Source of the DNA: a virus
Lineage: Duplodnaviria; Caudoviricetes
Reading direction: 5' to 3' (one strand)
IMG/VR virus record: IMGVR_UViG_3300029288_000067
Coordinates: 1-64,000 of that record
DNA length: 64,000 nt
Part shown: piece by piece, positions 1 through 64,000 of the stretch
How positions within the stretch are numbered: the stretch's first letter is position 1
Layout: the number at the start of each line of letters is the position of its first letter
The notes under the pieces: model-generated
What the model was told of the DNA's origin: nothing
What the model saw: the letters and a program-made list of their open reading frames with translations, nothing else
Databases searched by the model: none
Made by a program: the position numbers and the translations under genes

Positions 1-18
1 GTCGCGGCTGCTGGCAAT

Positions 19-318
19 ATGCGAGTAGAGGATAACAACAGTCTCAATCAAACCGAAATCAAAGAAGTCACTGCAAGTTTAAGATTTGCGGATCTGTCCA
101 ACAAAGCTATTGCAGACTATTTGTTGGAAAAGGGTTTGTCCGATGCACAGGCAACAGACAAGTTGGATTCCGAAATTTCTGAAAAAGCACGAAAAAATGA
201 AATCTTGGCTATTATGAAATATATGCAAAATTCAAACAACGGGCCATTACAACACCTTCGACCTATGGCAAGAAAAATGAGAGAAAACCCAGAAAAAGAT
301 GAATTTTCTTGGGACTAA
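19..318 (+). CDS. hypothetical protein (may be 5'-partial)
   Basis: ORF track; co-oriented with the downstream terminase block. Confidence 0.55.
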   Translation: MRVEDNNSLNQTEIKEVTASLRFADLSNKAIADYLLEKGLSDAQATDKLDSEISEKARKNEILAIMKYMQNSNNGPLQHLRPMARKMRENPEKDEFSWD

Positions 319-333
319 CAAAGGAAAGAAATT

Positions 334-948
334 ATGATTCCGCGAGACGATGTTTTTTCATTGGATGAGAAGAATCCCTTCGTGATTGATGACAAGAAAA
401 TCGGGGAGAGTCTGGATAAAGCAGTAAAAGAAAAAGAAATTGATCCTAAGACTCAGGCAATTATTGATGCTTTTTTGGCTGATCTCGGGCGACTGAATGA
501 CCCCAATGTAACATACAATGAAAAATTGGATTTGATCATCGATCTCAAAACCCGAATTGTTCCTATTGTTTTTGCGGAATTATTTCAAGAAAAGCCAAAT
601 GCTGATATCTCTTTGATTGCTTCCCGGGCATCCTTCGCACTGAAAGAAGCTGCCTCCATTATTATCAAAAAGAGAGAAACAGAGGTTACGGATGATATCA
701 ATCCTTATTCTCCTAAATTTCAAAAAGCTTTCTTTATGTTCATCGAATTGTTTCATAAGGTAATGATGGAGAACGGGGCAGATGAAATCATGATCAACAA
801 TGTTTTCGGATCCCTCTCCAGGGTTTTATTGGGCTGGGAAGAACAAGTAGTAAAGTCTTTGAAATCAGTATCCAGTAAAGCTTTGGAAAAAATTGAGAAT
901 CCATTTATTGCCAAGTTCAAGGATTCTCTGAAAGAACCAACGAAGTGA
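334..948 (+). CDS. hypothetical alpha-helical protein (possible terminase small subunit, by position only)
   Basis: 204-aa ORF with AAGGA RBS; no diagnostic motif; lies upstream of terL. Confidence 0.5.
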   Translation: MIPRDDVFSLDEKNPFVIDDKKIGESLDKAVKEKEIDPKTQAIIDAFLADLGRLNDPNVTYNEKLDLIIDLKTRIVPIVFAELFQEKPNADISLIASRASFALKEAASIIIKKRETEVTDDINPYSPKFQKAFFMFIELFHKVMMENGADEIMINNVFGSLSRVLLGWEEQVVKSLKSVSSKALEKIENPFIAKFKDSLKEPTK

Positions 949-952
949 GCTT

Positions 953-1156
953 ATGTATAATGCAATGCGAAGAGACTTTCATCGTGTCTTCATATTTGTT
1001 AGAGAAAAAAACAGAACATTACCCCTTTTAGAAACAGAATGGGGAAAAGCTTGGTTCAGTAAGATTCAAGAGAACCCCAGTAAAGAAAATGAATTGTTCT
1101 TGGATATGAACTCGGATTACCATATACAGAAAATGTCCTCGGAAGATTTTATTTGA
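953..1156 (+). CDS. hypothetical protein
   Basis: ORF track, tight operon packing. Confidence 0.55.
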   Translation: MYNAMRRDFHRVFIFVREKNRTLPLLETEWGKAWFSKIQENPSKENELFLDMNSDYHIQKMSSEDFI

Positions 1157-1166
1157 GAGGTATCGT

Positions 1167-1391
1167 ATGATTAAAAAATTGAATGTAACTGCACAACATC
1201 AGTTTAAGAATAAAATCACTGTGGAAATATCTTACATGCATGATGAATCCGTATCCCCGCATGTTGCACAGGAAGATATTTTGGAACACATCCCAGAAGT
1301 ATTAGGTTCAGCCAGCATCACGGATGTAAGAATCATCCAAGGTCTGTTAGATAAGAATGACAGTCTTATAAAAACCCCGGATAAAAAGTAA
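1167..1391 (+). CDS. hypothetical protein
   Basis: GAGG RBS; TAATG overlap with next gene. Confidence 0.6.
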   Translation: MIKKLNVTAQHQFKNKITVEISYMHDESVSPHVAQEDILEHIPEVLGSASITDVRIIQGLLDKNDSLIKTPDKK

Positions 1392-1906
1392 TGAACAAAA
1401 CAGATAAGACGTTGGCACAGTTATTGGAAGATTTTCAACTGGATGTCCCTCTTGAAGAATTCAAAATGGGGATACAGGTTGAAAAAGAACATACAGAATC
1501 CGGACCCCGAAAAGGGATGTATGCGGTTATTCCCAACAAACTTCTTTTCATTGCTCGAATTGCTGCAGCCCACCTTGCAGAACTCCCAGATTATTATACC
1601 CGGCTGAAAGAAATGGAAGCACAGGGGAAGAAAGAAGCCTCTACCAGTTCTGGGGATGTTGTAAATGAAAATGGGTCCACACACGAAGAAGTATTGCACA
1701 GAACCGGGAAACCATTTGAAGATTCCCGCCTCGATAAGCTTCGGAGCCAAATGTCCGAATCATTGAATTATTTGCAAAACAAATTAATTCCAGAGTCCAA
1801 AAAACACCCCAAGGTATTTTCCCCTTTGAAAGAGTTTAAAGAGGTTTTGGAAACAACCATTTTAACCCTGGATGAAGTATTGTTAGCCTTTAAAGAGAAT
1901 CAATAG
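1391..1906 (+). CDS. DUF5661-like phage protein
   Basis: GIQVEKEHT...IAAAHLAELPDYYTRLKEME matches the G.xVExEH / HL.E.PDYY.RL pattern common in large phages. Confidence 0.7.
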   Translation: MNKTDKTLAQLLEDFQLDVPLEEFKMGIQVEKEHTESGPRKGMYAVIPNKLLFIARIAAAHLAELPDYYTRLKEMEAQGKKEASTSSGDVVNENGSTHEEVLHRTGKPFEDSRLDKLRSQMSESLNYLQNKLIPESKKHPKVFSPLKEFKEVLETTILTLDEVLLAFKENQ

Positions 1907-1935
1907 CTCATCTGCCAAGTGTAGAAAGAGTAACG

Positions 1936-1967
1936 AAATCGCTCAGAAATGGGCGATTTCAGCTTTT
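1936..1967 (+). terminator. intrinsic terminator-like hairpin
   Basis: GAAATCGCTCA-GAAA-TGGGCGATTTC followed by AGCTTTT. Confidence 0.5.
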
Positions 1968-2004
1968 ATACACAACATAGAATCTTCAATATAAAGCAAA
2001 CATA

Positions 2005-3948
2005 TTGGAGATCCATACATTGGACGAATTAAATTTATCCAGTTTTACTAAAACATTCGGCAAAAACAATACAAAATACTCTATTATTGAGTTTGCTGAA
2101 AAGAAATCCTGTTTGGATATAAAGCTATTACCCCAACAAAGGTTTTTATTAAAAATTTTTGATAAATGTGTTTTAGATGATACTGTCAAAGATATTTTAG
2201 TAAAAGACAAATTTGGGGAACATGTTCTGTTTTCTTTCACAGAAAAAGGATTTTATGAATTCTTGTACAAAGAGGGCAGAATTTCTTTAGACTATGATAC
2301 TTACATGAATACAGATATTGTCTCTATTGTTTTATGTGCTGGTCGTGGTGCCACGAAGACAACAACAATTAGTCTTTATACTGCATACAAGTTGTACGAA
2401 ATTTTATGTCATTATTGCCCACAAGACTATTTCGGGATTTTATCTCATGATAGCATTGATATCTCTATTATCTCTTTGGGAGAGGCCAATGCTACGGAAT
2501 TATTTGGTCGATTAAATAATTTAATAACAAAAGCTTCTTTTTTTAAACCATATATTTTATCAGAACCCTTACAAGGGGAGCTAAGAATTTGGACACAGGC
2601 TGATTTAGATAAGATAAAGGGATTTCTTGCAAACCCCCCAGCACATTCAAATTCTTTAAAAGTATCCGCAAAACCCTGTACTCCCGGATTACGCGGAGCA
2701 AACAGAAGTCAAGTTATTTTGGAAGAAATAGCCTTTTTTAATAACTCGGCATCTTCTACCCGTGAAATCCCATTAGATGAACAAATTTATCGTGCGGTAA
2801 CTCCATCTGTTGCTCGTTTTAAATACCCAGATAACAGTCCGTTCGGGAAAGTATTGATGATTTCTTCCCCAGGAGCAAAAACAGGTAAATTTTATAATGC
2901 ATTTGAGAGTGCTTTTAAACTAGGAACAAAATCGGGATCTCTAGCAATACACGCCCCTACTTGGTATTTAAATAGCAATCTTTCAAAGGCTTTCTATATT
3001 TCAGAATACAACTCAAACCCGAAAGCTTATCAACAAGAATATGCAGCGGAATTTGGAAATTCTGAATCAACATGGATACCGGATGATCGTCCAATTTTTA
3101 GAGCTTTTGATACATCATTAAATCAATCTCAACCATATGGTAGGGTGGATCATATTTATTTTGCTGGATTTGATTTTGCTTTTTCCGGAGATGGTTCCGC
3201 ATCTGCAATATCACATTTTGAAAAAGAGTACGTAGAAATTCCAGAGAATTTTGTTCCAGAGGTTGCAGCATATTATCCAGATCTTATGAAAGAACTTGAA
3301 GAGAATAACGGAAAAATATTGTCCCCCAAATATGTTGTGGATTATTTTGAAGTTAGATACGCGGGGCAAGGCATATACGAGCATTATCCAGTAATGCCTG
3401 TTGAAGGTAAAGATGGTATTATTGATTGGGTTTTAACATTGTATAAAAGGTACCAAATTCGTATTGGAATTTTTGATCAATTTAGCGGGGCGGTTTTAAC
3501 TGAAATATTTCAACAAAAAGGGTTGAGATCCATAAAACAGGTTCCACATACAGCCCAATTAAATGATGCACATTATAAAAATTTTCTATTCCTTTTGAAT
3601 TCTAATTTACTGAAGATGGCATATAGTCCCGAGTTTATGAAAGAACTTAAAAGTTTAAGAGAATCTAGGGTCGGTAGTGGTTATTTAAAGGTAGATCATC
3701 CGGCAGGGGGACATAATGACTTATTTTCTGCCGTCATTCGATCTTTGTATCTCTGTTGGGCATATGTGACTAAGAATAAAAATGTCATATCTAATATGGG
3801 CATCCTTTATTCCGGGGGGGATTTTAAATCAAGTATTTTGAACTCCGGAAAAGTTGCAAGACATTTGGAAAATATTAAAAATGGAATGCACAATAATCAT
3901 GGGTCATTAAGAAATCCAAAAAACATGTTCCCCAATCGAATGAAATAG
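2005..3948 (+). CDS. terL: terminase large subunit
   Basis: Adenine-binding LLPQQ, Walker A AGRGATKTT, GLRG...VILEE Walker B variant, motif III MISSPG, nuclease FAGFDFA...DGSA and GHNDLFSA. Confidence 0.9.
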   Translation: MEIHTLDELNLSSFTKTFGKNNTKYSIIEFAEKKSCLDIKLLPQQRFLLKIFDKCVLDDTVKDILVKDKFGEHVLFSFTEKGFYEFLYKEGRISLDYDTYMNTDIVSIVLCAGRGATKTTTISLYTAYKLYEILCHYCPQDYFGILSHDSIDISIISLGEANATELFGRLNNLITKASFFKPYILSEPLQGELRIWTQADLDKIKGFLANPPAHSNSLKVSAKPCTPGLRGANRSQVILEEIAFFNNSASSTREIPLDEQIYRAVTPSVARFKYPDNSPFGKVLMISSPGAKTGKFYNAFESAFKLGTKSGSLAIHAPTWYLNSNLSKAFYISEYNSNPKAYQQEYAAEFGNSESTWIPDDRPIFRAFDTSLNQSQPYGRVDHIYFAGFDFAFSGDGSASAISHFEKEYVEIPENFVPEVAAYYPDLMKELEENNGKILSPKYVVDYFEVRYAGQGIYEHYPVMPVEGKDGIIDWVLTLYKRYQIRIGIFDQFSGAVLTEIFQQKGLRSIKQVPHTAQLNDAHYKNFLFLLNSNLLKMAYSPEFMKELKSLRESRVGSGYLKVDHPAGGHNDLFSAVIRSLYLCWAYVTKNKNVISNMGILYSGGDFKSSILNSGKVARHLENIKNGMHNNHGSLRNPKNMFPNRMK

Positions 3949-4778
3949 GTGGTTTTTAAAAAGATAATTAAAACATAAATGGGCATTACCTTGTTGAAAT
4001 TGCTTTTAAATTCTTGGTATTGTTCTAAAGTATTATTTCTTTTTTTGAAGATAATGTGAAACATCTTATGACAGCTATCACAAAGACAGGCTCCATTAGA
4101 GGTCTCAAACCTCAGATGTTTGTGGGTTGCCCAAGAATATAAATGATGTGCTATCATTGTTTTTTCCATTAAACCACAAACATCACAACAGTTATTAAAA
4201 ATGTGTTTAACCTCTTTCTTCCATACATGATTCTTGTAGTAGTGTCTACGTTTTATTCTATCTTCATCACTCTTATTAAAATTCCAATTCGGGTGTTTGT
4301 CCCCAACCCATGTTTTTAATTGATCTATATGGTAACAACCACAGGATTTAATTGCACCAAAGGTTAATGCAGCCCCTTTTACAACTACTTGTTTACCACA
4401 ATTGCATATACAGTTAAAGAACCCATTCTTAATCTCATGCCTTGACACAACTAAGAGCCTATTAAATTTTTTACCCGTTAAATCATGTGCTCTTCCCTTA
4501 CAACAACAAGACTGACAGATTGTGTGTTGGATGTTTACAACCTTTTTAAAGGGCTTTTTTCGGGTCCTATTACATATGGGGCACTGAATTTCTATTTCGA
4601 TGGAGGAAGAATGAATTAAATCTTGTATTGGAACTATAAAATAATCATATAATTTAGTGTAATTATACCCCATTTTAGTATAATAAGTTATGGATGGGCC
4701 TACCCATCTCTGTTTAACCTCTTTAGTTAGAATTAGGCATTTATTGTTATTAAATAGGTTGGAAGTTTTAGGGTTCAT
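3897..4778 (-). CDS. HNH homing endonuclease with Cys-rich DNA-binding modules
   Basis: DLTGKKFNRL..CICNCGK..KSCGC module, HPNW motif, CDVCG..AHHL..NGACLCDSCHKMFH. Confidence 0.85.
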   Translation of the reverse strand: MNPKTSNLFNNNKCLILTKEVKQRWVGPSITYYTKMGYNYTKLYDYFIVPIQDLIHSSSIEIEIQCPICNRTRKKPFKKVVNIQHTICQSCCCKGRAHDLTGKKFNRLLVVSRHEIKNGFFNCICNCGKQVVVKGAALTFGAIKSCGCYHIDQLKTWVGDKHPNWNFNKSDEDRIKRRHYYKNHVWKKEVKHIFNNCCDVCGLMEKTMIAHHLYSWATHKHLRFETSNGACLCDSCHKMFHIIFKKRNNTLEQYQEFKSNFNKVMPIYVLIIFLKTTYFIRLGNMFFGFLNDP

Positions 4779-4926
4779 TTATTTCTACTTTAATTATTTT
4801 ACAGTTTTTTCCAACAAAGCGAAGATAATTACTAAGACTATCAAAGCCAAATTCTTTTGCCTTGTTTTCAAGAATTTCTTTCTCTTCCGCATTAATTCTT
4901 ATTCGAATATTATTTTCTTTTTTCAT
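4768..4926 (-). CDS. ribbon-helix-helix (MobC/CopG-like) DNA-binding protein; not in the ORF track
   Basis: Manual translation MKKENNIRIRINAEEKEILENKAKEFGFDSLSNYLRFVGKNCKIIKVEINEP (52 aa); AAGGAG RBS; alternating beta-strand IRIRI followed by two helices. Confidence 0.75.
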   Translation of the reverse strand: MKKENNIRIRINAEEKEILENKAKEFGFDSLSNYLRFVGKNCKIIKVEINEP

Positions 4927-4939
4927 ATGACTCCTTGTG

Positions 4940-4987
4940 TTACCAATGTAAATACTAATAACTAATTAATAGTATTTACATTGGTAA
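4940..4987. promoter_or_regulatory. 18-bp perfect inverted repeat between divergent genes (putative operator)
   Basis: TTACCAATGTAAATACTA (4940-4957) / TAGTATTTACATTGGTAA (4970-4987). Confidence 0.6.
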
Positions 4988-4989
4988 AT

Positions 4990-5340
4990 ATGAAGATCTA
5001 TAATATCCCATATGAATACAAGGTAATTGCCCGGAAAGAATTGAATAGTGCTGTTCATTCCGGCACAGTAAAAAGAAAGAGATACTGTGAGATTTGCCGA
5101 AGAAGTAAATCAGTTTTGTTGCAAGAATATGTGGGTATTTTGTACAAGAAAACCCCAAAACCAATACATGCTCATCACCCTAATTATCGATATCCCTTAT
5201 GGGTTTGGTGGTTGTGCAAAGATTGTCATTCCAAATTACATGCTGTACAAAGAGAAAAAGGAATTGCCTGCCTATCTTTGAACTTTGCAAAAAAATTGTT
5301 GTTGCAAAGTGTTTACAAGGTTTCAGAAGTAATCCCTTGA
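4990..5340 (+). CDS. small HNH-type Zn-binding nuclease
   Basis: CEIC...IHAHHPNY..PLWVWWLCKDCH. Confidence 0.75.
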   Translation: MKIYNIPYEYKVIARKELNSAVHSGTVKRKRYCEICRRSKSVLLQEYVGILYKKTPKPIHAHHPNYRYPLWVWWLCKDCHSKLHAVQREKGIACLSLNFAKKLLLQSVYKVSEVIP

Positions 5341-5365
5341 TTGTTGGTACTGTTTGCGGTAAAAT
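5337..5365 (+). promoter_or_regulatory. sigma70-type promoter
   Basis: TTGATT-17 nt-TAAAAT upstream of ORF 5381. Confidence 0.5.
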
Positions 5366-5380
5366 ACTTCTCATCTCGCT

Positions 5381-5866
5381 ATGTTGGAGGGGCAAATGTC
5401 TTTTTTTGAGCTTAGTTTTTTCCAAGATATCCCTATTACAAAACTCCGGGTTTACCTTGTGGTTTTGGGATTTACCCGGGGGACACTTAATGGAACAGGA
5501 TCCCATTGTCATTATATTTTTGAGGCAAGAGATACGAAGGAATGTGGTAAATATCCTCGGTCTTTTCAAGTCCTTGTCCCAGAGACGGAATGTGTTGAAT
5601 CCTACCTTTCGGATGTAAAAAAGATTTTTGAATCTATACAGGAGCTTTTGCATATTCCTCTCCCAGTTTCTGTGGCCTTAGTGATGAAAGATGAAAAAGA
5701 AGAAGCGTGGTTATTTGCGACTCCAGAGATGGATTTAATTGTTCGCCCTATGAAATCTGCAAAGGAATACGGGGACGAACTTAAACCAGTGCTTCGGGGG
5801 TTGACTGCAAATGCAGTAATTTTGGATGAATTTGCAAATTTCAAAAATACAACAGGAGGAAAGTAG
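5381..5866 (+). CDS. hypothetical protein ending in a terminase Walker-B-like peptide
   Basis: C-terminus LRGLTANAVILDEFANF; true start may be ATG 5396 after GGAGG. Confidence 0.6.
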   Translation: MLEGQMSFFELSFFQDIPITKLRVYLVVLGFTRGTLNGTGSHCHYIFEARDTKECGKYPRSFQVLVPETECVESYLSDVKKIFESIQELLHIPLPVSVALVMKDEKEEAWLFATPEMDLIVRPMKSAKEYGDELKPVLRGLTANAVILDEFANFKNTTGGK

Positions 5867-5867
5867 T

Positions 5868-6062
5868 ATGTCTCTTGAGCAAGAAATGAAAGAAATACGG
5901 GAACATCTTGAATGTGTGCCTTTGAGGGGACTCCATAAATTGGTGATTTCAAAAGATACGATGTTGGTTGAAATGAATCCAGATTGTCCTAGTTGTATGA
6001 CTCTTATGGATCTGGTTTTGCTGAAGAACCTGTGGAATAATACAAACCTTTCGCAGCAGTGA
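5868..6062 (+). CDS. hypothetical protein (CxxC)
   Basis: AGGAGG RBS before ATG 5868. Confidence 0.5.
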   Translation: MSLEQEMKEIREHLECVPLRGLHKLVISKDTMLVEMNPDCPSCMTLMDLVLLKNLWNNTNLSQQ

Positions 6063-6106
6063 AAATAAAATCCCCCACAGTTTGAAAAATACTGTGGGGG
6101 ATTTTT
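6062..6106. terminator. bidirectional intrinsic terminator between convergent blocks
   Basis: AAAATCCCCCACAGT-loop-ACTGTGGGGGATTTTT with A/T tails on both sides. Confidence 0.85.
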
Positions 6107-6118
6107 ATGAAGTGAAAT

Positions 6119-7474
6119 TTATTTGGTTAAATATTCCAAATCTGCTGAAGATGTGACTGGGGCAGAGAATGAAAACCCATTGTTGAATACCAATGTTTTT
6201 TCAATATCCCCGGCTCCGGCTGTTGTAGAGAATCTTGAAATTGCTGGATGAGCAAATAAATACTTGTTATTTCTAACATCCAGATCAAAGTTAATTGTTT
6301 TTGCAAAGTCTTGCATCCAATTCGGTAACAATTGGGATACCCAAGAATCAGGGTTTTCAGAAACTCTTTTTCCCTTTTCATGTTGATACCGCTTGTTCAG
6401 GAACTTGGGAAGATTTTCAATAAAGGACATATCTTTCCCGATATTCAAGAATTTAACAGACCAGGAATCTGCAGAAGCTTTCTTCCCTGTAATGAATTGT
6501 TTTAGATCATTGGTCATGTCATCATCTTTATCCTCGAACCATTTGTTATAACACTCGGAGGAACAAAGAGGGGGTTGCCCATCATCGCCCTCTGTGACAT
6601 CCAATTTCATAGGCTTTTTGCAGACTTTGCAATAAGTGTCCACTACATTATCTTTTTTTTTACTTGCAAGAAAAGGCTTGGTGATTGTAGCAACCCCATC
6701 TGTCAATAAATCCTGAAGTACTGCCTCAGTGTTTTGTGGGGCAAGAGACTTGAAGAAGTAATCTACAAAACGATCAAAATTGAAAGATCGTTCTTGGGAA
6801 GGAGTCGGAGAGTCTTTTTGTTCAAAAATTTTCAAACTCACATTATTCCCAGTTTTCACAGCCTCGATTACTTTTCCACTTCCGGAGACTTCAAAAATCA
6901 AAGATCTGAACTTATCGATTGCACCCCGCAATTTGGAAACAACTTGTTGGAATTGATTCAAGCGATCCTGCAAGGCCCCGGCTTCTACCGCAGTCTTTTT
7001 CTTTGCAGAATCTGCTTCCATCTTATTTCGAAATTTTTCTTCGGACAATTCTTCGATAGGATTTTTTGCTTCCTTGAGGAAATCCGGGTCTTCTTTTCCG
7101 GCAAGATAATTCATGCAGGCTTTTGGGGATACTTTTGCAAGATGTTCATCCTCCATTCCATAATTGAGAACAACTTTCCCGCCCACCTTTTTTGCGGTTG
7201 CTTTTGCTTCACTGGGGTTGGTGAAAATTTCAGCTTCTGGGTATTCTGCAACAAACTTGCCGAAAGCATAAAATTTATCACCCTTCATTACAACATATTT
7301 TTTACCAACTGCGGCATCCTTGGGAAAAGGTTTCTTTGTGTCAGGGTATTTGTCTTCTTGTACGACCAGAGATGGATCCTCTTTATTTTTCTTCCGATCT
7401 TTAAAAATATCCCGCTTTTTATCATACATTGGTTTCTTAGAAGACAAATATTTGATAGCATCAATTGTTGACAT
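6119..7474 (-). CDS. hypothetical Lys/Ala-rich modular protein (possibly virion-associated)
   Basis: 451-aa ORF; CKVC...CSSEC Zn motif; no catalytic motif recognised. Confidence 0.6.
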   Translation of the reverse strand: MSTIDAIKYLSSKKPMYDKKRDIFKDRKKNKEDPSLVVQEDKYPDTKKPFPKDAAVGKKYVVMKGDKFYAFGKFVAEYPEAEIFTNPSEAKATAKKVGGKVVLNYGMEDEHLAKVSPKACMNYLAGKEDPDFLKEAKNPIEELSEEKFRNKMEADSAKKKTAVEAGALQDRLNQFQQVVSKLRGAIDKFRSLIFEVSGSGKVIEAVKTGNNVSLKIFEQKDSPTPSQERSFNFDRFVDYFFKSLAPQNTEAVLQDLLTDGVATITKPFLASKKKDNVVDTYCKVCKKPMKLDVTEGDDGQPPLCSSECYNKWFEDKDDDMTNDLKQFITGKKASADSWSVKFLNIGKDMSFIENLPKFLNKRYQHEKGKRVSENPDSWVSQLLPNWMQDFAKTINFDLDVRNNKYLFAHPAISRFSTTAGAGDIEKTLVFNNGFSFSAPVTSSADLEYLTK

Positions 7475-7518
7475 ACAAAGTCCTTTTAATAAATAGTAAA
7501 CGTTCTAATAAGGCGATT

Positions 7519-7830
7519 TTATTTCTTTTTTACCACATCGTTCAATTTGAAGTTTGTATGCTTATTGATGGTGAGGATCTCCAAGAAATTTTCAATTGTA
7601 TGGATTTCTGTTAAAGAGTCCTTTTTTTCAACACCCACCAAATACCCCTTAACGGATGCCTCCTCGGATTTACCGGCAAGCTTCAAGATATCTTTCCCAA
7701 TAAAAGTAAACCCCTCTCCGTTGTCCGGGGAGATATCCAACTCATAGATGGTCTTGTGTTTTAAGAAAACAGCCTTTTCAACACGATGAGAGTTCAAGGG
7801 CTCCTCAATAACTCTTAACTCAATCCACAT
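7519..7830 (-). CDS. hypothetical protein
   Basis: ORF track; resembles the adjacent 7820-8206 ORF (IELR..G.(D/E)IL..A..YLVG..N.LEI), probable tandem paralog. Confidence 0.6.
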   Translation of the reverse strand: MWIELRVIEEPLNSHRVEKAVFLKHKTIYELDISPDNGEGFTFIGKDILKLAGKSEEASVKGYLVGVEKKDSLTEIHTIENFLEILTINKHTNFKLNDVVKKK

Positions 7831-8206
7831 AAGTAACCCCTTTCAACAAGAGTCTTGTGAGAGATGTAATTTCCAGAATATTTTGAAATGTGCTGAAAAT
7901 AAAGACATCCTCTTTTTCTGGGTTTACAGGGTCTTCAATAATACCCACAAGATATGTAGTGATTCTTTGCCAGTCCCTTGTGAATTTTTTCAACTCTATT
8001 AATTTCTTACCGCGAATTTTTCGAAAGGACTTTTTTGCGGCATTCAGGATTTCTTGTCCTGTAATATACAGTTCAGCCTTTTCATCCGTTGTTTGAATAA
8101 GGTTAATAATTGTTTTGAATTCATGTCGTAAAAAGAATCGAATATTTGTACTTTTTACTAGGGAATTCTGAGGGAAATCTAAGAGCATTCTCAATTCTAT
8201 TTTCAT
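7820..8206 (-). CDS. hypothetical protein
   Basis: ORF track; probable paralog of 7519-7830. Confidence 0.6.
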   Translation of the reverse strand: MKIELRMLLDFPQNSLVKSTNIRFFLRHEFKTIINLIQTTDEKAELYITGQEILNAAKKSFRKIRGKKLIELKKFTRDWQRITTYLVGIIEDPVNPEKEDVFIFSTFQNILEITSLTRLLLKGVTYVD

Positions 8207-8220
8207 ATATGCCTCTACTT

Positions 8221-8700
8221 TTAAAAAATATTCGTGGTTTCGTCTTGCAGGGAGAAAATCTTAATCTCAATATCTAAGTCCATTTTGCTGAAAATGGGGA
8301 AAGAAGATTTAATAAGCGCGGTAATGTTGGAGTAGGAGCTACCAACAACCAACCCAAAAACTTCCCCGGAGAGATAAAAGTACAACTTACCTTTTCTGTT
8401 TTGGGTGTCAATATGTGCAGAAACAAAGGTCTTAAAATTTCCTTGTTTCTTTTCAATTGCGGTTTCATTTTTGTGTAGAATCATGGAGAAGTACAATTGA
8501 ACCCAATAAATATAATCCTTAACTGTTTCAAGAATAATTTCTTGATCGTCTGTCATAGGGTTGGAAATATCTGTACAAAACTCCAACCCCTCTAATTCAA
8601 TCGATTTTTTTTCAAAACTCTTTTTAAGATCCTCTAATAGGTGTGTTCCAATATTTTCGGATCTTACTACATTGGGGTTGTTGATTAAAATATGTTTCAT
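8221..8700 (-). CDS. hypothetical protein
   Basis: ORF track; RBS present. Confidence 0.6.
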   Translation of the reverse strand: MKHILINNPNVVRSENIGTHLLEDLKKSFEKKSIELEGLEFCTDISNPMTDDQEIILETVKDYIYWVQLYFSMILHKNETAIEKKQGNFKTFVSAHIDTQNRKGKLYFYLSGEVFGLVVGSSYSNITALIKSSFPIFSKMDLDIEIKIFSLQDETTNIF

Positions 8701-8749
8701 AACTAGGTCCCTTTCTTATCTGTTTTATTTACTGCTACTTTTCCCTATT

Positions 8750-9568
8750 TCATTCCTTATTTATCAGATTGAACAAAGAAGAATATAATTCTTCCGGGTC
8801 GCAATTAGACAAACCGGCCATTTCCATACTGTTCAATTCAATTACAATAAAACCCCCTTCCTTTTTTTCTCCTACGTCAATAACAAATCCATTGGTTTTC
8901 TTGGATACAATTTTTGCAACATCTTTCACAAAAGCAATGCCCTCTTGCGAAAGAGGCTCATCGAATAAATCCGAATGAGAACTCCAATAAAATCCAGAGC
9001 AAAGAAGATTCTCTTTGTAGAAGAAGCAACGCCATTCTCTGGAAATAGGTAATCCCCGGAAGGATGTTCCAACCTGTTTTAGTGGGACATATTCTCGAAC
9101 AACAATTCCTTGTTCGGAAATAAAAGGATCATCCAGATTGTTTTTGATGACCTGTAGAAGGTTTTCTCTTCCTTCGGCATACATGTGGGTGTCCCAATTG
9201 AATTTACGGGAGTTTGTTTTTCCTTTTACAATCCATTTACCTTCGGCGAGATTGCCCCATTCGGAATATGTCTTCGGAGTGTAATCTTTCAGATCTTCGT
9301 AGTAAGCAGTAATGTCTGCAATGTATGAATACTCCAAAAATGAATTCAACATTTTGCAGTTTTTAAGCTTCAGGTCCTGTTCCAACTCGGAAAAGTAGGG
9401 GAGTGCAGAATATCGAGGAATAACAAGAGATTCAGGGGGGATCTCTCCTCGAATATTGTAGACCGGAAAATATTTTTCAGCAACTTCCGGCTCTGACTCT
9501 TCTTTGTTGTATTCCCTGTGAAAATAATTGTAACTACTGGATTTTCTAAGTAGGATTACCGGTTTCAT
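8750..9568 (-). CDS. ATP-grasp domain protein (DUF4343/R2K-like)
   Basis: IVKG..S.K, VVREYV, REWRCFF, FVIDVG...IVIELN..MAGL. Confidence 0.8.
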   Translation of the reverse strand: MKPVILLRKSSSYNYFHREYNKEESEPEVAEKYFPVYNIRGEIPPESLVIPRYSALPYFSELEQDLKLKNCKMLNSFLEYSYIADITAYYEDLKDYTPKTYSEWGNLAEGKWIVKGKTNSRKFNWDTHMYAEGRENLLQVIKNNLDDPFISEQGIVVREYVPLKQVGTSFRGLPISREWRCFFYKENLLCSGFYWSSHSDLFDEPLSQEGIAFVKDVAKIVSKKTNGFVIDVGEKKEGGFIVIELNSMEMAGLSNCDPEELYSSLFNLINKE

Positions 9569-10223
9569 TTGTCATACTCCCAAGTATATTAGTATTTCCA
9601 TTGACAAATCCAATTTCACTGCATACATCCGAACATGTTGCAAAAGGAGCTTGGTGGGTGACCATTAAAACAGGGATTCCAAACTCCTTTGCAAGACTTC
9701 TTAAAAAGTCTGACATTGCTGGGATATATTTTACGGCAAGAAAGCTCAATGTTTCATCCAGAACGATCAAAGGGAATCTTTTGGTAATAACATTGAACAG
9801 AATAAATAATACCACAGAAACAGCCGCAATAATTCCGCCCCCGTAAGAATTGATACTCCCTGAAACTCCATCCCGCAGGAGGTTGAAGGTATAAACATTG
9901 TTGCCACGTTTTACGGATTGTTCAATTTTGAATTGTATCCCCAAATCGGGGAAAATAACAAATAGGGCCTTGTTTACTAAGGCTTCAATCTTCCTGAGAT
10001 TTTCTGTGGAGACTCTTTCAATAACATCTGTGAGAATTTTCTCCGCAATGTGCATGTATGTGATCTTCTTCGTTAAAGATCCAATTTCATTTCCAAGTAT
10101 CCGGAGTTGCAGGGAAATATCTCTAAGATTGTTTTTCTTAGAGATAATTTCGGCTTTTGTTTCTACCAGCTTTTTCTTTGCAATTTCAAGTATTTCCATT
10201 GTATACCTCGTATATTGGATCAT
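9546..10223 (-). CDS. Rad50/SbcC (gp46-like) ABC-ATPase, C-terminal half only
   Basis: Coiled coil, then signature-like SYGGG, Walker B LIVLDE and H-loop MVTHQ; no Walker A. Confidence 0.75.
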   Translation of the reverse strand: MIQYTRYTMEILEIAKKKLVETKAEIISKKNNLRDISLQLRILGNEIGSLTKKITYMHIAEKILTDVIERVSTENLRKIEALVNKALFVIFPDLGIQFKIEQSVKRGNNVYTFNLLRDGVSGSINSYGGGIIAAVSVVLFILFNVITKRFPLIVLDETLSFLAVKYIPAMSDFLRSLAKEFGIPVLMVTHQAPFATCSDVCSEIGFVNGNTNILGSMTNETGNPT

Positions 10224-10255
10224 CCATTACATCACAGAAGGGCAGGCAAAGTAAA

Positions 10256-10795
10256 CTACTTTATTTGCATATTCACATTCAAAATAATTGTCAAAGGAAA
10301 GTAAGAATCAATATCAAAGGGCAACAAAAACGTGGGATAAACAATCAAATCTTCCGCGAAATCCTTGAACTTTTTGGTTTTGGCAAATCTTTCTTTAATA
10401 ACTTCTTCAATTTCATATGTTGCAATTGTCAGGGAATGGTATTGATTTGCCTGAATAACTTTCAATCCTTCGAGAGAGACACAATTTTTATTCGTAAGGA
10501 AACTGAAAGGGGCAAAATATTCGGTCTGGAAATCGGGGAAGAAAGTACTGGAAAAGGTGCTTACAAAATACAGGGGGACAAATTCCAAATCAATTTTATC
10601 TTCAAGGGTTTCTACTTCATTGGCAGTTTTTACTGCTTCTTTCTTGTATACTTCGTATTTCAAATTTGTGAACAAAAGTTGTTTTCTTATGGGCTTCACT
10701 CTTACCGGGTTTAAAATCTCCAACCAATCTTTTGTTAATGTATTATAATCCTTTTCTTCCAAGTAACCATTTTTGTCAAAAGATTTGAAATCCAT
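10256..10795 (-). CDS. hypothetical protein
   Basis: ORF track. Confidence 0.6.
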   Translation of the reverse strand: MDFKSFDKNGYLEEKDYNTLTKDWLEILNPVRVKPIRKQLLFTNLKYEVYKKEAVKTANEVETLEDKIDLEFVPLYFVSTFSSTFFPDFQTEYFAPFSFLTNKNCVSLEGLKVIQANQYHSLTIATYEIEEVIKERFAKTKKFKDFAEDLIVYPTFLLPFDIDSYFPLTIILNVNMQIK

Positions 10796-10840
10796 AAGTC
10801 ACCCTTTCCCCTGAGATAAAATAAATTATTACATGTATAG

Positions 10841-10888
10841 AAAAAACATGCGGTAGTTACCAGTTGTAGCTGATAACCACCGCATGTC
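10841..10888 (-). terminator. intrinsic terminator after recA
   Basis: Minus strand ACATGCGGTGGTTA...TAACTACCGCATGT followed by a T run. Confidence 0.65.
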
Positions 10889-10899
10889 TTACTTACAAC

Positions 10900-12123
10900 T
10901 TATAGGGCTACGGTGCTTTCGGGTGGGAATTCTCCGGTATTTTCTTGTCCTTTTCGTTCTCCCTCGTGGATATCCACACCGAGGACGGCTCTTCCAACAA
11001 AGTTGGTAGTATTGCCTTCTTCTTTTCGGATCTTCTGGAACAATGCGAGGGCATCATTCACAACATCCGGATTGTTGATGAATGCAGATTCAAATGCTTC
11101 TACACCACGATGAGTGAAGCCTTTAATCTTCAACCCATTGAAGGTATAGCTCTGTCCTTCTTTTTCGATAATTCCACGTCGGCGCATGATATCGAGGATG
11201 TCCTTTGCCATATTCCACCCACCCGGATAATCATCATTTGGGATATCGTAAGTTGTGGTTTCCCGCAACTCGGGGGTGTTGCACTTATTCTTCAAGTTAA
11301 CAATCTTGATCAGCTTTGAAGTTTTCTGTTCTTCATTTTCTCCGGAAACACGACTCTTAACAGTACTTTCTTCTTTTCCACCGTATTCCAATTTCATGCG
11401 GATAGATGCAAGGAATCGAGGAGTCATACCGCCTGGAGTAGTATATTGATCTTTCCACGTTACCCCTGTAGCCAATCCAATACCGGGGGTATATTGATCT
11501 CTTTGGATTGCAAACTTCATCTGATTTGTGAGAACCGCAGCAAACCCCTTCATAAAAGCAGCATTCTTCAATTTGTGGGTGAATTGAGAAATTGCTTTTG
11601 CATGTGCTCCAATCATCTGGGTATCTTCCATGGAGCCCTCAATAAATTTTTTTGGTTTCATGCATTCGATGCTGTCAAAAGCAATCAAATCAAAATATTC
11701 CTTGGATTGTACCAAAGCATCGAGAACAAAATCTCCTTCTTCAATATTGTTGGGTTGGAAGAGTAGAAAAGTCTTCATATCCACATCGATACCAAATGTT
11801 CGCTTTGCATACTTGGGATCAAAGCTCTGTTCGAAATCAAAAAGAACAGATTTCATTCCTGTTCTTTGTGCAGCTCCAATTCCCGATAAAATCATGCTGG
11901 TTTTTCCCATAGATTCCATTGCAATGATTTCAGAAATTCTGGATTTAGGATAACCACCTACACCTGAAACAAGGTCGTACTTTAAGTTCCCCGAGGAAAC
12001 GGCTTCAAATTTCTTCTTGGAGTCAAAAATGATATCTGGATTGTCTTTGCTGAATTTCTTTTTGACACAAGAGAGAACATCATCAATGCTTACGATCTTT
12101 GATTTTTTTTCTTCTGCTGCCAT
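10900..12123 (-). CDS. recA: RecA/UvsX recombinase
   Basis: GVGGYPKSRISEI, Walker A ESMGKT, FDFEQSFD, IAFDSI, LTNQ, TTPGG...FLASIR, KNK. Confidence 0.92.
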   Translation of the reverse strand: MAAEEKKSKIVSIDDVLSCVKKKFSKDNPDIIFDSKKKFEAVSSGNLKYDLVSGVGGYPKSRISEIIAMESMGKTSMILSGIGAAQRTGMKSVLFDFEQSFDPKYAKRTFGIDVDMKTFLLFQPNNIEEGDFVLDALVQSKEYFDLIAFDSIECMKPKKFIEGSMEDTQMIGAHAKAISQFTHKLKNAAFMKGFAAVLTNQMKFAIQRDQYTPGIGLATGVTWKDQYTTPGGMTPRFLASIRMKLEYGGKEESTVKSRVSGENEEQKTSKLIKIVNLKNKCNTPELRETTTYDIPNDDYPGGWNMAKDILDIMRRRGIIEKEGQSYTFNGLKIKGFTHRGVEAFESAFINNPDVVNDALALFQKIRKEEGNTTNFVGRAVLGVDIHEGERKGQENTGEFPPESTVAL

Positions 12124-12136
12124 GTGTTACCCCTTA

Positions 12137-12430
12137 TTATTTCTTATTTGCTAATTTGAGATTAACCCCAGGAATCTTTCCGAAAATATCCAAGTACTTC
12201 AAAATGTATTCTCGGGCAATACGGACACAGTTGTTACATACTGGGGACCCCATGAGTTTTGTTTCATTCAAAAGAACAGTATCCCCACCCCCAATAGGAA
12301 TACCACAAAGGGTTGTCCCGCATTTTTGCAGGACACCTTTTTCACTGCGGGTCTCATACGGAAGGGCATGAGCCAAATCCTTTTTCCGGTTCTTCATCAA
12401 AACATAGTTGAACTTAACGGTTCTTGCCAT
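12137..12430 (-). CDS. hypothetical Cys-rich protein
   Basis: ACAGGAG RBS before ATG 12430. Confidence 0.5.
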   Translation of the reverse strand: MARTVKFNYVLMKNRKKDLAHALPYETRSEKGVLQKCGTTLCGIPIGGGDTVLLNETKLMGSPVCNNCVRIAREYILKYLDIFGKIPGVNLKLANKK

Positions 12431-12622
12431 ACTATTTATCTCCTGTATTATTCGATTTGCCAAAGATCCCCATAAGGATCATCGGAATGCGTAACCGACC
12501 CGAAAGGGATAAAACCACCTCTCATCTTTGTCCATTTTTCTTCTTCTTCTCTGAATTTTTCTTGGAAGAGATTATAAATTTTTTCCAAGGAATAACGACC
12601 ATCAGATGTTTCAACAAAGATT

Positions 12623-13123
12623 TCATTCAACTTTAGGAGCATTTTCTTTCTCCTCTTCTTGAAATTTTTTAAGTCTTCTTTCATATAGTGCTTGATTGTC
12701 TTCTTGCCATATATCCAAGAGGATGTACAAATCCATCATTTCTTTTTTATATGCCTCTTCGGTCTCTTTATTCTTTGTCTTTCTCCACTCATTTACCAAT
12801 AAAGGGACCTCTTGAAGGTGATCAAAAATACAAAGTTGAAGACGATACTTATCTTCCCAATTAACCCCTCCTAGATCTCTTATTTTAACTACGGGGATAT
12901 TCTGTAAGTACCAATCAAGAATACTGTAATCAATATGTTTATCGGGGCATTTTGGGTTTTTGCAAAAGACTCTTATGGAATATTCTCGCCGCATTTCATC
13001 TATTTTGCTGTGTGTTCCTATATCTGTTTGATTACAACACCTACAAGCAATAATAGGGATAGGGGTAGAATAACCAGTTGAATGCCCATGATGCTCTATG
13101 GGGTAAACATTTTTATATTCCAT
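12623..13123 (-). CDS. hypothetical Zn-ribbon protein
   Basis: CRCC...CKNPKC; start inferred from AGGA RBS. Confidence 0.5.
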   Translation of the reverse strand: MEYKNVYPIEHHGHSTGYSTPIPIIACRCCNQTDIGTHSKIDEMRREYSIRVFCKNPKCPDKHIDYSILDWYLQNIPVVKIRDLGGVNWEDKYRLQLCIFDHLQEVPLLVNEWRKTKNKETEEAYKKEMMDLYILLDIWQEDNQALYERRLKKFQEEEKENAPKVE

Positions 13124-13175
13124 TGTATTTCCTTTCTGAGTATTATACTGTATTCCCATTGGCTATTCAAGCCTT

Positions 13176-14111
13176 TTATGAATTAAATTGTTTCAACAAA
13201 GCATCTATTTTTGAGGTAATCTCACAAATATTGAAGAAATCTTTTTTCAATTGTTCTAAGAATTCCACAAATTTATCATTCCACTCGTGGGCACACACAT
13301 AGTATTCTGAAATATTCTTGTTGTTGGGGTCCTCCGGGTCATTGCCCAATCCAGATTCACAGAGCCTCTTATCATATGCATCCATCATTTGATTTGGCTT
13401 GGCACCCAGTAGGATTGATAAGTTTCGGTAATGAACTCCAATATCAATCCACCACTGCTCTTTTTCGTCAAAGATTTGTTTTTTCTCAGCCATGACCACC
13501 AATAACCATAAAATAAGATCTGTGATTGCCGCTTTACTATTTTTATGTTTGGTATAATCCAATGCAGAATTGAAAAAGAAATTGTTTTCATGTTTGTTCA
13601 AGAGGCAAACTTCTTTTATTTCCTCGTCTTCTGGCATCGGAAGATCCTCAATATCCCAACTCATTTTTTCCTTTGCAATTGTCTGCAGGGTTTGGATGTA
13701 CTTTTTTAACATATACCAGCGGTAATAGGGGATTTGCACATTGGAGGACGTATCTAGCGAGTATCCCTCAAAGCCTTTAAGAATTTCTGCAAGATTTCCC
13801 TCTACAGCAACTTCTTCGGAAATTAAGGCACTGTATTTTGCTTCAATTGCTTCCCGCGCATAGTATTCTGACATCCACCCGTCTTTTGCCTCTTTTTCCG
13901 AGATTGTTAGTTTTTCTACTTCTGCTTTCAACCGTGCATTTTCTTCCATCACGGCTTGTCGGTTCTGCATGTTGTACAGCCCAAAGTCATGTCTTCCGCA
14001 AGAGGGGCAGTTGAAGACAATCTCATTTACTCTACGAGTGATTTCCCCCAGCACTGCGGCATTCTTTGTTTCCCCATATTCTGCAATAAGTTCCAATAAT
14101 GTTTTTTCCAT
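13176..14111 (-). CDS. hypothetical protein
   Basis: 311-aa ORF, GAGGA RBS. Confidence 0.6.
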   Translation of the reverse strand: MEKTLLELIAEYGETKNAAVLGEITRRVNEIVFNCPSCGRHDFGLYNMQNRQAVMEENARLKAEVEKLTISEKEAKDGWMSEYYAREAIEAKYSALISEEVAVEGNLAEILKGFEGYSLDTSSNVQIPYYRWYMLKKYIQTLQTIAKEKMSWDIEDLPMPEDEEIKEVCLLNKHENNFFFNSALDYTKHKNSKAAITDLILWLLVVMAEKKQIFDEKEQWWIDIGVHYRNLSILLGAKPNQMMDAYDKRLCESGLGNDPEDPNNKNISEYYVCAHEWNDKFVEFLEQLKKDFFNICEITSKIDALLKQFNS

Positions 14112-14120
14112 ATATCATCC

Positions 14121-14597
14121 TCACAGTTCATTGAGAAGTTTCGTAAATCTGCGGGCAATGTTGGAGTGGTATTCAACTTTTTCCCGGGAATCTTGGAAGT
14201 CTTTTATTTCTTGTTCAGACAAAAAGGAAAGAATGCCGGTAAGTTCTTCGTTTGAAATAAAGACATACTCTGTTCCTGAGATTTTCCCGAGAATAATAGA
14301 AGAGAGTGTGTCGTACATTACCTCATATTTTTTGGATGGATAATTCGCCATCCAATAGGGTCCTTGTAAATACCCTTGATGTAATGCATTTTTTAATTGT
14401 TCTTCTGTGGGCTCTTGATATGAAGGTTTGTTAGAATATTGCCAATGAAAAGATAATCGGCCCCAAAATCCTTTTGGACTTTGTTTTTTTGCTCTTTCAA
14501 GTTTTTCGGTATCTTCTTCTTCTCGAAGGGCTTTGATAGCACACATTGCTAACTTTGCAATGGTTTCTAAGTCGGTGTATTTTATTTCAAGATACAT
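14121..14597 (-). CDS. hypothetical protein
   Basis: ORF track, GAGG RBS. Confidence 0.6.
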   Translation of the reverse strand: MYLEIKYTDLETIAKLAMCAIKALREEEDTEKLERAKKQSPKGFWGRLSFHWQYSNKPSYQEPTEEQLKNALHQGYLQGPYWMANYPSKKYEVMYDTLSSIILGKISGTEYVFISNEELTGILSFLSEQEIKDFQDSREKVEYHSNIARRFTKLLNEL

Positions 14598-14607
14598 TGT
14601 ATTTCCT

Positions 14608-15117
14608 CTATAGTAGTTTTTCTTCCACGGGTTTTACAAAACTGGAAACCCCTGAAAAAGATCTTCCGGTTGAGATATCAGACTCGTAGATAGAAAGTGC
14701 AAGAGCTTGCCAAACGTCTGCCTTTATCCCCTCCAGCATATTTCCCTTCTGCATACGTTTTCCGGGGGTCCCGTAACGTTGGATGAGATATGAGCGGATA
14801 TGTGAATCATTTGCTCGGGGATTGCCCAACAAAAAGGTGATGTATGTCTTTCGGAAAACAAGTTTAGTTTTATTTTGCCCGTATCGTTCGGAGAAGATCC
14901 CAATCCAAATACAGGTGTCAAACAACGATGCAGAAGCGGGGCCGAAAGCTGCCATCATTTCCACAACCATTTTTTCAGTAGAATTTTTCCACTTGTCAAT
15001 TACATCCATTATTTTTGCATTTTCTATTTTACCGAATTCAATTGGTTTTTCTTGCTGTATATCAAAAACAACGTATGCAGACAAAACATCCCCAGGATCA
15101 ATTACAAGAATTGGCAT
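14608..15117 (-). CDS. RuvC-like Holliday junction resolvase
   Basis: ILVIDPG..SAYVV, VVEM, C-terminal D.WQALA. Confidence 0.75.
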   Translation of the reverse strand: MPILVIDPGDVLSAYVVFDIQQEKPIEFGKIENAKIMDVIDKWKNSTEKMVVEMMAAFGPASASLFDTCIWIGIFSERYGQNKTKLVFRKTYITFLLGNPRANDSHIRSYLIQRYGTPGKRMQKGNMLEGIKADVWQALALSIYESDISTGRSFSGVSSFVKPVEEKLL

Positions 15118-15138
15118 ATTGCCCCCAATGAGAAAATG

Positions 15139-15167
15139 CACGGAGAGGGATAAGACCTCTCCGTGCT
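15139..15167 (-). terminator. hairpin after 15177-16388 (probable terminator)
   Basis: GCACGGAGAGG / CCTCTCCGTGC 11-bp stem, ATTTT on the minus strand. Confidence 0.55.
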
Positions 15168-15176
15168 ATTACTTCT

Positions 15177-16388
15177 TTACTTAGGTGTGGTCGGGATTAC
15201 AAAACCGGCGAATGCAGCATTGTGTGCTGTTCCGCCAACCTGTTGCATCAGTTGTCCTTGTGGGGAGAACGGCATATTCGGGTTGACAGACGTTGCTACA
15301 TCCGGTTTCTTGAATCCCAATTTCACCTCAATCTCATTGTCGGGGACTTCCCGGGGCATGTACTTCTTGAGACTAGTTTCGAACAGAGTTTGTGCTTCCT
15401 GATAGATCTCAGCCGCGTTGGGGTGACCCTTCCAGTAACAATCCGGTTCGGGAACCATATTCCATTTCTGGAAATCGGCATCCTTGCAGGTAACCGCAAT
15501 GTCATGGTTGGCAAGGCCCCATTTTTGCTGCATTTGTTTCAATACAGGATACTTGTCAGTGCTGAAGGTGAAAGCATAGAGGCTGTAATCGAAGGTTCCC
15601 AAGGCATTCTGGAGAATTCTTCCTGCGGGGTCAGTGTAATACTTCAGAGCAATTGTGCCGAAGCGCAATTTCGGTTCCCCCAAGAGTTGCATGATACGAT
15701 TCAACAATTCTTTGTTTGCAGGAGCTTTGAATCCAAACTTCTCATCTTTGGACAATTCTTTGTAGAAGTGATAAGCCATCTGAAGATTGGGGGAGCCTTT
15801 TTCATTGAACACCATCAAAGCAATACGAGCATTTTCTTCTTTTCGGAGTTCTGGGAACTTTTCAAGAATTTTGAGCTTGATATCATCATCAAGAGAAACC
15901 ATGGTATTTTGATGTGAACTTGTAGGCATTTCAGGAATTGTGGGCATTGTTTGAGCTACAGGCTGAACATGTTGAATCACAGGGGGTTGTTGTGGGAACA
16001 TAATTGGAGCAGGTTGAGCTACAGGCTGAACCGGTTGAATTGGGGTTGTAATGGTCTGAGTGGGATTAAAGACAGGGTTTTGAGGGGTTGCAGCAGTGTT
16101 TACGATATTTTGAGGGATAGCTTGAGTGGGGGTTTGTTGAGGAGTTACTACTGGGGTAGGAGTTACGTCGGTGATAGTTCCCATGGTATTGATTGGGTTT
16201 GGTTGAGGTTGCACAGAAGAGATGACTTGTACATTTGTGGGATTTGATTGAGGGAGAGTTGAAAACATGTTAGGGGTGTTTGAATCCATTGCAGGAGTCC
16301 TTTCAGAATTTGCTTGAATTTCTTGGGATTGATTTTGGGTTTCAGGTTGCATTTCAGTTGAAGTTGCATTCTTTTTAGGTCTTGCCAT
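15177..16388 (-). CDS. hypothetical protein with a long Pro/Gln/Thr disordered N-terminus; C-domain possibly gp32-like ssDNA-binding
   Basis: Low-complexity first ~160 aa; recombination gene context; the C-domain resemblance is weak. Confidence 0.45.
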   Translation of the reverse strand: MARPKKNATSTEMQPETQNQSQEIQANSERTPAMDSNTPNMFSTLPQSNPTNVQVISSVQPQPNPINTMGTITDVTPTPVVTPQQTPTQAIPQNIVNTAATPQNPVFNPTQTITTPIQPVQPVAQPAPIMFPQQPPVIQHVQPVAQTMPTIPEMPTSSHQNTMVSLDDDIKLKILEKFPELRKEENARIALMVFNEKGSPNLQMAYHFYKELSKDEKFGFKAPANKELLNRIMQLLGEPKLRFGTIALKYYTDPAGRILQNALGTFDYSLYAFTFSTDKYPVLKQMQQKWGLANHDIAVTCKDADFQKWNMVPEPDCYWKGHPNAAEIYQEAQTLFETSLKKYMPREVPDNEIEVKLGFKKPDVATSVNPNMPFSPQGQLMQQVGGTAHNAAFAGFVIPTTPK

Positions 16389-16499
16389 AATTTATCCTAT
16401 TAATTTGAATTAAAAGCACCGTATTTTTATATTGTTGGGTTTTCCTCCTTTACATTTGGCTATTCTACCATAGTTTCAATTGAAAGAGAAGACAATTTT

Positions 16500-17168
16500 T
16501 TAAACAAATTTTGCGTTAAAACCTGCTAATTTTTCATCTAATGGGCGATATTTTTCCAATAATCGTAAAGAAGACTCTAAACGAAGACATAAATTCATTC
16601 TTCCCGAAAGAACATCATCTAAGACATGATTCATATCTTTCATGCAGTTTTTCAAGAAAGATTCAATAATTTCCAGATCGTTGAACAAAGCCTCTTTTTC
16701 ATTTTTGATTTCTTTCCGGGTGTCTAAACACTCTCTGATTATTATCTCGGAAGAATTCTTAAATGAACTAATATAACCCTTGGCGGAATTGAAAAAAGAA
16801 ATAAAGTGGGTCACCTCTTCTTTTTGTAGTTGCAGTTTTTGGGCATATATATGGATTTTTGAAAGTAAACCTCCGACATCCTCACAAGATGGATTTGAAG
16901 GTATTTGCATTTCCTCCAAGTCATTCTTTTCCTGGCACCCTACCAAAATAGCTGTTTTTACCTTTTGAAGTAAGTCAAGGTTGATTGCCTGTATCAACTC
17001 TCCTGATTTCTTGGAGAGGTAGGTAAGTGCTGCCGGTTTATCGTTGGGGGAGAATTCTTTCGGGATCTTTGCCTCCTCTGCCATAGATTCCTTTAAACTT
17101 ACTGTAGTAAAAGGAGTAAATGGCTGGGATAGGAAGCTATTCAATACTTCTCGGGTGTTCATAGGCAC
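16500..17168 (-). CDS. hypothetical protein
   Basis: ORF track, AGGAG RBS. Confidence 0.6.
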   Translation of the reverse strand: MPMNTREVLNSFLSQPFTPFTTVSLKESMAEEAKIPKEFSPNDKPAALTYLSKKSGELIQAINLDLLQKVKTAILVGCQEKNDLEEMQIPSNPSCEDVGGLLSKIHIYAQKLQLQKEEVTHFISFFNSAKGYISSFKNSSEIIIRECLDTRKEIKNEKEALFNDLEIIESFLKNCMKDMNHVLDDVLSGRMNLCLRLESSLRLLEKYRPLDEKLAGFNAKFV

Positions 17169-17170
17169 TC

Positions 17171-17428
17171 CTACTTAGACATCTTTGTTGGATCAAAAGA
17201 AATGGTTGGGGGCTTGATCTCTATTGTTGGTATTTGTTGCTCTTGTACTTTCACCTTGTTTTCGAGAATGGTTAAATTGTTCTGCAATGTTGCAACAGTT
17301 CTCTTTAATTCATGATTTTCCTGTAGTAGCATTTTAACCATACTGTCGGAAATGGCACAATAGAATGAAATGGCAAACAACCAAGCAATAAGAAAAAGAA
17401 AGATAAAAAATTTGATAAATTCTCGCAT
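17171..17428 (-). CDS. membrane-anchored coiled-coil protein
   Basis: N-terminal hydrophobic helix followed by a coiled coil. Confidence 0.55.
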   Translation of the reverse strand: MREFIKFFIFLFLIAWLFAISFYCAISDSMVKMLLQENHELKRTVATLQNNLTILENKVKVQEQQIPTIEIKPPTISFDPTKMSK

Positions 17429-17429
17429 A

Positions 17430-18029
17430 TTATCCTCCCACAACAAATAGGGGGTTACATTTCAATAGAATGTTGTAGAGAAACTTTGTGTATTGCGATG
17501 TGATGTGTTGTATTACTTGATCAGTTTCTCGGAAAATTCCAAGATCTGCTTTTAAGAATAATGTTTTGAAATATAGAAACTGATTTTTGGTTTCAATAGA
17601 CATTGCTGCTTTTTTCTCGAATGCAAAAGAAAAAACTCGGTAAGTGACTTGGAGGGATTGATTGGTAAAATCATATTGTACCTGCTGAGGTGTTTTTAGG
17701 GGGCCAATAATATTGTTTTCCTGTGTGGGGAGATTTGGGGTGGTTGCAACAATATTCTCCACAAAAGGAGACAGCATAGGATTCCCTGCAGTTAACTCGG
17801 ATAAAACAAAAGGATTGATGTTCCCGAGGGTCACCGGACCAACCTTTTCTGGGGCATAGAATGCATTTATGTTGTGCTGTAGAGTAATACTTACCCCCAA
17901 AGATGAGTATGTTTCCGAAGAGCCGCGCTTATCCTGTATTGAGAATTCTTTTATATCAGGATTAATATACTCATTGAGAAAAATATCAAGCTGTTTGAAA
18001 GGTGCAGGAAGTTGAAGAATTTTGCACAT
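17430..18029 (-). CDS. hypothetical protein
   Basis: ORF track. Confidence 0.6.
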   Translation of the reverse strand: MCKILQLPAPFKQLDIFLNEYINPDIKEFSIQDKRGSSETYSSLGVSITLQHNINAFYAPEKVGPVTLGNINPFVLSELTAGNPMLSPFVENIVATTPNLPTQENNIIGPLKTPQQVQYDFTNQSLQVTYRVFSFAFEKKAAMSIETKNQFLYFKTLFLKADLGIFRETDQVIQHITSQYTKFLYNILLKCNPLFVVGG

Positions 18030-18054
18030 TGTATATTCCTTTGTATTTTTAGAC

Positions 18055-18957
18055 TTACTTCGAGAGAGTTGAAAACCGCTCCCGAATCTGTGTTAAAATT
18101 TCTGGGACCTCTCCCCCATAAACTAGGGGGTGTTTTGCCATATAGTCCTCAACATTATCCATTGCAATGGAATACATGGTAGGGTCTTTTTCTATTCCGA
18201 TATAATATCTCGAAACACTGGAAGATGCAACACCTATATTTGCACCGCCACAAAAAGGATCCAACACAACTCCATCGATAGGGCATAGGTACGATATAAG
18301 TTTTGAACAAAGCTTAATTGGTGTCGATGCCGGGTGCTTTGTTACCGAGATATTGTTTGCAACTGGGAAAATATTGAAAGGTGTTACTCCCCCTCTTCTT
18401 TCTGCAGCCGCATATACTTTACTTCGGTCTCTTTTGTAACCCGATGGTGAAGTATGCACATCAGGCTCTTTCAAAAATCGCTTGGAGGATCTATGTGCCA
18501 CACCCGCAGAAGATTCATCCCACAATATTTCATTTTGATCTCTATAGCAGTCCTTTGGACCCAGCCAGACGAGGAGCTTTACAGTTCCTCTACAAAGATC
18601 TGATTTCGTTGCCCCACCACCGGGAAGAGAAACATAATTCCACCAATATAAATCTTGTGGAATTCCATATCTTTTTCCCCATTTCAAGAGAAACTCGTAT
18701 GCCCACAAGGACATATTCCCGGCTTCTGTGTAATTGGGTTGCAAGACAAAAAGAGCAGATCCATTTGGTTTAAGAATTCGCATACATTCTGGGACAATTA
18801 AATCCATCATCCCGTGCCAATCTTCTTCGGACCAATACCCATATTTTCGTTTTATCAAGGGATAAGGGGGATCTCCAAAAACGAAGTTTATACTCTTATC
18901 CGGGATCTCTTTCAGAGCTTTTGTAGAATCTGCATTTAAGAGGAGGAGATGACTCAT
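18055..18957 (-). CDS. N4-C/N6-A DNA methyltransferase (beta class)
   Basis: DPPY near the N-terminus, HPA..P, VLDPFCG..., YIGIEKD. Confidence 0.88.
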   Translation of the reverse strand: MSHLLLLNADSTKALKEIPDKSINFVFGDPPYPLIKRKYGYWSEEDWHGMMDLIVPECMRILKPNGSALFVLQPNYTEAGNMSLWAYEFLLKWGKRYGIPQDLYWWNYVSLPGGGATKSDLCRGTVKLLVWLGPKDCYRDQNEILWDESSAGVAHRSSKRFLKEPDVHTSPSGYKRDRSKVYAAAERRGGVTPFNIFPVANNISVTKHPASTPIKLCSKLISYLCPIDGVVLDPFCGGANIGVASSSVSRYYIGIEKDPTMYSIAMDNVEDYMAKHPLVYGGEVPEILTQIRERFSTLSK

Positions 18958-19295
18958 TTAATGTTTCTTACCCTTTTGCTCACCTTGTAGAGGTATATCA
19001 AATCATCATTCAGCCGACTCCAAAAAGCGATATACTCTTTGACTTCTATTGGGAGTTGAATTCTTTTAAAAAAGTACAAGATTTTTAAAACTTCCCAAAG
19101 GGTAGCGGGCAAGAGAAAAAAATAATAAATGGGGATGACAAGAAAGATCAACTCCGGGTGTAATACAATATGGGAAATGTCTTTGCCCTCGTAGTATTCA
19201 AAAGGGATTTCCCGATATCTTCGAACATATCGCCAGTCTCTTGTTTTCCAACAATATCTTTTCTCTGTCATTTTCGTGAAAATAACATTCTTCAT
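18954..19295 (-). CDS. hypothetical protein
   Basis: ORF track; TTGAGT-17-TATCTT promoter upstream. Confidence 0.55.
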   Translation of the reverse strand: MKNVIFTKMTEKRYCWKTRDWRYVRRYREIPFEYYEGKDISHIVLHPELIFLVIPIYYFFLLPATLWEVLKILYFFKRIQLPIEVKEYIAFWSRLNDDLIYLYKVSKRVRNIK

Positions 19296-19347
19296 CTCTC
19301 ACCTCGGGTAAAGGGTTTCAATAAGATAGCACAATTGAGCAATAAAC

Positions 19348-19869
19348 TCAAATACTAAAGAGACCTGATTTTTCATTCATCTCGGATTCTTTTATTGTAT
19401 TATACACCCCACGCAAAATTATGCTGTATTCTTTGCGGGGATCAAAAGATTTTTGGCAAACAATGCAATGTTTTATTGGAATATGTGCAAGAATAACTTT
19501 AAAATTTGCAATATATTCTTGAAATAAATTCTCACTTTCTTTCTTTTCTTCCCGGTATGAGAATGAATAACCTTTGTAATAGTTCCAATTCTTTTGAACT
19601 TGTTGGAAAAGAGTTGAGGATTCCTTATAAAAACCCTCAATACGAGCATCCTTCCGGGTAATCTCATACCGATGCAAGTCTGTTTCTGGGATTTCAATAT
19701 CTTCCGGAGAAATGGCAATCTTTAATAGTTCTTTTCCAAGACTTAGAATTTTATGAATAGGTAAAGACAGATACAATTCATCCCCAAGAGAAATTCGAAT
19801 AAACTCTGTTAACAATTGAGAGGAGACCTTAATCTTTTTGTGATTGCCGAAGAAACAATGTATATTCAT
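19348..19869 (-). CDS. hypothetical protein
   Basis: ORF track. Confidence 0.55.
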   Translation of the reverse strand: MNIHCFFGNHKKIKVSSQLLTEFIRISLGDELYLSLPIHKILSLGKELLKIAISPEDIEIPETDLHRYEITRKDARIEGFYKESSTLFQQVQKNWNYYKGYSFSYREEKKESENLFQEYIANFKVILAHIPIKHCIVCQKSFDPRKEYSIILRGVYNTIKESEMNEKSGLFSI

Positions 19870-20114
19870 AGATTACCCGAGTACAAAAATCCCCTCGCAA
19901 TAAAGTTGATCCCAGGAGGGGCCATTATTTGTATCCAGCGTCCAAATTTGCTCCCGGTATCCCTTGGGAATTGTCCAAGAAATATTCAAAAGATAATATG
20001 CCTTGTCAAGATCCGAGACATAGTGGAAGCTTTTAATAAGCCCCAAGGCACCTGAATCCTTTTGGACGATCATCCCCTCTTTTATCTCATAGATGCCCAA
20101 CTCTGCAATATTTT

Positions 20115-21023
20115 TCATAACTTTTTCCAAGTCACCCCACATTTAAAACAACTAGGAATCCCTAAATCATTCCTTGAAATAAAACCAATCTCTTTGGATT
20201 CTTCCCGGAGAAATTTGCACGAACAAGCTTTCTTGAATGTAAGAGTCATTGTCACAGTTGACGGCTCCACAGTATCATTTACATCTGAAACTTTTTTGAA
20301 GTTTTTATTAATATCTTTCAACATTTCCTCGAAATTATACCGACAACAATCTTGATTGTCTACCCCTAATTTTTTGAGTTCTTCTTCGTCACTATCATCA
20401 TTCCCAAAAGCACATTTCGTCTGTTTGTTGTAAGGGTTCCCTTCGGAGGGGATATATGCCCGGAGAATAGTTCCATCCCAATAGATAATAAAGAACACGG
20501 GGAATTCCCAATCTCCTCCGGCAAAAACTCCAAGGAAGGTAAGCCCGCTTTCAAGCGTGTGAAATTTACCACGGTAAGAAGTCATTTTATAAAAGGGCTC
20601 CAAGCTTACATTCTCACAATCAAAGTTAACTGTCATATCTCTTGGAGAAATAGTCAACAAATTGTGAGAGGGCGACACTCTTTTTGTTGCCGGTTTTTTT
20701 AAATACTCTTCCCGCTCTTGTTGCGATTTGCAACGATATTGAAGATCTTCTTCCTCTTCCTCTTTTATTTCAGGATGTTGCAGAATTTTTTCGGCAAGAC
20801 CTTCCGCAGAAATGGGCATGAAGTATCTTGTTTCTTTTTTCTCGAATTTATTCAAAATATCCGACATAGAAGGATCCTTTACAACATCTGTGGATTTACA
20901 AACCGGGCAACAAAGTTCATTGTTTTCCAATTTGACATAATAGAAGGGGCCAAACCATCCACAACTTCGACAAAGATGTGGGGTGTCTTTTGAAAGAATT
21001 TCCATTTTTTCTTTTTCTGACAT
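20115..21023 (-). CDS. conserved phage hypothetical protein
   Basis: Zn ribbon plus GGDWEFPVFFIIYWDG..LRAYIP.EGN; RBS before ATG 21023. Confidence 0.6.
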   Translation of the reverse strand: MSEKEKMEILSKDTPHLCRSCGWFGPFYYVKLENNELCCPVCKSTDVVKDPSMSDILNKFEKKETRYFMPISAEGLAEKILQHPEIKEEEEEDLQYRCKSQQEREEYLKKPATKRVSPSHNLLTISPRDMTVNFDCENVSLEPFYKMTSYRGKFHTLESGLTFLGVFAGGDWEFPVFFIIYWDGTILRAYIPSEGNPYNKQTKCAFGNDDSDEEELKKLGVDNQDCCRYNFEEMLKDINKNFKKVSDVNDTVEPSTVTMTLTFKKACSCKFLREESKEIGFISRNDLGIPSCFKCGVTWKKL

Positions 21024-21068
21024 TTTAATTTCTCCTGTATACATTCCCGGGCGAAGAGTTAATCCCAT

Positions 21069-22328
21069 TTATCCACCTCGGTAATTTTTAACATGCTCGA
21101 TATATTCTTGCAAGAACGGATTTTCGTAAGTCTTTACAAGCTTGTTTTCGTAGTTCAAGGCATAATCGGAGCAAGTCATCGTCAATTTTCTTTTACTCCG
21201 GGTGATGGCAACATAGAAAACACATCGGCTTTCAAAGTCATGCTCATCGATGCTCGATAGTGGGTTTACTTGAGCATAATACACATAATCATTCTCTTTC
21301 CCTTTGTAAGAATGAATTGTATGCAACCCTACGGCTTCTTCGGGTATCTTTTCTTCTTCCTTGCCCGTCTTTTCTTTCCCGTAAACATCCTGGGAAAGTT
21401 GCAGGCTCTCGTAGATATCAATGAATTGCTCGTGGTATGTTTTACTTGTGAATGCGGCATCCTCAGACGCAATAAAATATACATTGGATAGGGTAGAGAA
21501 AGCTTTTAAGAATTGCCCACGATCCACCCCGAAATCCAATTTGTTCGGATCGATTGGAATTGCAGACTCCTCGAAATTGAACAACCGGTCCATGGTGTTT
21601 GCAATGTTCTTGTTGAGGAGCGAAAAAGAACATCCAGTTGTATGCAATTGTTCGAGGGGAACAACAAAATCCTTCACAAATCGTGTGAGTGTTTTCTCCT
21701 GCTTTGTGATATTCCCAAAAGGAAAATCCAACACAGGTGTTTCATTGTCGTATTGCAATTTTATTCTTTCCAAGAATTTATCGCCGATGCCTTTGAAGGT
21801 ACGAATCAATTCACAGAAAGAAAAGATATCATGGGGGTTCACAAAAAGAGAATACAAGGAGTAAAGGAACTTGAAAGGGCTCTGCCGCATAACACTCCAA
21901 GAGTCATACTTCAAGTAATATGGAATACCGTAACTGATAAACCCTGATTCCATATCCGTGAGATTTTTGTTGGAGCGGCATAAAACAGATGCTTGGGAAT
22001 AGGGTATCCCTTGTGCCCGAAGTTCTTTGATATTTCGAGCAATATAATTGATCTCTTCTTTGGAGGTCTCGAATTGTTTGATATCAAGAACCCCCTTTTG
22101 TTCCGGAAGATGGGGCTCGGAAGGGGTATATTCAATTCCATGCATTGTAAAAGATTTCCGGAATAAATTGGACAAATCCACAAGCTGTTTTGGGGTTCGA
22201 TAGTTCTTGAGAATTGTGAATGTTTTTACATCTGGAAATAGGGTGTCAAATTGGTGGGAAAGAATATACTCGGAGTTACGCCAGAGATAGATACTTTGCA
22301 CGGAATCAAAAATAAAAGAAAGGGTCAT
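21069..22328 (-). CDS. UvrD/Rep SF1 helicase, C-terminal part (motifs III-VI)
   Basis: FDSVQSIYLWR (III), KNYRT (IV), VLCRSN (IVa), TIHSYKGKE (V), FYVAITRSK (VI). Confidence 0.9.
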   Translation of the reverse strand: MTLSFIFDSVQSIYLWRNSEYILSHQFDTLFPDVKTFTILKNYRTPKQLVDLSNLFRKSFTMHGIEYTPSEPHLPEQKGVLDIKQFETSKEEINYIARNIKELRAQGIPYSQASVLCRSNKNLTDMESGFISYGIPYYLKYDSWSVMRQSPFKFLYSLYSLFVNPHDIFSFCELIRTFKGIGDKFLERIKLQYDNETPVLDFPFGNITKQEKTLTRFVKDFVVPLEQLHTTGCSFSLLNKNIANTMDRLFNFEESAIPIDPNKLDFGVDRGQFLKAFSTLSNVYFIASEDAAFTSKTYHEQFIDIYESLQLSQDVYGKEKTGKEEEKIPEEAVGLHTIHSYKGKENDYVYYAQVNPLSSIDEHDFESRCVFYVAITRSKRKLTMTCSDYALNYENKLVKTYENPFLQEYIEHVKNYRGG

Positions 22329-22358
22329 CTATATGCTTTCTGTATTTGGATTTCAGAT

Positions 22359-22387
22359 ATTTCAACACAATACCGGGGAAAAGTCAA
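22359..22387 (-). promoter_or_regulatory. sigma70-type promoter for the helicase C-half
   Basis: TTGACT-17 nt-TGAAAT. Confidence 0.45.
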
Positions 22388-22626
22388 GGATCTGCAATAA
22401 GTGCTGCTAAAGTGGCAACATTTTTTAATCTCCAAGTGTGCCCACAATCACAAGAGGCATTAACATACAGAATATCCCCGGACTCATAAGTTCCTTGTTC
22501 TTCATCCCAAAGCCCATCCGGGGTAGTATTAAAAAATCCAACCGTAGTTCCAACTTCTGCAAGGGATGTTGCGGGTTTATGGCATTTTGGGCATAATACT
22601 CTTTTACGCTTTTTAGATTTAATCAT
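22384..22626 (-). CDS. hypothetical Zn-ribbon protein
   Basis: CPKC...CDCG. Confidence 0.55.
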   Translation of the reverse strand: MIKSKKRKRVLCPKCHKPATSLAEVGTTVGFFNTTPDGLWDEEQGTYESGDILYVNASCDCGHTWRLKNVATLAALIADP

Positions 22627-22627
22627 A

Positions 22628-22996
22628 TCATTTATACCCCTTTTTCAGAAGTTTCCGGAGTAATCGAATCATTGGTTTGGGGTCATGCCTTGACTCCAAA
22701 TATACAGAGGAATCAAAACCATCACAAATTTTCCCGGTTTCTATCTTAATAGGACATTCCCCACAAAGTCTTTCGTAAAAGAACAATTGGCACAAGGGGC
22801 ATGAGTTGACCCCAAATAAAAAATTTTCAGGGCTCCAACATTTTCTTTCATTGGGGCCAATGAAGTACTCCCCGTAAATAACATCGTGTTTCTTGAGGTT
22901 TTTCTTCAACGCCCCCTCCCATTTCAAGAGGGAGGAGGCTACCGGATTTTTAAGGTTGGGCTTGTAGAATTCTTTTTTCCAAGATTTAACAGACAT
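22628..22996 (-). CDS. hypothetical Cys-rich protein
   Basis: CPLC...CGECP. Confidence 0.55.
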   Translation of the reverse strand: MSVKSWKKEFYKPNLKNPVASSLLKWEGALKKNLKKHDVIYGEYFIGPNERKCWSPENFLFGVNSCPLCQLFFYERLCGECPIKIETGKICDGFDSSVYLESRHDPKPMIRLLRKLLKKGYK

Positions 22997-23005
22997 ATTG
23001 TGCTC

Positions 23006-24109
23006 CTATTCGTAGTCTCGGATGCAAATCCCGATTCCATGTAAAGGGATACCATCTGGGGTATATTCGAAAAATCGAACAGTGTACTTTTTGCCGATAT
23101 TGTTCGGAAGATCTTGATAAGCTTTTTGCCGTTCTTTCATTGTTCCTTTTGGACAAACTTCGAAGGGCTTATCTTCTTTTGTTTTACAGAGGTAAACACA
23201 ACTCCCGGCATATCTCCCCGATTCTGCAGTTCTTCCACCAATAATCTCGAATTCTTCCTCTTTGAACTCTTTGTACTTCTGCAGATCGTAAGAGCGGTAA
23301 TCGAAGACATACATCCCATCGAAATTTCGGAGGATAAGCCCTTCGAAGCCCTCTTGCACATAGAGGTCGTGGTATTTCTTGATATCTTCTTCTTTTTCGA
23401 TAATAACACAAGGTACCTTAATGATTTGTGGGTGGTTTTCTGGGATACAGGAGAAATATTTTTCGTATCGATCTTTGAAAGGCTTCGTGGTATCCGCAAC
23501 ATCGTAAATACAAAGCTGCAACGAGGCAGATGCTTCCTGCAGTCGTTTGACATATGACACGATAGTTTGTAGGGGGAGCCCATGGATATACACTTCCCCG
23601 TCAAAAATCTCTCCGGGAGGAATAATAGACTTTGCGGCTTCCACAAGATGTTGCAATGTCTCGTTGTAAGATTTTCCCTTGCGAGAAATAAAATCAATGT
23701 CGCCATCATTCTTTGTGAGACATCTAACACCGTTCAACTTGGGTTGCCCGTATAGAGGATATCTCAGCTTGTGTTTGTAATCCTTGAAGGGTTGCGCCAA
23801 CATGGGGAGAAGATTTACTTTATCCCCAATTTTTGACAAATCCTCAATATAATTGTTGTCCTTCTTTTTCTTCCACATAGATTCTGCTTCGGAAATAGCC
23901 TGATCTACCGGGGAGGTTTCATTTGCTTTCCCGATATTCTTTCCAGTAGCAATTACTTTCTCATCCAATTGTTTCTTACCATCCATTTGCCCATGCTCCC
24001 GGAAAATAGAAGCAGTGTTATTGGGGTGTTGTTCAATCCAGATGCGATACTGCTTACACTTACCTTTACTGGATTCCCCATACAAGGTTGGAAATTCTTT
24101 TGCAATCAT
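23006..24109 (-). CDS. lig: ATP-dependent DNA ligase
   Basis: QPKLNGVR (motif I), FDGEVY, EGFEGLILRN, LQKYKEF. Confidence 0.9.
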   Translation of the reverse strand: MIAKEFPTLYGESSKGKCKQYRIWIEQHPNNTASIFREHGQMDGKKQLDEKVIATGKNIGKANETSPVDQAISEAESMWKKKKDNNYIEDLSKIGDKVNLLPMLAQPFKDYKHKLRYPLYGQPKLNGVRCLTKNDGDIDFISRKGKSYNETLQHLVEAAKSIIPPGEIFDGEVYIHGLPLQTIVSYVKRLQEASASLQLCIYDVADTTKPFKDRYEKYFSCIPENHPQIIKVPCVIIEKEEDIKKYHDLYVQEGFEGLILRNFDGMYVFDYRSYDLQKYKEFKEEEFEIIGGRTAESGRYAGSCVYLCKTKEDKPFEVCPKGTMKERQKAYQDLPNNIGKKYTVRFFEYTPDGIPLHGIGICIRDYE

Positions 24110-26129
24110 TTGTCTCCCCCATTCATTAATTCTTCTTCGGTATAAAAATCCAAGGATTGTAGTTTTTCAACAAAATCCTCGGTATGCACATTGGAAAAGA
24201 AATACATATCCCAGAACCATAATTCAGGCTTATAAACCCGCCCGGACAATTCAGGGTGTCTTGCATTCATCCCTTTAATAAAGGATGACACACAGGAGAC
24301 AACTTTTCGGATCTCCAATTTGTCTTTTGCAGTTAGGGTTGTTTTACTCATATCCACCCTCTTTTCGATGTTGCTTGTTTTCCCACCAGAGTCTGAGCAT
24401 TCGAACATTTTTTTCTGCAAGGGTCACAAGCTCTTCGGTCACTTCCTCTTTGTGGTAACGATGCACCCCACCTTTACAGCCCCCGGAACACCAAACAAAA
24501 TGGAGAGCATCCAATTCTTTATTTTTTCTTTCAAGAACACTCTGCATTTCTGTAATTGTTGCTTTATGCGACCGACACATAAAACACCCGTGGTTCATCA
24601 TTTTCTTTCCGATATTGTATATGACCTTACATTTGGGGCAAAAAGGATCAAATCGGGCGCAAGTATTTTCTTCTCGGCAAATAGGGCAAGAATGGATTTT
24701 TTCGAAATCTGTCATATCATCCCTTATTCATATATTTCGTGCATGTTCTGTAATACTTTGTTCTGTTTATTCCAACTAATAATAGCAGAATTGATTGTTT
24801 TTTTCAAGGGTCCAGAATTTCCACACACATGACAAGAGATGTAATCCCCCGCATAGATAGTTTCCTTTTTTCTGTTCATTCGATATTTAACAACCCAACC
24901 CCCGGTATGCCCACAATAACATTTATTGAGTTTTTGTATCATGGTTTTTCTCCTCAATTTTTGAGTCTTTCATCCAATTATCGCAGATATATAGAATCCC
25001 CCGCCCAACACTCAGAAATAACCCCGAAGGAAAATGTAAAATTTTGTCTAAGATTCTCCATAAAAGGACTAATTGTATCCTAAAAATATCCCAAAAAGTG
25101 GCAATAGGGGCAATGATGAATAAACAAACAATAATTCCGGGTTCTTTTCGAAGATCCCCTATTTCCTGCATTGTTCTTTTCACGCCCAAAAATGCCAACA
25201 AAATGTAGAAAACAAAGCCTATTACCCAAAGAATGAACATCATTTGCTTGCATCTTCCTGAGCTTGACGATTGGCACAACTATTGGAGGAGCGTAGGTAG
25301 TGTTTACAATGCTCCGGAGGACCATTAATACCTTTTACTCCAAAGAGACACTCTGAGTATACCCCGAGACTATCACAAGGATATCTGGTTTGTTTTTTAC
25401 ACCTATTCTCAAGACCTCTTGCAATGTCGATAACTTTACCTTCGGGGTAATCAATACAGAATCCCTTTATGGGTTTTTCCAAGGGCTCAAGCTCTGCATG
25501 AAACGTCTGTGTTTTTGGGGAGAATAATATTTTTTGAATTTTGTATTTCATGATTCAACTTTATTCCCTTCCAGGATGGATTGAATTTTGAGAAGAATCT
25601 CAAAGGATAGAAATCTTTCGGTGGTAAGGATTGGACCATTTTTCCCAATAGTATACAAGAGAACCCCCTGTAAATCTGGGGTAATCCAAATACCCTCAAG
25701 AATCCCATCTTTTTCGTACGTGCCATGGGGTTTTCCAAGAGCCTGTTTTTCTTTTTCTTGTTTGGACATATGCTCTTTGTGGGAACGGTCAATAGCATCG
25801 AACCAGCCCAATAATTTATCATTTTCCTGTGTCATTGTTTTCTCCCATAAATTGTATTTTCAGTCCGAACATTGGGATTGGGAAAAAATAAAGGCATCTG
25901 TTTTTCTTGTCCCAATAAAAACCAATCCAAAAATCATACCATGCAAACATTGGGGTAACTGAGTATGTTTTCTTTTTTTCTTCTACTGGATTTTTAAACC
26001 GTGCAATAGCTTGTGTAATTTCTGCATCGGTTTCTTTTCTTCCGCATTCCGTGCAGATAAATCTCCTCTGATGAGGATTCCATGCATAACAAGGCATCTT
26101 ACATTGTGGGCATAGACGGAGCATATCTG

Positions 26130-26615
26130 TCATACAGTCTCCATTTTATTTTCTGTTGAATTTGTTTCAATCTTTTGAACCAAGTCTTTTAATAGAACAT
26201 TTACTTCTGGATCCGCAATTTCTGCATCTTTTGTAAAAACAACAGTATAAAAAATATCTTCGGGGTATTGTTTTAATACTGTCCGCATTGTGATACAGAT
26301 CTTGGGACTACCTGTTCGAGTAACCACGGTTTCAATCGTTTCTATAAGACTGGATTTTAATTTCAATGAATCCACATAGTAATTGGTAATGTCTCGGTAT
26401 AATGCTTGATACATGGCATAAAAACCAATACGGGCTACAAGAAATACAATACCGGCAAAAAGAAGAGAATAGGTAATGGGTTGATCCACCGTGCTTACAT
26501 ATTTCCCAATTTCAATGAGAACTGTTGCAGTGGTAAGCCCAAGAATAAGTTTATCTATGGCAGAGGGGTAAGTGTGTTGTAGAATTTTTTCAATGTTTTC
26601 CGGCATCTTTTCCAT
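26130..26615 (-). CDS. hypothetical membrane protein
   Basis: Two hydrophobic segments; RBS lies inside the end of the helicase N-half. Confidence 0.55.
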
Positions 26616-27642
26616 GTGCTATCTCCTGTAGTTTGCTGAAAGAGTCTTTATCGGATAGTAAACAGAGTGCAAATTGATCTGGGGATAAATCTTGTGCCTC
26701 GTCGCAAAGAATATGGTCTATTCGAGCAAATACTTTTTTCTGTAATTCTGGATATTGCAATAAAACACAGACTTGCTGAAAGATCATATCGGAGAAATCC
26801 AGTAAATTGTTTTTGTACTTTTCGTGCAGGAATCTTTTTATGATTTCCACCCAATTTCCAAACAATAAATTCTGCGGGACTGTTTGTAAAATCTCATCGT
26901 ATGCTTTCGAGGTGTTGTTTTGATTGTTGAGGAGGACCCGCATTTGAGATATCGGGAGTAACCGGGCTGTTTTCCAAAAGGGCTCATTGCAATAGTCCTT
27001 GAATTCCCTTACTTCCACAAGATTCCCTTTTTCATTGAAAATGGGAAACACAGCATAAAGCACTTTCAAAGAAGCCACCATAGATTGAATTGCATTGTAC
27101 CAACTGTTCACCGTGGATAATTCTGGATAGGGTATTTTGCATTCCCGGCAAACTGTTTTACAGGTATCCCGGAATAATTTCACGGATTGATATTCGGATA
27201 GAATTGTTCGAACAAAACCGAAGTTTCTGCGAAGATGATACAGGGAGAAAGAATGGATGGTGGAGATGTGGGGGACCTTGTTGGGGTCATTCTCATATTT
27301 CTCGAAGAACTTCACATATCGTTCTTTCATCTCTTTTGCGGCTTTGTTTGTGAAGGTGATAAGAACGATCTTATACGGTTGCACCCTTTCTTCAATAACC
27401 AAGCGAATTGCCCGACCCACAATAGATCTTGTTTTTCCGCTTCCGGCCCCGGCAACACATTTCATAGAAATATTCGCGGGAGCATTGATCATTGTCTTTT
27501 GATAATCATCACACCCGGACATAAAAGCATCCAGATCTTTTTGTATGCTTAGAGTATCCGGAGACTTTTCCCGGCCTACCGTCATCCCGAACAGTGAAAA
27601 AGTATTATCCATAAAATATATGTTAGTTCTCTTTTCTTTCAA
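26590..27642 (-). CDS. UvrD/Rep SF1 helicase, N-terminal part (Q motif to motif II)
   Basis: DDYQ, AGAGSGKT, LITFTNKAAKEM, STIHSF, LDFSDM, ILCDEAQD; ends shortly after. Confidence 0.9.
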   Translation of the reverse strand: MKEKRTNIYFMDNTFSLFGMTVGREKSPDTLSIQKDLDAFMSGCDDYQKTMINAPANISMKCVAGAGSGKTRSIVGRAIRLVIEERVQPYKIVLITFTNKAAKEMKERYVKFFEKYENDPNKVPHISTIHSFSLYHLRRNFGFVRTILSEYQSVKLFRDTCKTVCRECKIPYPELSTVNSWYNAIQSMVASLKVLYAVFPIFNEKGNLVEVREFKDYCNEPFWKTARLLPISQMRVLLNNQNNTSKAYDEILQTVPQNLLFGNWVEIIKRFLHEKYKNNLLDFSDMIFQQVCVLLQYPELQKKVFARIDHILCDEAQDLSPDQFALCLLSDKDSFSKLQEIAHGKDAGKH

Positions 27643-28162
27643 CGGTTACAATGGTGTCGTTATGCCAGCCCCCATGAGCAACTAACAGTATTTTTTGGAT
27701 TTCAAATCCAAGAGTTTTTCCAATTCCCCCGGAATTCCACCCACATGAGACTACAAATCCATCATGTTTCACAATTCTTGCAATTTCTTTTTTAAGATTT
27801 CCCCAGTAGCTTGACTGCGTTGTCGCCATGTTTACACTTTGTCCGAGACGCTTGTAACATTCTGAGACCTGTCTTGGGGAATAAGGCGGGTCAAACAGTA
27901 ATATATCACAATGACAATCCATTATTCCTTTCAGGAATACAATAGCGTCTTGATGCGATGTGGCAGGGATAGAACAATCAAGATCATTGGTATAAAGACA
28001 CTTATCTGCGAAAGGGCTCTTGTTCACAAAAGGGTCACAGGCTACAATGTGATCTCCCTTTTTATTTCTTACTTGATCAAATACTGTCGTTATTATTTCC
28101 GTTATGGGTTTGATAGTAAATGTATTTTTATTTGGCATGGACCATTCTCTGTATATATGCAT
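27623..28162 (-). CDS. small adenine-specific DNA methyltransferase
   Basis: DPF..., TNDL, LLFDPPYSPRQ, HGG.HNDTIVTVE. Confidence 0.8.
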   Translation of the reverse strand: MHIYREWSMPNKNTFTIKPITEIITTVFDQVRNKKGDHIVACDPFVNKSPFADKCLYTNDLDCSIPATSHQDAIVFLKGIMDCHCDILLFDPPYSPRQVSECYKRLGQSVNMATTQSSYWGNLKKEIARIVKHDGFVVSCGWNSGGIGKTLGFEIQKILLVAHGGWHNDTIVTVERKEN

Positions 28163-28195
28163 AAAACTCCCTTTATGGTGAAAATAGCACAAACT

Positions 28196-29611
28196 TTACG
28201 AATTTACAACCCTCTTTGCATTATTTTCCATCAAAAGAGTCTTTTCTACTGCCTCTCGTAAGGAGATTTTCATTCGGAGCATGTTCATAAAACAGGAATT
28301 CACAAGAGCGTGTGAGTTTTTCCCGCTGTTCAAAATCTTGTTAACAACACACTCGTAATCAATCTCCTCGAAAAGTTTCCATTCATTCTGCAACCTGTCG
28401 AGCCCATATTTGTGAAACATACTGCAAAAAATGTCCCCTATTTTCTTTGCATCCGGGGGAGGACAATAAATTTTGATATCACATCTTCCCGGGCGCACAA
28501 TAGACTCATGTAAAGAATTGATATCGTTGACAATCAAAATACAAAGATCGTAAGAATTTGAGTCCAAGAAATTCAACAATCCCGCAACTTCTTCCGTTTT
28601 TGTTGAGTTGGCTTGTATATCAACATCATCAAGAATCACGATCTTTTTTGCTGCTAACCCCGAAAAAATACTGCTTGCATCAGCATATGATTCCGGGGAC
28701 AACCGAAACTTCAAAGCATCGGGAAAGACAGACAGCAAATGATTTACCGAGGAACTTTTACTAACCCCGTAAGACCCATATAATACAACCCCGGTTTTAA
28801 TCCCACAAGCCAAAGCAGAATTTGCAATTTTACACAATTGGGTAGAAATATCTGTATCGTACCATTCCGGGACAACCAAAGGAGAATATTTCATTTTTTG
28901 AACATACCCGAGGTGAAAGGAGTCTTTTCCGGCCAATTCAATTACATCCTTCGAAAGTTGTGCCAGTGTGCAATTTAAAAGACTCTGTTTAAATTTGTAT
29001 GCATCCGTCTCGGGGGTATATCCCCCAGAAACTTCTGGATGATAAAGAGTGATCTGCTCTTTTGTGAGAGTAACCGCAGTATTCTTATTATTCCAAAATC
29101 CCAAAATAAGGTAATCATGAATAGACTCTATATTCAAAAATTCCCCCGTTGAGATTTCCTTTAAATTGGGTGTTGTATTCTCATAAATCTTAACATCATC
29201 CAACAATTCCAAAAAAGCTTTTTTGTGCAAGAACACTTCTTTAAACCCGGTATTGATTAAGAAACCACACAGGGCATAAAACCCTGTGTGTTCATAAACC
29301 TTTCGCATACAGGGGGCAATATCCTGTAGATCGACCTTTTGTTTTACAGCATACAGAGAAACCAATCCGGAAATAAAACGAAACAATGCGGCAAATCCCC
29401 GGAAAAATTTCCAAATTGTTGACTCTTTTTTAAAGGGCAAAAGAGTTATTGCATCCCCAACAAGATGTAAGGTCTGAAGAACAAGCCCCCGTACATCCTC
29501 TTTTTGCAAGAATTCCAGGATATGCTCAATCTTATTCCTCAGAAGCTTTGGGGCAGAAGATATTCTCGAAAAAGGATGCACTGTTTTACTCGGGTCTTGT
29601 AAAAATTTCAT
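28196..29611 (-). CDS. AAA+ ATPase (BCS1/FtsH-like module) with atypical Walker A
   Basis: GVVLYGSYGVSKS, VILDDVD, LLNFLD, second region of homology VRPGRCD. Confidence 0.7.
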   Translation of the reverse strand: MKFLQDPSKTVHPFSRISSAPKLLRNKIEHILEFLQKEDVRGLVLQTLHLVGDAITLLPFKKESTIWKFFRGFAALFRFISGLVSLYAVKQKVDLQDIAPCMRKVYEHTGFYALCGFLINTGFKEVFLHKKAFLELLDDVKIYENTTPNLKEISTGEFLNIESIHDYLILGFWNNKNTAVTLTKEQITLYHPEVSGGYTPETDAYKFKQSLLNCTLAQLSKDVIELAGKDSFHLGYVQKMKYSPLVVPEWYDTDISTQLCKIANSALACGIKTGVVLYGSYGVSKSSSVNHLLSVFPDALKFRLSPESYADASSIFSGLAAKKIVILDDVDIQANSTKTEEVAGLLNFLDSNSYDLCILIVNDINSLHESIVRPGRCDIKIYCPPPDAKKIGDIFCSMFHKYGLDRLQNEWKLFEEIDYECVVNKILNSGKNSHALVNSCFMNMLRMKISLREAVEKTLLMENNAKRVVNS

Positions 29612-29988
29612 TGTTTATATTTTCCTGTTTTTCGGATCATCCAAGAAAGCTCTTGGATAGTTTTGTATACGATAATCCAACGGCCAAATTCTGTATCTGT
29701 AGTGGTATAATTGGAATCTTTTGCCAATTTCCTCAAACACCGATAAATTGTCCTTGTGCTCACATTATAAATTGTTGCAATTTCCTTTACAGAAAGTGTT
29801 GTTTTTTCATACGGGACAATCCATGCAATTTCTTGAAGCCATTTTTTGAAAATTTCCCGAATAAGGATATTTGTGGCTATTTCCGGAACAAGACCCCTTT
29901 CTGCCTCGTGAAGCTTTTTTTTCAATTCTTCTTCGAAATCAACCCGAAAATCATTCCAATATCTTCTCGGAAACTTCTCCTTATTCAT
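29608..29988 (-). CDS. HTH DNA-binding protein
   Basis: LSVKEIATIYNVSTRTIYRCLRKL; GGAGG RBS before ATG 29988. Confidence 0.7.
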   Translation of the reverse strand: MNKEKFPRRYWNDFRVDFEEELKKKLHEAERGLVPEIATNILIREIFKKWLQEIAWIVPYEKTTLSVKEIATIYNVSTRTIYRCLRKLAKDSNYTTTDTEFGRWIIVYKTIQELSWMIRKTGKYKQ

Positions 29989-30230
29989 TACCTCCTCCCC
30001 TGATTGAAGGATTGAGCAATACCTGCAATGATTGCCGCAAGGATTGCAAAACAGCCCATCATAAGAAAGAACCCAATAATGATGATTAATGGGGCAAACA
30101 TACATGCGACAATCACCCACCATGAGATTTGTGCTGTCCCTGTAAGTTTCAGGATAATAAGCACAATTGTCAGTAACCCCCAAAAACCAATACCAGATCT
30201 AGTCGTTTGAACCACAATTTCTTTTTCCAT
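29988..30230 (-). CDS. small phage membrane protein
   Basis: GIGFWGLLTIVLIILKLTG...SWW pattern, two TM helices. Confidence 0.7.
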   Translation of the reverse strand: MEKEIVVQTTRSGIGFWGLLTIVLIILKLTGTAQISWWVIVACMFAPLIIIIGFFLMMGCFAILAAIIAGIAQSFNQGRR

Positions 30231-30257
30231 GTTTATCTCCTTAATCTCGTGAGTACA

Positions 30258-30668
30258 TTAACTTGGACGTAACAATAAATCCTTGCAATGATGGAAATTA
30301 TTTGCATCTGTCTTGGCATGTCGTGTTTCATCATCCCATAGAGGGAAACAAACACTATCGATCCACTCCTCAATCATACCCCAATCAACCAGAACACTTG
30401 CGGGGTAGTAGAAGCAAACCATCTTGTCATTGATTTTGTTGAAGTCCAAGGCAACACAAATGGGGCGATCATTAATTCTCCCAACTTCAATCATCACCCC
30501 ACCCAATTGCTCCCATGTTTTAAATTTATCCTTGTATTGGAGCCAAAGGGAGTATTGGGAGAAATTATCGGCTTCCACCAAAAATACTGTTTCTGCCAAG
30601 AGAGGCGAAATAGCCGCTTGTTTCTTCTTGTTTACTGCGGCAACCTTACTCTGCAATCCATCCATCAT
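30258..30668 (-). CDS. hypothetical protein
   Basis: ORF track. Confidence 0.6.
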   Translation of the reverse strand: MMDGLQSKVAAVNKKKQAAISPLLAETVFLVEADNFSQYSLWLQYKDKFKTWEQLGGVMIEVGRINDRPICVALDFNKINDKMVCFYYPASVLVDWGMIEEWIDSVCFPLWDDETRHAKTDANNFHHCKDLLLRPS

Positions 30669-30683
30669 ATATTACCCCCAGTG

Positions 30684-30968
30684 CTAAAAACATTCAGTGT
30701 GAATTCGAACACACAGGTCAGAAAGTTCATCCACGATGGGCTTGAACACGGAGAGACGCCCGGAATACCCACTCTGCCCGTATTTTGTGGAATACTTGCA
30801 GATCTTTGCAATTTCCTCGGGGGTAAGTTGAATTCTCCCCATGCCAGTGATCTTCTTTTGCAATCTTCGAAGAAGGGTTTGAAAACCCCCCGTCCCTAAA
30901 ACCGGCTTTCGGAGCAACCTTTGACTTTTCCGAGGAATTTGATAACAGACCGTAAGAAAGTTACTCAT
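30684..30968 (-). CDS. hypothetical protein
   Basis: GGFQTLL..LQ...YG.SGY.GRL; GGAGG RBS. Confidence 0.6.
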   Translation of the reverse strand: MSNFLTVCYQIPRKSQRLLRKPVLGTGGFQTLLRRLQKKITGMGRIQLTPEEIAKICKYSTKYGQSGYSGRLSVFKPIVDELSDLCVRIHTECF

Positions 30969-31261
30969 ACAAGACCTCCATATAAAACTGTATTTGTAGA
31001 GGACTATTCACCCACAATAACACTATTGTTCATTTTTTTCAAGGCTTCGAGCAATCGATGCAAGTCTTCATTTCTTTTGTTGTTATCCGAGTACGTAAGA
31101 TCCTCCGTGCCCAAGATGGAATGGTTAACATATAGAACAATACTTGCTGAGTCTGTCTCCCATTGCCGGGTTTTGAAGGATACGAGATTCCGAAGATTCA
31201 ATACCGTTTGATCTGTATCATTGAAGAAGAAAAACATTTTATTGCCCTCCTGTATATCTAT

Positions 31262-31290
31262 ATATTACCCGAAGGGCAATAAAACTTCAA
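31262..31290 (-). promoter_or_regulatory. phage sigma70-type promoter (family member)
   Basis: TTGAAG-17-TAATAT. Confidence 0.7.
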
Positions 31291-32027
31291 AACTTTCCTT
31301 CCCAAACAATTTCAGCATTTTTACCGGAATGAAGCCTCCAATTTTTCCCATCGAAGGAGGGCACAAAACCCCTTTTCCACAACTTTGTAAGATAAGAAAA
31401 AAGGTTGTGGGGGTATTTAATTTTTACAAAGGAAGAACAATAAGCCCTCACGGAATCTCTCATGGAATCCCACACGGAATCCCCCACGGAATCCCACATG
31501 GAATCCCACACGGAATCCCCCATGGAATCCCTCACGGAATCCCCCACGGAATCCCACACGGAATCCCCCACGGAATCCCACATGGAATTCCACACGGAAT
31601 CCCCCACGGAATCCCACACAGAAGCCCATTTTTTCAGATTTTTGACATCTTCTACGGAAGGGGTTTGGGGTTCTGGGAATTTCTTAAAAGGATTCACAAT
31701 TTCTTTCAAAATGAGAGGTTCCACAATTGTTTTGAAATCCAGAGATTCAGCCCATTTCTTTAATTCCCAAGAGTCATCTACTTCATTGTTGATTTGGTCG
31801 ATTGTGAATACTCTCGTAAAAGGATTGTATTCATATTTGTTAAGGACATCTTCTTGTCTCCCCACGTACCCGTGAAACTCTGCAATAGATGTATGAGAAT
31901 CCGGTTCTGTAACCAACAAATTATTCTCAAACCGGAGCTTTTTAGCAAGTATTTGTTTTCTCTGTTTCCAATTGAAGAACATAGGAATTCCGTCACCCCT
32001 ACTTACAAAGCTGAAGAATTTACACAT
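31287..32027 (-). CDS. tetrapeptide-repeat (xDSV) phage protein
   Basis: 15 tetrads (W/G/R)(D/N/A)S(V/M); start MCKFFS after an ACAGGAG RBS. Confidence 0.75.
   Translation of the reverse strand: MCKFFSFVSRGDGIPMFFNWKQRKQILAKKLRFENNLLVTEPDSHTSIAEFHGYVGRQEDVLNKYEYNPFTRVFTIDQINNEVDDSWELKKWAESLDFKTIVEPLILKEIVNPFKKFPEPQTPSVEDVKNLKKWASVWDSVGDSVWNSMWDSVGDSVWDSVGDSVRDSMGDSVWDSMWDSVGDSVWDSMRDSVRAYCSSFVKIKYPHNLFSYLTKLWKRGFVPSFDGKNWRLHSGKNAEIVWEGKF
31446..31630. repeat. 12-bp coding tandem repeat, ~15 units
   Basis: GGAAT recurs every 12 bp from 31452 to 31608. Confidence 0.95.
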
Positions 32028-32283
32028 ATTGTTTATCTCCTGTATCTTCAAAACTGCATATTCTGCAGTTTCTTGAGTTGTTTCTCCACGGATTTGATTT
32101 TTGCAATTCGCATCTTTTCCGCTTGTGCAACAGCTTCTTCCCGGGTTGTGTGCCAGAAGGGTTTGTGGAAAGCTTCCTGAAATCGAGAATTCTCCACGAC
32201 TACCATTGTCGGGCAACTCTCAACCGCTCTCACCTCTTTTTCAAGAATCCCTTGTGTTAGAGCATACTTCGTGATGTAAGCCT

Positions 32284-33003
32284 TCATACGGTTTCTCCTT
32301 TTGCTTCTTCTTTCTTAACTCTTTTGGCAATTACTTCAAGGCACTTCGGGCAGGTCACCTTGGACACATCTTCGGTGGAGTGGTTCATCTTCCTCATTCC
32401 ACCCATGCAGCTTCCGGCGCAAGCAACATACATTGCCCGGGGGCCGGTGTAAAGGTGTTTCAGAGGAACCTTCTCTTCAAGAACACGTTCGGATAAGGTT
32501 TTCGGGGTCCAGTCGGCAATACGTTTTACGAGGTAAACATTGAAGTTTTCCATGTTGCCGATTTCCTGATGGATCTTCAAACATACCCGAGTCTTCAGAT
32601 ATGCAATTTTGTCTTCATTCGAGAGGCTTTTGAATCCGAAATCATGTTTGAGATGAGAGAAGGCTGTGATTGTGGCAAGATTTTCAAGAGAGATCTCAAT
32701 AACTTTTTCCACCGGGCGATGATTTTCATACACGGTGTAGGAGGTATACGCAACGGCAGTCCCGTTCTTGATATCTTCGATACGTTTTTTGGAAGCTTCA
32801 ATATTCTCGGAAATAGTCTGCATCATGAAGGGGATGAAATTTTTTGAAATTTCGTAGGGAAGTTTTCCGGATCCCTGACAGGTACCAACAAATCCCCACC
32901 CATTCTTAACCGTGTATCCGTGCTTTACCAAATCTCCGTGGATATCAACAACCTGAACTGCTCCGCAGATCTGACAGGTTCCGATGTGTTTACCCTTAGC
33001 CAT
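32284..33003 (-). CDS. hypothetical Zn-binding protein
   Basis: GTCQICG..HGY..GTCQGS, VTCPKC. Confidence 0.65.
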   Translation of the reverse strand: MAKGKHIGTCQICGAVQVVDIHGDLVKHGYTVKNGWGFVGTCQGSGKLPYEISKNFIPFMMQTISENIEASKKRIEDIKNGTAVAYTSYTVYENHRPVEKVIEISLENLATITAFSHLKHDFGFKSLSNEDKIAYLKTRVCLKIHQEIGNMENFNVYLVKRIADWTPKTLSERVLEEKVPLKHLYTGPRAMYVACAGSCMGGMRKMNHSTEDVSKVTCPKCLEVIAKRVKKEEAKGETV

Positions 33004-33037
33004 GTTATTTACCCCCGCTGTATTTTCTTACAAGGAT

Positions 33038-33066
33038 ATATTACCCGAAGGGTGATAAAACTTCAA
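33038..33066 (-). promoter_or_regulatory. phage sigma70-type promoter (family member)
   Basis: TTGAAG-17-TAATAT, nearly identical to 31262-31290. Confidence 0.7.
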
Positions 33067-33512
33067 AGGGATATAATATTTAATTTCCTGAGTTTTCCGG
33101 TGTATACTCTCCGTAAAACATCTCCTGCGGAATCTCCACGGATAACTTCGGAAGTTCGGTAATCCACAACGGTTACAGGATCAAACTTACCCATCAAATT
33201 CTCGGATAGGAAGGTCTTTATTGCAGAATAAATTGTATCCTTGTATCGAGAGAGGTTGGAGGTTTCCATGTACAACCCATTTCCATCCCGCGCCCGGATC
33301 CACCCGAGATCCATTACCTTCTTCATTATCTCTTCCCGGGCTTTTCCTTCAAGTCCCAATCGTTCCCCGTGGGCTTTGTATGTCCCCTCGATGTATTCCC
33401 GGGTCAATCCAAACTTTTCTGGGTGTGCAATAATTTCCGAAATATGCGTGGAGGTATTAACGGTAACAATTTCGGATTCTGGGGAAATCCACCAACGATT
33501 GTAGAAAGCCAT
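33063..33512 (-). CDS. conserved phage hypothetical protein
   Basis: WWISP..H...HPEKFGL..EGKAREEI..GWIR. Confidence 0.6.
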   Translation of the reverse strand: MAFYNRWWISPESEIVTVNTSTHISEIIAHPEKFGLTREYIEGTYKAHGERLGLEGKAREEIMKKVMDLGWIRARDGNGLYMETSNLSRYKDTIYSAIKTFLSENLMGKFDPVTVVDYRTSEVIRGDSAGDVLRRVYTGKLRKLNIISL

Positions 33513-33513
33513 G

Positions 33514-34098
33514 TCATTTTTCCTTTTTGAAAACAAAGAACTCTGCCTGTCTTCGGTATCCCTTTGTTGGGACGATATTGGTTGGGGTTAATTCTGCAAG
33601 ATAAGAAAGCTGAATTCTCTTGTTTCTGGCATTTTGTTTTCCCTTCTTCAATTGAGAAAAAGCCCCCTCGAAATCTTTTTCACTTATCTGTGTATTTTTG
33701 GGGGTAAATAATTTCAACCACTCCCCTGGATCTGTTCGGGTACTTACTTCCCCGAAAACTCCATCTTCTTTTGCAAGAATTGAGAATTGCTTGTATTTTA
33801 TTCCCAACTCCACTGCTTCCTGAATCGGCATTTTCGGGATGCAAAGAGATTCTTCCTCTGAAAGAATTTCCTTTTCCTTGAACTTCGCCCTCAATTCAAA
33901 GAACCCATAACCCCTTGCTCGGATTTCTTTTTTCAGGATTTCTTGTTGCTGCTTATTTTCTTCAAGAGAGACCAACACCCCTGTGTCCGGGTCGGCATAG
34001 AGATATGCGGATAAAACCGAACAAGGATATTCGGAGTTCATCCAATACAAAACCCGAGAGACCGTTGAAGCAAGTTTCAGTTGCGAGATTTTCAACAT
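33514..34098 (-). CDS. DUF3293-like phage protein
   Basis: LSAY..EN..L...GYGF...EES...LG.KYKQ.SIL pattern. Confidence 0.5.
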   Translation of the reverse strand: MLKISQLKLASTVSRVLYWMNSEYPCSVLSAYLYADPDTGVLVSLEENKQQQEILKKEIRARGYGFFELRAKFKEKEILSEEESLCIPKMPIQEAVELGIKYKQFSILAKEDGVFGEVSTRTDPGEWLKLFTPKNTQISEKDFEGAFSQLKKGKQNARNKRIQLSYLAELTPTNIVPTKGYRRQAEFFVFKKEK

Positions 34099-35031
34099 AT
34101 ATTACCTCTTTCCTAAGAAAGAATGATTACAAAATTACGGTTGTTTTACGTGCAGGATTCCCTTTATGTTTTCGACCTCTACGAAATTTTCCGGACTGTT
34201 TTTATACTCGTCCTCAAAAGAGACCACCCAAATCCCTTCCTTGGTAGCTACTGCCGCGTGAGCCTCATTCCCCGTCTCACAGAACCATTTTGCAAAATAT
34301 GCGTAACTTGTTCCAATAAGTTCCGCTGCCCGGGCTTTTGTTGTTGCGGCAACAATTATTATTGATTGTCGATGCTTGCTATTCAACCCCCTTATCCCAC
34401 AGTGGGTTCCATAAAATATTTTCAATGTTTTCACCACCCACCTCCCCCGGAGTAATGCAAGAAAAACAATTTTAACACATTTTCATGCAAGGGTTTATCC
34501 TTTTCATCATGGGTATCCCCAATCATAACATTAAAATTGTCGCTATCTTCCAAATAATAATTTGCTTTGGGGTATATTTTTCGCAACTCCTCCATAGCCT
34601 TGTTAAGACCTGCAATATGCTTTTCAATTTGTCTTAGTATCTTTTTTTCTTTGTCCATGCTTATTCCTTTTTCCAACACTTACATTTTGTGACAATAAAA
34701 CCACACTTCTTGCAGGGCTCTATATCGAGGATCTGAAGAAAGAATTCAATGGCATGGGGGCAGTTTAATATTGCCGCAGCAAGTATTTCCATCTTCTCCT
34801 TATGGGTGAAATTATTCATTTTTTGGGGATAACCACGGTGTAAATCTTTTCAATCAGTTTCAGTTTTCCCTTCCCCATAGATGCACGGTTATCACAATAA
34901 CTCTTTAGCTCCTCCATTGCTGTTTTTTGTTCCACGGCAAGAAGAGTCAACAATTCGATGAACTTGCCCCGGAGTTCTTCTTCGCCCAAATTTTTATTAG
35001 TCATATATGCTCCTGTATTTCCTTCAACAGT

Positions 35032-35060
35032 ATATTACCGCAATAGATGCAAAACTTCAA
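35032..35060 (-). promoter_or_regulatory. phage sigma70-type promoter (family member)
   Basis: TTGAAG-17-TAATAT. Confidence 0.7.
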
Positions 35061-35062
35061 GG

Positions 35063-35096
35063 AAAAAGCAGAAACCCCCGGAAATAGGGGGTTTCT
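35063..35096 (-). terminator. intrinsic terminator after the sigma-like gene
   Basis: AGAAACCCCC / GGGGGTTTCT stem, T run on the minus strand. Confidence 0.7.
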
Positions 35097-35130
35097 TATT
35101 CGAGACACTGCATGGGCAGCTATGTGGACA

Positions 35131-36516
35131 TTATACTTTTCTTTGTACCTTCAAAGCGATAAGTTTTCCACCATCTTCAATCAATTCATCGGAATTCAAT
35201 AAATCTTGAAAATATGTCTCCACATCTTTTGTTGCTTGCGCCGAAGATTTTTCAGGATCTTGCACAACTTGTTTTGTTAAATTTTCCAGATCTGGGAGAG
35301 GTTTTCTTTGAATCGTGATGGTTTCGCCTACGGGAACTCTTTCGGCCAATTTCATACTTTCTTCTTTTACACCTGTTTGTTTGGCATAGTCATTGAAAAC
35401 ATGATACAAACCATCTTTATCTTCTTTCTGTGCTGCTTTTTTTCCTCGATATTGTTTCAACAATGCCATCAACAAATCATTTTCACTTTCTGTTGCGTAT
35501 TCTTCCAACAGAGCATACATGCGGTTTAAGTAATTGGAGAAAGATGTAACAGTTAATCCAACTTGCGAGGCAATCTCTTTTTTGGAATATCCTTCAAGAA
35601 GACTATTGAGAATCTTGTTGTACAATTCCCCATTCTTCTGTGCTTCCAAGAAATCATGAATATCTTCCATCAAAATATTGTATTCCACAACATCGTGAAT
35701 TGGGGCATGTTCTTTGGATCGGCTTGTTTGCTCATTTAAATACTCTAATCGATCTTCTTCAGAAAATTCTGAATCTTTTGGTGGAACATCTTCTTTGTAC
35801 TTTTTGTTTTGGAATCGTTGCACTCTGCTGATTAGAAACCTTTGGAAGTTGTACGCGAGGTAACCGGCCAAATTTTCATTTCTGTTGAAATCAAACTTGG
35901 AAATAACTTCGGGGGTTAATGTTTCAACCAAGGCAGTATGGAACAAATCTTCTCGATCTTCCTCTGTAATTCTAATAGGTGACTTGCTGAAAACATTGAT
36001 TGCAATACCCTTGAACATTTTATCAATGTCTACATTCTGATAAACATCGAGCCATTTGTTGTAGAGTTTATTTTTCCGGAGGGCATCTTCCAGCATTTGG
36101 GATACTTCCCCTTTTAATGCTGTATGTGCAGTGGTTTCTTTTGAAGTAATTGCAAAATGCTCGTAAAGTTCTTGAGAAGAGATAGAAATATCAAATGGAT
36201 GGGGAGATACAGATCCTTCTTTTTTTGGACCCCAGTTCATTTCAGCTTCATCCCAAATCACAGGAGTTAAAGCCATTTTATAGGTTTCTTTTTTTTCGCC
36301 GCCGGTTAATGCCGTGCCTTTGTTAACAGAGTTTACTTGATAAAAATCAGAGCTGCCGTAGTTCAAAGTGTTGTTTTGATCTGTTTTTAATTGATTTAAA
36401 TCTTTACAAACAGGCAAAACCTGTCCTTTTTTGACAGGACACTTTGCCTGAGAAACCCGAAGTTTAAATAACGTAGGATTCATTTTTATTTTACCTGTGG
36501 AATAGACTATTTTCAA
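35131..36516 (-). CDS. sigma70-family-like transcription factor with N- and C-terminal extensions
   Basis: Region 2-like EDREDLFHTAL..ISKFDFNRNENLAGYL; region 4 HTH EGYSKKEIASQVGLTVTSFSNYLNR. Confidence 0.65.
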   Translation of the reverse strand: MKIVYSTGKIKMNPTLFKLRVSQAKCPVKKGQVLPVCKDLNQLKTDQNNTLNYGSSDFYQVNSVNKGTALTGGEKKETYKMALTPVIWDEAEMNWGPKKEGSVSPHPFDISISSQELYEHFAITSKETTAHTALKGEVSQMLEDALRKNKLYNKWLDVYQNVDIDKMFKGIAINVFSKSPIRITEEDREDLFHTALVETLTPEVISKFDFNRNENLAGYLAYNFQRFLISRVQRFQNKKYKEDVPPKDSEFSEEDRLEYLNEQTSRSKEHAPIHDVVEYNILMEDIHDFLEAQKNGELYNKILNSLLEGYSKKEIASQVGLTVTSFSNYLNRMYALLEEYATESENDLLMALLKQYRGKKAAQKEDKDGLYHVFNDYAKQTGVKEESMKLAERVPVGETITIQRKPLPDLENLTKQVVQDPEKSSAQATKDVETYFQDLLNSDELIEDGGKLIALKVQRKV

Positions 36517-37211
36517 TAAAGAGAGAAGTAATATCTTTCTATCACTTCTTCAAGATTGTCTCATTAAAATCCTTCGTTGCTTGTATTAATCCATCTTCAC
36601 ACTTTTTGCAGATATTCTTTCCTTTTTGTGCTTCAGTGTTGCAAAAATCACAGAGGTTTATTCCATTCTCAAGAGCCTCTTTTACGACAACACAAGCTTC
36701 CCGGATATCCTGTTCCATTTCTTCGGGGCCTTTAAATGGGTATGCTGTTCTGTGGAATAAAAGATACTCCATGAAATCTTCATTTGCATTCGGGAAATAT
36801 TCAAGGATAATTGAGCGAATATCAATCTCCAAAGGGAACCCCCTCTTTACGCATTTTTTCAGCAAAAGCATGTCGTTCATTGGTTGCCACATCCCACTTT
36901 GCTTTTAAAGTGCTGAGTTTTTTCCGAAGAGTTTCTATCATTTTCAGGGTTATCTTTTTGTGCTCAATATATGCCCCCCGGACGGTCACCCTTTTAAATT
37001 GGACATACCGAAGAATTTCCTGTTCTCCTTCTTGTACGTCTCGTAAGCGTCGGTCACATTTACGAGAAAGTTTTTGATAATGCTCCTGCATGTAATGGGG
37101 TTTGCAGAGAAAATCCTTGTATATGGACCCCCGGCAACATCGTGTATCCTCCCCGTAAGGGTGATAATCAATCCAGGTATGTTTACAGGTTTGTCCAAGC
37201 ATATAAATCTC

Positions 37212-38945
37212 CTATTGCATATTGATTCGCTTGTAAGGGACCCCATTGGAAACAAAAAATTCTTCCGGGAGTTTTTTCTGCAAGGATAAATATTTCCCGG
37301 GCTCTTTTTGCAATAAAACTTGGAAGAGTTTACCCTCTCCGGAGAAATTTGAAATCTCTTGCATTAATTGTTGTGTTACATCCCCCATCTCCAGCAAAAG
37401 GGCATTGTGCTGGGGTTCTTCCTCAATTTTCGGGACAATAACATTCTGCAGGTAAATTCTCGCCGAAGGGTATTTGATTTTTGCTGTAAAAGATCGAGTC
37501 TTATCGTACTCCACATCCATTTCAAGGGTAAAGTCAACTCCCAGCAATTTTACAATATCATGTATTTGCATAGTTTTGTACAATTCTGGGATAACATTGT
37601 CGAATTGGGCTGTCTTTATCAAAAAATCTTCTTCGTCGTGGATCGATAAAAGCATTGAACAAATAAAATCCCGGTAAGAGAAATTTGCGAACAACGGAAC
37701 CATGTTGGAGTAATACGGGCTCCAATTATGCTTTCGGATAAAGTCTGTTGCCCGGATCATCGATATTTTCAAGGCATCTGCTGCTGTAGATTGGATAGGG
37801 TGATTCAGGCCCGTTCGAATAGCATACCCCATGTCCTTTTTTCTTTTCCACAGTTCTTTTTCTATTGACTGAGACCATCTCCGAACATCTCGAATTCTTC
37901 CGAATAAATTTTTAACAATGCCGTAAGCTCTTACGGCTTGTTCTGTAAAAAGCATACTTTCTTGTGCTTTTTTCAATTTCGAGAAAAAGGCATTCAATGC
38001 TGCTTGTGCTTCTTGTTCGGAGCAATTCATATACTCGCACAATGTTCTTGCTGCTGCCCCATAAATTGCTGCCAACCCACATTGTTTTGCAATCTTCCGG
38101 TAGACATCAAAAATATCCCAGTCTGCTTTTTGGAATTCCTCTATTGGTTTTTTCGGCCAATCCGGTTTTGTTGAAAAGAAAGCTAAGGCATTCAATCCGT
38201 GAAAATCCCCGGGAATATTTTTCTTGAAATCTCGGACATCTTTGCAGGGATGTTTACACTTGGCACATTGATCAATAAATGTTACTTTATCCAACTCCCC
38301 CAATAAGACACAGAATTTTTTGCCTTTTATTGAAACTACGGAGTTATTCTCTCCACTTTGCGGGGGAATTACTTCTTTTACAATAACCTTTGGAACTCCC
38401 TCGTAAATCTTAATCCATTCGGGCTCTTGTGTTGCAATAGCAGAGAAACGAGGCTCAATTGCAGAATAATCGAAGGCAACAATATGATCCCCCGGGGTGT
38501 ATTCCTCACAAACTGTAAAATATTGTGAGTATTCCGAAGTATCAAATGTCTCTTTATTTCCGTAAAATCTAAATTGCCCCTTTATTACAACAAAAGGTTT
38601 TCGGAAATCGGATAGGATAAAATGAATATTTCTCTCATCGAGGGAGTTTTCATCCCGGGGGTGATTCCATAAATGTTGTGGAACGGAAAGAAAAGAAATT
38701 TCTGGCTTCAAAGAAAGAACAAGGAATGCACGTTCCTCAAAACCAACCCCTCTGCGGGAAGATGGAATAATCCCCGTAAAAGTTTCCTCGGGAGACATTT
38801 CACATTTTCCAGTATACGGGCAAGTGTCACAAGATGCGCGAAGACAATAATGTTTCCCTTGCTGTAAAAGAAATTGTCTTGGATTCCCAATAAGAAAAGC
38901 TTCCAAGTGTTCACATTTATCTTTCAAAGGAACTTTATCGATCAT
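37212..38945 (-). CDS. family A DNA polymerase, C-terminal catalytic part
   Basis: Motif A AFDYSAIEPR, motif B RKIAKQCGLAAIYG, NHPIQSTAAD, motif C SIHDE. Confidence 0.9.
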   Translation of the reverse strand: MIDKVPLKDKCEHLEAFLIGNPRQFLLQQGKHYCLRASCDTCPYTGKCEMSPEETFTGIIPSSRRGVGFEERAFLVLSLKPEISFLSVPQHLWNHPRDENSLDERNIHFILSDFRKPFVVIKGQFRFYGNKETFDTSEYSQYFTVCEEYTPGDHIVAFDYSAIEPRFSAIATQEPEWIKIYEGVPKVIVKEVIPPQSGENNSVVSIKGKKFCVLLGELDKVTFIDQCAKCKHPCKDVRDFKKNIPGDFHGLNALAFFSTKPDWPKKPIEEFQKADWDIFDVYRKIAKQCGLAAIYGAAARTLCEYMNCSEQEAQAALNAFFSKLKKAQESMLFTEQAVRAYGIVKNLFGRIRDVRRWSQSIEKELWKRKKDMGYAIRTGLNHPIQSTAADALKISMIRATDFIRKHNWSPYYSNMVPLFANFSYRDFICSMLLSIHDEEDFLIKTAQFDNVIPELYKTMQIHDIVKLLGVDFTLEMDVEYDKTRSFTAKIKYPSARIYLQNVIVPKIEEEPQHNALLLEMGDVTQQLMQEISNFSGEGKLFQVLLQKEPGKYLSLQKKLPEEFFVSNGVPYKRINMQ

Positions 38946-40591
38946 ATTTGTGCAACTCTCTCCACAAAGGATACTTCTACTTCTTTTCCATAGGGATCTT
39001 CGAAATTAAGCCCACATTCAACTGGAAGGCTTTTGATACAGTTCAATACTTTGTTCTTACCCTCATCTTTTGAAATTGCTTGTGTGTTTACCCCGGAGGA
39101 CCAATCTCCCTTGTCAAAATTGTAAGTGATATTGCCCGTAGCCGTTTCTTTTACAATAATTTGATCTCTTCCTCCGTTGGATGCCGAAGATAATCGCCCG
39201 GTTGGTGCTACCGTTGTTGCGTACTGCACCTGACTTCGGGCATACGGTAAAACAGAGTCAATATAACTGTTTGTAATGAATTTTGCAAGGATTGTTGAAA
39301 GAGCATGCTCCAATTGTCGATATTGTACAACGTAAGCAAGTAAAGGGTATTGAGGGTATTTCTCGTAAAGTGCATCGAGGAGATCTGCCGAAGTAGAGTA
39401 CAATCCCCCGGGGCTGTTCTTTTTTGGTTTTCCTCTTTCCATGCCTGGAAGAACGGGAACCTTGTATTCATCGAACAGTAGTTTTGAAATCTGTTGCGGG
39501 GAGGCAATATTTATTTTCCTTCCCACGAACTCATAGATCTTGTTTTCAAGATTAAGAATTCGATGAACAATGTCTTTGCAGGCATATAAAGAATACTCAA
39601 TATTTACCGGAAATCCCGTTCGATACATCACTCGCAAAGAGTCCAACAGCATATGATCTATTTTGATAGATACATGCTGTTGGATAAAAATATTGTCTTC
39701 TGCTGGGGTAGAAGAAAGATTGTAGAAAATGAAATAAGTATTCATAGCATCGGAGCAACCGTATACCGAGGCATTTGTTGCAGGAAGCCGATTGAACTGC
39801 ACAAATCCTTTTTGTTTCGACCCCATTTCAGAGAATAAATCTGAGATCTCTACCATCTTTCTGCCCAATTTTTCCGAAACAACTTTCAATTTATGCGTTT
39901 TTTCATTCACATCCTGCAAATAGTGCAGAACCATTGTATCGAGGTAATATGGAAATCCCCGAGGGCTTACCCCATTCAAAGAAAGAACTTCCTTGTCGTA
40001 TTGGGCATTGTGATATAAAACAAGGAAAGTATCTGTGAGCTTCTGCAAAAAAGCCACAATTACTGCATAATCCCAGTTGGGGATACCATCTTCCCCTGTG
40101 TGCATTACTGGGAGGTAATATCCAATGTTGTGAAATGTTGCAAGACAAATACCAACGATCTTTGTTTTCGGGTCAAGCTTCTTGTTCTTGTCGTATACAA
40201 CCCGGGTGTCCAATCCGGTCGTTTCCAAATCTACTGCGATAACAGGAGATTCCACATAATCTTTTTTGTATATTTCAGAAAAAGTAGAAGACATCTTTCC
40301 TGCGGAAGCCACAAGATTATTGAAGAACACCTCCAACTGGTATTGTTGAGCTTCAATTTCATGGGATTCTGGAACAACTAAATTGCAACAGACTTGCCCC
40401 AACCATTCCATCCCATTTCTTTGTGCCAATTGTTCTTGAGAGAAAATACTTGGATCCGGGGGAATATTCGGAAAAGATTGATGTGCCAAATATTTTCGGA
40501 TATCCGGGAGGAATCGGTCTATTTTTTGTTGTCGCATTTCTTCGGAATCTGCGGCAAACAGATTGGATGTTTCAATTTCACTCATCTTCAC
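38942..40591 (-). CDS. family A DNA polymerase, N-terminal 3'-5' exonuclease and thumb part
   Basis: AVDLETTGL (ExoI), HNAQYD (ExoII), YGCSDA (ExoIII), NIASPQQ..LF, TGRLSS. Confidence 0.9.
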   Translation of the reverse strand: MKMSEIETSNLFAADSEEMRQQKIDRFLPDIRKYLAHQSFPNIPPDPSIFSQEQLAQRNGMEWLGQVCCNLVVPESHEIEAQQYQLEVFFNNLVASAGKMSSTFSEIYKKDYVESPVIAVDLETTGLDTRVVYDKNKKLDPKTKIVGICLATFHNIGYYLPVMHTGEDGIPNWDYAVIVAFLQKLTDTFLVLYHNAQYDKEVLSLNGVSPRGFPYYLDTMVLHYLQDVNEKTHKLKVVSEKLGRKMVEISDLFSEMGSKQKGFVQFNRLPATNASVYGCSDAMNTYFIFYNLSSTPAEDNIFIQQHVSIKIDHMLLDSLRVMYRTGFPVNIEYSLYACKDIVHRILNLENKIYEFVGRKINIASPQQISKLLFDEYKVPVLPGMERGKPKKNSPGGLYSTSADLLDALYEKYPQYPLLAYVVQYRQLEHALSTILAKFITNSYIDSVLPYARSQVQYATTVAPTGRLSSASNGGRDQIIVKETATGNITYNFDKGDWSSGVNTQAISKDEGKNKVLNCIKSLPVECGLNFEDPYGKEVEVSFVERVAQI

Positions 40592-41172
40592 CCCTCCACA
40601 ATCAATCTTTTCAACTCGGGGAGATATGAAGCATCCCCGCTCAATTTCAATTGCAACAATACTTCGGCTCTCAGGTATTTCTGTACTTTTTGGGCAACCT
40701 CTGTATTCTCCATCGTGTAATAAAGCAGAGGATCAAAAGAATACAGTATTTGTCGGGGAAAAGCAACCTTAAATACTTTGGAAATAAACAAAAAGATATC
40801 CCGAAATTTCAAGTTTCTCTGGGATTCTCTTGCGTACAAAAGCCAAAAGGGGGTAATTGTTCTTTGACATTTGAAACAAAACACCGCATGTCTTTTCTCT
40901 CCTGTGTTTCTATCCGAGGAATAAAAACGGGAAGATGGGTGACGGTCTGTTGTTCCATGGGAGGGCAATAGGCAGGGGATTTGTTGCTGATCTGCAGAAT
41001 CATCCAGGGAATGCCCATAAAGTTGATACACGAGCCCCATACGAATTCTGGAATCGTAGTAATTTGCAACATCGGGAGTAATTGCAATCAATACAGAAGA
41101 GGGTACAGATTTAATTACTTCTTCCTCGGAATAATTCTTGTAATCCGGGTGGGTATCCAGAAAGTTACTCAT
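40588..41172 (-). CDS. stand-alone CHC2 (DnaG-type primase) zinc-finger protein
   Basis: CLLPSH...D..PS..FY...FCFKC. Confidence 0.6.
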   Translation of the reverse strand: MSNFLDTHPDYKNYSEEEVIKSVPSSVLIAITPDVANYYDSRIRMGLVYQLYGHSLDDSADQQQIPCLLPSHGTTDRHPSSRFYSSDRNTGEKRHAVFCFKCQRTITPFWLLYARESQRNLKFRDIFLFISKVFKVAFPRQILYSFDPLLYYTMENTEVAQKVQKYLRAEVLLQLKLSGDASYLPELKRLIVEG

Positions 41173-42052
41173 GTAAAGCCCCTTTCTGGTATTCTAAAAA
41201 CTTAAAATAAAAATCTTTGTAGTTCTGTCGTAAAAACAACTGGAAATTTAGATTTTGTTGCATGTGGGTCTTTGTCTCAACACAACTCACAAGGGTCTCA
41301 AGATACTTGTGGTACTTTTTGTAAAAGTTGTGCTCTGAAATCTGCTTTGGATTCTTTGGGTCAAACTTTTGCATCTTCTCGAACACCCTGTTTCGCACTC
41401 TCTTCGCCCACTCCAAAAAAGAACCTTGAGGTTTTGGTGCCTCTTTTTGCTCAAAGGATGCACAAAACTCCTGTGCTTTGTTTGTATCCTGCTTATCTTG
41501 TACAAATTTGAGAAATAGATGCTGAGAGTCTTTTGTTCGAGATTGATTATAACACTCCTTTTCCAAAAAAGGATACTTTGTGGCAATCAAACTCAGCACC
41601 CGGGCAAAGAGATATTTTTTAACAGACCATGGAGCCTCTTTATTGCAAAATTTCTCAAGAATTTTATCGTAACTACTTTGTTCATGTCGCAGGTAATTGA
41701 TGATGATGTGTAAAATACCAATAGGATCTAACGCTTTTTCTGGGCTTATTTTATGGGCAATATCTCTCAACTGTTCCGGAGTATATTGTCCATACAACTT
41801 CAAAGATTTTCGAATAAGCCCCAAACAATCCTGGTGCTGTTGCTTGTGTTCCCGAGTCTCGTAGAATTTTCCTTTTTTTATTGTCAGGAACAAGAGCCGA
41901 ACATCAGTATTCTTTTCAATATTTTCTACTTTTTTGGCTTCCCAACAAGGTCTTTCACCATCCATTATATCGGGCTCTTTTAAATACTGTGTAATCCAAT
42001 CCAACTTCCATCCCCGACGATACAACTGTTTATTGTTGTAATACCGTATCAT
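41165..42052 (-). CDS. hypothetical protein
   Basis: 295-aa ORF. Confidence 0.6.
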   Translation of the reverse strand: MIRYYNNKQLYRRGWKLDWITQYLKEPDIMDGERPCWEAKKVENIEKNTDVRLLFLTIKKGKFYETREHKQQHQDCLGLIRKSLKLYGQYTPEQLRDIAHKISPEKALDPIGILHIIINYLRHEQSSYDKILEKFCNKEAPWSVKKYLFARVLSLIATKYPFLEKECYNQSRTKDSQHLFLKFVQDKQDTNKAQEFCASFEQKEAPKPQGSFLEWAKRVRNRVFEKMQKFDPKNPKQISEHNFYKKYHKYLETLVSCVETKTHMQQNLNFQLFLRQNYKDFYFKFLEYQKGALHE

Positions 42053-42923
42053 CTCCCCCTCCGTATCTTAAGTATTTTAGAAATGCTAACAAAACATTTC
42101 TATTTATAGATATAACAAAGCTTGCCGATTGCCTCATTAAGTTCTGGTTTTAGAGATTGGATGATCATAGTCTCTACGCCACAACTATTTGCAACTAAAA
42201 TTACAATATCATACTCGGAGTAATTAGAAAAGGAGGTTCTGTCCTGCAGGAAGTTGAAAACATCCCTTCGAAGTAATGCAAAAGTCTCCATGTTATAGAA
42301 CATGCAATTATACTTTTTAACAATCTCCAATAAGCCATAAGAAAGAGCATTTGGAGTTGTTGGGGGAATGGTGGCGGGCTCCCGGACAGTAACTTTAGGA
42401 GCTTGCGCCGGAGGAGGACTCTCTGGGCGAGGGTGTTTTGTTTGGAGGTCACAGTGTCTACGGTCAATATATGTGCAGATTGTTGGGAAAATCCAACCCT
42501 GTTTTTTATGGTGTTTGCAGATTCCCGGGTAGTTGAAATGTATACAATTTATATTGAGGTTCATTTTTTACAGTATCCTTTTTTCAAGGGATTCTTAACA
42601 CCCTTGGGAAATGTTGTGCCCTTCAATTTCTTTTCTGCAATTTTGAAGATCTCTCCGTTGGGATTAAAAATACTGCAATCGATATCATCAAATAACTTCC
42701 TATGCATTCTTCCTATCTTGTCTTCATGTTGTTTTAGGTTGTGTGCTGCCATTTTTTCTGCAAGAACAAATCGATCATACTCTTGGTCAAGAGCATCCAT
42801 GATCTCTGCATCAATACCTATTTTGTGCAAATCCACAAGCCAATCGGGGTGGTCTATTAAATATTTAATCCAATGTGTGTATCCATTGGGAGGTTGCGGC
42901 ATTTATATATCCTTTCAGCAGAT

Positions 42924-43032
42924 AAAACAAAGAGCCTGCAACGTCACGATTACCGTCTTCCAACGGGCATCAGATTCAACCTTTCGGTATCAGTCTACGT
43001 GATCCCAGAATAGCATGGCAGGCTCTTGTTTT
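42924..43032 (-). ncRNA. candidate structured ncRNA downstream of tRNA-Arg
   Basis: Closing helix AAGAGCCTGC/GCAGGCTCTT, inner TCACG/CGTGA, ACC-GAAA-GGT and CCGT/ACGG hairpins. Confidence 0.45.
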
Positions 43033-43045
43033 TCAAATTGCAGAG

Positions 43046-43117
43046 TAGCGGTAAGAGGAATTGAACCCCTATAGCTGGTTTCGAAGACCAGTTCTCTATC
43101 CGTTGAGATATACCGCT
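43046..43117 (-). tRNA. tRNA-Arg(UCG)
   Basis: Cloverleaf; anticodon arm CTGGT-CTTCGAA-ACCAG. Confidence 0.9.
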
Positions 43118-43125
43118 ATATTCAT

Positions 43126-43197
43126 TGTGCCTAGCAGGAATTGAACCCACATCAGAGGATTAGAAGCCCTCTGCTCTATCCGTTGAGCTATAGGCAC
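43126..43197 (-). tRNA. tRNA-Arg(UCU)
   Basis: Cloverleaf; GAGGG-CTTCTAA-TCCTC. Confidence 0.9.
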
Positions 43198-43208
43198 ATA
43201 ACCTCTGT

Positions 43209-43237
43209 ATATTATCAGATACCCTTGACCATGTCAA
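43209..43237 (-). promoter_or_regulatory. sigma70-type promoter for the tRNA-Arg pair
   Basis: TTGACA-17-TAATAT. Confidence 0.75.
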
Positions 43238-43573
43238 CAAATTCGCATTTGTCTTTTGTAAGACAAATGGATAGTGAGATATATTCCAGTGGAATACTCG
43301 GTTTTATGTTGGCGGATATTAACATTCTCGTTAAATCTTCAAAATAAATGACGGCATGGTAGCAATCCACATATTCCCCAGCATCCATGTCATATTTCTC
43401 GGTCTCGATTTTAAAAGGAAAAACATCGTGATACCACTTGGGTGTTAAGTCAAATGTTTTGAAAATTCCCGGAAGAAATTGATGTAACTTTTGATATACT
43501 TTCGCCAATTTTCTCTTTTTAATATCCGGATACAAAACTCTCCACGAGGCTCTTTCACAAGATGAAATAAAAT

Positions 43574-44320
43574 TCATAAATTACCCTTCTCTTGTTCTAC
43601 TTGGGAGATCCATTTTACAGCACGTTCACATTTTTTGGGGTCAATTTCAATTCCGTAAAAATTTCGATTAAGATTTATTGCTGCAACTCCTGTGGATCCG
43701 CTTCCCATTGCAAAATCTAAGACAGAATCCCCTTCTTCGGTGTAAGTCTTTATCAAGTATTCCAACAAAGCAATTGGTTTTTGTGTTGAATGTTGGTTGT
43801 TTTTCTGTTTGTCCGTTTTAAAAGTAATAACACTACGAGGGTACCTTTCAGTAGAATTATAGGATGTTACCCCCTTCTGTGTCCCGTACAATTCGGAGGA
43901 GTTAATGCTTCGGTCATTCTTTGCCGTTTTTCTTGGGTGACCTTGTGTTTTCTGAGGGAAATATTTGGGCTGTTTCTTGTAAAAGACACAGATAACCTCA
44001 TGGGCAGAAAGGGGTCTCTTCTTAGCATTTAAATGCCCTTTTGCCTCGGTCTTTTCATAAATCCAATCATACCGGTAATCCCTCCAATTACTGAGACGAA
44101 GGGAACTGGCAAAGGGTTCCACCCCGAAAATACAACATGCACCGGAAGGTTTCAATATTCGATTCAATTCATCCCACATAGGCTTGAAGGGTATCACTTC
44201 ATCCCAAGGGGCATTTGTTATTCCGAAAGGCGGGTCACAAAGAATAAAATCGATGTGATTACTGGGGATACATGCCAAGATTTTTAAACAATCCCCGCAA
44301 GATAAAGAGGCTCTGCTCAT
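43574..44320 (-). CDS. N6-adenine/N4-cytosine DNA methyltransferase (beta class)
   Basis: CDPPFG, HSTQKPIAL, VLDFAMGSGSTG. Confidence 0.9.
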   Translation of the reverse strand: MSRASLSCGDCLKILACIPSNHIDFILCDPPFGITNAPWDEVIPFKPMWDELNRILKPSGACCIFGVEPFASSLRLSNWRDYRYDWIYEKTEAKGHLNAKKRPLSAHEVICVFYKKQPKYFPQKTQGHPRKTAKNDRSINSSELYGTQKGVTSYNSTERYPRSVITFKTDKQKNNQHSTQKPIALLEYLIKTYTEEGDSVLDFAMGSGSTGVAAINLNRNFYGIEIDPKKCERAVKWISQVEQEKGNL

Positions 44321-44523
44321 TTTATTTCCAGTTTGTCCAAGGCTTCTTTAAGAGCTTTCCCGGAAACAAAAGAGCATTTATTGCAAACGAAAAGGATATC
44401 CCCATTAGGTTGTTCCTCTTCCTTGATTATCCCCCCGCAGAAACAAATTTCATCGTCTTCATCATATACAACTGAAATCTCGATTCCATATCTTTCCATA
44501 TTATTCCTTTCCGGTATAGAAAA

Positions 44524-44596
44524 AGCTACCCGGGGGACTCGAACCCCCAACCTGTTGATTACAAATCAACTGCTCTACCAGTTGAGCTAGGGTAGC
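44524..44596 (-). tRNA. tRNA-Thr(UGU)
   Basis: Cloverleaf; GTTGA-TTTGTAA-TCAAC. Confidence 0.92.
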
Positions 44597-44629
44597 ATTC
44601 TTCCATCCTACAACAAAGCTTGCATTATT

Positions 44630-44953
44630 TCAAGTAGTTTTTAAAAACTCTACCTTGTCTGCGACGACATAGGAGATTTTAAGAATTTGCCCACTTACTT
44701 CTTTTTCCCAGACCTGCAAATGTCCTTCCACAAGCACAGGGGATCCCTTCTTCAACATCTTTTTACAGACATCCCCTTGTGTTCCAAAAACAGATACTGG
44801 GAAAAAGGAAGCTCTGTTCGTATCCTGCCCTTTGTTCGGTCCCTTGTCCACAGCCAATTCGAGGGAAACAAAATTTGTTCCACCATTTGTACTTTTTGTC
44901 TCGGGATCTTTTGCAAGATTCCCCAACAGATATACTTTATTCAATGTTGCCAC
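44630..44953 (-). CDS. ssb: single-stranded DNA-binding protein (OB fold, no acidic tail)
   Basis: LNKVYLLGNLAKDPE...LKKGSPVLVEGHL. Confidence 0.88.
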   Translation of the reverse strand: MATLNKVYLLGNLAKDPETKSTNGGTNFVSLELAVDKGPNKGQDTNRASFFPVSVFGTQGDVCKKMLKKGSPVLVEGHLQVWEKEVSGQILKISYVVADKVEFLKTT

Positions 44954-44954
44954 G

Positions 44955-46262
44955 TCACGACTCCTTTTTCAAAATAGGGTGCTTCTGGATTACTTTCGAG
45001 AGAGCCCATAGATCAGCAATCCCAAAGGAGGTCTGCAAATCTTTTACGAAGGCTTCAAAAATTAAATATTCCTCGGTGGTTGTTTTTCGAAGTTCTTCAC
45101 ACTCTTTTGTTTTTTGATTCAATACCTTTGACATATTGAGGAGGTCCACTTGAAATTGTCTATTTGCGCTCCGGAGTTGTTCATTTTCAACATTAAAACG
45201 ATTTCGGATTGAGGTATTTTCACACCTAAAATTATCTCGTTCACGGGTCATTTCTTGTAGGTTTTCATCCTGTTTGATGGCAGAAGCGAGAGCCTTATTG
45301 TAGTCTTTCTGTAATGCATTAATTTTTTTTCTCATCTCTGAAAGCTGCAATGCATGGTCCTTGTGTAGTTCCTGCACCTTTTCTTGGAGACGAGTTGCCT
45401 CTTGCATAGCATCCGCACTTGTCCTTGGGAGATTTACATCCTTCTGTGGAAGAATGGGCTGTACCGGTAGTTTCTCTGCCTGTGTTGGATTACTGCCAGG
45501 ATATTTACGAGCATCATGTTCCACAAGATATTTGTTCCACAATACAGACCATTTCATGCTCCCCGACAAAGGATAACCCCAGTTTGTGGCAACATAATGA
45601 ATAAAGCAACAAATCATTTCCGCAGATTTTTCATTTTGTGGGCGAATAAAGTTCTTAACATCCCGCTTTAATGTCTGTAAGACATGCCGATAGACCCCCA
45701 CATTAATTCCATGTTTCGTAAGAATATTGCAGAGATTTTCAACTCTTGTCCTTTTTTGCAGAGGCTTCAACATATCTGCTGTGATAGCAAGACTACTATC
45801 TTCTGCAATAAACTTCCTCCACAGACTCATAGAGTTTTTATCTTTTGCGGCAATTCCCGGAAATTTATGATTTCGCCAAACAATAAATCGTGCCAATCTT
45901 TCCCAGTCCTGTGGGGTTCTTGTTCGAGGAATTAAACGATCTGCCGTTTGTGCCAAAGTAGTTGGGAATAAATTGTATTGAGTCGCAATTCTCTTAATAA
46001 CGTTCATATTCGCCCCCGTATTTTTTTCGTATGCTTCAGCAACAATTGCCAGTTTGTTTGAGGGGAATAAGGCATTCGGGACTTCTTTTTGATATTGTTC
46101 AATAAGTTCCCGGGCACTCCTCCCCTTCATATTGGGGTCCTTGTCCAGAGTCCATTGAACAAATTGTTTAAAAAACCCAATGGTTTGCTTTGTGAGTTTG
46201 ACTCCCGGAAAAACAATTTTTTTCAAAGAATCATAACGACTTTTGAAACTTGTCTTATGCAT
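44955..46262 (-). CDS. hypothetical protein with a C-terminal coiled coil
   Basis: 435-aa ORF. Confidence 0.6.
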   Translation of the reverse strand: MHKTSFKSRYDSLKKIVFPGVKLTKQTIGFFKQFVQWTLDKDPNMKGRSARELIEQYQKEVPNALFPSNKLAIVAEAYEKNTGANMNVIKRIATQYNLFPTTLAQTADRLIPRTRTPQDWERLARFIVWRNHKFPGIAAKDKNSMSLWRKFIAEDSSLAITADMLKPLQKRTRVENLCNILTKHGINVGVYRHVLQTLKRDVKNFIRPQNEKSAEMICCFIHYVATNWGYPLSGSMKWSVLWNKYLVEHDARKYPGSNPTQAEKLPVQPILPQKDVNLPRTSADAMQEATRLQEKVQELHKDHALQLSEMRKKINALQKDYNKALASAIKQDENLQEMTRERDNFRCENTSIRNRFNVENEQLRSANRQFQVDLLNMSKVLNQKTKECEELRKTTTEEYLIFEAFVKDLQTSFGIADLWALSKVIQKHPILKKES

Positions 46263-46293
46263 GTTTCCATCCTTCTATATGTGTTGTGGACAA

Positions 46294-46366
46294 TAGCGGG
46301 TATTGGATTTGAACCAATGATCTTTCGGGTATGAACCGACTGCTCTACCAACTGAGCTAACCCGCC
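46294..46366 (-). tRNA. tRNA-Met(CAU), elongator type
   Basis: GGCGG.. acceptor, loop TTCATAC; TTGACA-17-TATTCT promoter at 46378-46406. Confidence 0.85.
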
Positions 46367-48217
46367 AGCGTTTACATAGAATATCAACTTTTTTGTTCTT
46401 TGTCAACACTTTCCTTGGCATTTAAGACCAATTTGAAGATATCTCGCTGTATTGTTATGTAAAGATCTCGCAGCGTTTTTTCTTTTTCCAGTCTTTCGGT
46501 GTGTTGTTTTCTGAATTCCTCTGCTTTTTCCGGAGGCATATCCTGTATTACGATCTCCAACAATTCTTTGGCTACTGTTACTTGTTGTTCATAGGTTTGT
46601 AGAAAATTTTCTTTTTCTTTTTCTGGGTTTGGGCTTCGTAAAAATTCCCGGACAAGCAAATAAGAAATTGCTTGTGTTTCAAAACTATCTCTAACCTTCT
46701 CAAAAAGGATGGTGTCCTTATCTTCTTTATCCAATTCAAACAAATCTTTCATTTCTATCTTCTCCTGTCTGTAATTTACCACCAAAGGCCCAACCAATTA
46801 TCCCCCAACTTTTTGAGCCCCTTCTTCACTTTCTTTACTTTTTCTTCAACCATAACCTCATCGTTTGCAATCAACTCCAAAGCAACAATGATATCTTTTA
46901 CATCTTTGATATGTTCTTTATTTTCCCCTTGAAAAGTTACAATCCTAAGATACTCCTTTACCCGGGGTAAAGCAAACCGTGCAAGGGTTGTTCGTAAATC
47001 CCATGTCTCGGACTCATCAAACCCCCTCTCCAAGCGTTCCTTCTTGAACCTATCTGCCCGGTCATCCTTCGGGTTGAAGATTGAAAAATTAACATTGGGG
47101 ATACCATAAGGATCAATTCTTTTTTTCATCTATCTTCTCCGCTTGATTTTCCAACCACAATTCATTTTGTAGTAATTTTGACAACAGATTAATTTCTATC
47201 CCGGATTCATTTATCTGACCCAACACAAATGCAGCGGTCATGTAATCCTTCTGATCAATTCTTCGGGCAATCTCATCAATGTTGGTTTTCATCTGAAGGG
47301 TTAAGGTAGAAAGACTTGTAATATGACCCATTATTCTATTCATAATCTATTCCCCAAACTTTTTCTTCAATCTTTGGTATGTTTTCTTTTCAAGTGCAAG
47401 ATTGTAATCCTTCTTCTTTTTCTCGGAGATTTCCATTTCTTTAACTTTTTTTGCAATGCTTTTATCGAGTTCTTTTTTCCATTCATGTTCGGGCATCCCC
47501 AACAACTTTGACGGAAAAGAGATATCAAGCATTAACTCACCATCAGATTTGTCTTCAAAAAAAACACTAACATGGTCTTCCGTGAAAGAATACAATAAAT
47601 TATTGTCGATGTAACTTCTTGAGTGATAAAGATAAGATAATTGTGCTTTTTCTCCTTCTTTCAGATAATACAAAACAATTGATTCTGCAATTGCTTTCAA
47701 TTCATTTTCAATCTTCTGTGCTTCTTGTAGTTTTTGGAGATACTCCACAATTTTTTGCATATTCGTCAATTTCCTCCTGTGTTATTTCAGCATAACTGTC
47801 TTGTCTTTTGAAATATTGAAGGTCGAAGCATTTCTTTGCACAACTACCCTCGTATTGAACTGGGTTACTGCATAGGGTATAAACCGAGATTCTTCCCCCG
47901 CAAAGAGGGCATCTAAGATTGAAGTGATTCAAGGGTAAACCTGCACAATTTTCAAATCCCCGGAATCCAAGAGTTGTTGAATGATTTGAGAAATATCTGC
48001 GGATGATAAATATTCTCGCTCTTTCCCCCGGCAGTATTGGAGTTCAAAAATAGAGGAAATATGATGGTGTAGTGCAGTTCTTGCATGTCCGGCCTTATTC
48101 CACTTCGATTTGCCTGAATAAAGCTTTAAAACATGCCCTTTCCTATCCTGTAACACCCAGATCTCAATTGGCTTAATTACCGGGAAACAAACCTGCAAAG
48201 AGTTCAGTACATCAGCT

Positions 48218-48808
48218 TTATTCATTCAAAAAAGGCTCCACTTTGCTGAAAAATTGTTTGAGTAGCATCAACTTCCCTGGAGTACTATCAAGAATAGTCT
48301 CTTTCTCGCTCACACGGAATGTATCCTGCAAATCAATTATTTGTGCTATTTTTTCCTCGGGGATATTTCGGAACTCTTTCAGCCGTTGCATTCTTACTTC
48401 CCGGGTGCAGAATACATAAATGATATTGTCACAGACTTCATCCAGCCCAAGAGTGTAGAGGAGGGGACATTCAATAAAGACAACATTTTCATTCTTCCCC
48501 AATTTCTTTGCTGCTTCAAGAACCCGGAGAGATCGGGAGACAAGCAGTGGGTTAATAAGCTTCATCAATTGGGATAGTTTCTCGGGGGATGCAAAAATAA
48601 TATCACTGACAGCCCTCCGGTCCACTTGCCCATTTTTCAAGGGAAGATGCCCGAGAACCTGTTGAAGGATCTCTCGCCCTCTTGGGGTGTTTATTACTCT
48701 GTGGTTTACCTTATCAACATCCATAACCACAAAGCCCATTTCTCGAATCATTTTTCCGAGAAAAGATTTCCCGGAAGCAATTTTACCGGCAATCCCAATT
48801 ATTTTCAT
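48218..48808 (-). CDS. coaE: dephospho-CoA kinase
   Basis: IIGIAGKIASGKS, DVD, VDRRAVSDIIF, ECPLL. Confidence 0.85.
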   Translation of the reverse strand: MKIIGIAGKIASGKSFLGKMIREMGFVVMDVDKVNHRVINTPRGREILQQVLGHLPLKNGQVDRRAVSDIIFASPEKLSQLMKLINPLLVSRSLRVLEAAKKLGKNENVVFIECPLLYTLGLDEVCDNIIYVFCTREVRMQRLKEFRNIPEEKIAQIIDLQDTFRVSEKETILDSTPGKLMLLKQFFSKVEPFLNE

Positions 48809-50950
48809 ACTGTTCCTATTTTATGGGTGCAGTTTAAAAAAGGACTCTGTGAGGTTATGTACAAGATCTTTCATTACATCGGCGGTAAAACAATTGTACC
48901 CAAGAGTGCTTTCAATTGTGTCTTGTATTTCTTTTGCAATAACCCCTCTTCGATCTCTTGTTGAGATAAATACCTGCAAGGCATTCGAGATTACATGGGC
49001 ATATGCATAATCTTCTCTTTTGAGAGCATCTTGAATTTGTTCACAAAGAATAATGGGATATGCCTTACTCTCATTACTCTCTTTTGGGGGTTTGACTTTT
49101 GGCATGGGGATATTAAGGATATTGGGGGAGACTCCAGGTAAACTTTTGGTATCCATTATTTACTTTCCTTCAAATTCTCTTTCAGCAATGCCCACCATGT
49201 ATTGGTTTCTGCACAAATCTCTTCTTGCCTTTTAAGCTCTGCAATTGCTTTTGAAAGTTCTTCTCGAACAGTGTCTTGTTTTTTTCCGATGAGCCGAATA
49301 ACAACGTCAAGGCATACTTTTTTCCACGGGGTTAATTTTGCAGGAACTTCCCAAGGGAGACTATTCCACTTCAACCCAATCTGGAGTTGATTCAATGCAA
49401 ACTCTTTCAGATTCGTATATTTATTGAAGCACCTCCAAGCTTTTACCTTTTGGATCATCTTCTCATATTTTTCTTTTGTCTTTTTGGTCTCTCTGTTATG
49501 CCGAATAACCGCCGCATATTGTTCTTCCCGCTCTTTTGCAAATTCCTCATAAAGAACTTTGATAGGTGTTGTTGTCAATCGTTTGAGTTCTTTTTGAAGA
49601 TCCAACACTTTTTTCTTAAAGTGTGTATCAACAAAAGCTTTCTTTAAATGGGCATTGTCCATACTCCGAGAACGAGGGTCAAAGGCAGTTGCCATTTCCA
49701 ACATCATCGTTTTGAAATCAAACTTCAAATTTTCGGGATCTACGAACATATTGTTCTTCTCCTGTATGTGGATATCTTGGAGGGATTTTACAAAAGTAAT
49801 GTATCACTCCCCAGTCTTTTTGTCAAATTTATCTATCCGGGATATTAATTCTCGGGCTTCCTGTGAAGTCAACCCAAGAAATTCTTCTGTGTCTTTCGGG
49901 GGATTATCACAAGGATGGTCACAACAAAAGAGGGCATTTGTTGTGGGGTTTAAATACAATTTTTCTGCATGTTGTTGAAGACAGGCAAAAGCAACTGCGG
50001 CAACTTGTAAAACCTCGTGTATACCGGAGTCTCTTCCAATTTTATTTTTAAGCCAACCCAATTTGGCTTCCTTTATTTCTTCCTCCAAAACCAACAAAAA
50101 TCCTTCAAAGGGTTGATCTTTGTCTTCTAATGTCCCATATTTCTTTGTTTGATATTCTCGCTCTTGTTGAATTAATTCAATTACCTGTTGTTCGGAAAGC
50201 ATCAAATTCTCCTATTTACTTTGGGGAATACTCGGACATGCCAACACACTCTTTACATTTAAGGGTTAAAAAAATGTTCTGACTGAATGCACAATCCTCA
50301 CAACGTCTATATGTTCGAAATCCCACAGGTTCACATTTTATGGTCTCGTAGATTTGAGAACAAGTTGAGGGCTCATCGAAAGCAAGATGGGGTTCTCGAT
50401 GCTTGCACTTTTCACAAATACATCTTTTTGCCCGATTGCATACATACAAAATTCCAACAATTTCCTCGGGGGTTGGTAAAGGACTCATGATTTTTTCTCC
50501 AATCCTGGAATCAATTTGGAGGAAATCATACTGGAAACAGTTGTGTGTGTTGGGTTCTTTTCCGCGTATTCCTCGAAATATGTACTTGCTTTTTCGAGGG
50601 CACTTGTTGAATCTGTGGCCCACACCCAAATTTTTACGTATCGATATGCTTCATCAGAAAAAGCATAATCTTTTGCGGGGGGCATAGGGGATTCTCTTGT
50701 TACTGAAAGACCCTCCCTCACAAAGTCATAGTGAACACAGTAATATGTAAGTTTCGAATAGTCCTGTGTCACAGCATTTATTTTAACTTTCCACGTACGG
50801 GCTCGTGGGGTTATGTCTTGCAGTTGTTTGGCTTTTACAGGGTCATCAAGGATAACATCCACAAAATCAAGGTTGTTATCAGATTTGACATAAACAATGT
50901 AAGCATATTCAGGTTGTTTGTTTTTCATATATTCTCCTGTATTTATAAAT

Positions 50951-51065
50951 AGGTGGGGGCGAGAGGGGTGACCTCTTTCTTTTCATATCCGTATATCAAG
51001 CAAGGGTCCGGAACACCTTACCATGAATCCGAAGATTATACGGACGGCAATTCTTTGCAACCCCC
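50951..51065 (-). ncRNA. tRNA/tmRNA-like structured RNA
   Basis: GGGGG 5' end pairs with CGCCCCC-A-CC; AGAGG/CCTCT arm; 9-bp GTCCGTATA/TATACGGAT helix; C(UUCG)G hairpin. Confidence 0.55.
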
Positions 51066-51072
51066 GAAACAA

Positions 51073-51146
51073 AGCACCTGATGGGACTCGAACCCACAAA
51101 ATTCCACACTGGCAATGTGGTGATCTACCAATTGATCCACAGGTGC
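51073..51146 (-). tRNA. tRNA-Gly(GCC)
   Basis: CCACA-TTGCCAG-TGTGG. Confidence 0.9.
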
Positions 51147-51201
51147 AAAAAGCAATGATTTATCGGCCCGAAACTCTTGTAAGAAATCACCGCTTTTTAA
51201 A

Positions 51202-51277
51202 TACACCCGAAAGGACTTGAACCTTCAACCTTTGCCTCCGCAGGGCAACGCTCTAAATCCAGTTGAGCTACGGGTGT
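51202..51277 (-). tRNA. tRNA-Arg(GCG)
   Basis: TTGCC-CTGCGGA-GGCAA. Confidence 0.88.
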
Positions 51278-51292
51278 GTAACTTCTTTCTAT

Positions 51293-51321
51293 ATATTACC
51301 ATTACTCCTTTGTAATTTCAA
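51293..51321 (-). promoter_or_regulatory. sigma70-type promoter for the tRNA cluster
   Basis: TTGAAA-17-TAATAT. Confidence 0.65.
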
Positions 51322-51327
51322 GCTAAA

Positions 51328-52122
51328 TTAAATTTCAGACCAATCTAAGTTAAAGTAGGGATCTTCTCGAAGCTCCTTGGGATCAAAATGATAATACATC
51401 ACCCATTTTCTCACAGCATTATCAGAAACCCCATACTGTTTTCCCATTTTCAAAAACACAAAATTGCAATTCTGGAAAGATTGAATTAGTTCGGGAATTT
51501 GAGGTCGCTTTTTGTCTTTAACGTGCATTTGATAACAGGGTAAACATAATTCATGTTTTGCGGCATTGCTTCTGGGCTCTCCACAGATGGAACAGGGTTT
51601 AATTTTGTTTTTTCCAACTCTCCTATAGATTTCGGAAAGTGGCAATGCTCCTTTATTGTGTTTTCCCGCAAAAGTTTCTAATTGAGAATTACAGTTGGGG
51701 CAAACAAAACGAAGATTTTCTATCCGATTGTCATTGGGAACACCATTGATGTGATCCAAAACAAGCACCAATTTTTTATCGTTATGTGAAGGCAGTTGAC
51801 CACATATGCTACATATTTCTGGAAGAAGATTCTTTTTTAAGATTCTGTTTTTTATCCCTTTTCGAGCATATGATGAATTTTCAACAAATACTTCAGAATC
51901 TGCTTTTAGAATCGCGCCCCCTCTTGGAAGGTTTTTACTTAATAGGATATGCTCAAACGAAATACCTTCTTTTTTTAACCTTGCTTGAAGGGTTTTATAG
52001 TTATTGCCTTTATTTTCCAATCCAAATTTAGCTAGGATCTCTTTGAAATACTTTGAGGTTTTCACCCAATCCTTCAACATTTCCGCAGGAACTTTCCAAA
52101 TTGTAGAAGTATATTTTCTCAT
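51328..52122 (-). CDS. HNH homing endonuclease within the tRNA cluster
   Basis: CSICG..LVLDHING..NDNRIENLRFVCPNCN; C-terminal HTH GVSDNAVRKW. Confidence 0.9.
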   Translation of the reverse strand: MRKYTSTIWKVPAEMLKDWVKTSKYFKEILAKFGLENKGNNYKTLQARLKKEGISFEHILLSKNLPRGGAILKADSEVFVENSSYARKGIKNRILKKNLLPEICSICGQLPSHNDKKLVLVLDHINGVPNDNRIENLRFVCPNCNSQLETFAGKHNKGALPLSEIYRRVGKNKIKPCSICGEPRSNAAKHELCLPCYQMHVKDKKRPQIPELIQSFQNCNFVFLKMGKQYGVSDNAVRKWVMYYHFDPKELREDPYFNLDWSEI

Positions 52123-52154
52123 GTTGAACCTCCATTAGGGTTTAACATGAGAAA
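52115..52154 (-). promoter_or_regulatory. hairpin sequestering the RBS and start codon of the HNH gene
   Basis: TTTCTCATGTT-AAACC-CTAATGGA-GGTTC-AACATGAGAAA. Confidence 0.7.
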
Positions 52155-52179
52155 TGTATTATCTTCTTAAAACAAGAAA

Positions 52180-52250
52180 TAGGCGCATTACGATTTGAAC
52201 GTAAATTCTGACATCCAAAGTGTCATGTCCTGCCGTTGAACGATGCGCCC
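52180..52250 (-). tRNA. tRNA-Gln(UUG)
   Basis: TGACA-CTTTGGA-TGTCA. Confidence 0.85.
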
Positions 52251-52252
52251 AA

Positions 52253-52325
52253 AGCATCAAGCGGGGCTCGAACCCGCGACATCGACCTTGGAAGGGTCGC
52301 ACTCTACCAACTGAGCTATTGATGC
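52253..52325 (-). tRNA. tRNA-Gly(UCC)
   Basis: CGACC-CTTCCAA-GGTCG. Confidence 0.92.
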
Positions 52326-52335
52326 TTAAAAACAG

Positions 52336-52408
52336 TCTGGGTAACAGGATTTGAACCTGTGGCCTTCTGGTCCCAAACCAGACGCTCCACCAACTGAGCT
52401 ATACCCAG
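52336..52408 (-). tRNA. tRNA-Pro(UGG)
   Basis: TCTGG-TTTGGGA-CCAGA. Confidence 0.92.
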
Positions 52409-52414
52409 ATAAAA

Positions 52415-52533
52415 ACTGTGACCCTGCTGTTTGCCCTTAAGTGGGCTGATTATACCGGCAGGGCTCGGGCTGGTTCCCCTATACCCGTGCGCCCATTTCT
52501 GGATTACGGGTGTTCCACCTTTGTCACCACAGC
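52415..52533. ncRNA. candidate ~118-nt three-way-junction RNA upstream of tRNA-Pro
   Basis: GC-rich island; CTGTG/CACAG closing helix, ACCCGT/ACGGGT and CCCTGC/GCAGGG arms. Confidence 0.5.
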
Positions 52534-52559
52534 TTTTTTATTAATTAGACTTCCATTTC

Positions 52560-52588
52560 ATTTAACCACACAGAGATTCGATTGTCAA
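52560..52588 (-). promoter_or_regulatory. sigma70-type promoter
   Basis: TTGACA-17-TTAAAT with an upstream TG. Confidence 0.6.
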
Positions 52589-52590
52589 TA

Positions 52591-52884
52591 CTATTTTCCA
52601 ACGATGTGATAATAATACCGAAAAAGATCTTCGATAGGGCCGGGAGGCATCATCCGAAATGCTCGGTCAATTCCCAAGTATACTTTTCCATCGGAAGGAA
52701 AATCCCAAACATTGCTTACGGCATTGGGGTCCGTGTGCAACAACATCGTTTCATAATCGTCTGCTTTTTTAAGCATTTGGCGGTTAGCATGGCGAAAGTT
52801 TCGGCTTGCCCGTTTCTTCGCCATATGATCCGAACCACGACGACCGTGACCCAACACAACAGTCTTTACAAAACTTCGTGACAT
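52591..52884 (-). CDS. conserved basic hypothetical protein
   Basis: MSRS..K...KKRASR.FR...VSNVWDF..DGK; AAGGAG RBS. Confidence 0.6.
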   Translation of the reverse strand: MSRSFVKTVVLGHGRRGSDHMAKKRASRNFRHANRQMLKKADDYETMLLHTDPNAVSNVWDFPSDGKVYLGIDRAFRMMPPGPIEDLFRYYYHIVGK

Positions 52885-54080
52885 CTCTAAGGCTCCTTGT
52901 TTAAGGTTTCTTAGAGAAAACTCTCCGGGTACTGTTGAATATTCATTTTTACTCTCCTGTGAGTAGATCAATATCTTCTTCGATACGTTTAAGCCCTTTA
53001 TTGGACTTTTCCAGAACATCCATTGCTTCCGAAATTTTTGAAGTACTGCTGCATTCCGATACAGCTAATCTAATAGAATGTATTTTTCTTTGTAAATTCT
53101 TCAATTGCCGGATTGACAACGATTCAGTTTCGGTATTTTTCATTTTTTACATCCCTGAAAGAGTTTTATATGTCAAAAGATTCTTTTCCAAGTCTGAAAT
53201 TGTCTGCCGAAGATACCCAATACAGAGCATTGTTGGTTTATTGTATTCCCGGGTATGCACCTCTGAGGACCCACAAACCCGGCAAGCTTCTGTTGCTTCT
53301 TTTTTTGCAGAATTGTGTCTTCGATCGTTTATGGTATATGCCATCTTGTCTTCATTTCCTTAAAAAATTTAAGAGTTTGATTACAAAAAATGTTATCAAA
53401 CTCCCGAGAAGAAAGTAATATTTTAATTCCTCCTCGTGCATTTCCTTCAAACAATCATTGTGATAATCTGTTCCATTTTCATCGTGACTCGAATAGTGAC
53501 ATTTCGGGCAGGTATCTCCATACATCAGTATTTCCCCTCTAAGTATATTTTTGGAGGCATGTTGAATCTTCGCTTAAAAGAGCAAGTTCCACACAAGACT
53601 GTTGCCGTTCTACCTATTGGGGTATCTGGAACTATCAACAAGATCCCACAATCAACACAAGGAATTTCTACGACTCCTACAGGCTTTTCCTTCGGATCTG
53701 TCATATTTTCGCTCATATTGGGAACTACCATCCTGCTGCCTCTTCCTGTCCAATCGCCAGCCCGATAGACTTTCCAAGAGAATATCCTTCGAGATAACTC
53801 ACAAAAGCCTTGTTTGTTTCCCCATTGGTATACCAGTGCCCCGCAGGAGCTTCTCCTCGTTTTTCCCGGGTTACTTGCATATGCTTGTGGGTTTTTTCAA
53901 AATTGTCCATCACTTCACTCAATTCTTTGGAATTCATGGGCATACTCCTTTTTATTTCATCGCTGATGAGGATGAGAAATACTATTCCCCTGTTGCAACC
54001 TACAACAGACTTCCTCACAACAAGAAGACACCTTGTTGTGAGGCAATTTATTTTGCCCTATAGACACAGGGCATGAGCAA

Positions 54081-54630
54081 TGCCGGGAGCGGGACTTGAA
54101 CCCGCACGAGATTTCTCCCTCCGGATTTTACCTACCACTTCGGCTTTCGCCGCCAAGACTTTAACTTTCTGTACCCGTGGGATACAGGGCTTTTCTTGTT
54201 CGTGGTCTGGATCATATCTTTGCACAGGTCTATGCCATCTCCAGCTTTGAAAGCCTTTATGACACGCTTTGCAAGCGAAGCCCGAGTTTCCTCTGACAAG
54301 GCAGTTGGCACATGATCTCTACGAGGGTATTCATTTCTTCCCACGTTAGGCGTTCTTCACGTCCCGTCAGGATTCATCATGAAAGAACCTTCTCTCGGAA
54401 TTGGGTTGTCCTGTCCCTCTTTCAAGTGCTCCGTATCCCAGTAACGAGATTCGGGAGAAGAGGGCTTCACCACGTATGGAGTTTATCCTTATTTGGTAGC
54501 TCTCACTATACTTTTTCAGCAAGCCGTTTTCCGATTTCGCCAACATCCCACAGGGAATTTCTTACCCTGTGGACCCATTTCACATTTGTGTTACTAGAGT
54601 CCGGTGTGTCTACCGTTTCACCATCCCGGC
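54081..54630 (-). tRNA. tRNA-Leu(UAA), intron-containing
   Basis: 5' exon GCCGGGATGGTGAAACGGTAGACACACCGGACT (54630-54598) + 3' exon TAAAATCCGG...long variable arm...TCCCGGCA (54130-54081). Confidence 0.9.
54131..54597 (-). mobile_element. group I self-splicing intron (467 nt, no homing ORF)
   Basis: Follows U, ends in G; P1 GGACU/GGUCC with U.G wobble; P AAATCGGAAAAC, Q AATTCCGAG, R CGTAGAGATCA, S AAGATATGATCCA. Confidence 0.88.
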
Positions 54631-54656
54631 TATTTGTTTTTCAAAGAACTACAAGT

Positions 54657-54685
54657 ATATTACCGTAAGAGCAACAAAACTTCAA
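54657..54685 (-). promoter_or_regulatory. phage sigma70-type promoter for tRNA-Leu
   Basis: TTGAAG-17-TAATAT. Confidence 0.7.
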
Positions 54686-55190
54686 GGTCTCTTTTGTACA
54701 ATCTGCAAAGAATCTTCGTCCTTTATCTCTTTTTCCTCAATTGTTGCAAGAGAAAGAAGAAACCGATTTCGGTCCATTTTAATTTCTTCTATTTCTTCGG
54801 GGAAGGGATACTTTGGATATTCCAACTCTTTGGCTTTCTGTGGAGGACACAGAAAGATAGTTTGTTGCGCCGAAGATTTATCCCTATTTTTCAATGTTGT
54901 AACGATTATTCTTTTTTGCATATTACCCCCTCCCCAGTTTCAACAATAAGTTGTTAAGAGTGTCTTTGTCACTTTCCGCCCCACCATTTTTCTCAAATAA
55001 CTCCACAATTTTGAGAATGAGTATATCCCTTTCCAACAATTTCATTTCTTCAGTAATACTTGATAATTCTGCTATTGCAAGAGTTAATTTACCGGTGTTT
55101 AAATACTCTTGCATTACTTTTGAACTTATTTCAAATTCTTTTGCAGTTCGAGCAATTCTGTTTTCATTCAATTTTTTGTAAGAAATCATA

Positions 55191-56216
55191 CTATTTCACC
55201 TTTTTGCAGAAAGTAAAGAGTTTCTCGGGATGGGCAAGGATTGCATTCCCACAGGTTATTCCACTTTCATCTTCTTCTTTCGAGGCAATAAATGTGATGA
55301 CATCAAAGCCTTCATTTCGGAGATCTTTTTCGATTTCTTTGTAAGGATAAAAAGTGGTGTAATTTCCCGGAGTTTTAATCCCTTTTTCCAGGGCTTCCGG
55401 GGTTTTATGCATAGGGGTCAATTTCACAACGTACCAATCTGGATTGAAATATTTCTTCAAATCCTTTCCCTTTATCTCATACTCTGCAACGGCAAAATTG
55501 AGGGTATATTTTCTTCCTTTCGGAGGAGAGTCAATCAATTTTGCAATTTCGGAAAGATCTAAGGAATTCCCATAAAACATATCTTCCCGGGCAGCGTCCG
55601 AAGTGGAATTGATAGAGAATTGTAACCCTGCTTCTCCTGCACAGGCAATATTTTTAAAATCAACCCACCGAGATACAAATCTTTGCAGAAATTGATTATT
55701 CTTCGGGAGCATTGTGGAAACCACAGGATGGAAATTACCCCCTCCTAATTCTGTGAATTGTTTTCCCGCGATAGCAACGGGAAGAACCTCTTTGTTAAAG
55801 GAGGGCTCCCCCATACGGGCAAAATGTAAATTCAATCGCTGGGTTTTCTTAATCTCTGGATGCAAAGAGAGAGCGGTTTGTATCTGTGTCAGCATATCCC
55901 TATAGGAACAATTCAACCCTTTACCTACTTTTGGAACAGAACAAAATTTACACCCCATAGAACATCCATACTGGGTTGAAATTGTGATGACCCATTTTTC
56001 AGAAAGGGGGAGCATTTCTTGATGTTTCACTTCCGAAATTTCCTGGGACAATCCCAAGAAATCTGCTTTAATATTTGCCTCTTTCCCATAATCCCCCAGA
56101 GAGACACACTCAAGCAACCCACCCTCACCTCTTACAACAAGGATATGCCCGGTGGGAACCTCATACAAATTTACAAGGTGGGGTTCTTTTAAAACATCCA
56201 AAGAATTGTAATCCAT
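55191..56216 (-). CDS. RlmN/Cfr-like radical SAM RNA methyltransferase
   Basis: ISTQYGCSMGCKFC, ARMGEP..N, C-terminal ITCG (position of the RlmN catalytic Cys). Confidence 0.8.
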   Translation of the reverse strand: MDYNSLDVLKEPHLVNLYEVPTGHILVVRGEGGLLECVSLGDYGKEANIKADFLGLSQEISEVKHQEMLPLSEKWVITISTQYGCSMGCKFCSVPKVGKGLNCSYRDMLTQIQTALSLHPEIKKTQRLNLHFARMGEPSFNKEVLPVAIAGKQFTELGGGNFHPVVSTMLPKNNQFLQRFVSRWVDFKNIACAGEAGLQFSINSTSDAAREDMFYGNSLDLSEIAKLIDSPPKGRKYTLNFAVAEYEIKGKDLKKYFNPDWYVVKLTPMHKTPEALEKGIKTPGNYTTFYPYKEIEKDLRNEGFDVITFIASKEEDESGITCGNAILAHPEKLFTFCKKVK

Positions 56217-56217
56217 G

Positions 56218-56829
56218 TTATTTCCCTTTCTGCAATTTTTCTCGAAACAAAACAGCTTGTTTGTGTGCTTCCTCGTGAGTATTCCATTTCATGTTACCCT
56301 CGGGATCCTTGACATCCAAATGATCGATTCGGGCATAGAAATGCTTTCCCTCCGGCCACCTTGTAATGTTGATTTTCATATTTGAATTGGGGAAAACAAA
56401 GTCATCTTTTGTAACCGTATCAAGAATAGTAATTTCCCCGTGAGGGTAGAAATAAGCTCCTGTGGGGGAGATATACAGGGTTTTGTAGGTTTCCAAGCAT
56501 TTCCACATATTTGCAACAACTTTACCGACAAAATCCGCTGCAATTTCCCAGATCTTTTTGTTTTCTCCTCGGAGAGCCGAAACCTCGCAGATTTGTCGGA
56601 TAACTCTGCCCATATCTGTGCGGGCATGAGAGTATTGTGATTCTGTTCTTCCCAACAAATAATCACATTCCTTGGAGAACATGAAATCCTCAACCCCACG
56701 ATTGATATTTTTGGCCTGAACATTTTCGTACCATACCATCAATTCCTGTTCGGATTGCACTTTCAACAGATAGTCATACTCCAAGGTATGTCCCCGGGAA
56801 GCTATTGTTATTTTTTCAAAAGTGGGCAT
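56218..56829 (-). CDS. hypothetical protein
   Basis: ORF track. Confidence 0.55.
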   Translation of the reverse strand: MPTFEKITIASRGHTLEYDYLLKVQSEQELMVWYENVQAKNINRGVEDFMFSKECDYLLGRTESQYSHARTDMGRVIRQICEVSALRGENKKIWEIAADFVGKVVANMWKCLETYKTLYISPTGAYFYPHGEITILDTVTKDDFVFPNSNMKINITRWPEGKHFYARIDHLDVKDPEGNMKWNTHEEAHKQAVLFREKLQKGK

Positions 56830-57828
56830 GTTATTCCCCCCCATTCTACAAATTCTGCTTCCATCTTCAGAAGCTTTTCTTCGGCATCTTTCATTTCATT
56901 TTGCAATCTCTGGATTTGTTCCTTGGTTCTTTGAATCTCTTTCCAAGCTGCGTATTTTTTAACTTTTGGAAAGAATGTATCCCCGTATTGTTCTATGGCA
57001 GAAACCGCTACCCCATCCAGAAGTTCAATTATTTCGGCAAGGTATTCCCCACACTTTGGTCCAGCACCAATCAAAAGAGATGCCCTATTAATTGCCCTTT
57101 TTGTCTCCATATCCAACCCAATAGCAAATTGGACCATTCTATCCTTGAATTCTACAGCATGGTCTGTTTCAAGCTTAAGACCCATAAACTCCCCACAGAC
57201 ATGCAAACAAGTGATTCGTAATGGTCCCAAGGAAGTGATTACCTCAATTACGGGTTCTTTCATTGTTTATCTCCCATGAAGGTATTCCGAGTTTCCGAAA
57301 AGTACCAAGAAGTGTATTTGTGCCCGTATTTCCACCAATAATAGAAATTGAAACTGGAGCCGATTGTGAGGGCTTTGATTGCAACTAGGATGAAAAGATA
57401 TTGAAACATACTTATTTCCTCCTCGTTTGCGTTAATTTGGGTGTAGCTCCCTTTTTCCAAGCTGTGGCACATTTCTTCTGGTCCCCTAAAATCCCCCGTG
57501 CAAAGCCCGAAACAGAGGACAAATTGAACAATTCCAAGTCTTTGTCGGGGACATTTGGCAACAGGGTTTTTCGCAGACCTTCAACCCCAGCACATTTTAT
57601 GATTTTGGGTTGCCATTCGATCATATAAATACATGCCGACATGCTTCTTTCAAATGAAGCTTTGTGACATTCCCGGTAAGCCTCTTCAAAGTGCCAGAGA
57701 CCTTCTCGCTCGGAGTTGAACCCAATCACTTTTTCATCATCATCCAGAGCAATGTAATACTTCTCGTCACAAAAATACAGAATCACCCAAAAGTCTTTTG
57801 TCTTTTTCATATTTATCCCTCCGGAAAG

Positions 57829-57857
57829 ATATTACCGGGAGATGGGTAAAACTTCAA
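57829..57857 (-). promoter_or_regulatory. phage sigma70-type promoter (family member)
   Basis: TTGAAG-17-TAATAT. Confidence 0.7.
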
Positions 57858-58059
57858 AGGGAATTTTTATTATCGTTTGTGTCTTCCTCACAATACAGGG
57901 TTTTCCCATCCTTATTTGCTAAGAATTCGGCAATCGCAGTAGTAACCACCCGCGACAACTTGAAAAATGTGTGTTACTACGTACCCAAACCCGACCTTTT
58001 TCCACATATGCATAGGCTTCTTCTTTGGTTGCCTTTTGATATTTTTGCATATTCTCCTC

Positions 58060-58923
58060 CTATAAAATTGTGGCTCCCGGAGTATTCCAATCCAAAAACA
58101 CACGCCCAGAAGGATGGTAAATAAGATTCCTTACTGTATCATCTACAACACTTCGAGTGAGACACCTTGAAAGACAGATATTTAATCCTGATTTTGGGAA
58201 AACAAATACATCGGCCCCGTGAGGAAGTGTATATACATATTTTCCCCCAAGGGTATGCACAACATTCTGTGTTGTTAAATTCCAGTAATTTTCATCAATT
58301 CGGTGTTCTTCCACGAATTGTTTCTGTGGAGAATTTTCTCCTTCTGGGGCATTGATGGGTGTTACCGTGATTTGATCAACTTCATTATTTTCTGCAAAAT
58401 AAATAAATTGAGTCAGTTCCTCAGCGGTATCAATAAAACCTTTCATGGCGACAAGAGAAAGTCGGACAGTATATCCCATCTGTCTCAATTTAAAAATAGT
58501 TCGTGTAAGGAAAGGATATTCTTTGTTGTATATTTCTGCATTTCGAGCATTCTGATAATGCACAACAGACAGAGAAATTGTGGTTAATCCCAGAGAATAC
58601 CACGTTGGAAGGTAGGTGTCCCAAATCACTTGAGAAAACAAGCCATTGGTTTGCAATTCTTTCAGAGGAAAATCTTTGAGATATCCCAAGTAACCGGAAA
58701 TCTCGTTCGGGTGCAGGGTGGGCTCCCCTTTACTTGTAAGAATAAGAGTTGTTGCCCCTTTTTGCATTGCCAGCTTATATGCTGCGTCAAGATGATTTCG
58801 ATTGATGGAAAAATGCTTATCCCTTTTAATCTCTGGGGTCATTTTTGCAATACAAAAGGGACAAGAGGCATTACATCGAGAATCGCCCACTAAAACATTC
58901 ATTGCCGTAACATTAAAATTCAT
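58060..58923 (-). CDS. radical SAM protein, function unknown
   Basis: CNASCPFC, TSKGEPTL, LQTNG. Confidence 0.85.
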   Translation of the reverse strand: MNFNVTAMNVLVGDSRCNASCPFCIAKMTPEIKRDKHFSINRNHLDAAYKLAMQKGATTLILTSKGEPTLHPNEISGYLGYLKDFPLKELQTNGLFSQVIWDTYLPTWYSLGLTTISLSVVHYQNARNAEIYNKEYPFLTRTIFKLRQMGYTVRLSLVAMKGFIDTAEELTQFIYFAENNEVDQITVTPINAPEGENSPQKQFVEEHRIDENYWNLTTQNVVHTLGGKYVYTLPHGADVFVFPKSGLNICLSRCLTRSVVDDTVRNLIYHPSGRVFLDWNTPGATIL

Positions 58924-59313
58924 CTCTATATCCTTGTATTTTAGGAGTATGTTGCGAGGATTCTGAAAGATAGGTCATTGTATCGAACATATTTCAGAAG
59001 AATTCTCTCGAAAGAACTTTTCCAATTCAACAAATCATCGAAAGAGAAAGAAGTACTTCCGAGGTACAACTCCACAGCAATTTCATTGTCTTTCAAACAC
59101 AAATCACCACAAGTTGAGTATGGATCGAGTGGAGGTTTAAAAATTTGGAATTCTTTGCCATTAATCCCAAACATCCCCGGGCAATCTTCTACGGGAAAAT
59201 CTTTTTCTAACTTTTCGAGATCTTCCCAAACACTTATGCCGTCCAAAATAGCAATAAGATGCAGATTGTTGCTACGAGACATGTATTCACTCCTCTATGT
59301 ATGTCTTTTTCAG

Positions 59314-59385
59314 TAGACCCGGTGGGGATCGAACCCACGACTATTCGGTTATGAGCCGAAAGCTCTACCACTGAGCTACAGGTCT
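59314..59385 (-). tRNA. tRNA(CAU), Ile2-like
   Basis: AGACCT.. acceptor and CGG-CTCATAA-CCG arm resemble bacterial tRNA-Ile2. Confidence 0.8.
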
Positions 59386-59389
59386 ATAA

Positions 59390-59636
59390 GTAATGCAGGT
59401 AAAGAACTACTAGGCTTACAGGGCATCTTTGTGGGCTCCGTCGTTTGTCTGACTCCTTAGAAACCAGCATCAGGCAATCTATCTGATTTCGGCATCAGTG
59501 GTTAGTTCCACTCGACTCCACAGTATCGACCCTTACAATTGCCATTGTATTACTATCCCGATGAACTCGATAGTTTTCGCCAGCCCCAGACGCATTTAAT
59601 AAGGCTTGTGTGTCACATACCACACCGCTGCATTAC
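59390..59636 (-). ncRNA. candidate 247-nt multi-hairpin ncRNA
   Basis: 9-bp closing helix GTAATGCAG/CTGCATTAC enclosing at least 7 hairpins; no ORF. Confidence 0.6.
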
Positions 59637-59660
59637 AGAACAACCCCGTAAAGGGCACCT

Positions 59661-59828
59661 GCATACCACATGTTGCCACAGTCTCCCCAAGGATTTAGGG
59701 ATATAACCCAGTTGTGTACTCATGCCTGTCATTCTATCCCAACAAGCACCCCTCCACAACCGTTTCGTTTTACCATTTGCAAATTCCTGATAGAGGGAAT
59801 ATTGCTACAGCGAACGAGGGCGGTATGC
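59661..59828 (-). ncRNA. 6S RNA-like rod (168 nt)
   Basis: Terminal stem, central purine-rich bubble with a small 3' hairpin, apical stem. Confidence 0.55.
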
Positions 59829-59839
59829 GAACAAGACAA

Positions 59840-59915
59840 TTGCGGGAGTTGGATTTGAACCAACGATCTGTGGCTTATGAGACCACCGGGAACGACCATA
59901 CTTCCCCATCCCGCA
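59840..59915 (-). tRNA. tRNA-Met(CAU), initiator-like
   Basis: TGCGGGA/TCCCGCA acceptor, loop CTCATAA, T arm GTTGG-TTCAAAT-CCAAC; only two of the three anticodon-stem G-C pairs. Confidence 0.8.
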
Positions 59916-59920
59916 TTAAG

Positions 59921-59949
59921 ATATTACCACAACACCTTCAAAACTTCAA
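59921..59949 (-). promoter_or_regulatory. phage sigma70-type promoter for the tRNA/ncRNA operon
   Basis: TTGAAG-17-TAATAT. Confidence 0.75.
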
Positions 59950-61409
59950 GCTATTCTTTGACTTCCTCAAACCGGCATTCTTTCATAATTTTTGGAGGGT
60001 AACTGAAACCCTCAACATCTTGAATAGCAAAAAATTTATCCCGATCCAAGTCCTGCATAAAATCTCCAAGAGTTTCCGGAAACTCGAAAACAAAATTGAT
60101 TTTTGAGACCATATGTGTTGCCCGGATCTTCATTTTGTGGATACCTTTCGAGAAATCAATCGATCTTTTTCCCAATATTCCACAGTCACATCGGTTTCGG
60201 TTTCAATTGTTACTTTCTTTGAAACAACCTTACCAAAAGGATCAAATTGTTCCTCAGTAGTAATCTTGGGCTTCTTGTCGGATGTTTTCTTCTTCAACTT
60301 CTCCACCAATTCGTCTACATCTTTCACTTTCAAGAAATCGTCAAAATACCCATTGGCTTTATGCAAGAATTGTTCAACGTAGCTTGTGATAGGTTGAGGT
60401 TTATTAGGGCAGTTCATACAGGCAGCAGTACCGGCAAGAGAGCAACAACAAACAGCCATTTTATATTTCTCCAGTATCAATCGATTTGATTCACGAATTC
60501 CGAAACATCAATCACAGGGTACTTTACCACGATCTCCCGAAATTTTTCAAGGGTAAGATTCAAATAAATGAGGACATTCACAACATTTGTCCTCGGGGAG
60601 ACATACTTCACGAAAAGATTCCCGTTATCCTCCAAAGCCCACACAGGAATGTTGAGATGGTTGAAATCAGTTGGACCACAAATTTCAACCATCTCTGGTT
60701 TGATATTGTACGGGCTTTCAGCGGGAACTTTATTGAATCCTCTTGGGAATCCAAGATAGATCTTTGTAAGGCCCCCAATAAATGTCCCCGGATGATGTTT
60801 CGAACAAGTAAAACCACCCCAGTTCGAACTTTTTGAAACATTTTGGCATCTCTCTCCCCGATTACATGCTTGCATACATCCCGGGCAGAAATATTTTTCA
60901 ACAGCCTTCAAAACAGTTTCAGGAACGGTTGAATTGTTTTCGCTCTGCATGTTTAATCTCCTGTATGTAAGTATGTACTTTCTTTGCCTCATGAATCCAA
61001 TTTTCTTCCGGCAGTTCTGTAACAAGATCCACGGGGACATAATTCTTGTGCGACGGTAGTTTATCGGTGTAATGCCCGAGGAATGTAAACCCACTACCCG
61101 TAGGATCTTCCACAAGAGTTAATCCCATAGGGCGGATTTTCTTGTTTATCGTTGCAAGGCTGTATCGTTTTTCGCCCATATTATTTTTCCGAGATGGTGA
61201 TGGATAGACCTTGCAGGATCTGTGGTCCGTCACAATATCGGTCGGTTTCCTTATATCCCATCACTTCTTGGATGCATACCTTGGAATATGGGGGAATATC
61301 AATCCCCTTTGCTTTTGCATACATCCTCACCATCTCTTCCAGTTCCAGCGAGGACACCTTGTAAGAGGTCACAGTGCTTTGTCTTTCCATATTCGCTCCT
61401 TATGCAGGT

Positions 61410-61438
61410 ATATTACCGCGAGGACTCAATTTATTCAA
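61410..61438 (-). promoter_or_regulatory. phage sigma70-type promoter
   Basis: TTGAAT-17-TAATAT. Confidence 0.6.
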
Positions 61439-61809
61439 GATTATCTTACAATACCCATTTTCAGTAAAACCAAATGAGCAAAAGTTTCTTTCTTGAAAAA
61501 ATTGTAGTCCACTGTATGATTTGGGTAATTTTCTTTCAAAGTTTTAACAATGATATCAAAATAGTTGAACAATTGCTGTTCTGCAAGCTTAATCGCAAAA
61601 CTCTGTAATTCCTTTTGAAATAATTCTGTTCCTTTGTAGGAATTGAACAGATCCTCCCCAAGATGATCCTTGAATTGTTTCATCAAATCAATTGTAGAGA
61701 GTGGTTTGAGACCATCCTCTACACCACTCACTAATGTTTGTTCGGCCCCGGGGGGAAGCTTTGCAATTTCTTCTACAAAACGTGACAAATCTTCATTTGA
61801 TAACATACT

Positions 61810-62625
61810 TTACTCCTGTTCTGTAATTGGTCTGTGTCCTTTGAAAACAAAGGACACTCGATTCTTGATCTTGTGGAGCGGGGGGATAGAAACTTCCACA
61901 ATATCTTTCCGCTCAATTTGTAGATCTGGATTGGACCGGGCATCATGCTTCTCCGGTAATTTCTCCAACTCTTCTGTTGTGAATTTCCGGAAAGAAGAAA
62001 CCTTCTGCAGATAAATCCCTCGCTTGAAGAAATCCGGGAGATCGTTGAAATTTACCCCCTTTTGGAATAACATTTCCTGTTTCTGCTTCCCGTCTTTTCC
62101 CTCAAGCTCTTTGTGGTAGTAATACACCCGTGCAGCCATAGAGATAGCATTTTTTGTTGCATCTTGCTCTCTCCACAGCAAATAATTCACTGCTTCGATG
62201 CACGTTGGGACATTCCAAGCCCTGCAATCAAAAATAGCTGGTCGCGACATCAGCCTTTCCGGAAAGAACAATTTGCAACCCTCCTGGAAAAAATATGTTG
62301 CAAGGGATGCCAACACAGAGTTGATTTTGTAAATCTTCCCATCAAAAATCAATTGTGATTTCGGGTTTTCCTCGTAAAGAATGAGAGAAATCTCATCCGA
62401 CTGGGTATACCCAATAATGGCACTTGTTTCTTCCATCAACTTCCTTGTTACATACGAAAAGATTTTCCGCAGTCTTTCATCATAGGGACGATTCATGCCC
62501 TTCGTGTAACTGTGAAATGCCTTCCCATCAATGCGAATGCAGAGAGGGAGAAGAGGCATAGCAATGAGGGAGGTACCATTCCTCTCATATGCTTTCATGC
62601 GGTTGCCAAAAGAATCATTCTGCAT
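61810..62625 (-). CDS. tRNA(His) guanylyltransferase / Thg1-like 3'-5' polymerase
   Basis: RMKAYE, IRIDGKAFHSYT, GYTQSDEISL, FDCR, YLLWREQDA.KN, FKRG. Confidence 0.92.
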   Translation of the reverse strand: MQNDSFGNRMKAYERNGTSLIAMPLLPLCIRIDGKAFHSYTKGMNRPYDERLRKIFSYVTRKLMEETSAIIGYTQSDEISLILYEENPKSQLIFDGKIYKINSVLASLATYFFQEGCKLFFPERLMSRPAIFDCRAWNVPTCIEAVNYLLWREQDATKNAISMAARVYYYHKELEGKDGKQKQEMLFQKGVNFNDLPDFFKRGIYLQKVSSFRKFTTEELEKLPEKHDARSNPDLQIERKDIVEVSIPPLHKIKNRVSFVFKGHRPITEQE

Positions 62626-62627
62626 AT

Positions 62628-63167
62628 TTACTCCTTGCTGGGCAATGTTTTAAATTCTCGAAATGCCCGGGTATTCTTGAATAGTTTTTTCAATCTACTT
62701 TGATTCTCTACCAAGTAAGTCCAATTGTAGCTCTTATTTTCATGTTCCTTCACAGAGATCAAGAAAGGAGATTTAGCCGTATCCACAGCCACAACTTCAG
62801 CCAAACCCCCAATATCATCAGGAGTTCCCAAACTAGGAAAATAAGAGGAAGGAACATAGATATCTTCGCCCACCTCGGGAAGATTCACCATATTTGTGTA
62901 TAATTTGTTTTTCTTTTGTGGGTTTTCCAGAGACATCATATTGAGGTATTTTTTCAAAATGGCTCGAACATCTGAAATACCCTTGTCCTTTTTATCCCTG
63001 TTAATCAAATCTGATAAAAAGGGATATACATAGTCGAGTTCGCTGAAAGGTATCTTACAATTTCTCAAAGCAATTGAGAGTTTGTGTAAATCATCCGAAA
63101 AAAGAGCTTCTTCCTCGGTCAAAAGAATTCGCCCATCCAAAGACTTGTATGCAGTAATTTTTTCCAT
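62628..63167 (-). CDS. hypothetical protein
   Basis: ORF track, AGGA RBS. Confidence 0.55.
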   Translation of the reverse strand: MEKITAYKSLDGRILLTEEEALFSDDLHKLSIALRNCKIPFSELDYVYPFLSDLINRDKKDKGISDVRAILKKYLNMMSLENPQKKNKLYTNMVNLPEVGEDIYVPSSYFPSLGTPDDIGGLAEVVAVDTAKSPFLISVKEHENKSYNWTYLVENQSRLKKLFKNTRAFREFKTLPSKE

Positions 63168-63705
63168 ATTTTCCTTCTGAGTTAATCCAAAATAATTGAA
63201 AATTCATTTGCGAAATCTCGGGATATCTCCAAGCCCTCGAAACTAACGAGGAGACCCTTTTTATTCTTATTCTTTTCAAACAAGCCAAGAGCAACAACTT
63301 CCACGACAAGCATTCGGTAACAATGGCAACCCAGAGTTAACTGACTTGGTGTTTTTCCCGTGGATTGGATATACCAGTCAACAGAGTTATGGATTATATC
63401 ACAGATTTTCGTAGGATTTTCCATATGTTTCTCCCGGGTCACAACGTTTTCTTAACCAAGCCCTTCGTTTTTGCTTTCTGTGCTTCTACCTTTTTTACAT
63501 ACTTTGAAACAGCGGAAAAGAATTCATCAACCCTGTTAATGAAATCATCAATCTGTGTGGGGGTCATATCGTGAAGAATAATATCCGTCAACTCAATATG
63601 GAGTTCATTTCGAAAAACTAATCGGGCATCTGCTTCCCTACATTCTTTTTCGGTTTGATGATAAGACCCATCTTCGGACTGATATACAATTTTCATATTT
63701 TCCTC

Positions 63706-64000
63706 CTAGATATGTTTGTTTTCGAGGTGTCTTTTTGCTTCCGTATAAAGGACTTTTTCTACCCGGCGTTTATTTTTTTCCTTGAGAGACTCATACTTAA
63801 TAACCCGGATTTTTCCGAGAGAGGGATTCCGCAAAATATTGATGCCTGCAATTTCATAGTCTTCAATTGCGAGTCGGGGCATACCTCTCCGACCATCGTA
63901 ATCGGCCCCATAGTTGGACTCTTCATACAGGCTCAGAGTTACAACACCAGAAACAACAACAGCCTGACAGGAGTTTTCACAGAGAATATCTTCTACGGTC
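63706..64000 (-). CDS. hypothetical protein, 5'-truncated by the window edge
   Basis: Open frame running off the right edge, TAG at 63706-63708. Confidence 0.45.
   Translation of the reverse strand, partial: TVEDILCENSCQAVVVSGVVTLSLYEESNYGADYDGRRGMPRLAIEDYEIAGINILRNPSLGKIRVIKYESLKEKNKRRVEKVLYTEAKRHLENKHI

Follow-up and report, generated by a model that had tools for sequence, protein, structure and literature searches.

What are the ORF-free segments that separate the tRNA genes near one end of a jumbo phage genome? The phage is a rare, landfill-derived member of the IMG/VR collection with a genome of 224 kb, and the window analysed here is its first 64 kb (64,000 nucleotides). An earlier note had proposed that tRNA-punctuated operons in this region release a suite of structured RNAs which, together with RNA-modifying enzymes, form a kit of host housekeeping-RNA mimics. 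We confirmed a part of the underlying observation and found support for a part of the interpretation, namely the layout and not the function.

The tRNA island and its genome

All 11 tRNAs identified in the window with ARAGORN and Rfam were located on the minus strand and were grouped in short units with a promoter at the head. The stretch of about 20 kb that contains the elements is best explained as an accessory island of the jumbo phage built from such short transcription units. The entire island, located at 41 to 62 kb, was absent from G001, the nearest and only real relative found, and a gene for an HNH endonuclease was placed between the tRNA units. Coding sequences and tRNA genes accounted for about 92% of the genome. 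According to the 3' ends called by ARAGORN, CCA was encoded by none of the 32 tRNAs, and the base immediately after the called 3' end was a U in 29 of them. The host is probably Gram-positive-like, as judged from strong Shine-Dalgarno sites and the CCA-less tRNAs. At the head of another tRNA operon, at 216.3 to 216.6 kb, a branched helix was found with a U-tract behind it.

The genome also encoded a Ro60/TROVE protein, and the gene adjoined a separate RNA array at 206.5 to 210.7 kb, in which helix-closed modular RNAs were interleaved with tRNAs. A genome scan confined the repeated scaffold of this array, AACUAC / AAGGGAUUACA / AAUCUCUU, to 208.3 to 210.6 kb. With a Ro60/TROVE gene and a scaffolded RNA array, the phage clearly invests in non-coding RNA.

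Promoters and organization of the tRNA units

The sigma70-type promoters that had been placed upstream of the elements were recovered as a phage-wide sigma70-like motif, TTGAAGTTTTG-N10-GGTAATAT, with 36 matches versus 3.7 in shuffled sequences. A conserved promoter class was found at the head of four tRNA units. The promoters and the first pair of tRNA genes were as follows:

43209..43237, minus strand, promoter TTGACA-17-TAATAT with an upstream TG, 10/12 consensus, ending 11 nt before the tRNA
43045..43198, minus strand, tRNA-Arg(UCU) at 43125-43198 and tRNA-Arg(UCG) at 43045-43117, CCA not encoded
51293..51321, minus strand, promoter TTGAAA-17-TAATAT, from the promoter scan
52560..52588, minus strand, promoter TTGACA-17-TTAAAT with TGG before the -10 hexamer, read directly from the sequence
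54657..54685, minus strand, promoter TTGAAGTTTTG-N10-GGTAATAT of the phage-wide class, at the head of the tRNA-Leu unit
59921..59949, minus strand, promoter TTGAAGTTTTG-N10-GGTAATAT, ending 6 nt before the tRNA

The scan rule required the second base of the -10 hexamer to be A, and the promoter at 52560..52588 was thus not listed by the scan. The promoter at 43209..43237 was followed by tRNA-Arg(UCU), tRNA-Arg(UCG), the element E1 and ORFs, and the one at 51293..51321 by tRNA-Arg(GCG), E2b, tRNA-Gly(GCC), E2 and an ORF. Downstream of the promoter at 52560..52588 the order was E3, tRNA-Pro, tRNA-Gly(UCC) and tRNA-Gln, and downstream of that at 59921..59949 it was tRNA-Met, E5a, E5b, tRNA-Met and ORFs. 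The proposed tRNA-punctuated layout, with a promoter, one or more tRNAs, a folded ORF-free segment and then a tRNA or an ORF, is therefore the one we observed. No promoter was present in the stretches that hold E1, E2, and E4, from the last tRNA of the unit to its first ORF.

Structures of the individual elements

The segments examined, one of which (E2b) was absent from the list in the earlier note, were:

42925..43033, minus strand, E1, 109 nt, branched and helix-closed, MFE -37.4, z -3.3, GC 0.47
50951..51066, minus strand, E2, 116 nt, cloverleaf-shaped, GC 0.51, z -3.45 on the minus strand versus -1.13 on the plus strand
51147..51201, minus strand, E2b, 55-nt hairpin, z -2.1 to -2.3
52412..52538, minus strand, E3, 127 nt, three-way junction, z -2.6 to -3.0, GC 0.54
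53938..54080, minus strand, E4 (previously listed as 53965), hairpin run, MFE -53.6, z -5.8 to -6.7 on the minus strand and -5.2 on the plus strand
59390..59636 (to 59660 in a wider count), minus strand, E5b, 247-nt ORF-free block, z -0.3 to -0.7, GC 0.47
59661..59829, minus strand, E5a, 169 nt, MFE -62.1, z -3.3 to -4.1 on the minus strand versus -1.8 on the plus strand

None of the named segments contained a sense-strand ORF of at least 50 amino acids, and the gaps to a tRNA or to the next element were 0 to 13 nt, in agreement with the description of ORF-free elements near tRNAs. Their GC content was 0.43 to 0.54, versus 0.40 +/- 0.05 in coding windows. The further description of the elements as GC-richer and helix-closed applied to E1, E2, E3, and E5a, which were ORF-free and closed by a helix, had a GC content of 0.47 to 0.54 and gave folding z-scores of -2.6 to -4.1, versus -0.42 +/- 1.05 for the coding control.

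E1 was located between tRNA-Arg and the ORF at 42561-42902. Its closing stem of 15 bp with one bulge was preceded by an A-run and followed by a U-tract, and enclosed a GAAA-capped hairpin; no second copy was found elsewhere in the genome and no match in Rfam. The hairpin E2b occupied the whole spacer between tRNA-Arg(GCG) and tRNA-Gly(GCC) and had a stem of 15 bp and a loop of 25 nt, with an A-run on one side and a U-run on the other. E3 was situated between the promoter and tRNA-Pro, 3 nt short of the tRNA, and its closing stem had flanks of the same kind, an A-run and a U-run. Comparisons of E3 with Rfam, 5S included, gave no match, and pattern scans gave matches at chance level only.

E2 started 7 nt after tRNA-Gly(GCC). 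Its end stem of 6 bp (GGGGGU/GCCCCC) was followed by ACC, and enclosed a D-like hairpin of 4 bp, an arm of 9 bp carrying two hairpins, one of them C(UUCG)G, and a T-like hairpin of 5 bp with the non-canonical loop UCACC. This four-way junction represents a tRNA-like cloverleaf with an end stem and an NCC(A)-type tail, in topology only. E2 matched none of the tRNA and tmRNA covariance models at E-values up to 10 and was not called by ARAGORN, and a covariance model built on E2 retrieved E2 alone.

E5a began 10 nt past the tRNA(CAU) at 59840-59915, and both the MFE and the centroid fold showed three arms on a closing stem of 9 bp. E5a gained no support as a 6S RNA, with no 6S match at E-values up to 10 in a 466-nt scan or up to 5 in a 22-kb scan, and as a 6S-like rod with a large central bubble, since it folds instead as a three-way junction. 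The adjacent E5b ended 4 nt ahead of the tRNA(CAU) at 59313-59385 and had a perfect 9-bp end stem, but folded no better than shuffled sequence; by our estimate a 9-bp closing stem is at about chance level in 454 nt, with about 0.4 expected. E4 consisted of three to five hairpins behind tRNA-Leu, including a perfect one of 12 to 13 bp, and ran into the ORF starting at 53937. It is not a passenger RNA, being the tail behind an intron-split tRNA-Leu(UAA) gene.

No element matched any Rfam family at E-values up to 10 with lax filters, and Y RNA families were absent from the all-Rfam scans of the elements. The elements were rejected as members of the Ro60-adjacent Y RNA-like array, the scaffold of which (AACUAC...AAGGGAUUACA) they lack. 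None of the searches identified homologues of the folded elements or similar sequences in the databases searched, and no support from conservation or covariation was obtained, the only real relative being without the island.

An intron-split tRNA-Leu(UAA)

A tRNA gene that was not included in the earlier note, and was missed by a default ARAGORN run and by Rfam, was identified when introns were allowed:

54630-54081, minus strand, tRNA-Leu(UAA) gene with an intron, ARAGORN with introns allowed

Exon 1 (54630-54598) and exon 2 (54130-54081) flank an intron of 467 nt (54597-54131), and when joined form a canonical class II tRNA of 83 nt. Both exon halves matched tRNA-Leu genes of phages, and 64 of the 83 bases were identical to the phage's own tRNA-Leu(CAA). 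The 5' splice site is located after U33; this base is U.G-paired to the intron's guide sequence, GGGUCC, with which the exon sequence GGACU pairs. The intron ends in GGUAGG, with the final G directly ahead of UAAAAUCCGG. A U.G pair at position -1, a terminal intron G and a canonical spliced tRNA are the features of group I introns in anticodon loops, and the sequence thus suggests an intron of the group I, self-splicing type.

The Rfam model Intron_gpI did not match the intron at E-values up to 10; not one of this model's 12 seed sequences is bacterial (Williams 2020, doi 10.1101/2020.01.27.920355). By eye, candidates for P3 (GUUGGC/GCCAAC) and P7 (GAUCA/UGAUC) were found in the right order, with a GAAA loop on P9. 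The classical cyanobacterial tRNA-Leu(UAA) intron, Leu.3Ug, is a bacterial group I intron in the anticodon loop (Williams 2020, doi 10.1101/2020.01.27.920355). The two share the tRNA species, the U.G pair at -1 with an internal guide, the terminal G and the restored CUUAAAA loop. However, the intron described here is phage-borne, 467 nt long, missed by Intron_gpI and unusual in its proposed P7, and is inserted after U33, one position earlier than U34.

Enzymes encoded in the region

Three enzymes had been put forward as RNA-modifying partners of the elements:

61810..62625, minus strand, Thg1-family tRNA-His guanylyltransferase / 3'-5' polymerase, Pfam PF04446 3.8e-29, phrog_4717 4.5e-77
55191..56216, minus strand, radical SAM protein, phrog_24834, PHROG match 1.4e-106
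58060..58923, minus strand, second radical SAM protein, generic, weakly similar to MoaA, QueE or viperin

The Thg1 assignment stood, with a Pfam score of 101.7 bits versus a gathering cut-off of 29.2, and this was the only gene in the region with a homologue in G001 (52% identity). The RlmN-like assignment did not. An RlmN/Cfr identity was rejected at 31 bits versus the curated cut-off of 290 for TIGR00048, and the similarity to RlmN chains (E about 1e-4) covered residues 68 or 69 to 146 only, which suggests a distant likeness to the RlmN/Cfr core and no more. Thg1 is the sole confirmed RNA enzyme, and the enzymes and the folded RNAs are linked by proximity alone.

Possible roles of the folded elements

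Our preferred, still tentative, reading is that E1, E2, E3, E5a, and E2b may be passenger RNAs freed by tRNA processing, in the manner of RNAC and RNAD of phage T4. They were found inside tRNA transcription units, on the tRNA strand and without an ORF, as passengers would be. Each unit would open with a sigma70-type promoter belonging to the phage and with at least one tRNA gene, and the elements would ride in the tRNA precursors. Since CCA is not encoded and a U follows the discriminator in nearly all tRNAs, cleavage by host RNase Z is expected immediately behind each tRNA, and by RNase P immediately ahead of it, which would liberate the passengers as discrete RNAs of 55 to 170 nt. The closing helices join both ends and should slow exonucleases. 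The layout, promoters, folding, strand bias, lack of CCA and lack of a match to known families were all observed; that the elements would be co-transcribed, excised and stable, and might act in trans, we infer. Our guess is that the released RNAs would work by binding a protein of the phage or the host, and not by base-pairing to a target. Strand preference is informative here: E2 and E5a folded well on the tRNA strand only, with a much weaker complement, which points to G.U pairs and hence to RNA rather than to DNA palindromes. Also in favour of passengers, GC content was higher in gaps adjacent to a tRNA (0.43) than in the remaining gaps (0.38, p = 0.016), the sole difference between the two sets. 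Counting against passengers, G001 is without the island and no search gave a homologue, E1 and E3 folded about equally on both strands, the fold of E5b was ordinary, and intergenic gaps across the genome had a mean z of about -1.8 whether tRNA-adjacent or not.

Structures that act purely in cis are almost as probable as passenger RNAs. The elements might work as leaky terminators or as attenuators controlling the tRNA:mRNA ratio, guides for processing, or protection for mRNA ends, with no free RNA being produced. Folding is common in gaps genome-wide, the U-runs at the ends of E1, E2b, and E3 resemble leaky terminators in that an A-run precedes the stem and 4-5 or more U follow it, and the operon at 216.3 to 216.6 kb has a similar arrangement. 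Moreover, in the units of E1, E2, and E4 the element is placed precisely where the last tRNA gives way to the first ORF. However, the usual terminators of the phage are simple hairpins with short loops, from which the elements differ: the "loops" in E1, E2b, and E3 span 25 to 100 nt, and internal domains of 77 to 100 nt should terminate poorly. The tRNAs downstream of E2b and E3 lack promoters of their own and depend on read-through, so these two elements cannot terminate efficiently. Nor is there an ORF to protect at E5a, which is located between two tRNAs, while the ORF that follows the tRNA-Met at 59313 has no such leader. It is rather unlikely that the elements are instead decaying remnants without a present function, such as former tRNA genes, debris of introns or homing endonucleases, or filler in a fast-changing island. 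The absence of the island from G001 and of similar sequences from the databases, the HNH endonuclease gene, the tRNA outline of E2 without tRNA sequence signatures and the ordinary structure of E5b would all fit such decay. Against this, filler should be rare in a genome of which about 92% is coding or tRNA, and neither the GC enrichment nor the strand-specific stability of E2 and E5a is expected in decaying DNA.

A coordinated kit that mimics housekeeping RNAs of the host, serviced by the neighbouring enzymes for takeover or anti-defence, is highly improbable. The cloverleaf topology and ACC tail of E2, the location of Thg1 2 kb from E5 and a 109-nt tRNA-like gene in G001, in which 47 nt replace the anticodon loop, speak in its favour. 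Yet the claimed resemblance to 6S, tRNA/tmRNA and other housekeeping RNAs gained no support from the scans, in which models for 6S, tRNA, tmRNA, Y RNA, SRP, and RNase P were unmatched even at E = 10; the three-way junction of E5a is no rod, the RlmN-like score is far under the family cut-off, and the enzymes are tied to the RNAs by nothing but their location. Returning to the passenger RNAs, we consider it unlikely that E1, E2, E3, and E5a are founders of undescribed classes of RNAs that, once freed by the enzymes of tRNA processing, act in trans, for example as protein decoys that counter RNA surveillance or the defence of the host. If they were, the phage, with its Ro60/Y-RNA-like array and split tRNA, would be among the most RNA-rich phages known.

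Comparison with known systems

Small RNAs have been recognized in the tRNA clusters of phages ever since T4, and an explanation for them is still awaited. Each well-delimited example is a further candidate for experiments; similar stable RNAs are found in the tRNA region of phage T5. The locus described here contributes four compact RNAs that fold strongly, have defined flanks and come with a clear promoter class, as well as a phage tRNA-Leu whose intron, of the self-splicing type, is unusually positioned. The scarcity of relatives limits what the locus is worth, and bears on the choice between functional RNAs and structured spacers.

GOLLD and ROOL, encoded near tRNAs in phages and prophages, are large ornate RNAs (PMC12286853). 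The elements are similar in being phage-borne, structured and adjacent to tRNA genes, with an unexplained function, but GOLLD and ROOL are several hundred nt long and widely conserved, whereas the elements are orphans of 55 to 250 nt with no Rfam match. With the Ro60-associated Y RNAs and YrlA, including the array in this genome, they share the organization of helix-closed modular RNAs interleaved with tRNAs, but they lack the scaffold of that array and match no Y RNA family. RNAC and RNAD, the species 1 and 2 stable RNAs, are non-tRNA RNAs in the tRNA region of T4 (PMC3014915, PMC9697503) and have been seen as late RNAs on Northern blots (PMC9697503). Expression and processing have been shown in T4 and are inferred here, and the phages belong to different lineages; the likeness is one of layout, with small non-tRNA RNAs of unexplained function, putative ones here, within phage tRNA transcription units.

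Folded elements beside the tRNA genes

The window comprises the first 64 kb of the 224-kb IMG/VR virus record, with a GC content of 39%. Between 42 and 62 kb, the genes and all 11 called tRNAs are located on the minus strand. Each named segment was read on this strand and folded, and the z-scores for folding energy relative to shuffled sequence were recomputed against dinucleotide shuffles of our own, with coding windows as the control.

Folded segments beside the tRNA genes, with GC content and z-scores for both strands
42925-43033, minus strand: E1, 109 nt, GC 0.47, z -3.3 (minus) and -3.55 (plus)
50951-51066, minus strand: E2, 116 nt, GC 0.51, z -3.45 (minus) and -1.1 (plus)
51147-51201, minus strand: E2b, 55-nt hairpin with a 15-bp stem and a 25-nt loop
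52412-52538, minus strand: E3, 127 nt, GC 0.54, z -2.6 to -3.0 (minus) and -2.2 (plus)
59390-59660 (as folded), minus strand: E5b, 271 nt, GC 0.47, z -0.3 (minus) and -0.4 (plus)
59661-59829, minus strand: E5a, 169 nt, GC 0.48, z -4.1 (minus) and -1.8 (plus)

The coding control, which consisted of 60 random 120-nt windows, gave a z of -0.42 ± 1.05 and a GC content of 0.40 ± 0.05. The helix-closed elements near tRNAs described in an earlier note were recovered for E1, E2, E3, and E5a, each of which has a closing helix of 6 to 15 bp and is located 3 to 13 nt from a tRNA. E5b was dropped from this set, its fold being not unusual on either strand, and its perfect 9-bp end stem is estimated to be at about chance level in 454 nt. 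The E2b hairpin, missing from the earlier list, fills the spacer between the genes for tRNA-Arg(GCG) and tRNA-Gly(GCC) exactly. Both E2 and E5a folded better on the minus than on the plus strand, which indicates G.U pairs, and this asymmetry argues for structure in RNA over DNA. The GC content of the intergenic gaps was 0.43 next to tRNA genes versus 0.38 elsewhere (p = 0.016).

A tRNA-Leu(UAA) gene with an intron

A further element had been placed at 53965. In a BLAST search against the phage's own genome, this intergenic stretch matched the 3' half of tRNA-Leu(CAA), and the 5' half of a tRNA-Leu was found at 54630 on reading upstream. The gene was missed by the default ARAGORN run and by Rfam, and was called by ARAGORN with introns allowed:

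54081-54630, minus strand: tRNA-Leu(UAA), intron-split gene

What had been taken for a separate element is a run of hairpins at 53938-54080 (z about -6) between this tRNA-Leu and the next ORF. The intron of 467 nt follows position 33 (U33), and the joined exons adopt a canonical 83-nt class II tRNA fold. Each exon half matched tRNA-Leu genes of other phages in BLAST searches, and the spliced tRNA is identical to the phage's own tRNA-Leu(CAA) at 64 of 83 bases. It shares the CUUAAAA loop with the uninterrupted tRNA-Leu(UAA) of G001, the 197-kb contig that is the nearest relative of the phage.

The U just before the 5' splice site is placed in a U.G pair with the intron sequence GGGUCC, the last base of the intron is G, and candidate P2, P3, P7, and GAAA-capped P9 helices occur in the expected order. 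From these sequence features the intron appears to be of group I type, but since the Rfam group I model did not detect it, we use this term as a label and do not count the intron as an established member. Compared with the classical tRNA-Leu intron of bacteria (Williams 2020, doi 10.1101/2020.01.27.920355), the phage intron is inserted one position earlier, after U33.

Searches for the identity of the elements

Rfam scans were performed on the whole window at gathering scores, on 42-64 kb at E-values up to 5, and on each element at E-values up to 10, and the sole matches were tRNAs. Searched alone against 4,227 Rfam families at E-values up to 10, no element matched any family, 6S, tRNA, tmRNA, Y RNA, 5S, SRP, and RNase P RNA being among those unmatched. 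The suggestion that the elements mimic host housekeeping RNAs thus gained no support. The proposed 6S mimic, E5a, folds into a three-way junction and not a 6S-like rod. For E2 the tRNA/tmRNA likeness held in its cloverleaf topology and ACC tail, but not in sequence signatures of tRNAs or an Rfam match. We consider a kit of host-RNA mimics to be very improbable.

A covariance model built from E2 was run on the window, on the whole of G001, on part of G002 (a 35-kb contig of the same lineage) and on other loci, and matched only itself. Blastn searches of the elements against the phage genome yielded no paralogues, only tRNA matches, and megablast and blastn searches against 50,697 phage records likewise returned only tRNAs. 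In IMG/VR and GTDB genomes, scans with degenerate and exact motifs found no match for E1 and five for E3, one of which resembles coding sequence, ribonucleotide-reductase-like by eye, while the other four have unrelated flanks and were attributed to chance. Other candidate identities were rejected: E3 as a 5S-like RNA (no covariance-model match), and E1 as a hammerhead or a k-turn/box C/D RNA (misfitting motifs, no model match). Potential ORFs inside E5b (42 aa) and E5a (15 aa) had unconvincing start signals.

An accessory island in a rare lineage

A landfill metagenome, the sole sequencing run listed as containing the region, is probably the source of the record, and no RNA run was among the listings; its contigs provided no usable variants when compared with the region. 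Queries of IMG/VR with Thg1, two radical SAM proteins, a neighboring 435-aa protein, the DNA polymerase, and the major head protein identified only G001, G002, and one 24.6-kb fragment as members of the lineage. The major head protein matched only G001 (90% identity) and the fragment, and the DNA polymerase matched G001 and G002, with no close match among JGI metagenome contigs. The 435-aa protein, encoded mid-region, had no homologue other than itself among 5.8 billion proteins. The phage lineage is rare.

G001 shares 118 of the 313 ORFs, none of which is located between 41.2 and 61.8 kb, and the block at 41165-61806 (20 kb; about 40 ORFs, 12 tRNAs, and the elements) is therefore an accessory, fast-changing island. 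The block has no counterpart in G001, which does contain the flanking genes for DNA polymerase and Thg1, the latter directly outside the island. Blastn of a 17-kb region against G001 and G002 gave no match. Elsewhere in the window, positions 3949-4689 (741 nt, 32% GC) were free of ORFs by a simple gene call in an otherwise dense genome.

The assignment of Thg1 is solid. The RlmN-like methylase of the earlier note is a 341-aa radical SAM enzyme (phrog_24834), but it resembles RlmN/Cfr in its core only, far below the family cut-offs, and the second radical SAM enzyme, of 287 aa, could be assigned only generically. Other island genes encode an SSB, a DNA methyltransferase, an HNH endonuclease, orphans, and, among these, a CoaE-like kinase:

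48218-48808, minus strand: dephospho-CoA kinase family (CoaE-like) protein (TIGR00152, 3e-28, above cut-off)

Proximity was the only tie found between the products of these genes and the RNAs.

Promoters and processing signals

The strongly conserved motif TTGAAGTTTTG-N10-GGTAATAT, in which the base before GGTAATAT is C, G, or T, occurs at 36 sites in the genome (17,968-205,085) versus 3.7 in shuffles, and most copies precede a sense-strand gene by 6 to 40 nt. A motif scan of the window gave, for example:

31262, 33038, 35032, 54657, 57829, and 59921, minus strand: TTGAAGTTTTG-N10-GGTAATAT sites

In agreement with the sigma70-type promoters noted earlier, the motif stands in front of the tRNA-Leu unit and of the tRNA-Met/E5 unit. 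Each of the two tRNA-Arg units begins with a close variant, and E3 is headed by a TTGACA-17-TTAAAT site. The motif probably represents one temporal promoter class that is recognized by the sigma70/sigmaA holoenzyme of the host.

None of the 32 tRNA genes in the genome encodes CCA, and in 29 a U directly follows the 3' end called by ARAGORN. Taken with strong Shine-Dalgarno sites, these features of the tRNA genes suggest that tRNA 3' ends in the host are processed in the RNase Z manner, as in Bacillota-like bacteria. In Bacillus, CCA-less tRNA precursors are cut by RNase Z directly behind the tRNA, and RNase P makes the cut directly in front of it. Punctuation of the phage operons by tRNAs would be mechanistically reasonable because the phage tRNAs are of this CCA-less kind, and cuts by RNase Z directly behind and RNase P directly in front of each tRNA would set the elements free.

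Possible roles of the elements and comparison with known systems

We tentatively lean towards the elements being passenger RNAs carried within tRNA precursors, from which RNase P and RNase Z would release them. Only slightly less probable is that they are instead purely cis-acting structures, serving as leaky terminators or in processing or end-protection. The A-run and U-run flanks of E1, E2b, and E3 and the placement of E1, E2, and E4 (the hairpins at 53965) ahead of the first ORF in each unit are in line with such cis-acting roles; the ordinary terminators of the phage are short-loop GC hairpins with U-tracts, unlike the branched elements. Intergenic gaps across the genome have a mean z of about -1.8, with or without an adjacent tRNA, so folding alone is not distinctive of the elements. 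We regard it as unlikely that they are non-functional remnants.

For the passenger-RNA reading, the model is provided by RNAC and RNAD, small RNAs in the tRNA region of phage T4 (PMC3014915, PMC9697503). Within the lineage, G001 encodes a 109-nt tRNA-like gene (93426-93534, minus strand; Rfam tRNA, 41 bits) in which 47 nt replace the anticodon loop, directly followed over the next ~100 nt by a helix-closed multi-hairpin element, and it also contains a tRNA trio with some 240 nt of non-coding, folded sequence behind it. What recurs between G001 and the phage is the architecture, not homology. The phage genome itself has, 142 kb away at 206535-210740, a Ro60/TROVE gene (Pfam vWA_Ro60 1.3e-15, TROVE 6.3e-09) with an array behind it in which scaffolded RNAs and tRNAs are interspersed. 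The elements were rejected as members of this Y-RNA-like family, whose repeated scaffold is present in the array and in none of the elements.

What the first reader, a model, noticed from the sequence alone, without database searches (positions are those of the whole stretch)
50951..51065. 115-nt tRNA/tmRNA-like RNA with a branched domain replacing the anticodon arm
Seen (minus strand): GGGGGUUG...CGCCCCC-ACC acceptor-like stem, an unpaired D-region as in tmRNA, and a 9-bp helix GUCCGUAUA/UAUACGGAU. That helix leads to a C(UUCG)G hairpin and a GUAAGG/CCUUGC hairpin, followed by a T-arm-like AGAGG/CCUCU with a non-canonical loop. It starts 7 nt after tRNA-Gly(GCC). There is no anticodon loop, tag ORF or G3.U70 pair. 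Inference: a tRNA mimic (decoy for anticodon nucleases, SmpB or synthetases, or a Y-RNA-like molecule).
Basis: partly seen in the sequence, partly recalled or inferred. Interest (0 to 1): 0.7.

Follow-up and report, generated by a model that had tools for sequence, protein, structure and literature searches.

The report
Orphan cloverleaf-shaped RNA in phage tRNA operon
A 224-kb uncultivated phage carries, right behind one of its glycine tRNA genes, a 115-base gene-free stretch that folds like a tRNA outline but has no anticodon and none of the tRNA signature loops; it is probably a small non-decoding RNA like the still-unexplained RNAC/RNAD of phage T4, but it has no relatives anywhere, so selection and function could not be tested.

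Summary
The "unpaired D-region" actually forms a 4-bp hairpin, so the fold is a full four-arm cloverleaf with a long branched arm where the anticodon arm would be.

The fold is stable and strand-specific. None of 600 shuffles matched both its topology and its energy. It lies in one of the GC-richest ORF-free gaps of the phage, 7 nt after tRNA-Gly(GCC), downstream of a promoter-like site.

It is tRNA-like in outline only:
- Rfam tRNA, tmRNA, tRNA-Sec and YrlA models give no match even at E<=10, and ARAGORN finds nothing.
- No internal deletion uncovers a hidden tRNA.
- The T-like loop has 5 nt, the D-like loop lacks GG, and the 3' trailer breaks the rule the phage's own tRNAs follow.

No homolog exists in any collection searched, and the nearest relative lacks the whole region. 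Covariation is therefore untestable, and expression could not be checked.

Best reading (about 45%): a non-decoding small RNA cut out of the tRNA transcript, the positional analogue of T4 RNAC/RNAD.

The phage does encode Ro60, but two YrlA-like RNAs sit beside that gene 157 kb away, so the Y-RNA reading is unlikely here.

This scan has noted similar anticodon-less tRNA-like phage RNAs on other DNA, though not this sequence.

The parts
50951..51065 (-). 115-nt cloverleaf-shaped ORF-free element (helix-closed core 50955-51065, plus tail ACC-U at 50951-50954)
   Evidence: Folds; shuffle test; genome-wide ranking
51060..51065 (-). 5' strand of the acceptor-like helix (GGGGGU); pairs with 50955-50960 (GCCCCC)
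   Evidence: Pair probabilities 0.91-1.0
51047..51058 (-). D-arm-like hairpin GCAA-AGAA-UUGC (4 bp, 4-nt loop without GG)
50987..51045 (-). Long arm in place of an anticodon arm. A 9-bp helix opens into a three-way junction with an AUC-UUCG-GAU hairpin (51027-51036) and a 31-nt irregular hairpin (50996-51026). The tip of that hairpin holds the palindrome UCCGGA.
   Evidence: No 7-nt anticodon loop. No deletion variant scores as a tRNA at ARAGORN's default threshold.
50977..50986 (-). 10-nt A-rich joiner AUGAAAAGAA, in the variable-region position
   Evidence: Unpaired in all folds
50962..50976 (-). T-arm-like hairpin AGAGG-UCACC-CCUCU (5-nt loop, no UUCRA motif)
   Evidence: Pair probabilities 0.84-0.99
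51073..51146 (-). tRNA-Gly(GCC), directly upstream on the same strand
   Evidence: ARAGORN; Rfam 59.8 bits
51147..51201 (-). 55-nt spacer hairpin between tRNA-Arg and tRNA-Gly
   Evidence: Fold, -13.1 kcal/mol
51202..51277 (-). tRNA-Arg(GCG), first gene of the presumed transcription unit
51293..51321 (-). Sigma-70-like promoter candidate (TTGAAA, 17 nt spacer, TG-n-TAATAT)
   Evidence: Consensus scan only
50485..50928 (-). Downstream ORF P0001 (147 aa, ORFan). Its Shine-Dalgarno AGGAG starts 16 nt after the element's closing helix, and no terminator lies between them.
51328..52122 (-). HNH homing-endonuclease-like ORF upstream of the promoter
   Evidence: Pfam HNH_3, E = 1.9e-5, 24.6 bits, just under the 24.8-bit curated cut-off

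Best explanation
The element is a real, lineage-specific structured small RNA that does not decode.

Proposed mechanism:
1. It is transcribed from the promoter-like site at 51321-51293, together with tRNA-Arg(GCG) and tRNA-Gly(GCC).
2. It is released by the tRNA-processing machinery. The 6-7-bp acceptor-like helix stacked on the 5-bp T-like stem gives the roughly 12-bp minihelix that RNase P can cut in front of G1.
3. The 3' end is trimmed back to ACC, and the phage's or host's CCA-adding enzyme may complete it.

This makes it the positional and architectural counterpart of the small stable RNAs RNAD and RNAC, which follow tRNA-Arg in the phage T4 tRNA cluster and whose roles are still unknown.

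What is shown: the fold, the strand, the position, and the absence of decoding features. What is inferred: transcription, processing, stability and any trans-acting role.

My best guess for the role is a tRNA-shaped ligand that engages a protein recognising the acceptor/T minihelix, rather than anything that reads an anticodon.
For: - The fold is robust, strand-specific and unusually stable. It has cloverleaf topology, and no shuffle reproduces topology and energy together.
- It is a GC-rich, ORF-free patch 7 nt after a tRNA on the tRNA strand. The other GC-richest gaps of this phage are also tRNA-adjacent.
- A promoter-like site lies upstream of tRNA-Arg and no terminator lies before the element.
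- The phage already encodes tRNAs for all 20 amino acids, so no decoder is missing.
- It also encodes a CCA-adding enzyme, Thg1 and Ro60, so it invests heavily in tRNA-shaped RNA handling.
- T4 has the same layout: a homing endonuclease gene, then tRNA-Arg, then rnaD (119 nt), then rnaC (139 nt, with an end-closing helix and long hairpin arms). Their roles are unknown (PMC3014915, PMC9697503).
- tRNA-model matches with a long hairpin in place of the anticodon loop occur in the nearest relative (G001, 109 nt, 41 bits) and elsewhere in this phage (124 nt, 39.6 bits).
Against: - No homolog was found, so there is no covariation and no evidence of selection.
- The only other contig that carries the element is identical to it.
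- There are no expression data.
- The T-like loop (5 nt) and D-like loop (AGAA) cannot form the canonical tRNA elbow that RNase P, RNase Z and CCA enzymes also read.
- Of the phage's 31 tRNAs, 29 have U right after the discriminator. The element has CC there, so it is not processed by the same 3' rule.
- The statistical signal is moderate: z is about -2.2 to -2.4, roughly the top 2% of windows.
Confidence: 0.45

Rival explanations
1. The element is a structured 5' leader of the P0001 mRNA rather than a free RNA. After tRNA-Gly is cut away, the helix-closed domain stays on the downstream message. There it acts as a 5' cap-like stabiliser against 5'-end-dependent RNases, and as an insulator between tRNA processing and translation.
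For: - No terminator lies between the element and P0001, and the Shine-Dalgarno sequence starts 16 nt after the closing helix.
- A second helix-closed element of about 100 nt occupies the same kind of place, between tRNA-Arg(UCG) and the next ORF at about 42930-43030.
- The trailer CC after the putative discriminator does not fit the phage's tRNA 3' processing rule.
Against: - A simple hairpin would suffice as a stabiliser, whereas this is a four-arm junction with a branched arm.
- Four other tRNA-to-ORF junctions in the window have no such element.
- The element does not sequester the ribosome-binding site in any fold.
Confidence: 0.2
2. The element is a decayed tRNA gene or an inert spacer. 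A former tRNA, or an insertion into one, has lost its T, D and anticodon loops and persists without function. The cloverleaf is a remnant or a coincidence.
For: - It has cloverleaf topology without any conserved tRNA nucleotides.
- It is a singleton in a hypervariable 20-kb accessory region (41-62 kb) that is absent from the nearest relative.
- The statistics are only moderate.
Against: - A decaying gene in a 39% GC phage should drift towards AT and lose helices. Here all five helices are intact, GC is 50%, and a UUCG tetraloop is present.
- No deletion variant restores a recognisable tRNA at ARAGORN's default threshold. Lowering the threshold gives only inconsistent calls.
- It shows no similarity to any of the phage's 32 tRNAs.
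Confidence: 0.2
3. The element is a Y-RNA-type partner of the phage Ro60 protein, a second and divergent Y RNA encoded away from the Ro60 gene.
For: - The phage encodes a Ro60 orthologue: TROVE 35.9 bits plus Ro60 vWA 58.2 bits.
- Bacterial Y RNAs mimic tRNA, and bacteria often carry more than one.
Against: - The YrlA model does not match the element at E<=10.
- Two YrlA-like matches (37.1 and 26.8 bits) with the diagnostic order T-arm, acceptor hairpin, D-arm lie within 1 kb downstream of the Ro60 gene, 157 kb away.
- The element's ends lie in the acceptor-like helix, not in a Ro-binding stem.
Confidence: 0.05
4. The element is a mini-tmRNA or a decoy for SmpB or AlaRS.
For: A G-rich acceptor-like helix followed by ACC loosely recalls the ends of tmRNA.
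Against: - There is no G3.U70 pair, no canonical T loop and no tag reading frame.
- ARAGORN and the Rfam tmRNA models are silent.
- The D region is paired, not open.
- The phage has no SmpB.
Confidence: 0.02

Closest known systems
Phage T4 small stable RNAs RNAD (species 2, 119 nt) and RNAC (species 1, 139 nt)
   Same: Both are encoded directly behind a tRNA (T4 tRNA-Arg) on the tRNA strand, in a tRNA cluster that also holds a homing-endonuclease gene. They are 115-140 nt long, have no anticodon, and have an end-closing helix with long hairpin arms. Their function is unknown (PMC3014915, PMC9697503).
   Different: There is no sequence similarity. T4 RNAC keeps a canonical T arm (GGGUUCGAAUCCC), whereas this element has a 5-nt loop. 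The T4 RNAs are experimentally detected; this one is not.
Phage 'tRNA look-alikes' with a hairpin in place of the anticodon loop, and tRNAs with unexplained inserts (Lak megaphage 'enigmatic introns', PMC6784885)
   Same: A tRNA outline with a long extra arm at the anticodon position, encoded inside phage tRNA clusters.
   Different: Those keep canonical D and T arms and score 40-41 bits on the Rfam tRNA model. This element scores nothing at E<=10 and has a branched arm rather than a simple one.
Bacterial Y RNA YrlA (Rfam RF02553) with Ro60/Rsr
   Same: A non-decoding tRNA mimic. The phage encodes Ro60.
   Different: YrlA is circularly permuted relative to this element: its ends form the Ro-binding stem, its acceptor is closed by a loop, and its T and D arms are canonical. 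The model does not match here, and YrlA-like RNAs sit next to the Ro60 gene instead.
tmRNA tRNA-like domain
   Same: An acceptor helix and a T-like arm, with a long helix leaving from the anticodon/variable side.
   Different: There is no G3.U70 pair, no canonical T loop, no open D loop, no pseudoknots and no tag ORF. It is 115 nt rather than about 360 nt.

Membership tests
tRNA (Rfam RF00005) | Covariance-model score of at least 29 bits, or an ARAGORN call | tested here: not met
   No match at E<=10 on 221 nt. ARAGORN finds none, with or without the intron option.
tRNA (Rfam RF00005) | 5-bp anticodon stem with a 7-nt loop (U33, purine 37) | tested here: not met
   A 9-bp helix opens into a three-way junction. 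All 1596 internal deletions give no tRNA at the default threshold.
tRNA (Rfam RF00005) | 7-nt T loop (UUCRANY) and a D loop with G18 G19, forming the elbow | tested here: not met
   The T-like loop is UCACC (5 nt) and the D-like loop is AGAA.
tRNA (Rfam RF00005) | Four-arm cloverleaf closed by a 7-bp acceptor helix with a single-stranded 3' end | tested here: met
   6 bp plus one mismatch, three inner arms and an ACC-U tail.
tmRNA | G3.U70 pair, tag reading frame, canonical T arm, and a model match | tested here: not met
   G3 pairs with C109, there is no ORF, and ARAGORN and Rfam tmRNA are silent.
YrlA / bacterial Y RNA | RF02553 model match and the module order Ro-stem, T-arm, acceptor hairpin, D-arm, Ro-stem | tested here: not met
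   No match at E<=10, and the topology is the opposite.
YrlA / bacterial Y RNA | Encoded next to a Ro60/rsr gene | tested here: not met
   The Ro60 gene is at G000 206535-208184, 157 kb away, with two YrlA-like matches beside it.
T4-type small stable RNAs of tRNA operons (RNAC/RNAD) | Gene directly downstream of a tRNA on the same strand, within the tRNA transcription unit, and about 115-140 nt long | tested here: met
   7 nt after tRNA-Gly, a promoter-like site upstream of tRNA-Arg, and 115 nt long. T4 layout.
T4-type small stable RNAs of tRNA operons (RNAC/RNAD) | Accumulates as a discrete stable RNA during infection | not testable with these tools
T4-type small stable RNAs of tRNA operons (RNAC/RNAD) | Sequence or model homology to T4 rnaC or rnaD | tested here: not met
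   blastn of 50800-51300 against 50,697 phage records hit only tRNAs, not T4. The folds differ.

The most novel reading that the evidence does not exclude
The element is cut out and CCA-tailed like a tRNA although it lacks the tRNA elbow. It then acts in trans as a tRNA-shaped ligand. For example, it could occupy a host defence or housekeeping protein that reads the acceptor/T minihelix, or serve the phage's own Ro60, CCA-adding or Thg1 enzymes. The palindromic UCCGGA at the tip of the long arm would allow loop-loop dimerisation. It would then be one of several unrelated structured RNAs that this phage releases from tRNA operons.
Probability: 0.1. Interest if true: 0.65.

Novelty: new variant of a known kind. 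Interest (0 to 1): 0.35.

Why it matters
Non-decoding RNAs riding in phage tRNA operons have been known since T4 RNAC and RNAD, and they remain unexplained after 50 years. This phage would add an extreme case, one that keeps only the outline of a tRNA and none of its signature nucleotides. It sits in a genome that also carries about 32 tRNAs, a CCA-adding enzyme, Thg1 and a Ro60/YrlA-like set. If the element is expressed and processed, it would show how little of a tRNA the processing enzymes need, and it would provide another handle on what such RNAs do. As it stands it is a single sequence with no comparative or expression support, so its value is as a catalogued candidate.

Tried and rejected
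Homolog searches, all empty:
- blastn against phage records.
- Exact 19-24-mers from four parts of the element in viral contigs, metagenome contigs and GTDB genome contigs.
- An acceptor-only gapped pattern in viral contigs. It gave 9 hits, and none matches the model at the pattern site.
- A 34-mer of the neighbouring tRNA-Gly.
- A single-sequence covariance model, R1, run over the phage itself and three relatives; it found only itself.

Synteny route:
- The downstream protein P0001 is an ORFan. The only other contig that carries it is identical.
- The 435-aa neighbour has no relatives in viral contigs.
- DNA-polymerase relatives reach at most 55% identity.
- The best relative, G001, shares about 150 genes but nothing from window 41-62 kb.

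Other checks:
- Hidden-tRNA test by exhaustive internal deletion was negative at the default threshold.
- Rfam at a permissive threshold found nothing for this element or for the other structured gaps.
- The anticodon GAU-like reading of UUGAUAU at the 3' side of the arm was considered and dropped. It needs a 6-bp stem and a 40-nt insert between positions 31 and 32, and it was one of many registers tried.

Full report
**What is there.** The window is the first 64 kb of a 224-kb virus record from IMG/VR, estimated about 90% complete. On the minus strand, tRNA-Arg(GCG) (51277-51202) and tRNA-Gly(GCC) (51146-51073) are followed after 7 nt by the 115-nt stretch 51065-50951. The Shine-Dalgarno sequence and ATG of a 147-aa ORF, P0001, start 22 nt further on at 50928. 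No ORF of 50 aa or more spans the stretch.

**The fold.** RNAfold gives the following (positions counted from the RNA's 5' end):
- a 6-bp G/C-rich end-closing helix, with a U/C mismatch as a seventh position;
- a 4-bp hairpin with loop AGAA;
- a 9-bp helix that opens into a three-way junction, carrying a small UUCG-capped hairpin and a 31-nt irregular hairpin;
- a 10-nt A-rich joiner;
- a 5-bp hairpin with the 5-nt loop UCACC;
- a 3' tail ACC-U.

The MFE is -39.2 kcal/mol. The same fold appears when flanks or the whole tRNA-Gly are included. Pair probabilities are 0.8-1.0 for all helices except the 3-bp UUCG hairpin, which is about 0.5. Its 'unpaired D-region as in tmRNA' is not, because that region is a D-arm-like hairpin.

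**Is it more than chance?**
- The shuffle z-score is -2.4.
- Of 600 dinucleotide shuffles, 8 were as stable, 12 had an end-closed junction with at least 3 branches, and none had both.
- Across 4481 windows of the whole phage, the minus-strand fold ranks 30th in raw energy and 88th after GC correction. The plus strand is 6 kcal/mol worse because of five G.U pairs, which fixes the strand as that of the tRNAs.
- The element is 50% GC in a 39% GC genome.
- Its gap is the 4th GC-richest of 34 ORF-free gaps, and the other top gaps mostly also abut tRNAs.
- A sigma-70-like site (TTGAAA, 17-nt spacer, TAATAT with a TG extension) lies just upstream of tRNA-Arg. No terminator separates the tRNAs, the element and P0001.

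Taken together I accept the element as a probable structured RNA, at moderate strength only.

**What it is not.**
- Rfam gives nothing for this stretch at E<=10: no tRNA, tRNA-Sec, tmRNA, YrlA or ribozyme match (wider scans).
- ARAGORN finds no tRNA, intron-containing tRNA or tmRNA.
- I deleted every internal segment between positions 21 and 80 (1596 variants). None became a tRNA at ARAGORN's default threshold, and lowering the threshold gave only mutually inconsistent calls. It is therefore not a tRNA interrupted by an insert.
- The phage already encodes tRNAs for all 20 amino acids, so no decoder is missing.
- The T-like loop has 5 nt without the UUCRA motif and the D-like loop lacks GG, so the canonical elbow cannot form.
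- Of the phage's 31 ARAGORN tRNAs, none encodes CCA and 29 have U immediately after the discriminator. The element has CC there. It is handled differently from the phage's tRNAs at its 3' end, or it carries a pre-made CC.

**Relatives.** None could be found.
- Exact-word and gapped-pattern scans of viral, metagenome and genome collections, blastn against phage records, and a covariance model built from the element all returned nothing credible.
- P0001 is an ORFan in 1.8 and 5.8 billion-protein libraries. The one other contig carrying it is identical over 1 kb.
- The closest phages have DNA polymerases at most 55% identical.
- The best of them, G001 (197 kb), shares about 150 genes with this phage but nothing from window 41-62 kb, which is an accessory region.
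- Covariation, the decisive computational test, is therefore impossible at present.

**Context that shapes the interpretation.**
- The phage is heavily invested in tRNA biology. It has about 32 tRNAs in two clusters, some of them odd, a CCA-adding enzyme and Thg1.
- It also has a Ro60 orthologue with TROVE and Ro60-vWA domains. It lacks RtcB and SmpB.
- Immediately downstream of the Ro60 gene, between and after the first tRNAs of cluster 2, are two sub-threshold YrlA matches (37.1 and 26.8 bits). They show the diagnostic permuted order T-arm, acceptor hairpin, D-arm. This makes it unlikely that the element 157 kb away is the Ro60 partner.
- tRNA-model matches with a long hairpin replacing the anticodon loop exist in this phage (124 nt, 39.6 bits) and in G001 (109 nt, 41 bits, with canonical D and T arms and a 10-bp helix carrying a UUCG hairpin). 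Non-decoding tRNA-shaped RNAs therefore recur in this lineage. Those examples keep the tRNA signature nucleotides and this element does not.

**Closest known.** Phage T4 has the same layout: the segB homing endonuclease gene, then tRNA-Arg, then rnaD (119 nt, starting 1 nt after the tRNA), then rnaC (139 nt). RNAC folds with an end-closing helix, two long hairpins and a canonical T arm. Reviews and a 2022 omics study still list the roles of both RNAs as unknown (PMC3014915, PMC9697503). Lak megaphages have tRNAs with unexplained inserts (PMC6784885). Earlier notes of this scan describe anticodon-less tRNA-like RNAs in other phages; I used these as leads only.

**Mechanism and odds.**
- About 45%: a non-decoding small RNA co-transcribed with the two tRNAs and excised by RNase P and 3' trimming, possibly CCA-completed, acting through its acceptor/T-like minihelix. 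Only the fold and position are shown; the rest is inferred.
- About 20%: a structured 5' leader that stays on the P0001 mRNA. A second helix-closed element sits at an equivalent tRNA-to-ORF junction near 42930-43030.
- About 20%: a decayed tRNA or inert spacer.
- About 5%: a Ro60 ligand.
- About 2%: tmRNA-like.
- An anticodon-nuclease decoy is implausible because there is no anticodon loop.

**Verdict.** It is a new variant of a long-known but unexplained kind of phage RNA. With no relatives and no expression data, interest is modest (0.35).

Noticed in passing
G000 206535-208184 (+) and 208681-209045 (+), outside the window; L035:2535-4184 and L035:4698-5031: The phage encodes a Ro60 orthologue (TROVE plus Ro60 vWA domains). 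Within 1 kb downstream, interleaved with tRNA-Asp and tRNA-Glu, are two sub-threshold Rfam YrlA matches (37.1 and 26.8 bits; gathering score 69). They have the permuted order T-arm, acceptor hairpin, D-arm and long terminal stems. This looks like a phage Ro60/Y-RNA module embedded in a tRNA operon.
   Followed up: partly
G000 208980-209103 (+) = L035:4980-5103: A 124-nt match to the tRNA model (39.6 bits) with canonical D and T arms, a 30-nt insert at the anticodon loop and a 27-nt variable region. Its D arm is shared with the first YrlA-like match, so the sequence GGGGAGG has two alternative pairing partners.
   Followed up: partly
G001 (IMGVR_UViG_3300042258_000341) 93426-93534 (-) = L012:1427-1535: The nearest relative has a 109-nt tRNA-model match (41 bits) with an 8-bp acceptor and canonical D and T arms. 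A 10-bp helix carrying a UUCG-capped hairpin takes the place of the anticodon stem-loop. It lies about 0.5 kb downstream of a three-tRNA cluster.
   Followed up: partly
window 42903-43044 (-), 52409-52545 (-), 59386-59839 (-): Other GC-rich, ORF-free, strongly folded stretches touch tRNAs: a helix-closed element of about 100 nt after tRNA-Arg(UCG), a Y-shaped element of about 125 nt before tRNA-Pro, and about 450 nt between two tRNA-Met genes. None matches any Rfam family at E<=1.
   Followed up: partly
G000 209314-209390 (+), 216673-216758 (+), 217535-217619 (+), 217431-217522 (+): Odd tRNAs in cluster 2: one that ARAGORN calls with a 4-nt anticodon (GGAA), an 86-nt tRNA-His(GUG) and an 85-nt tRNA-Cys(GCA) with long variable arms, and a 92-nt tRNA-Tyr. 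The phage also encodes Thg1 (window 61810-62625).
   Followed up: no
all tRNA genes of G000: None of the 31 tRNA genes encodes CCA, and 29 of them have U (mostly UG or UU) directly after the discriminator. This fits RNase Z-type 3' processing followed by CCA addition, and the phage has its own CCA-adding enzyme at about 89.3-90.7 kb.
   Followed up: partly
window 31445-31628: A 12-bp tandem repeat with 15 copies (consensus CCCACACGGAAT on the plus strand) lies inside a 309-aa minus-strand ORF. As RNA it is self-complementary (MFE -107 kcal/mol for 201 nt), which explains the strongest fold signal in the genome scan.
   Followed up: partly
window 37212-40591 (-): The family A DNA polymerase is split into two adjacent ORFs of 549 and 577 aa. 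The same split is seen in relatives G001-G003.
   Followed up: no
window 54081-54630 (-): ARAGORN calls tRNA-Leu(UAA) with a 467-nt intron, but the Rfam group I intron model gives no match at E<=1 in this region.
   Followed up: no
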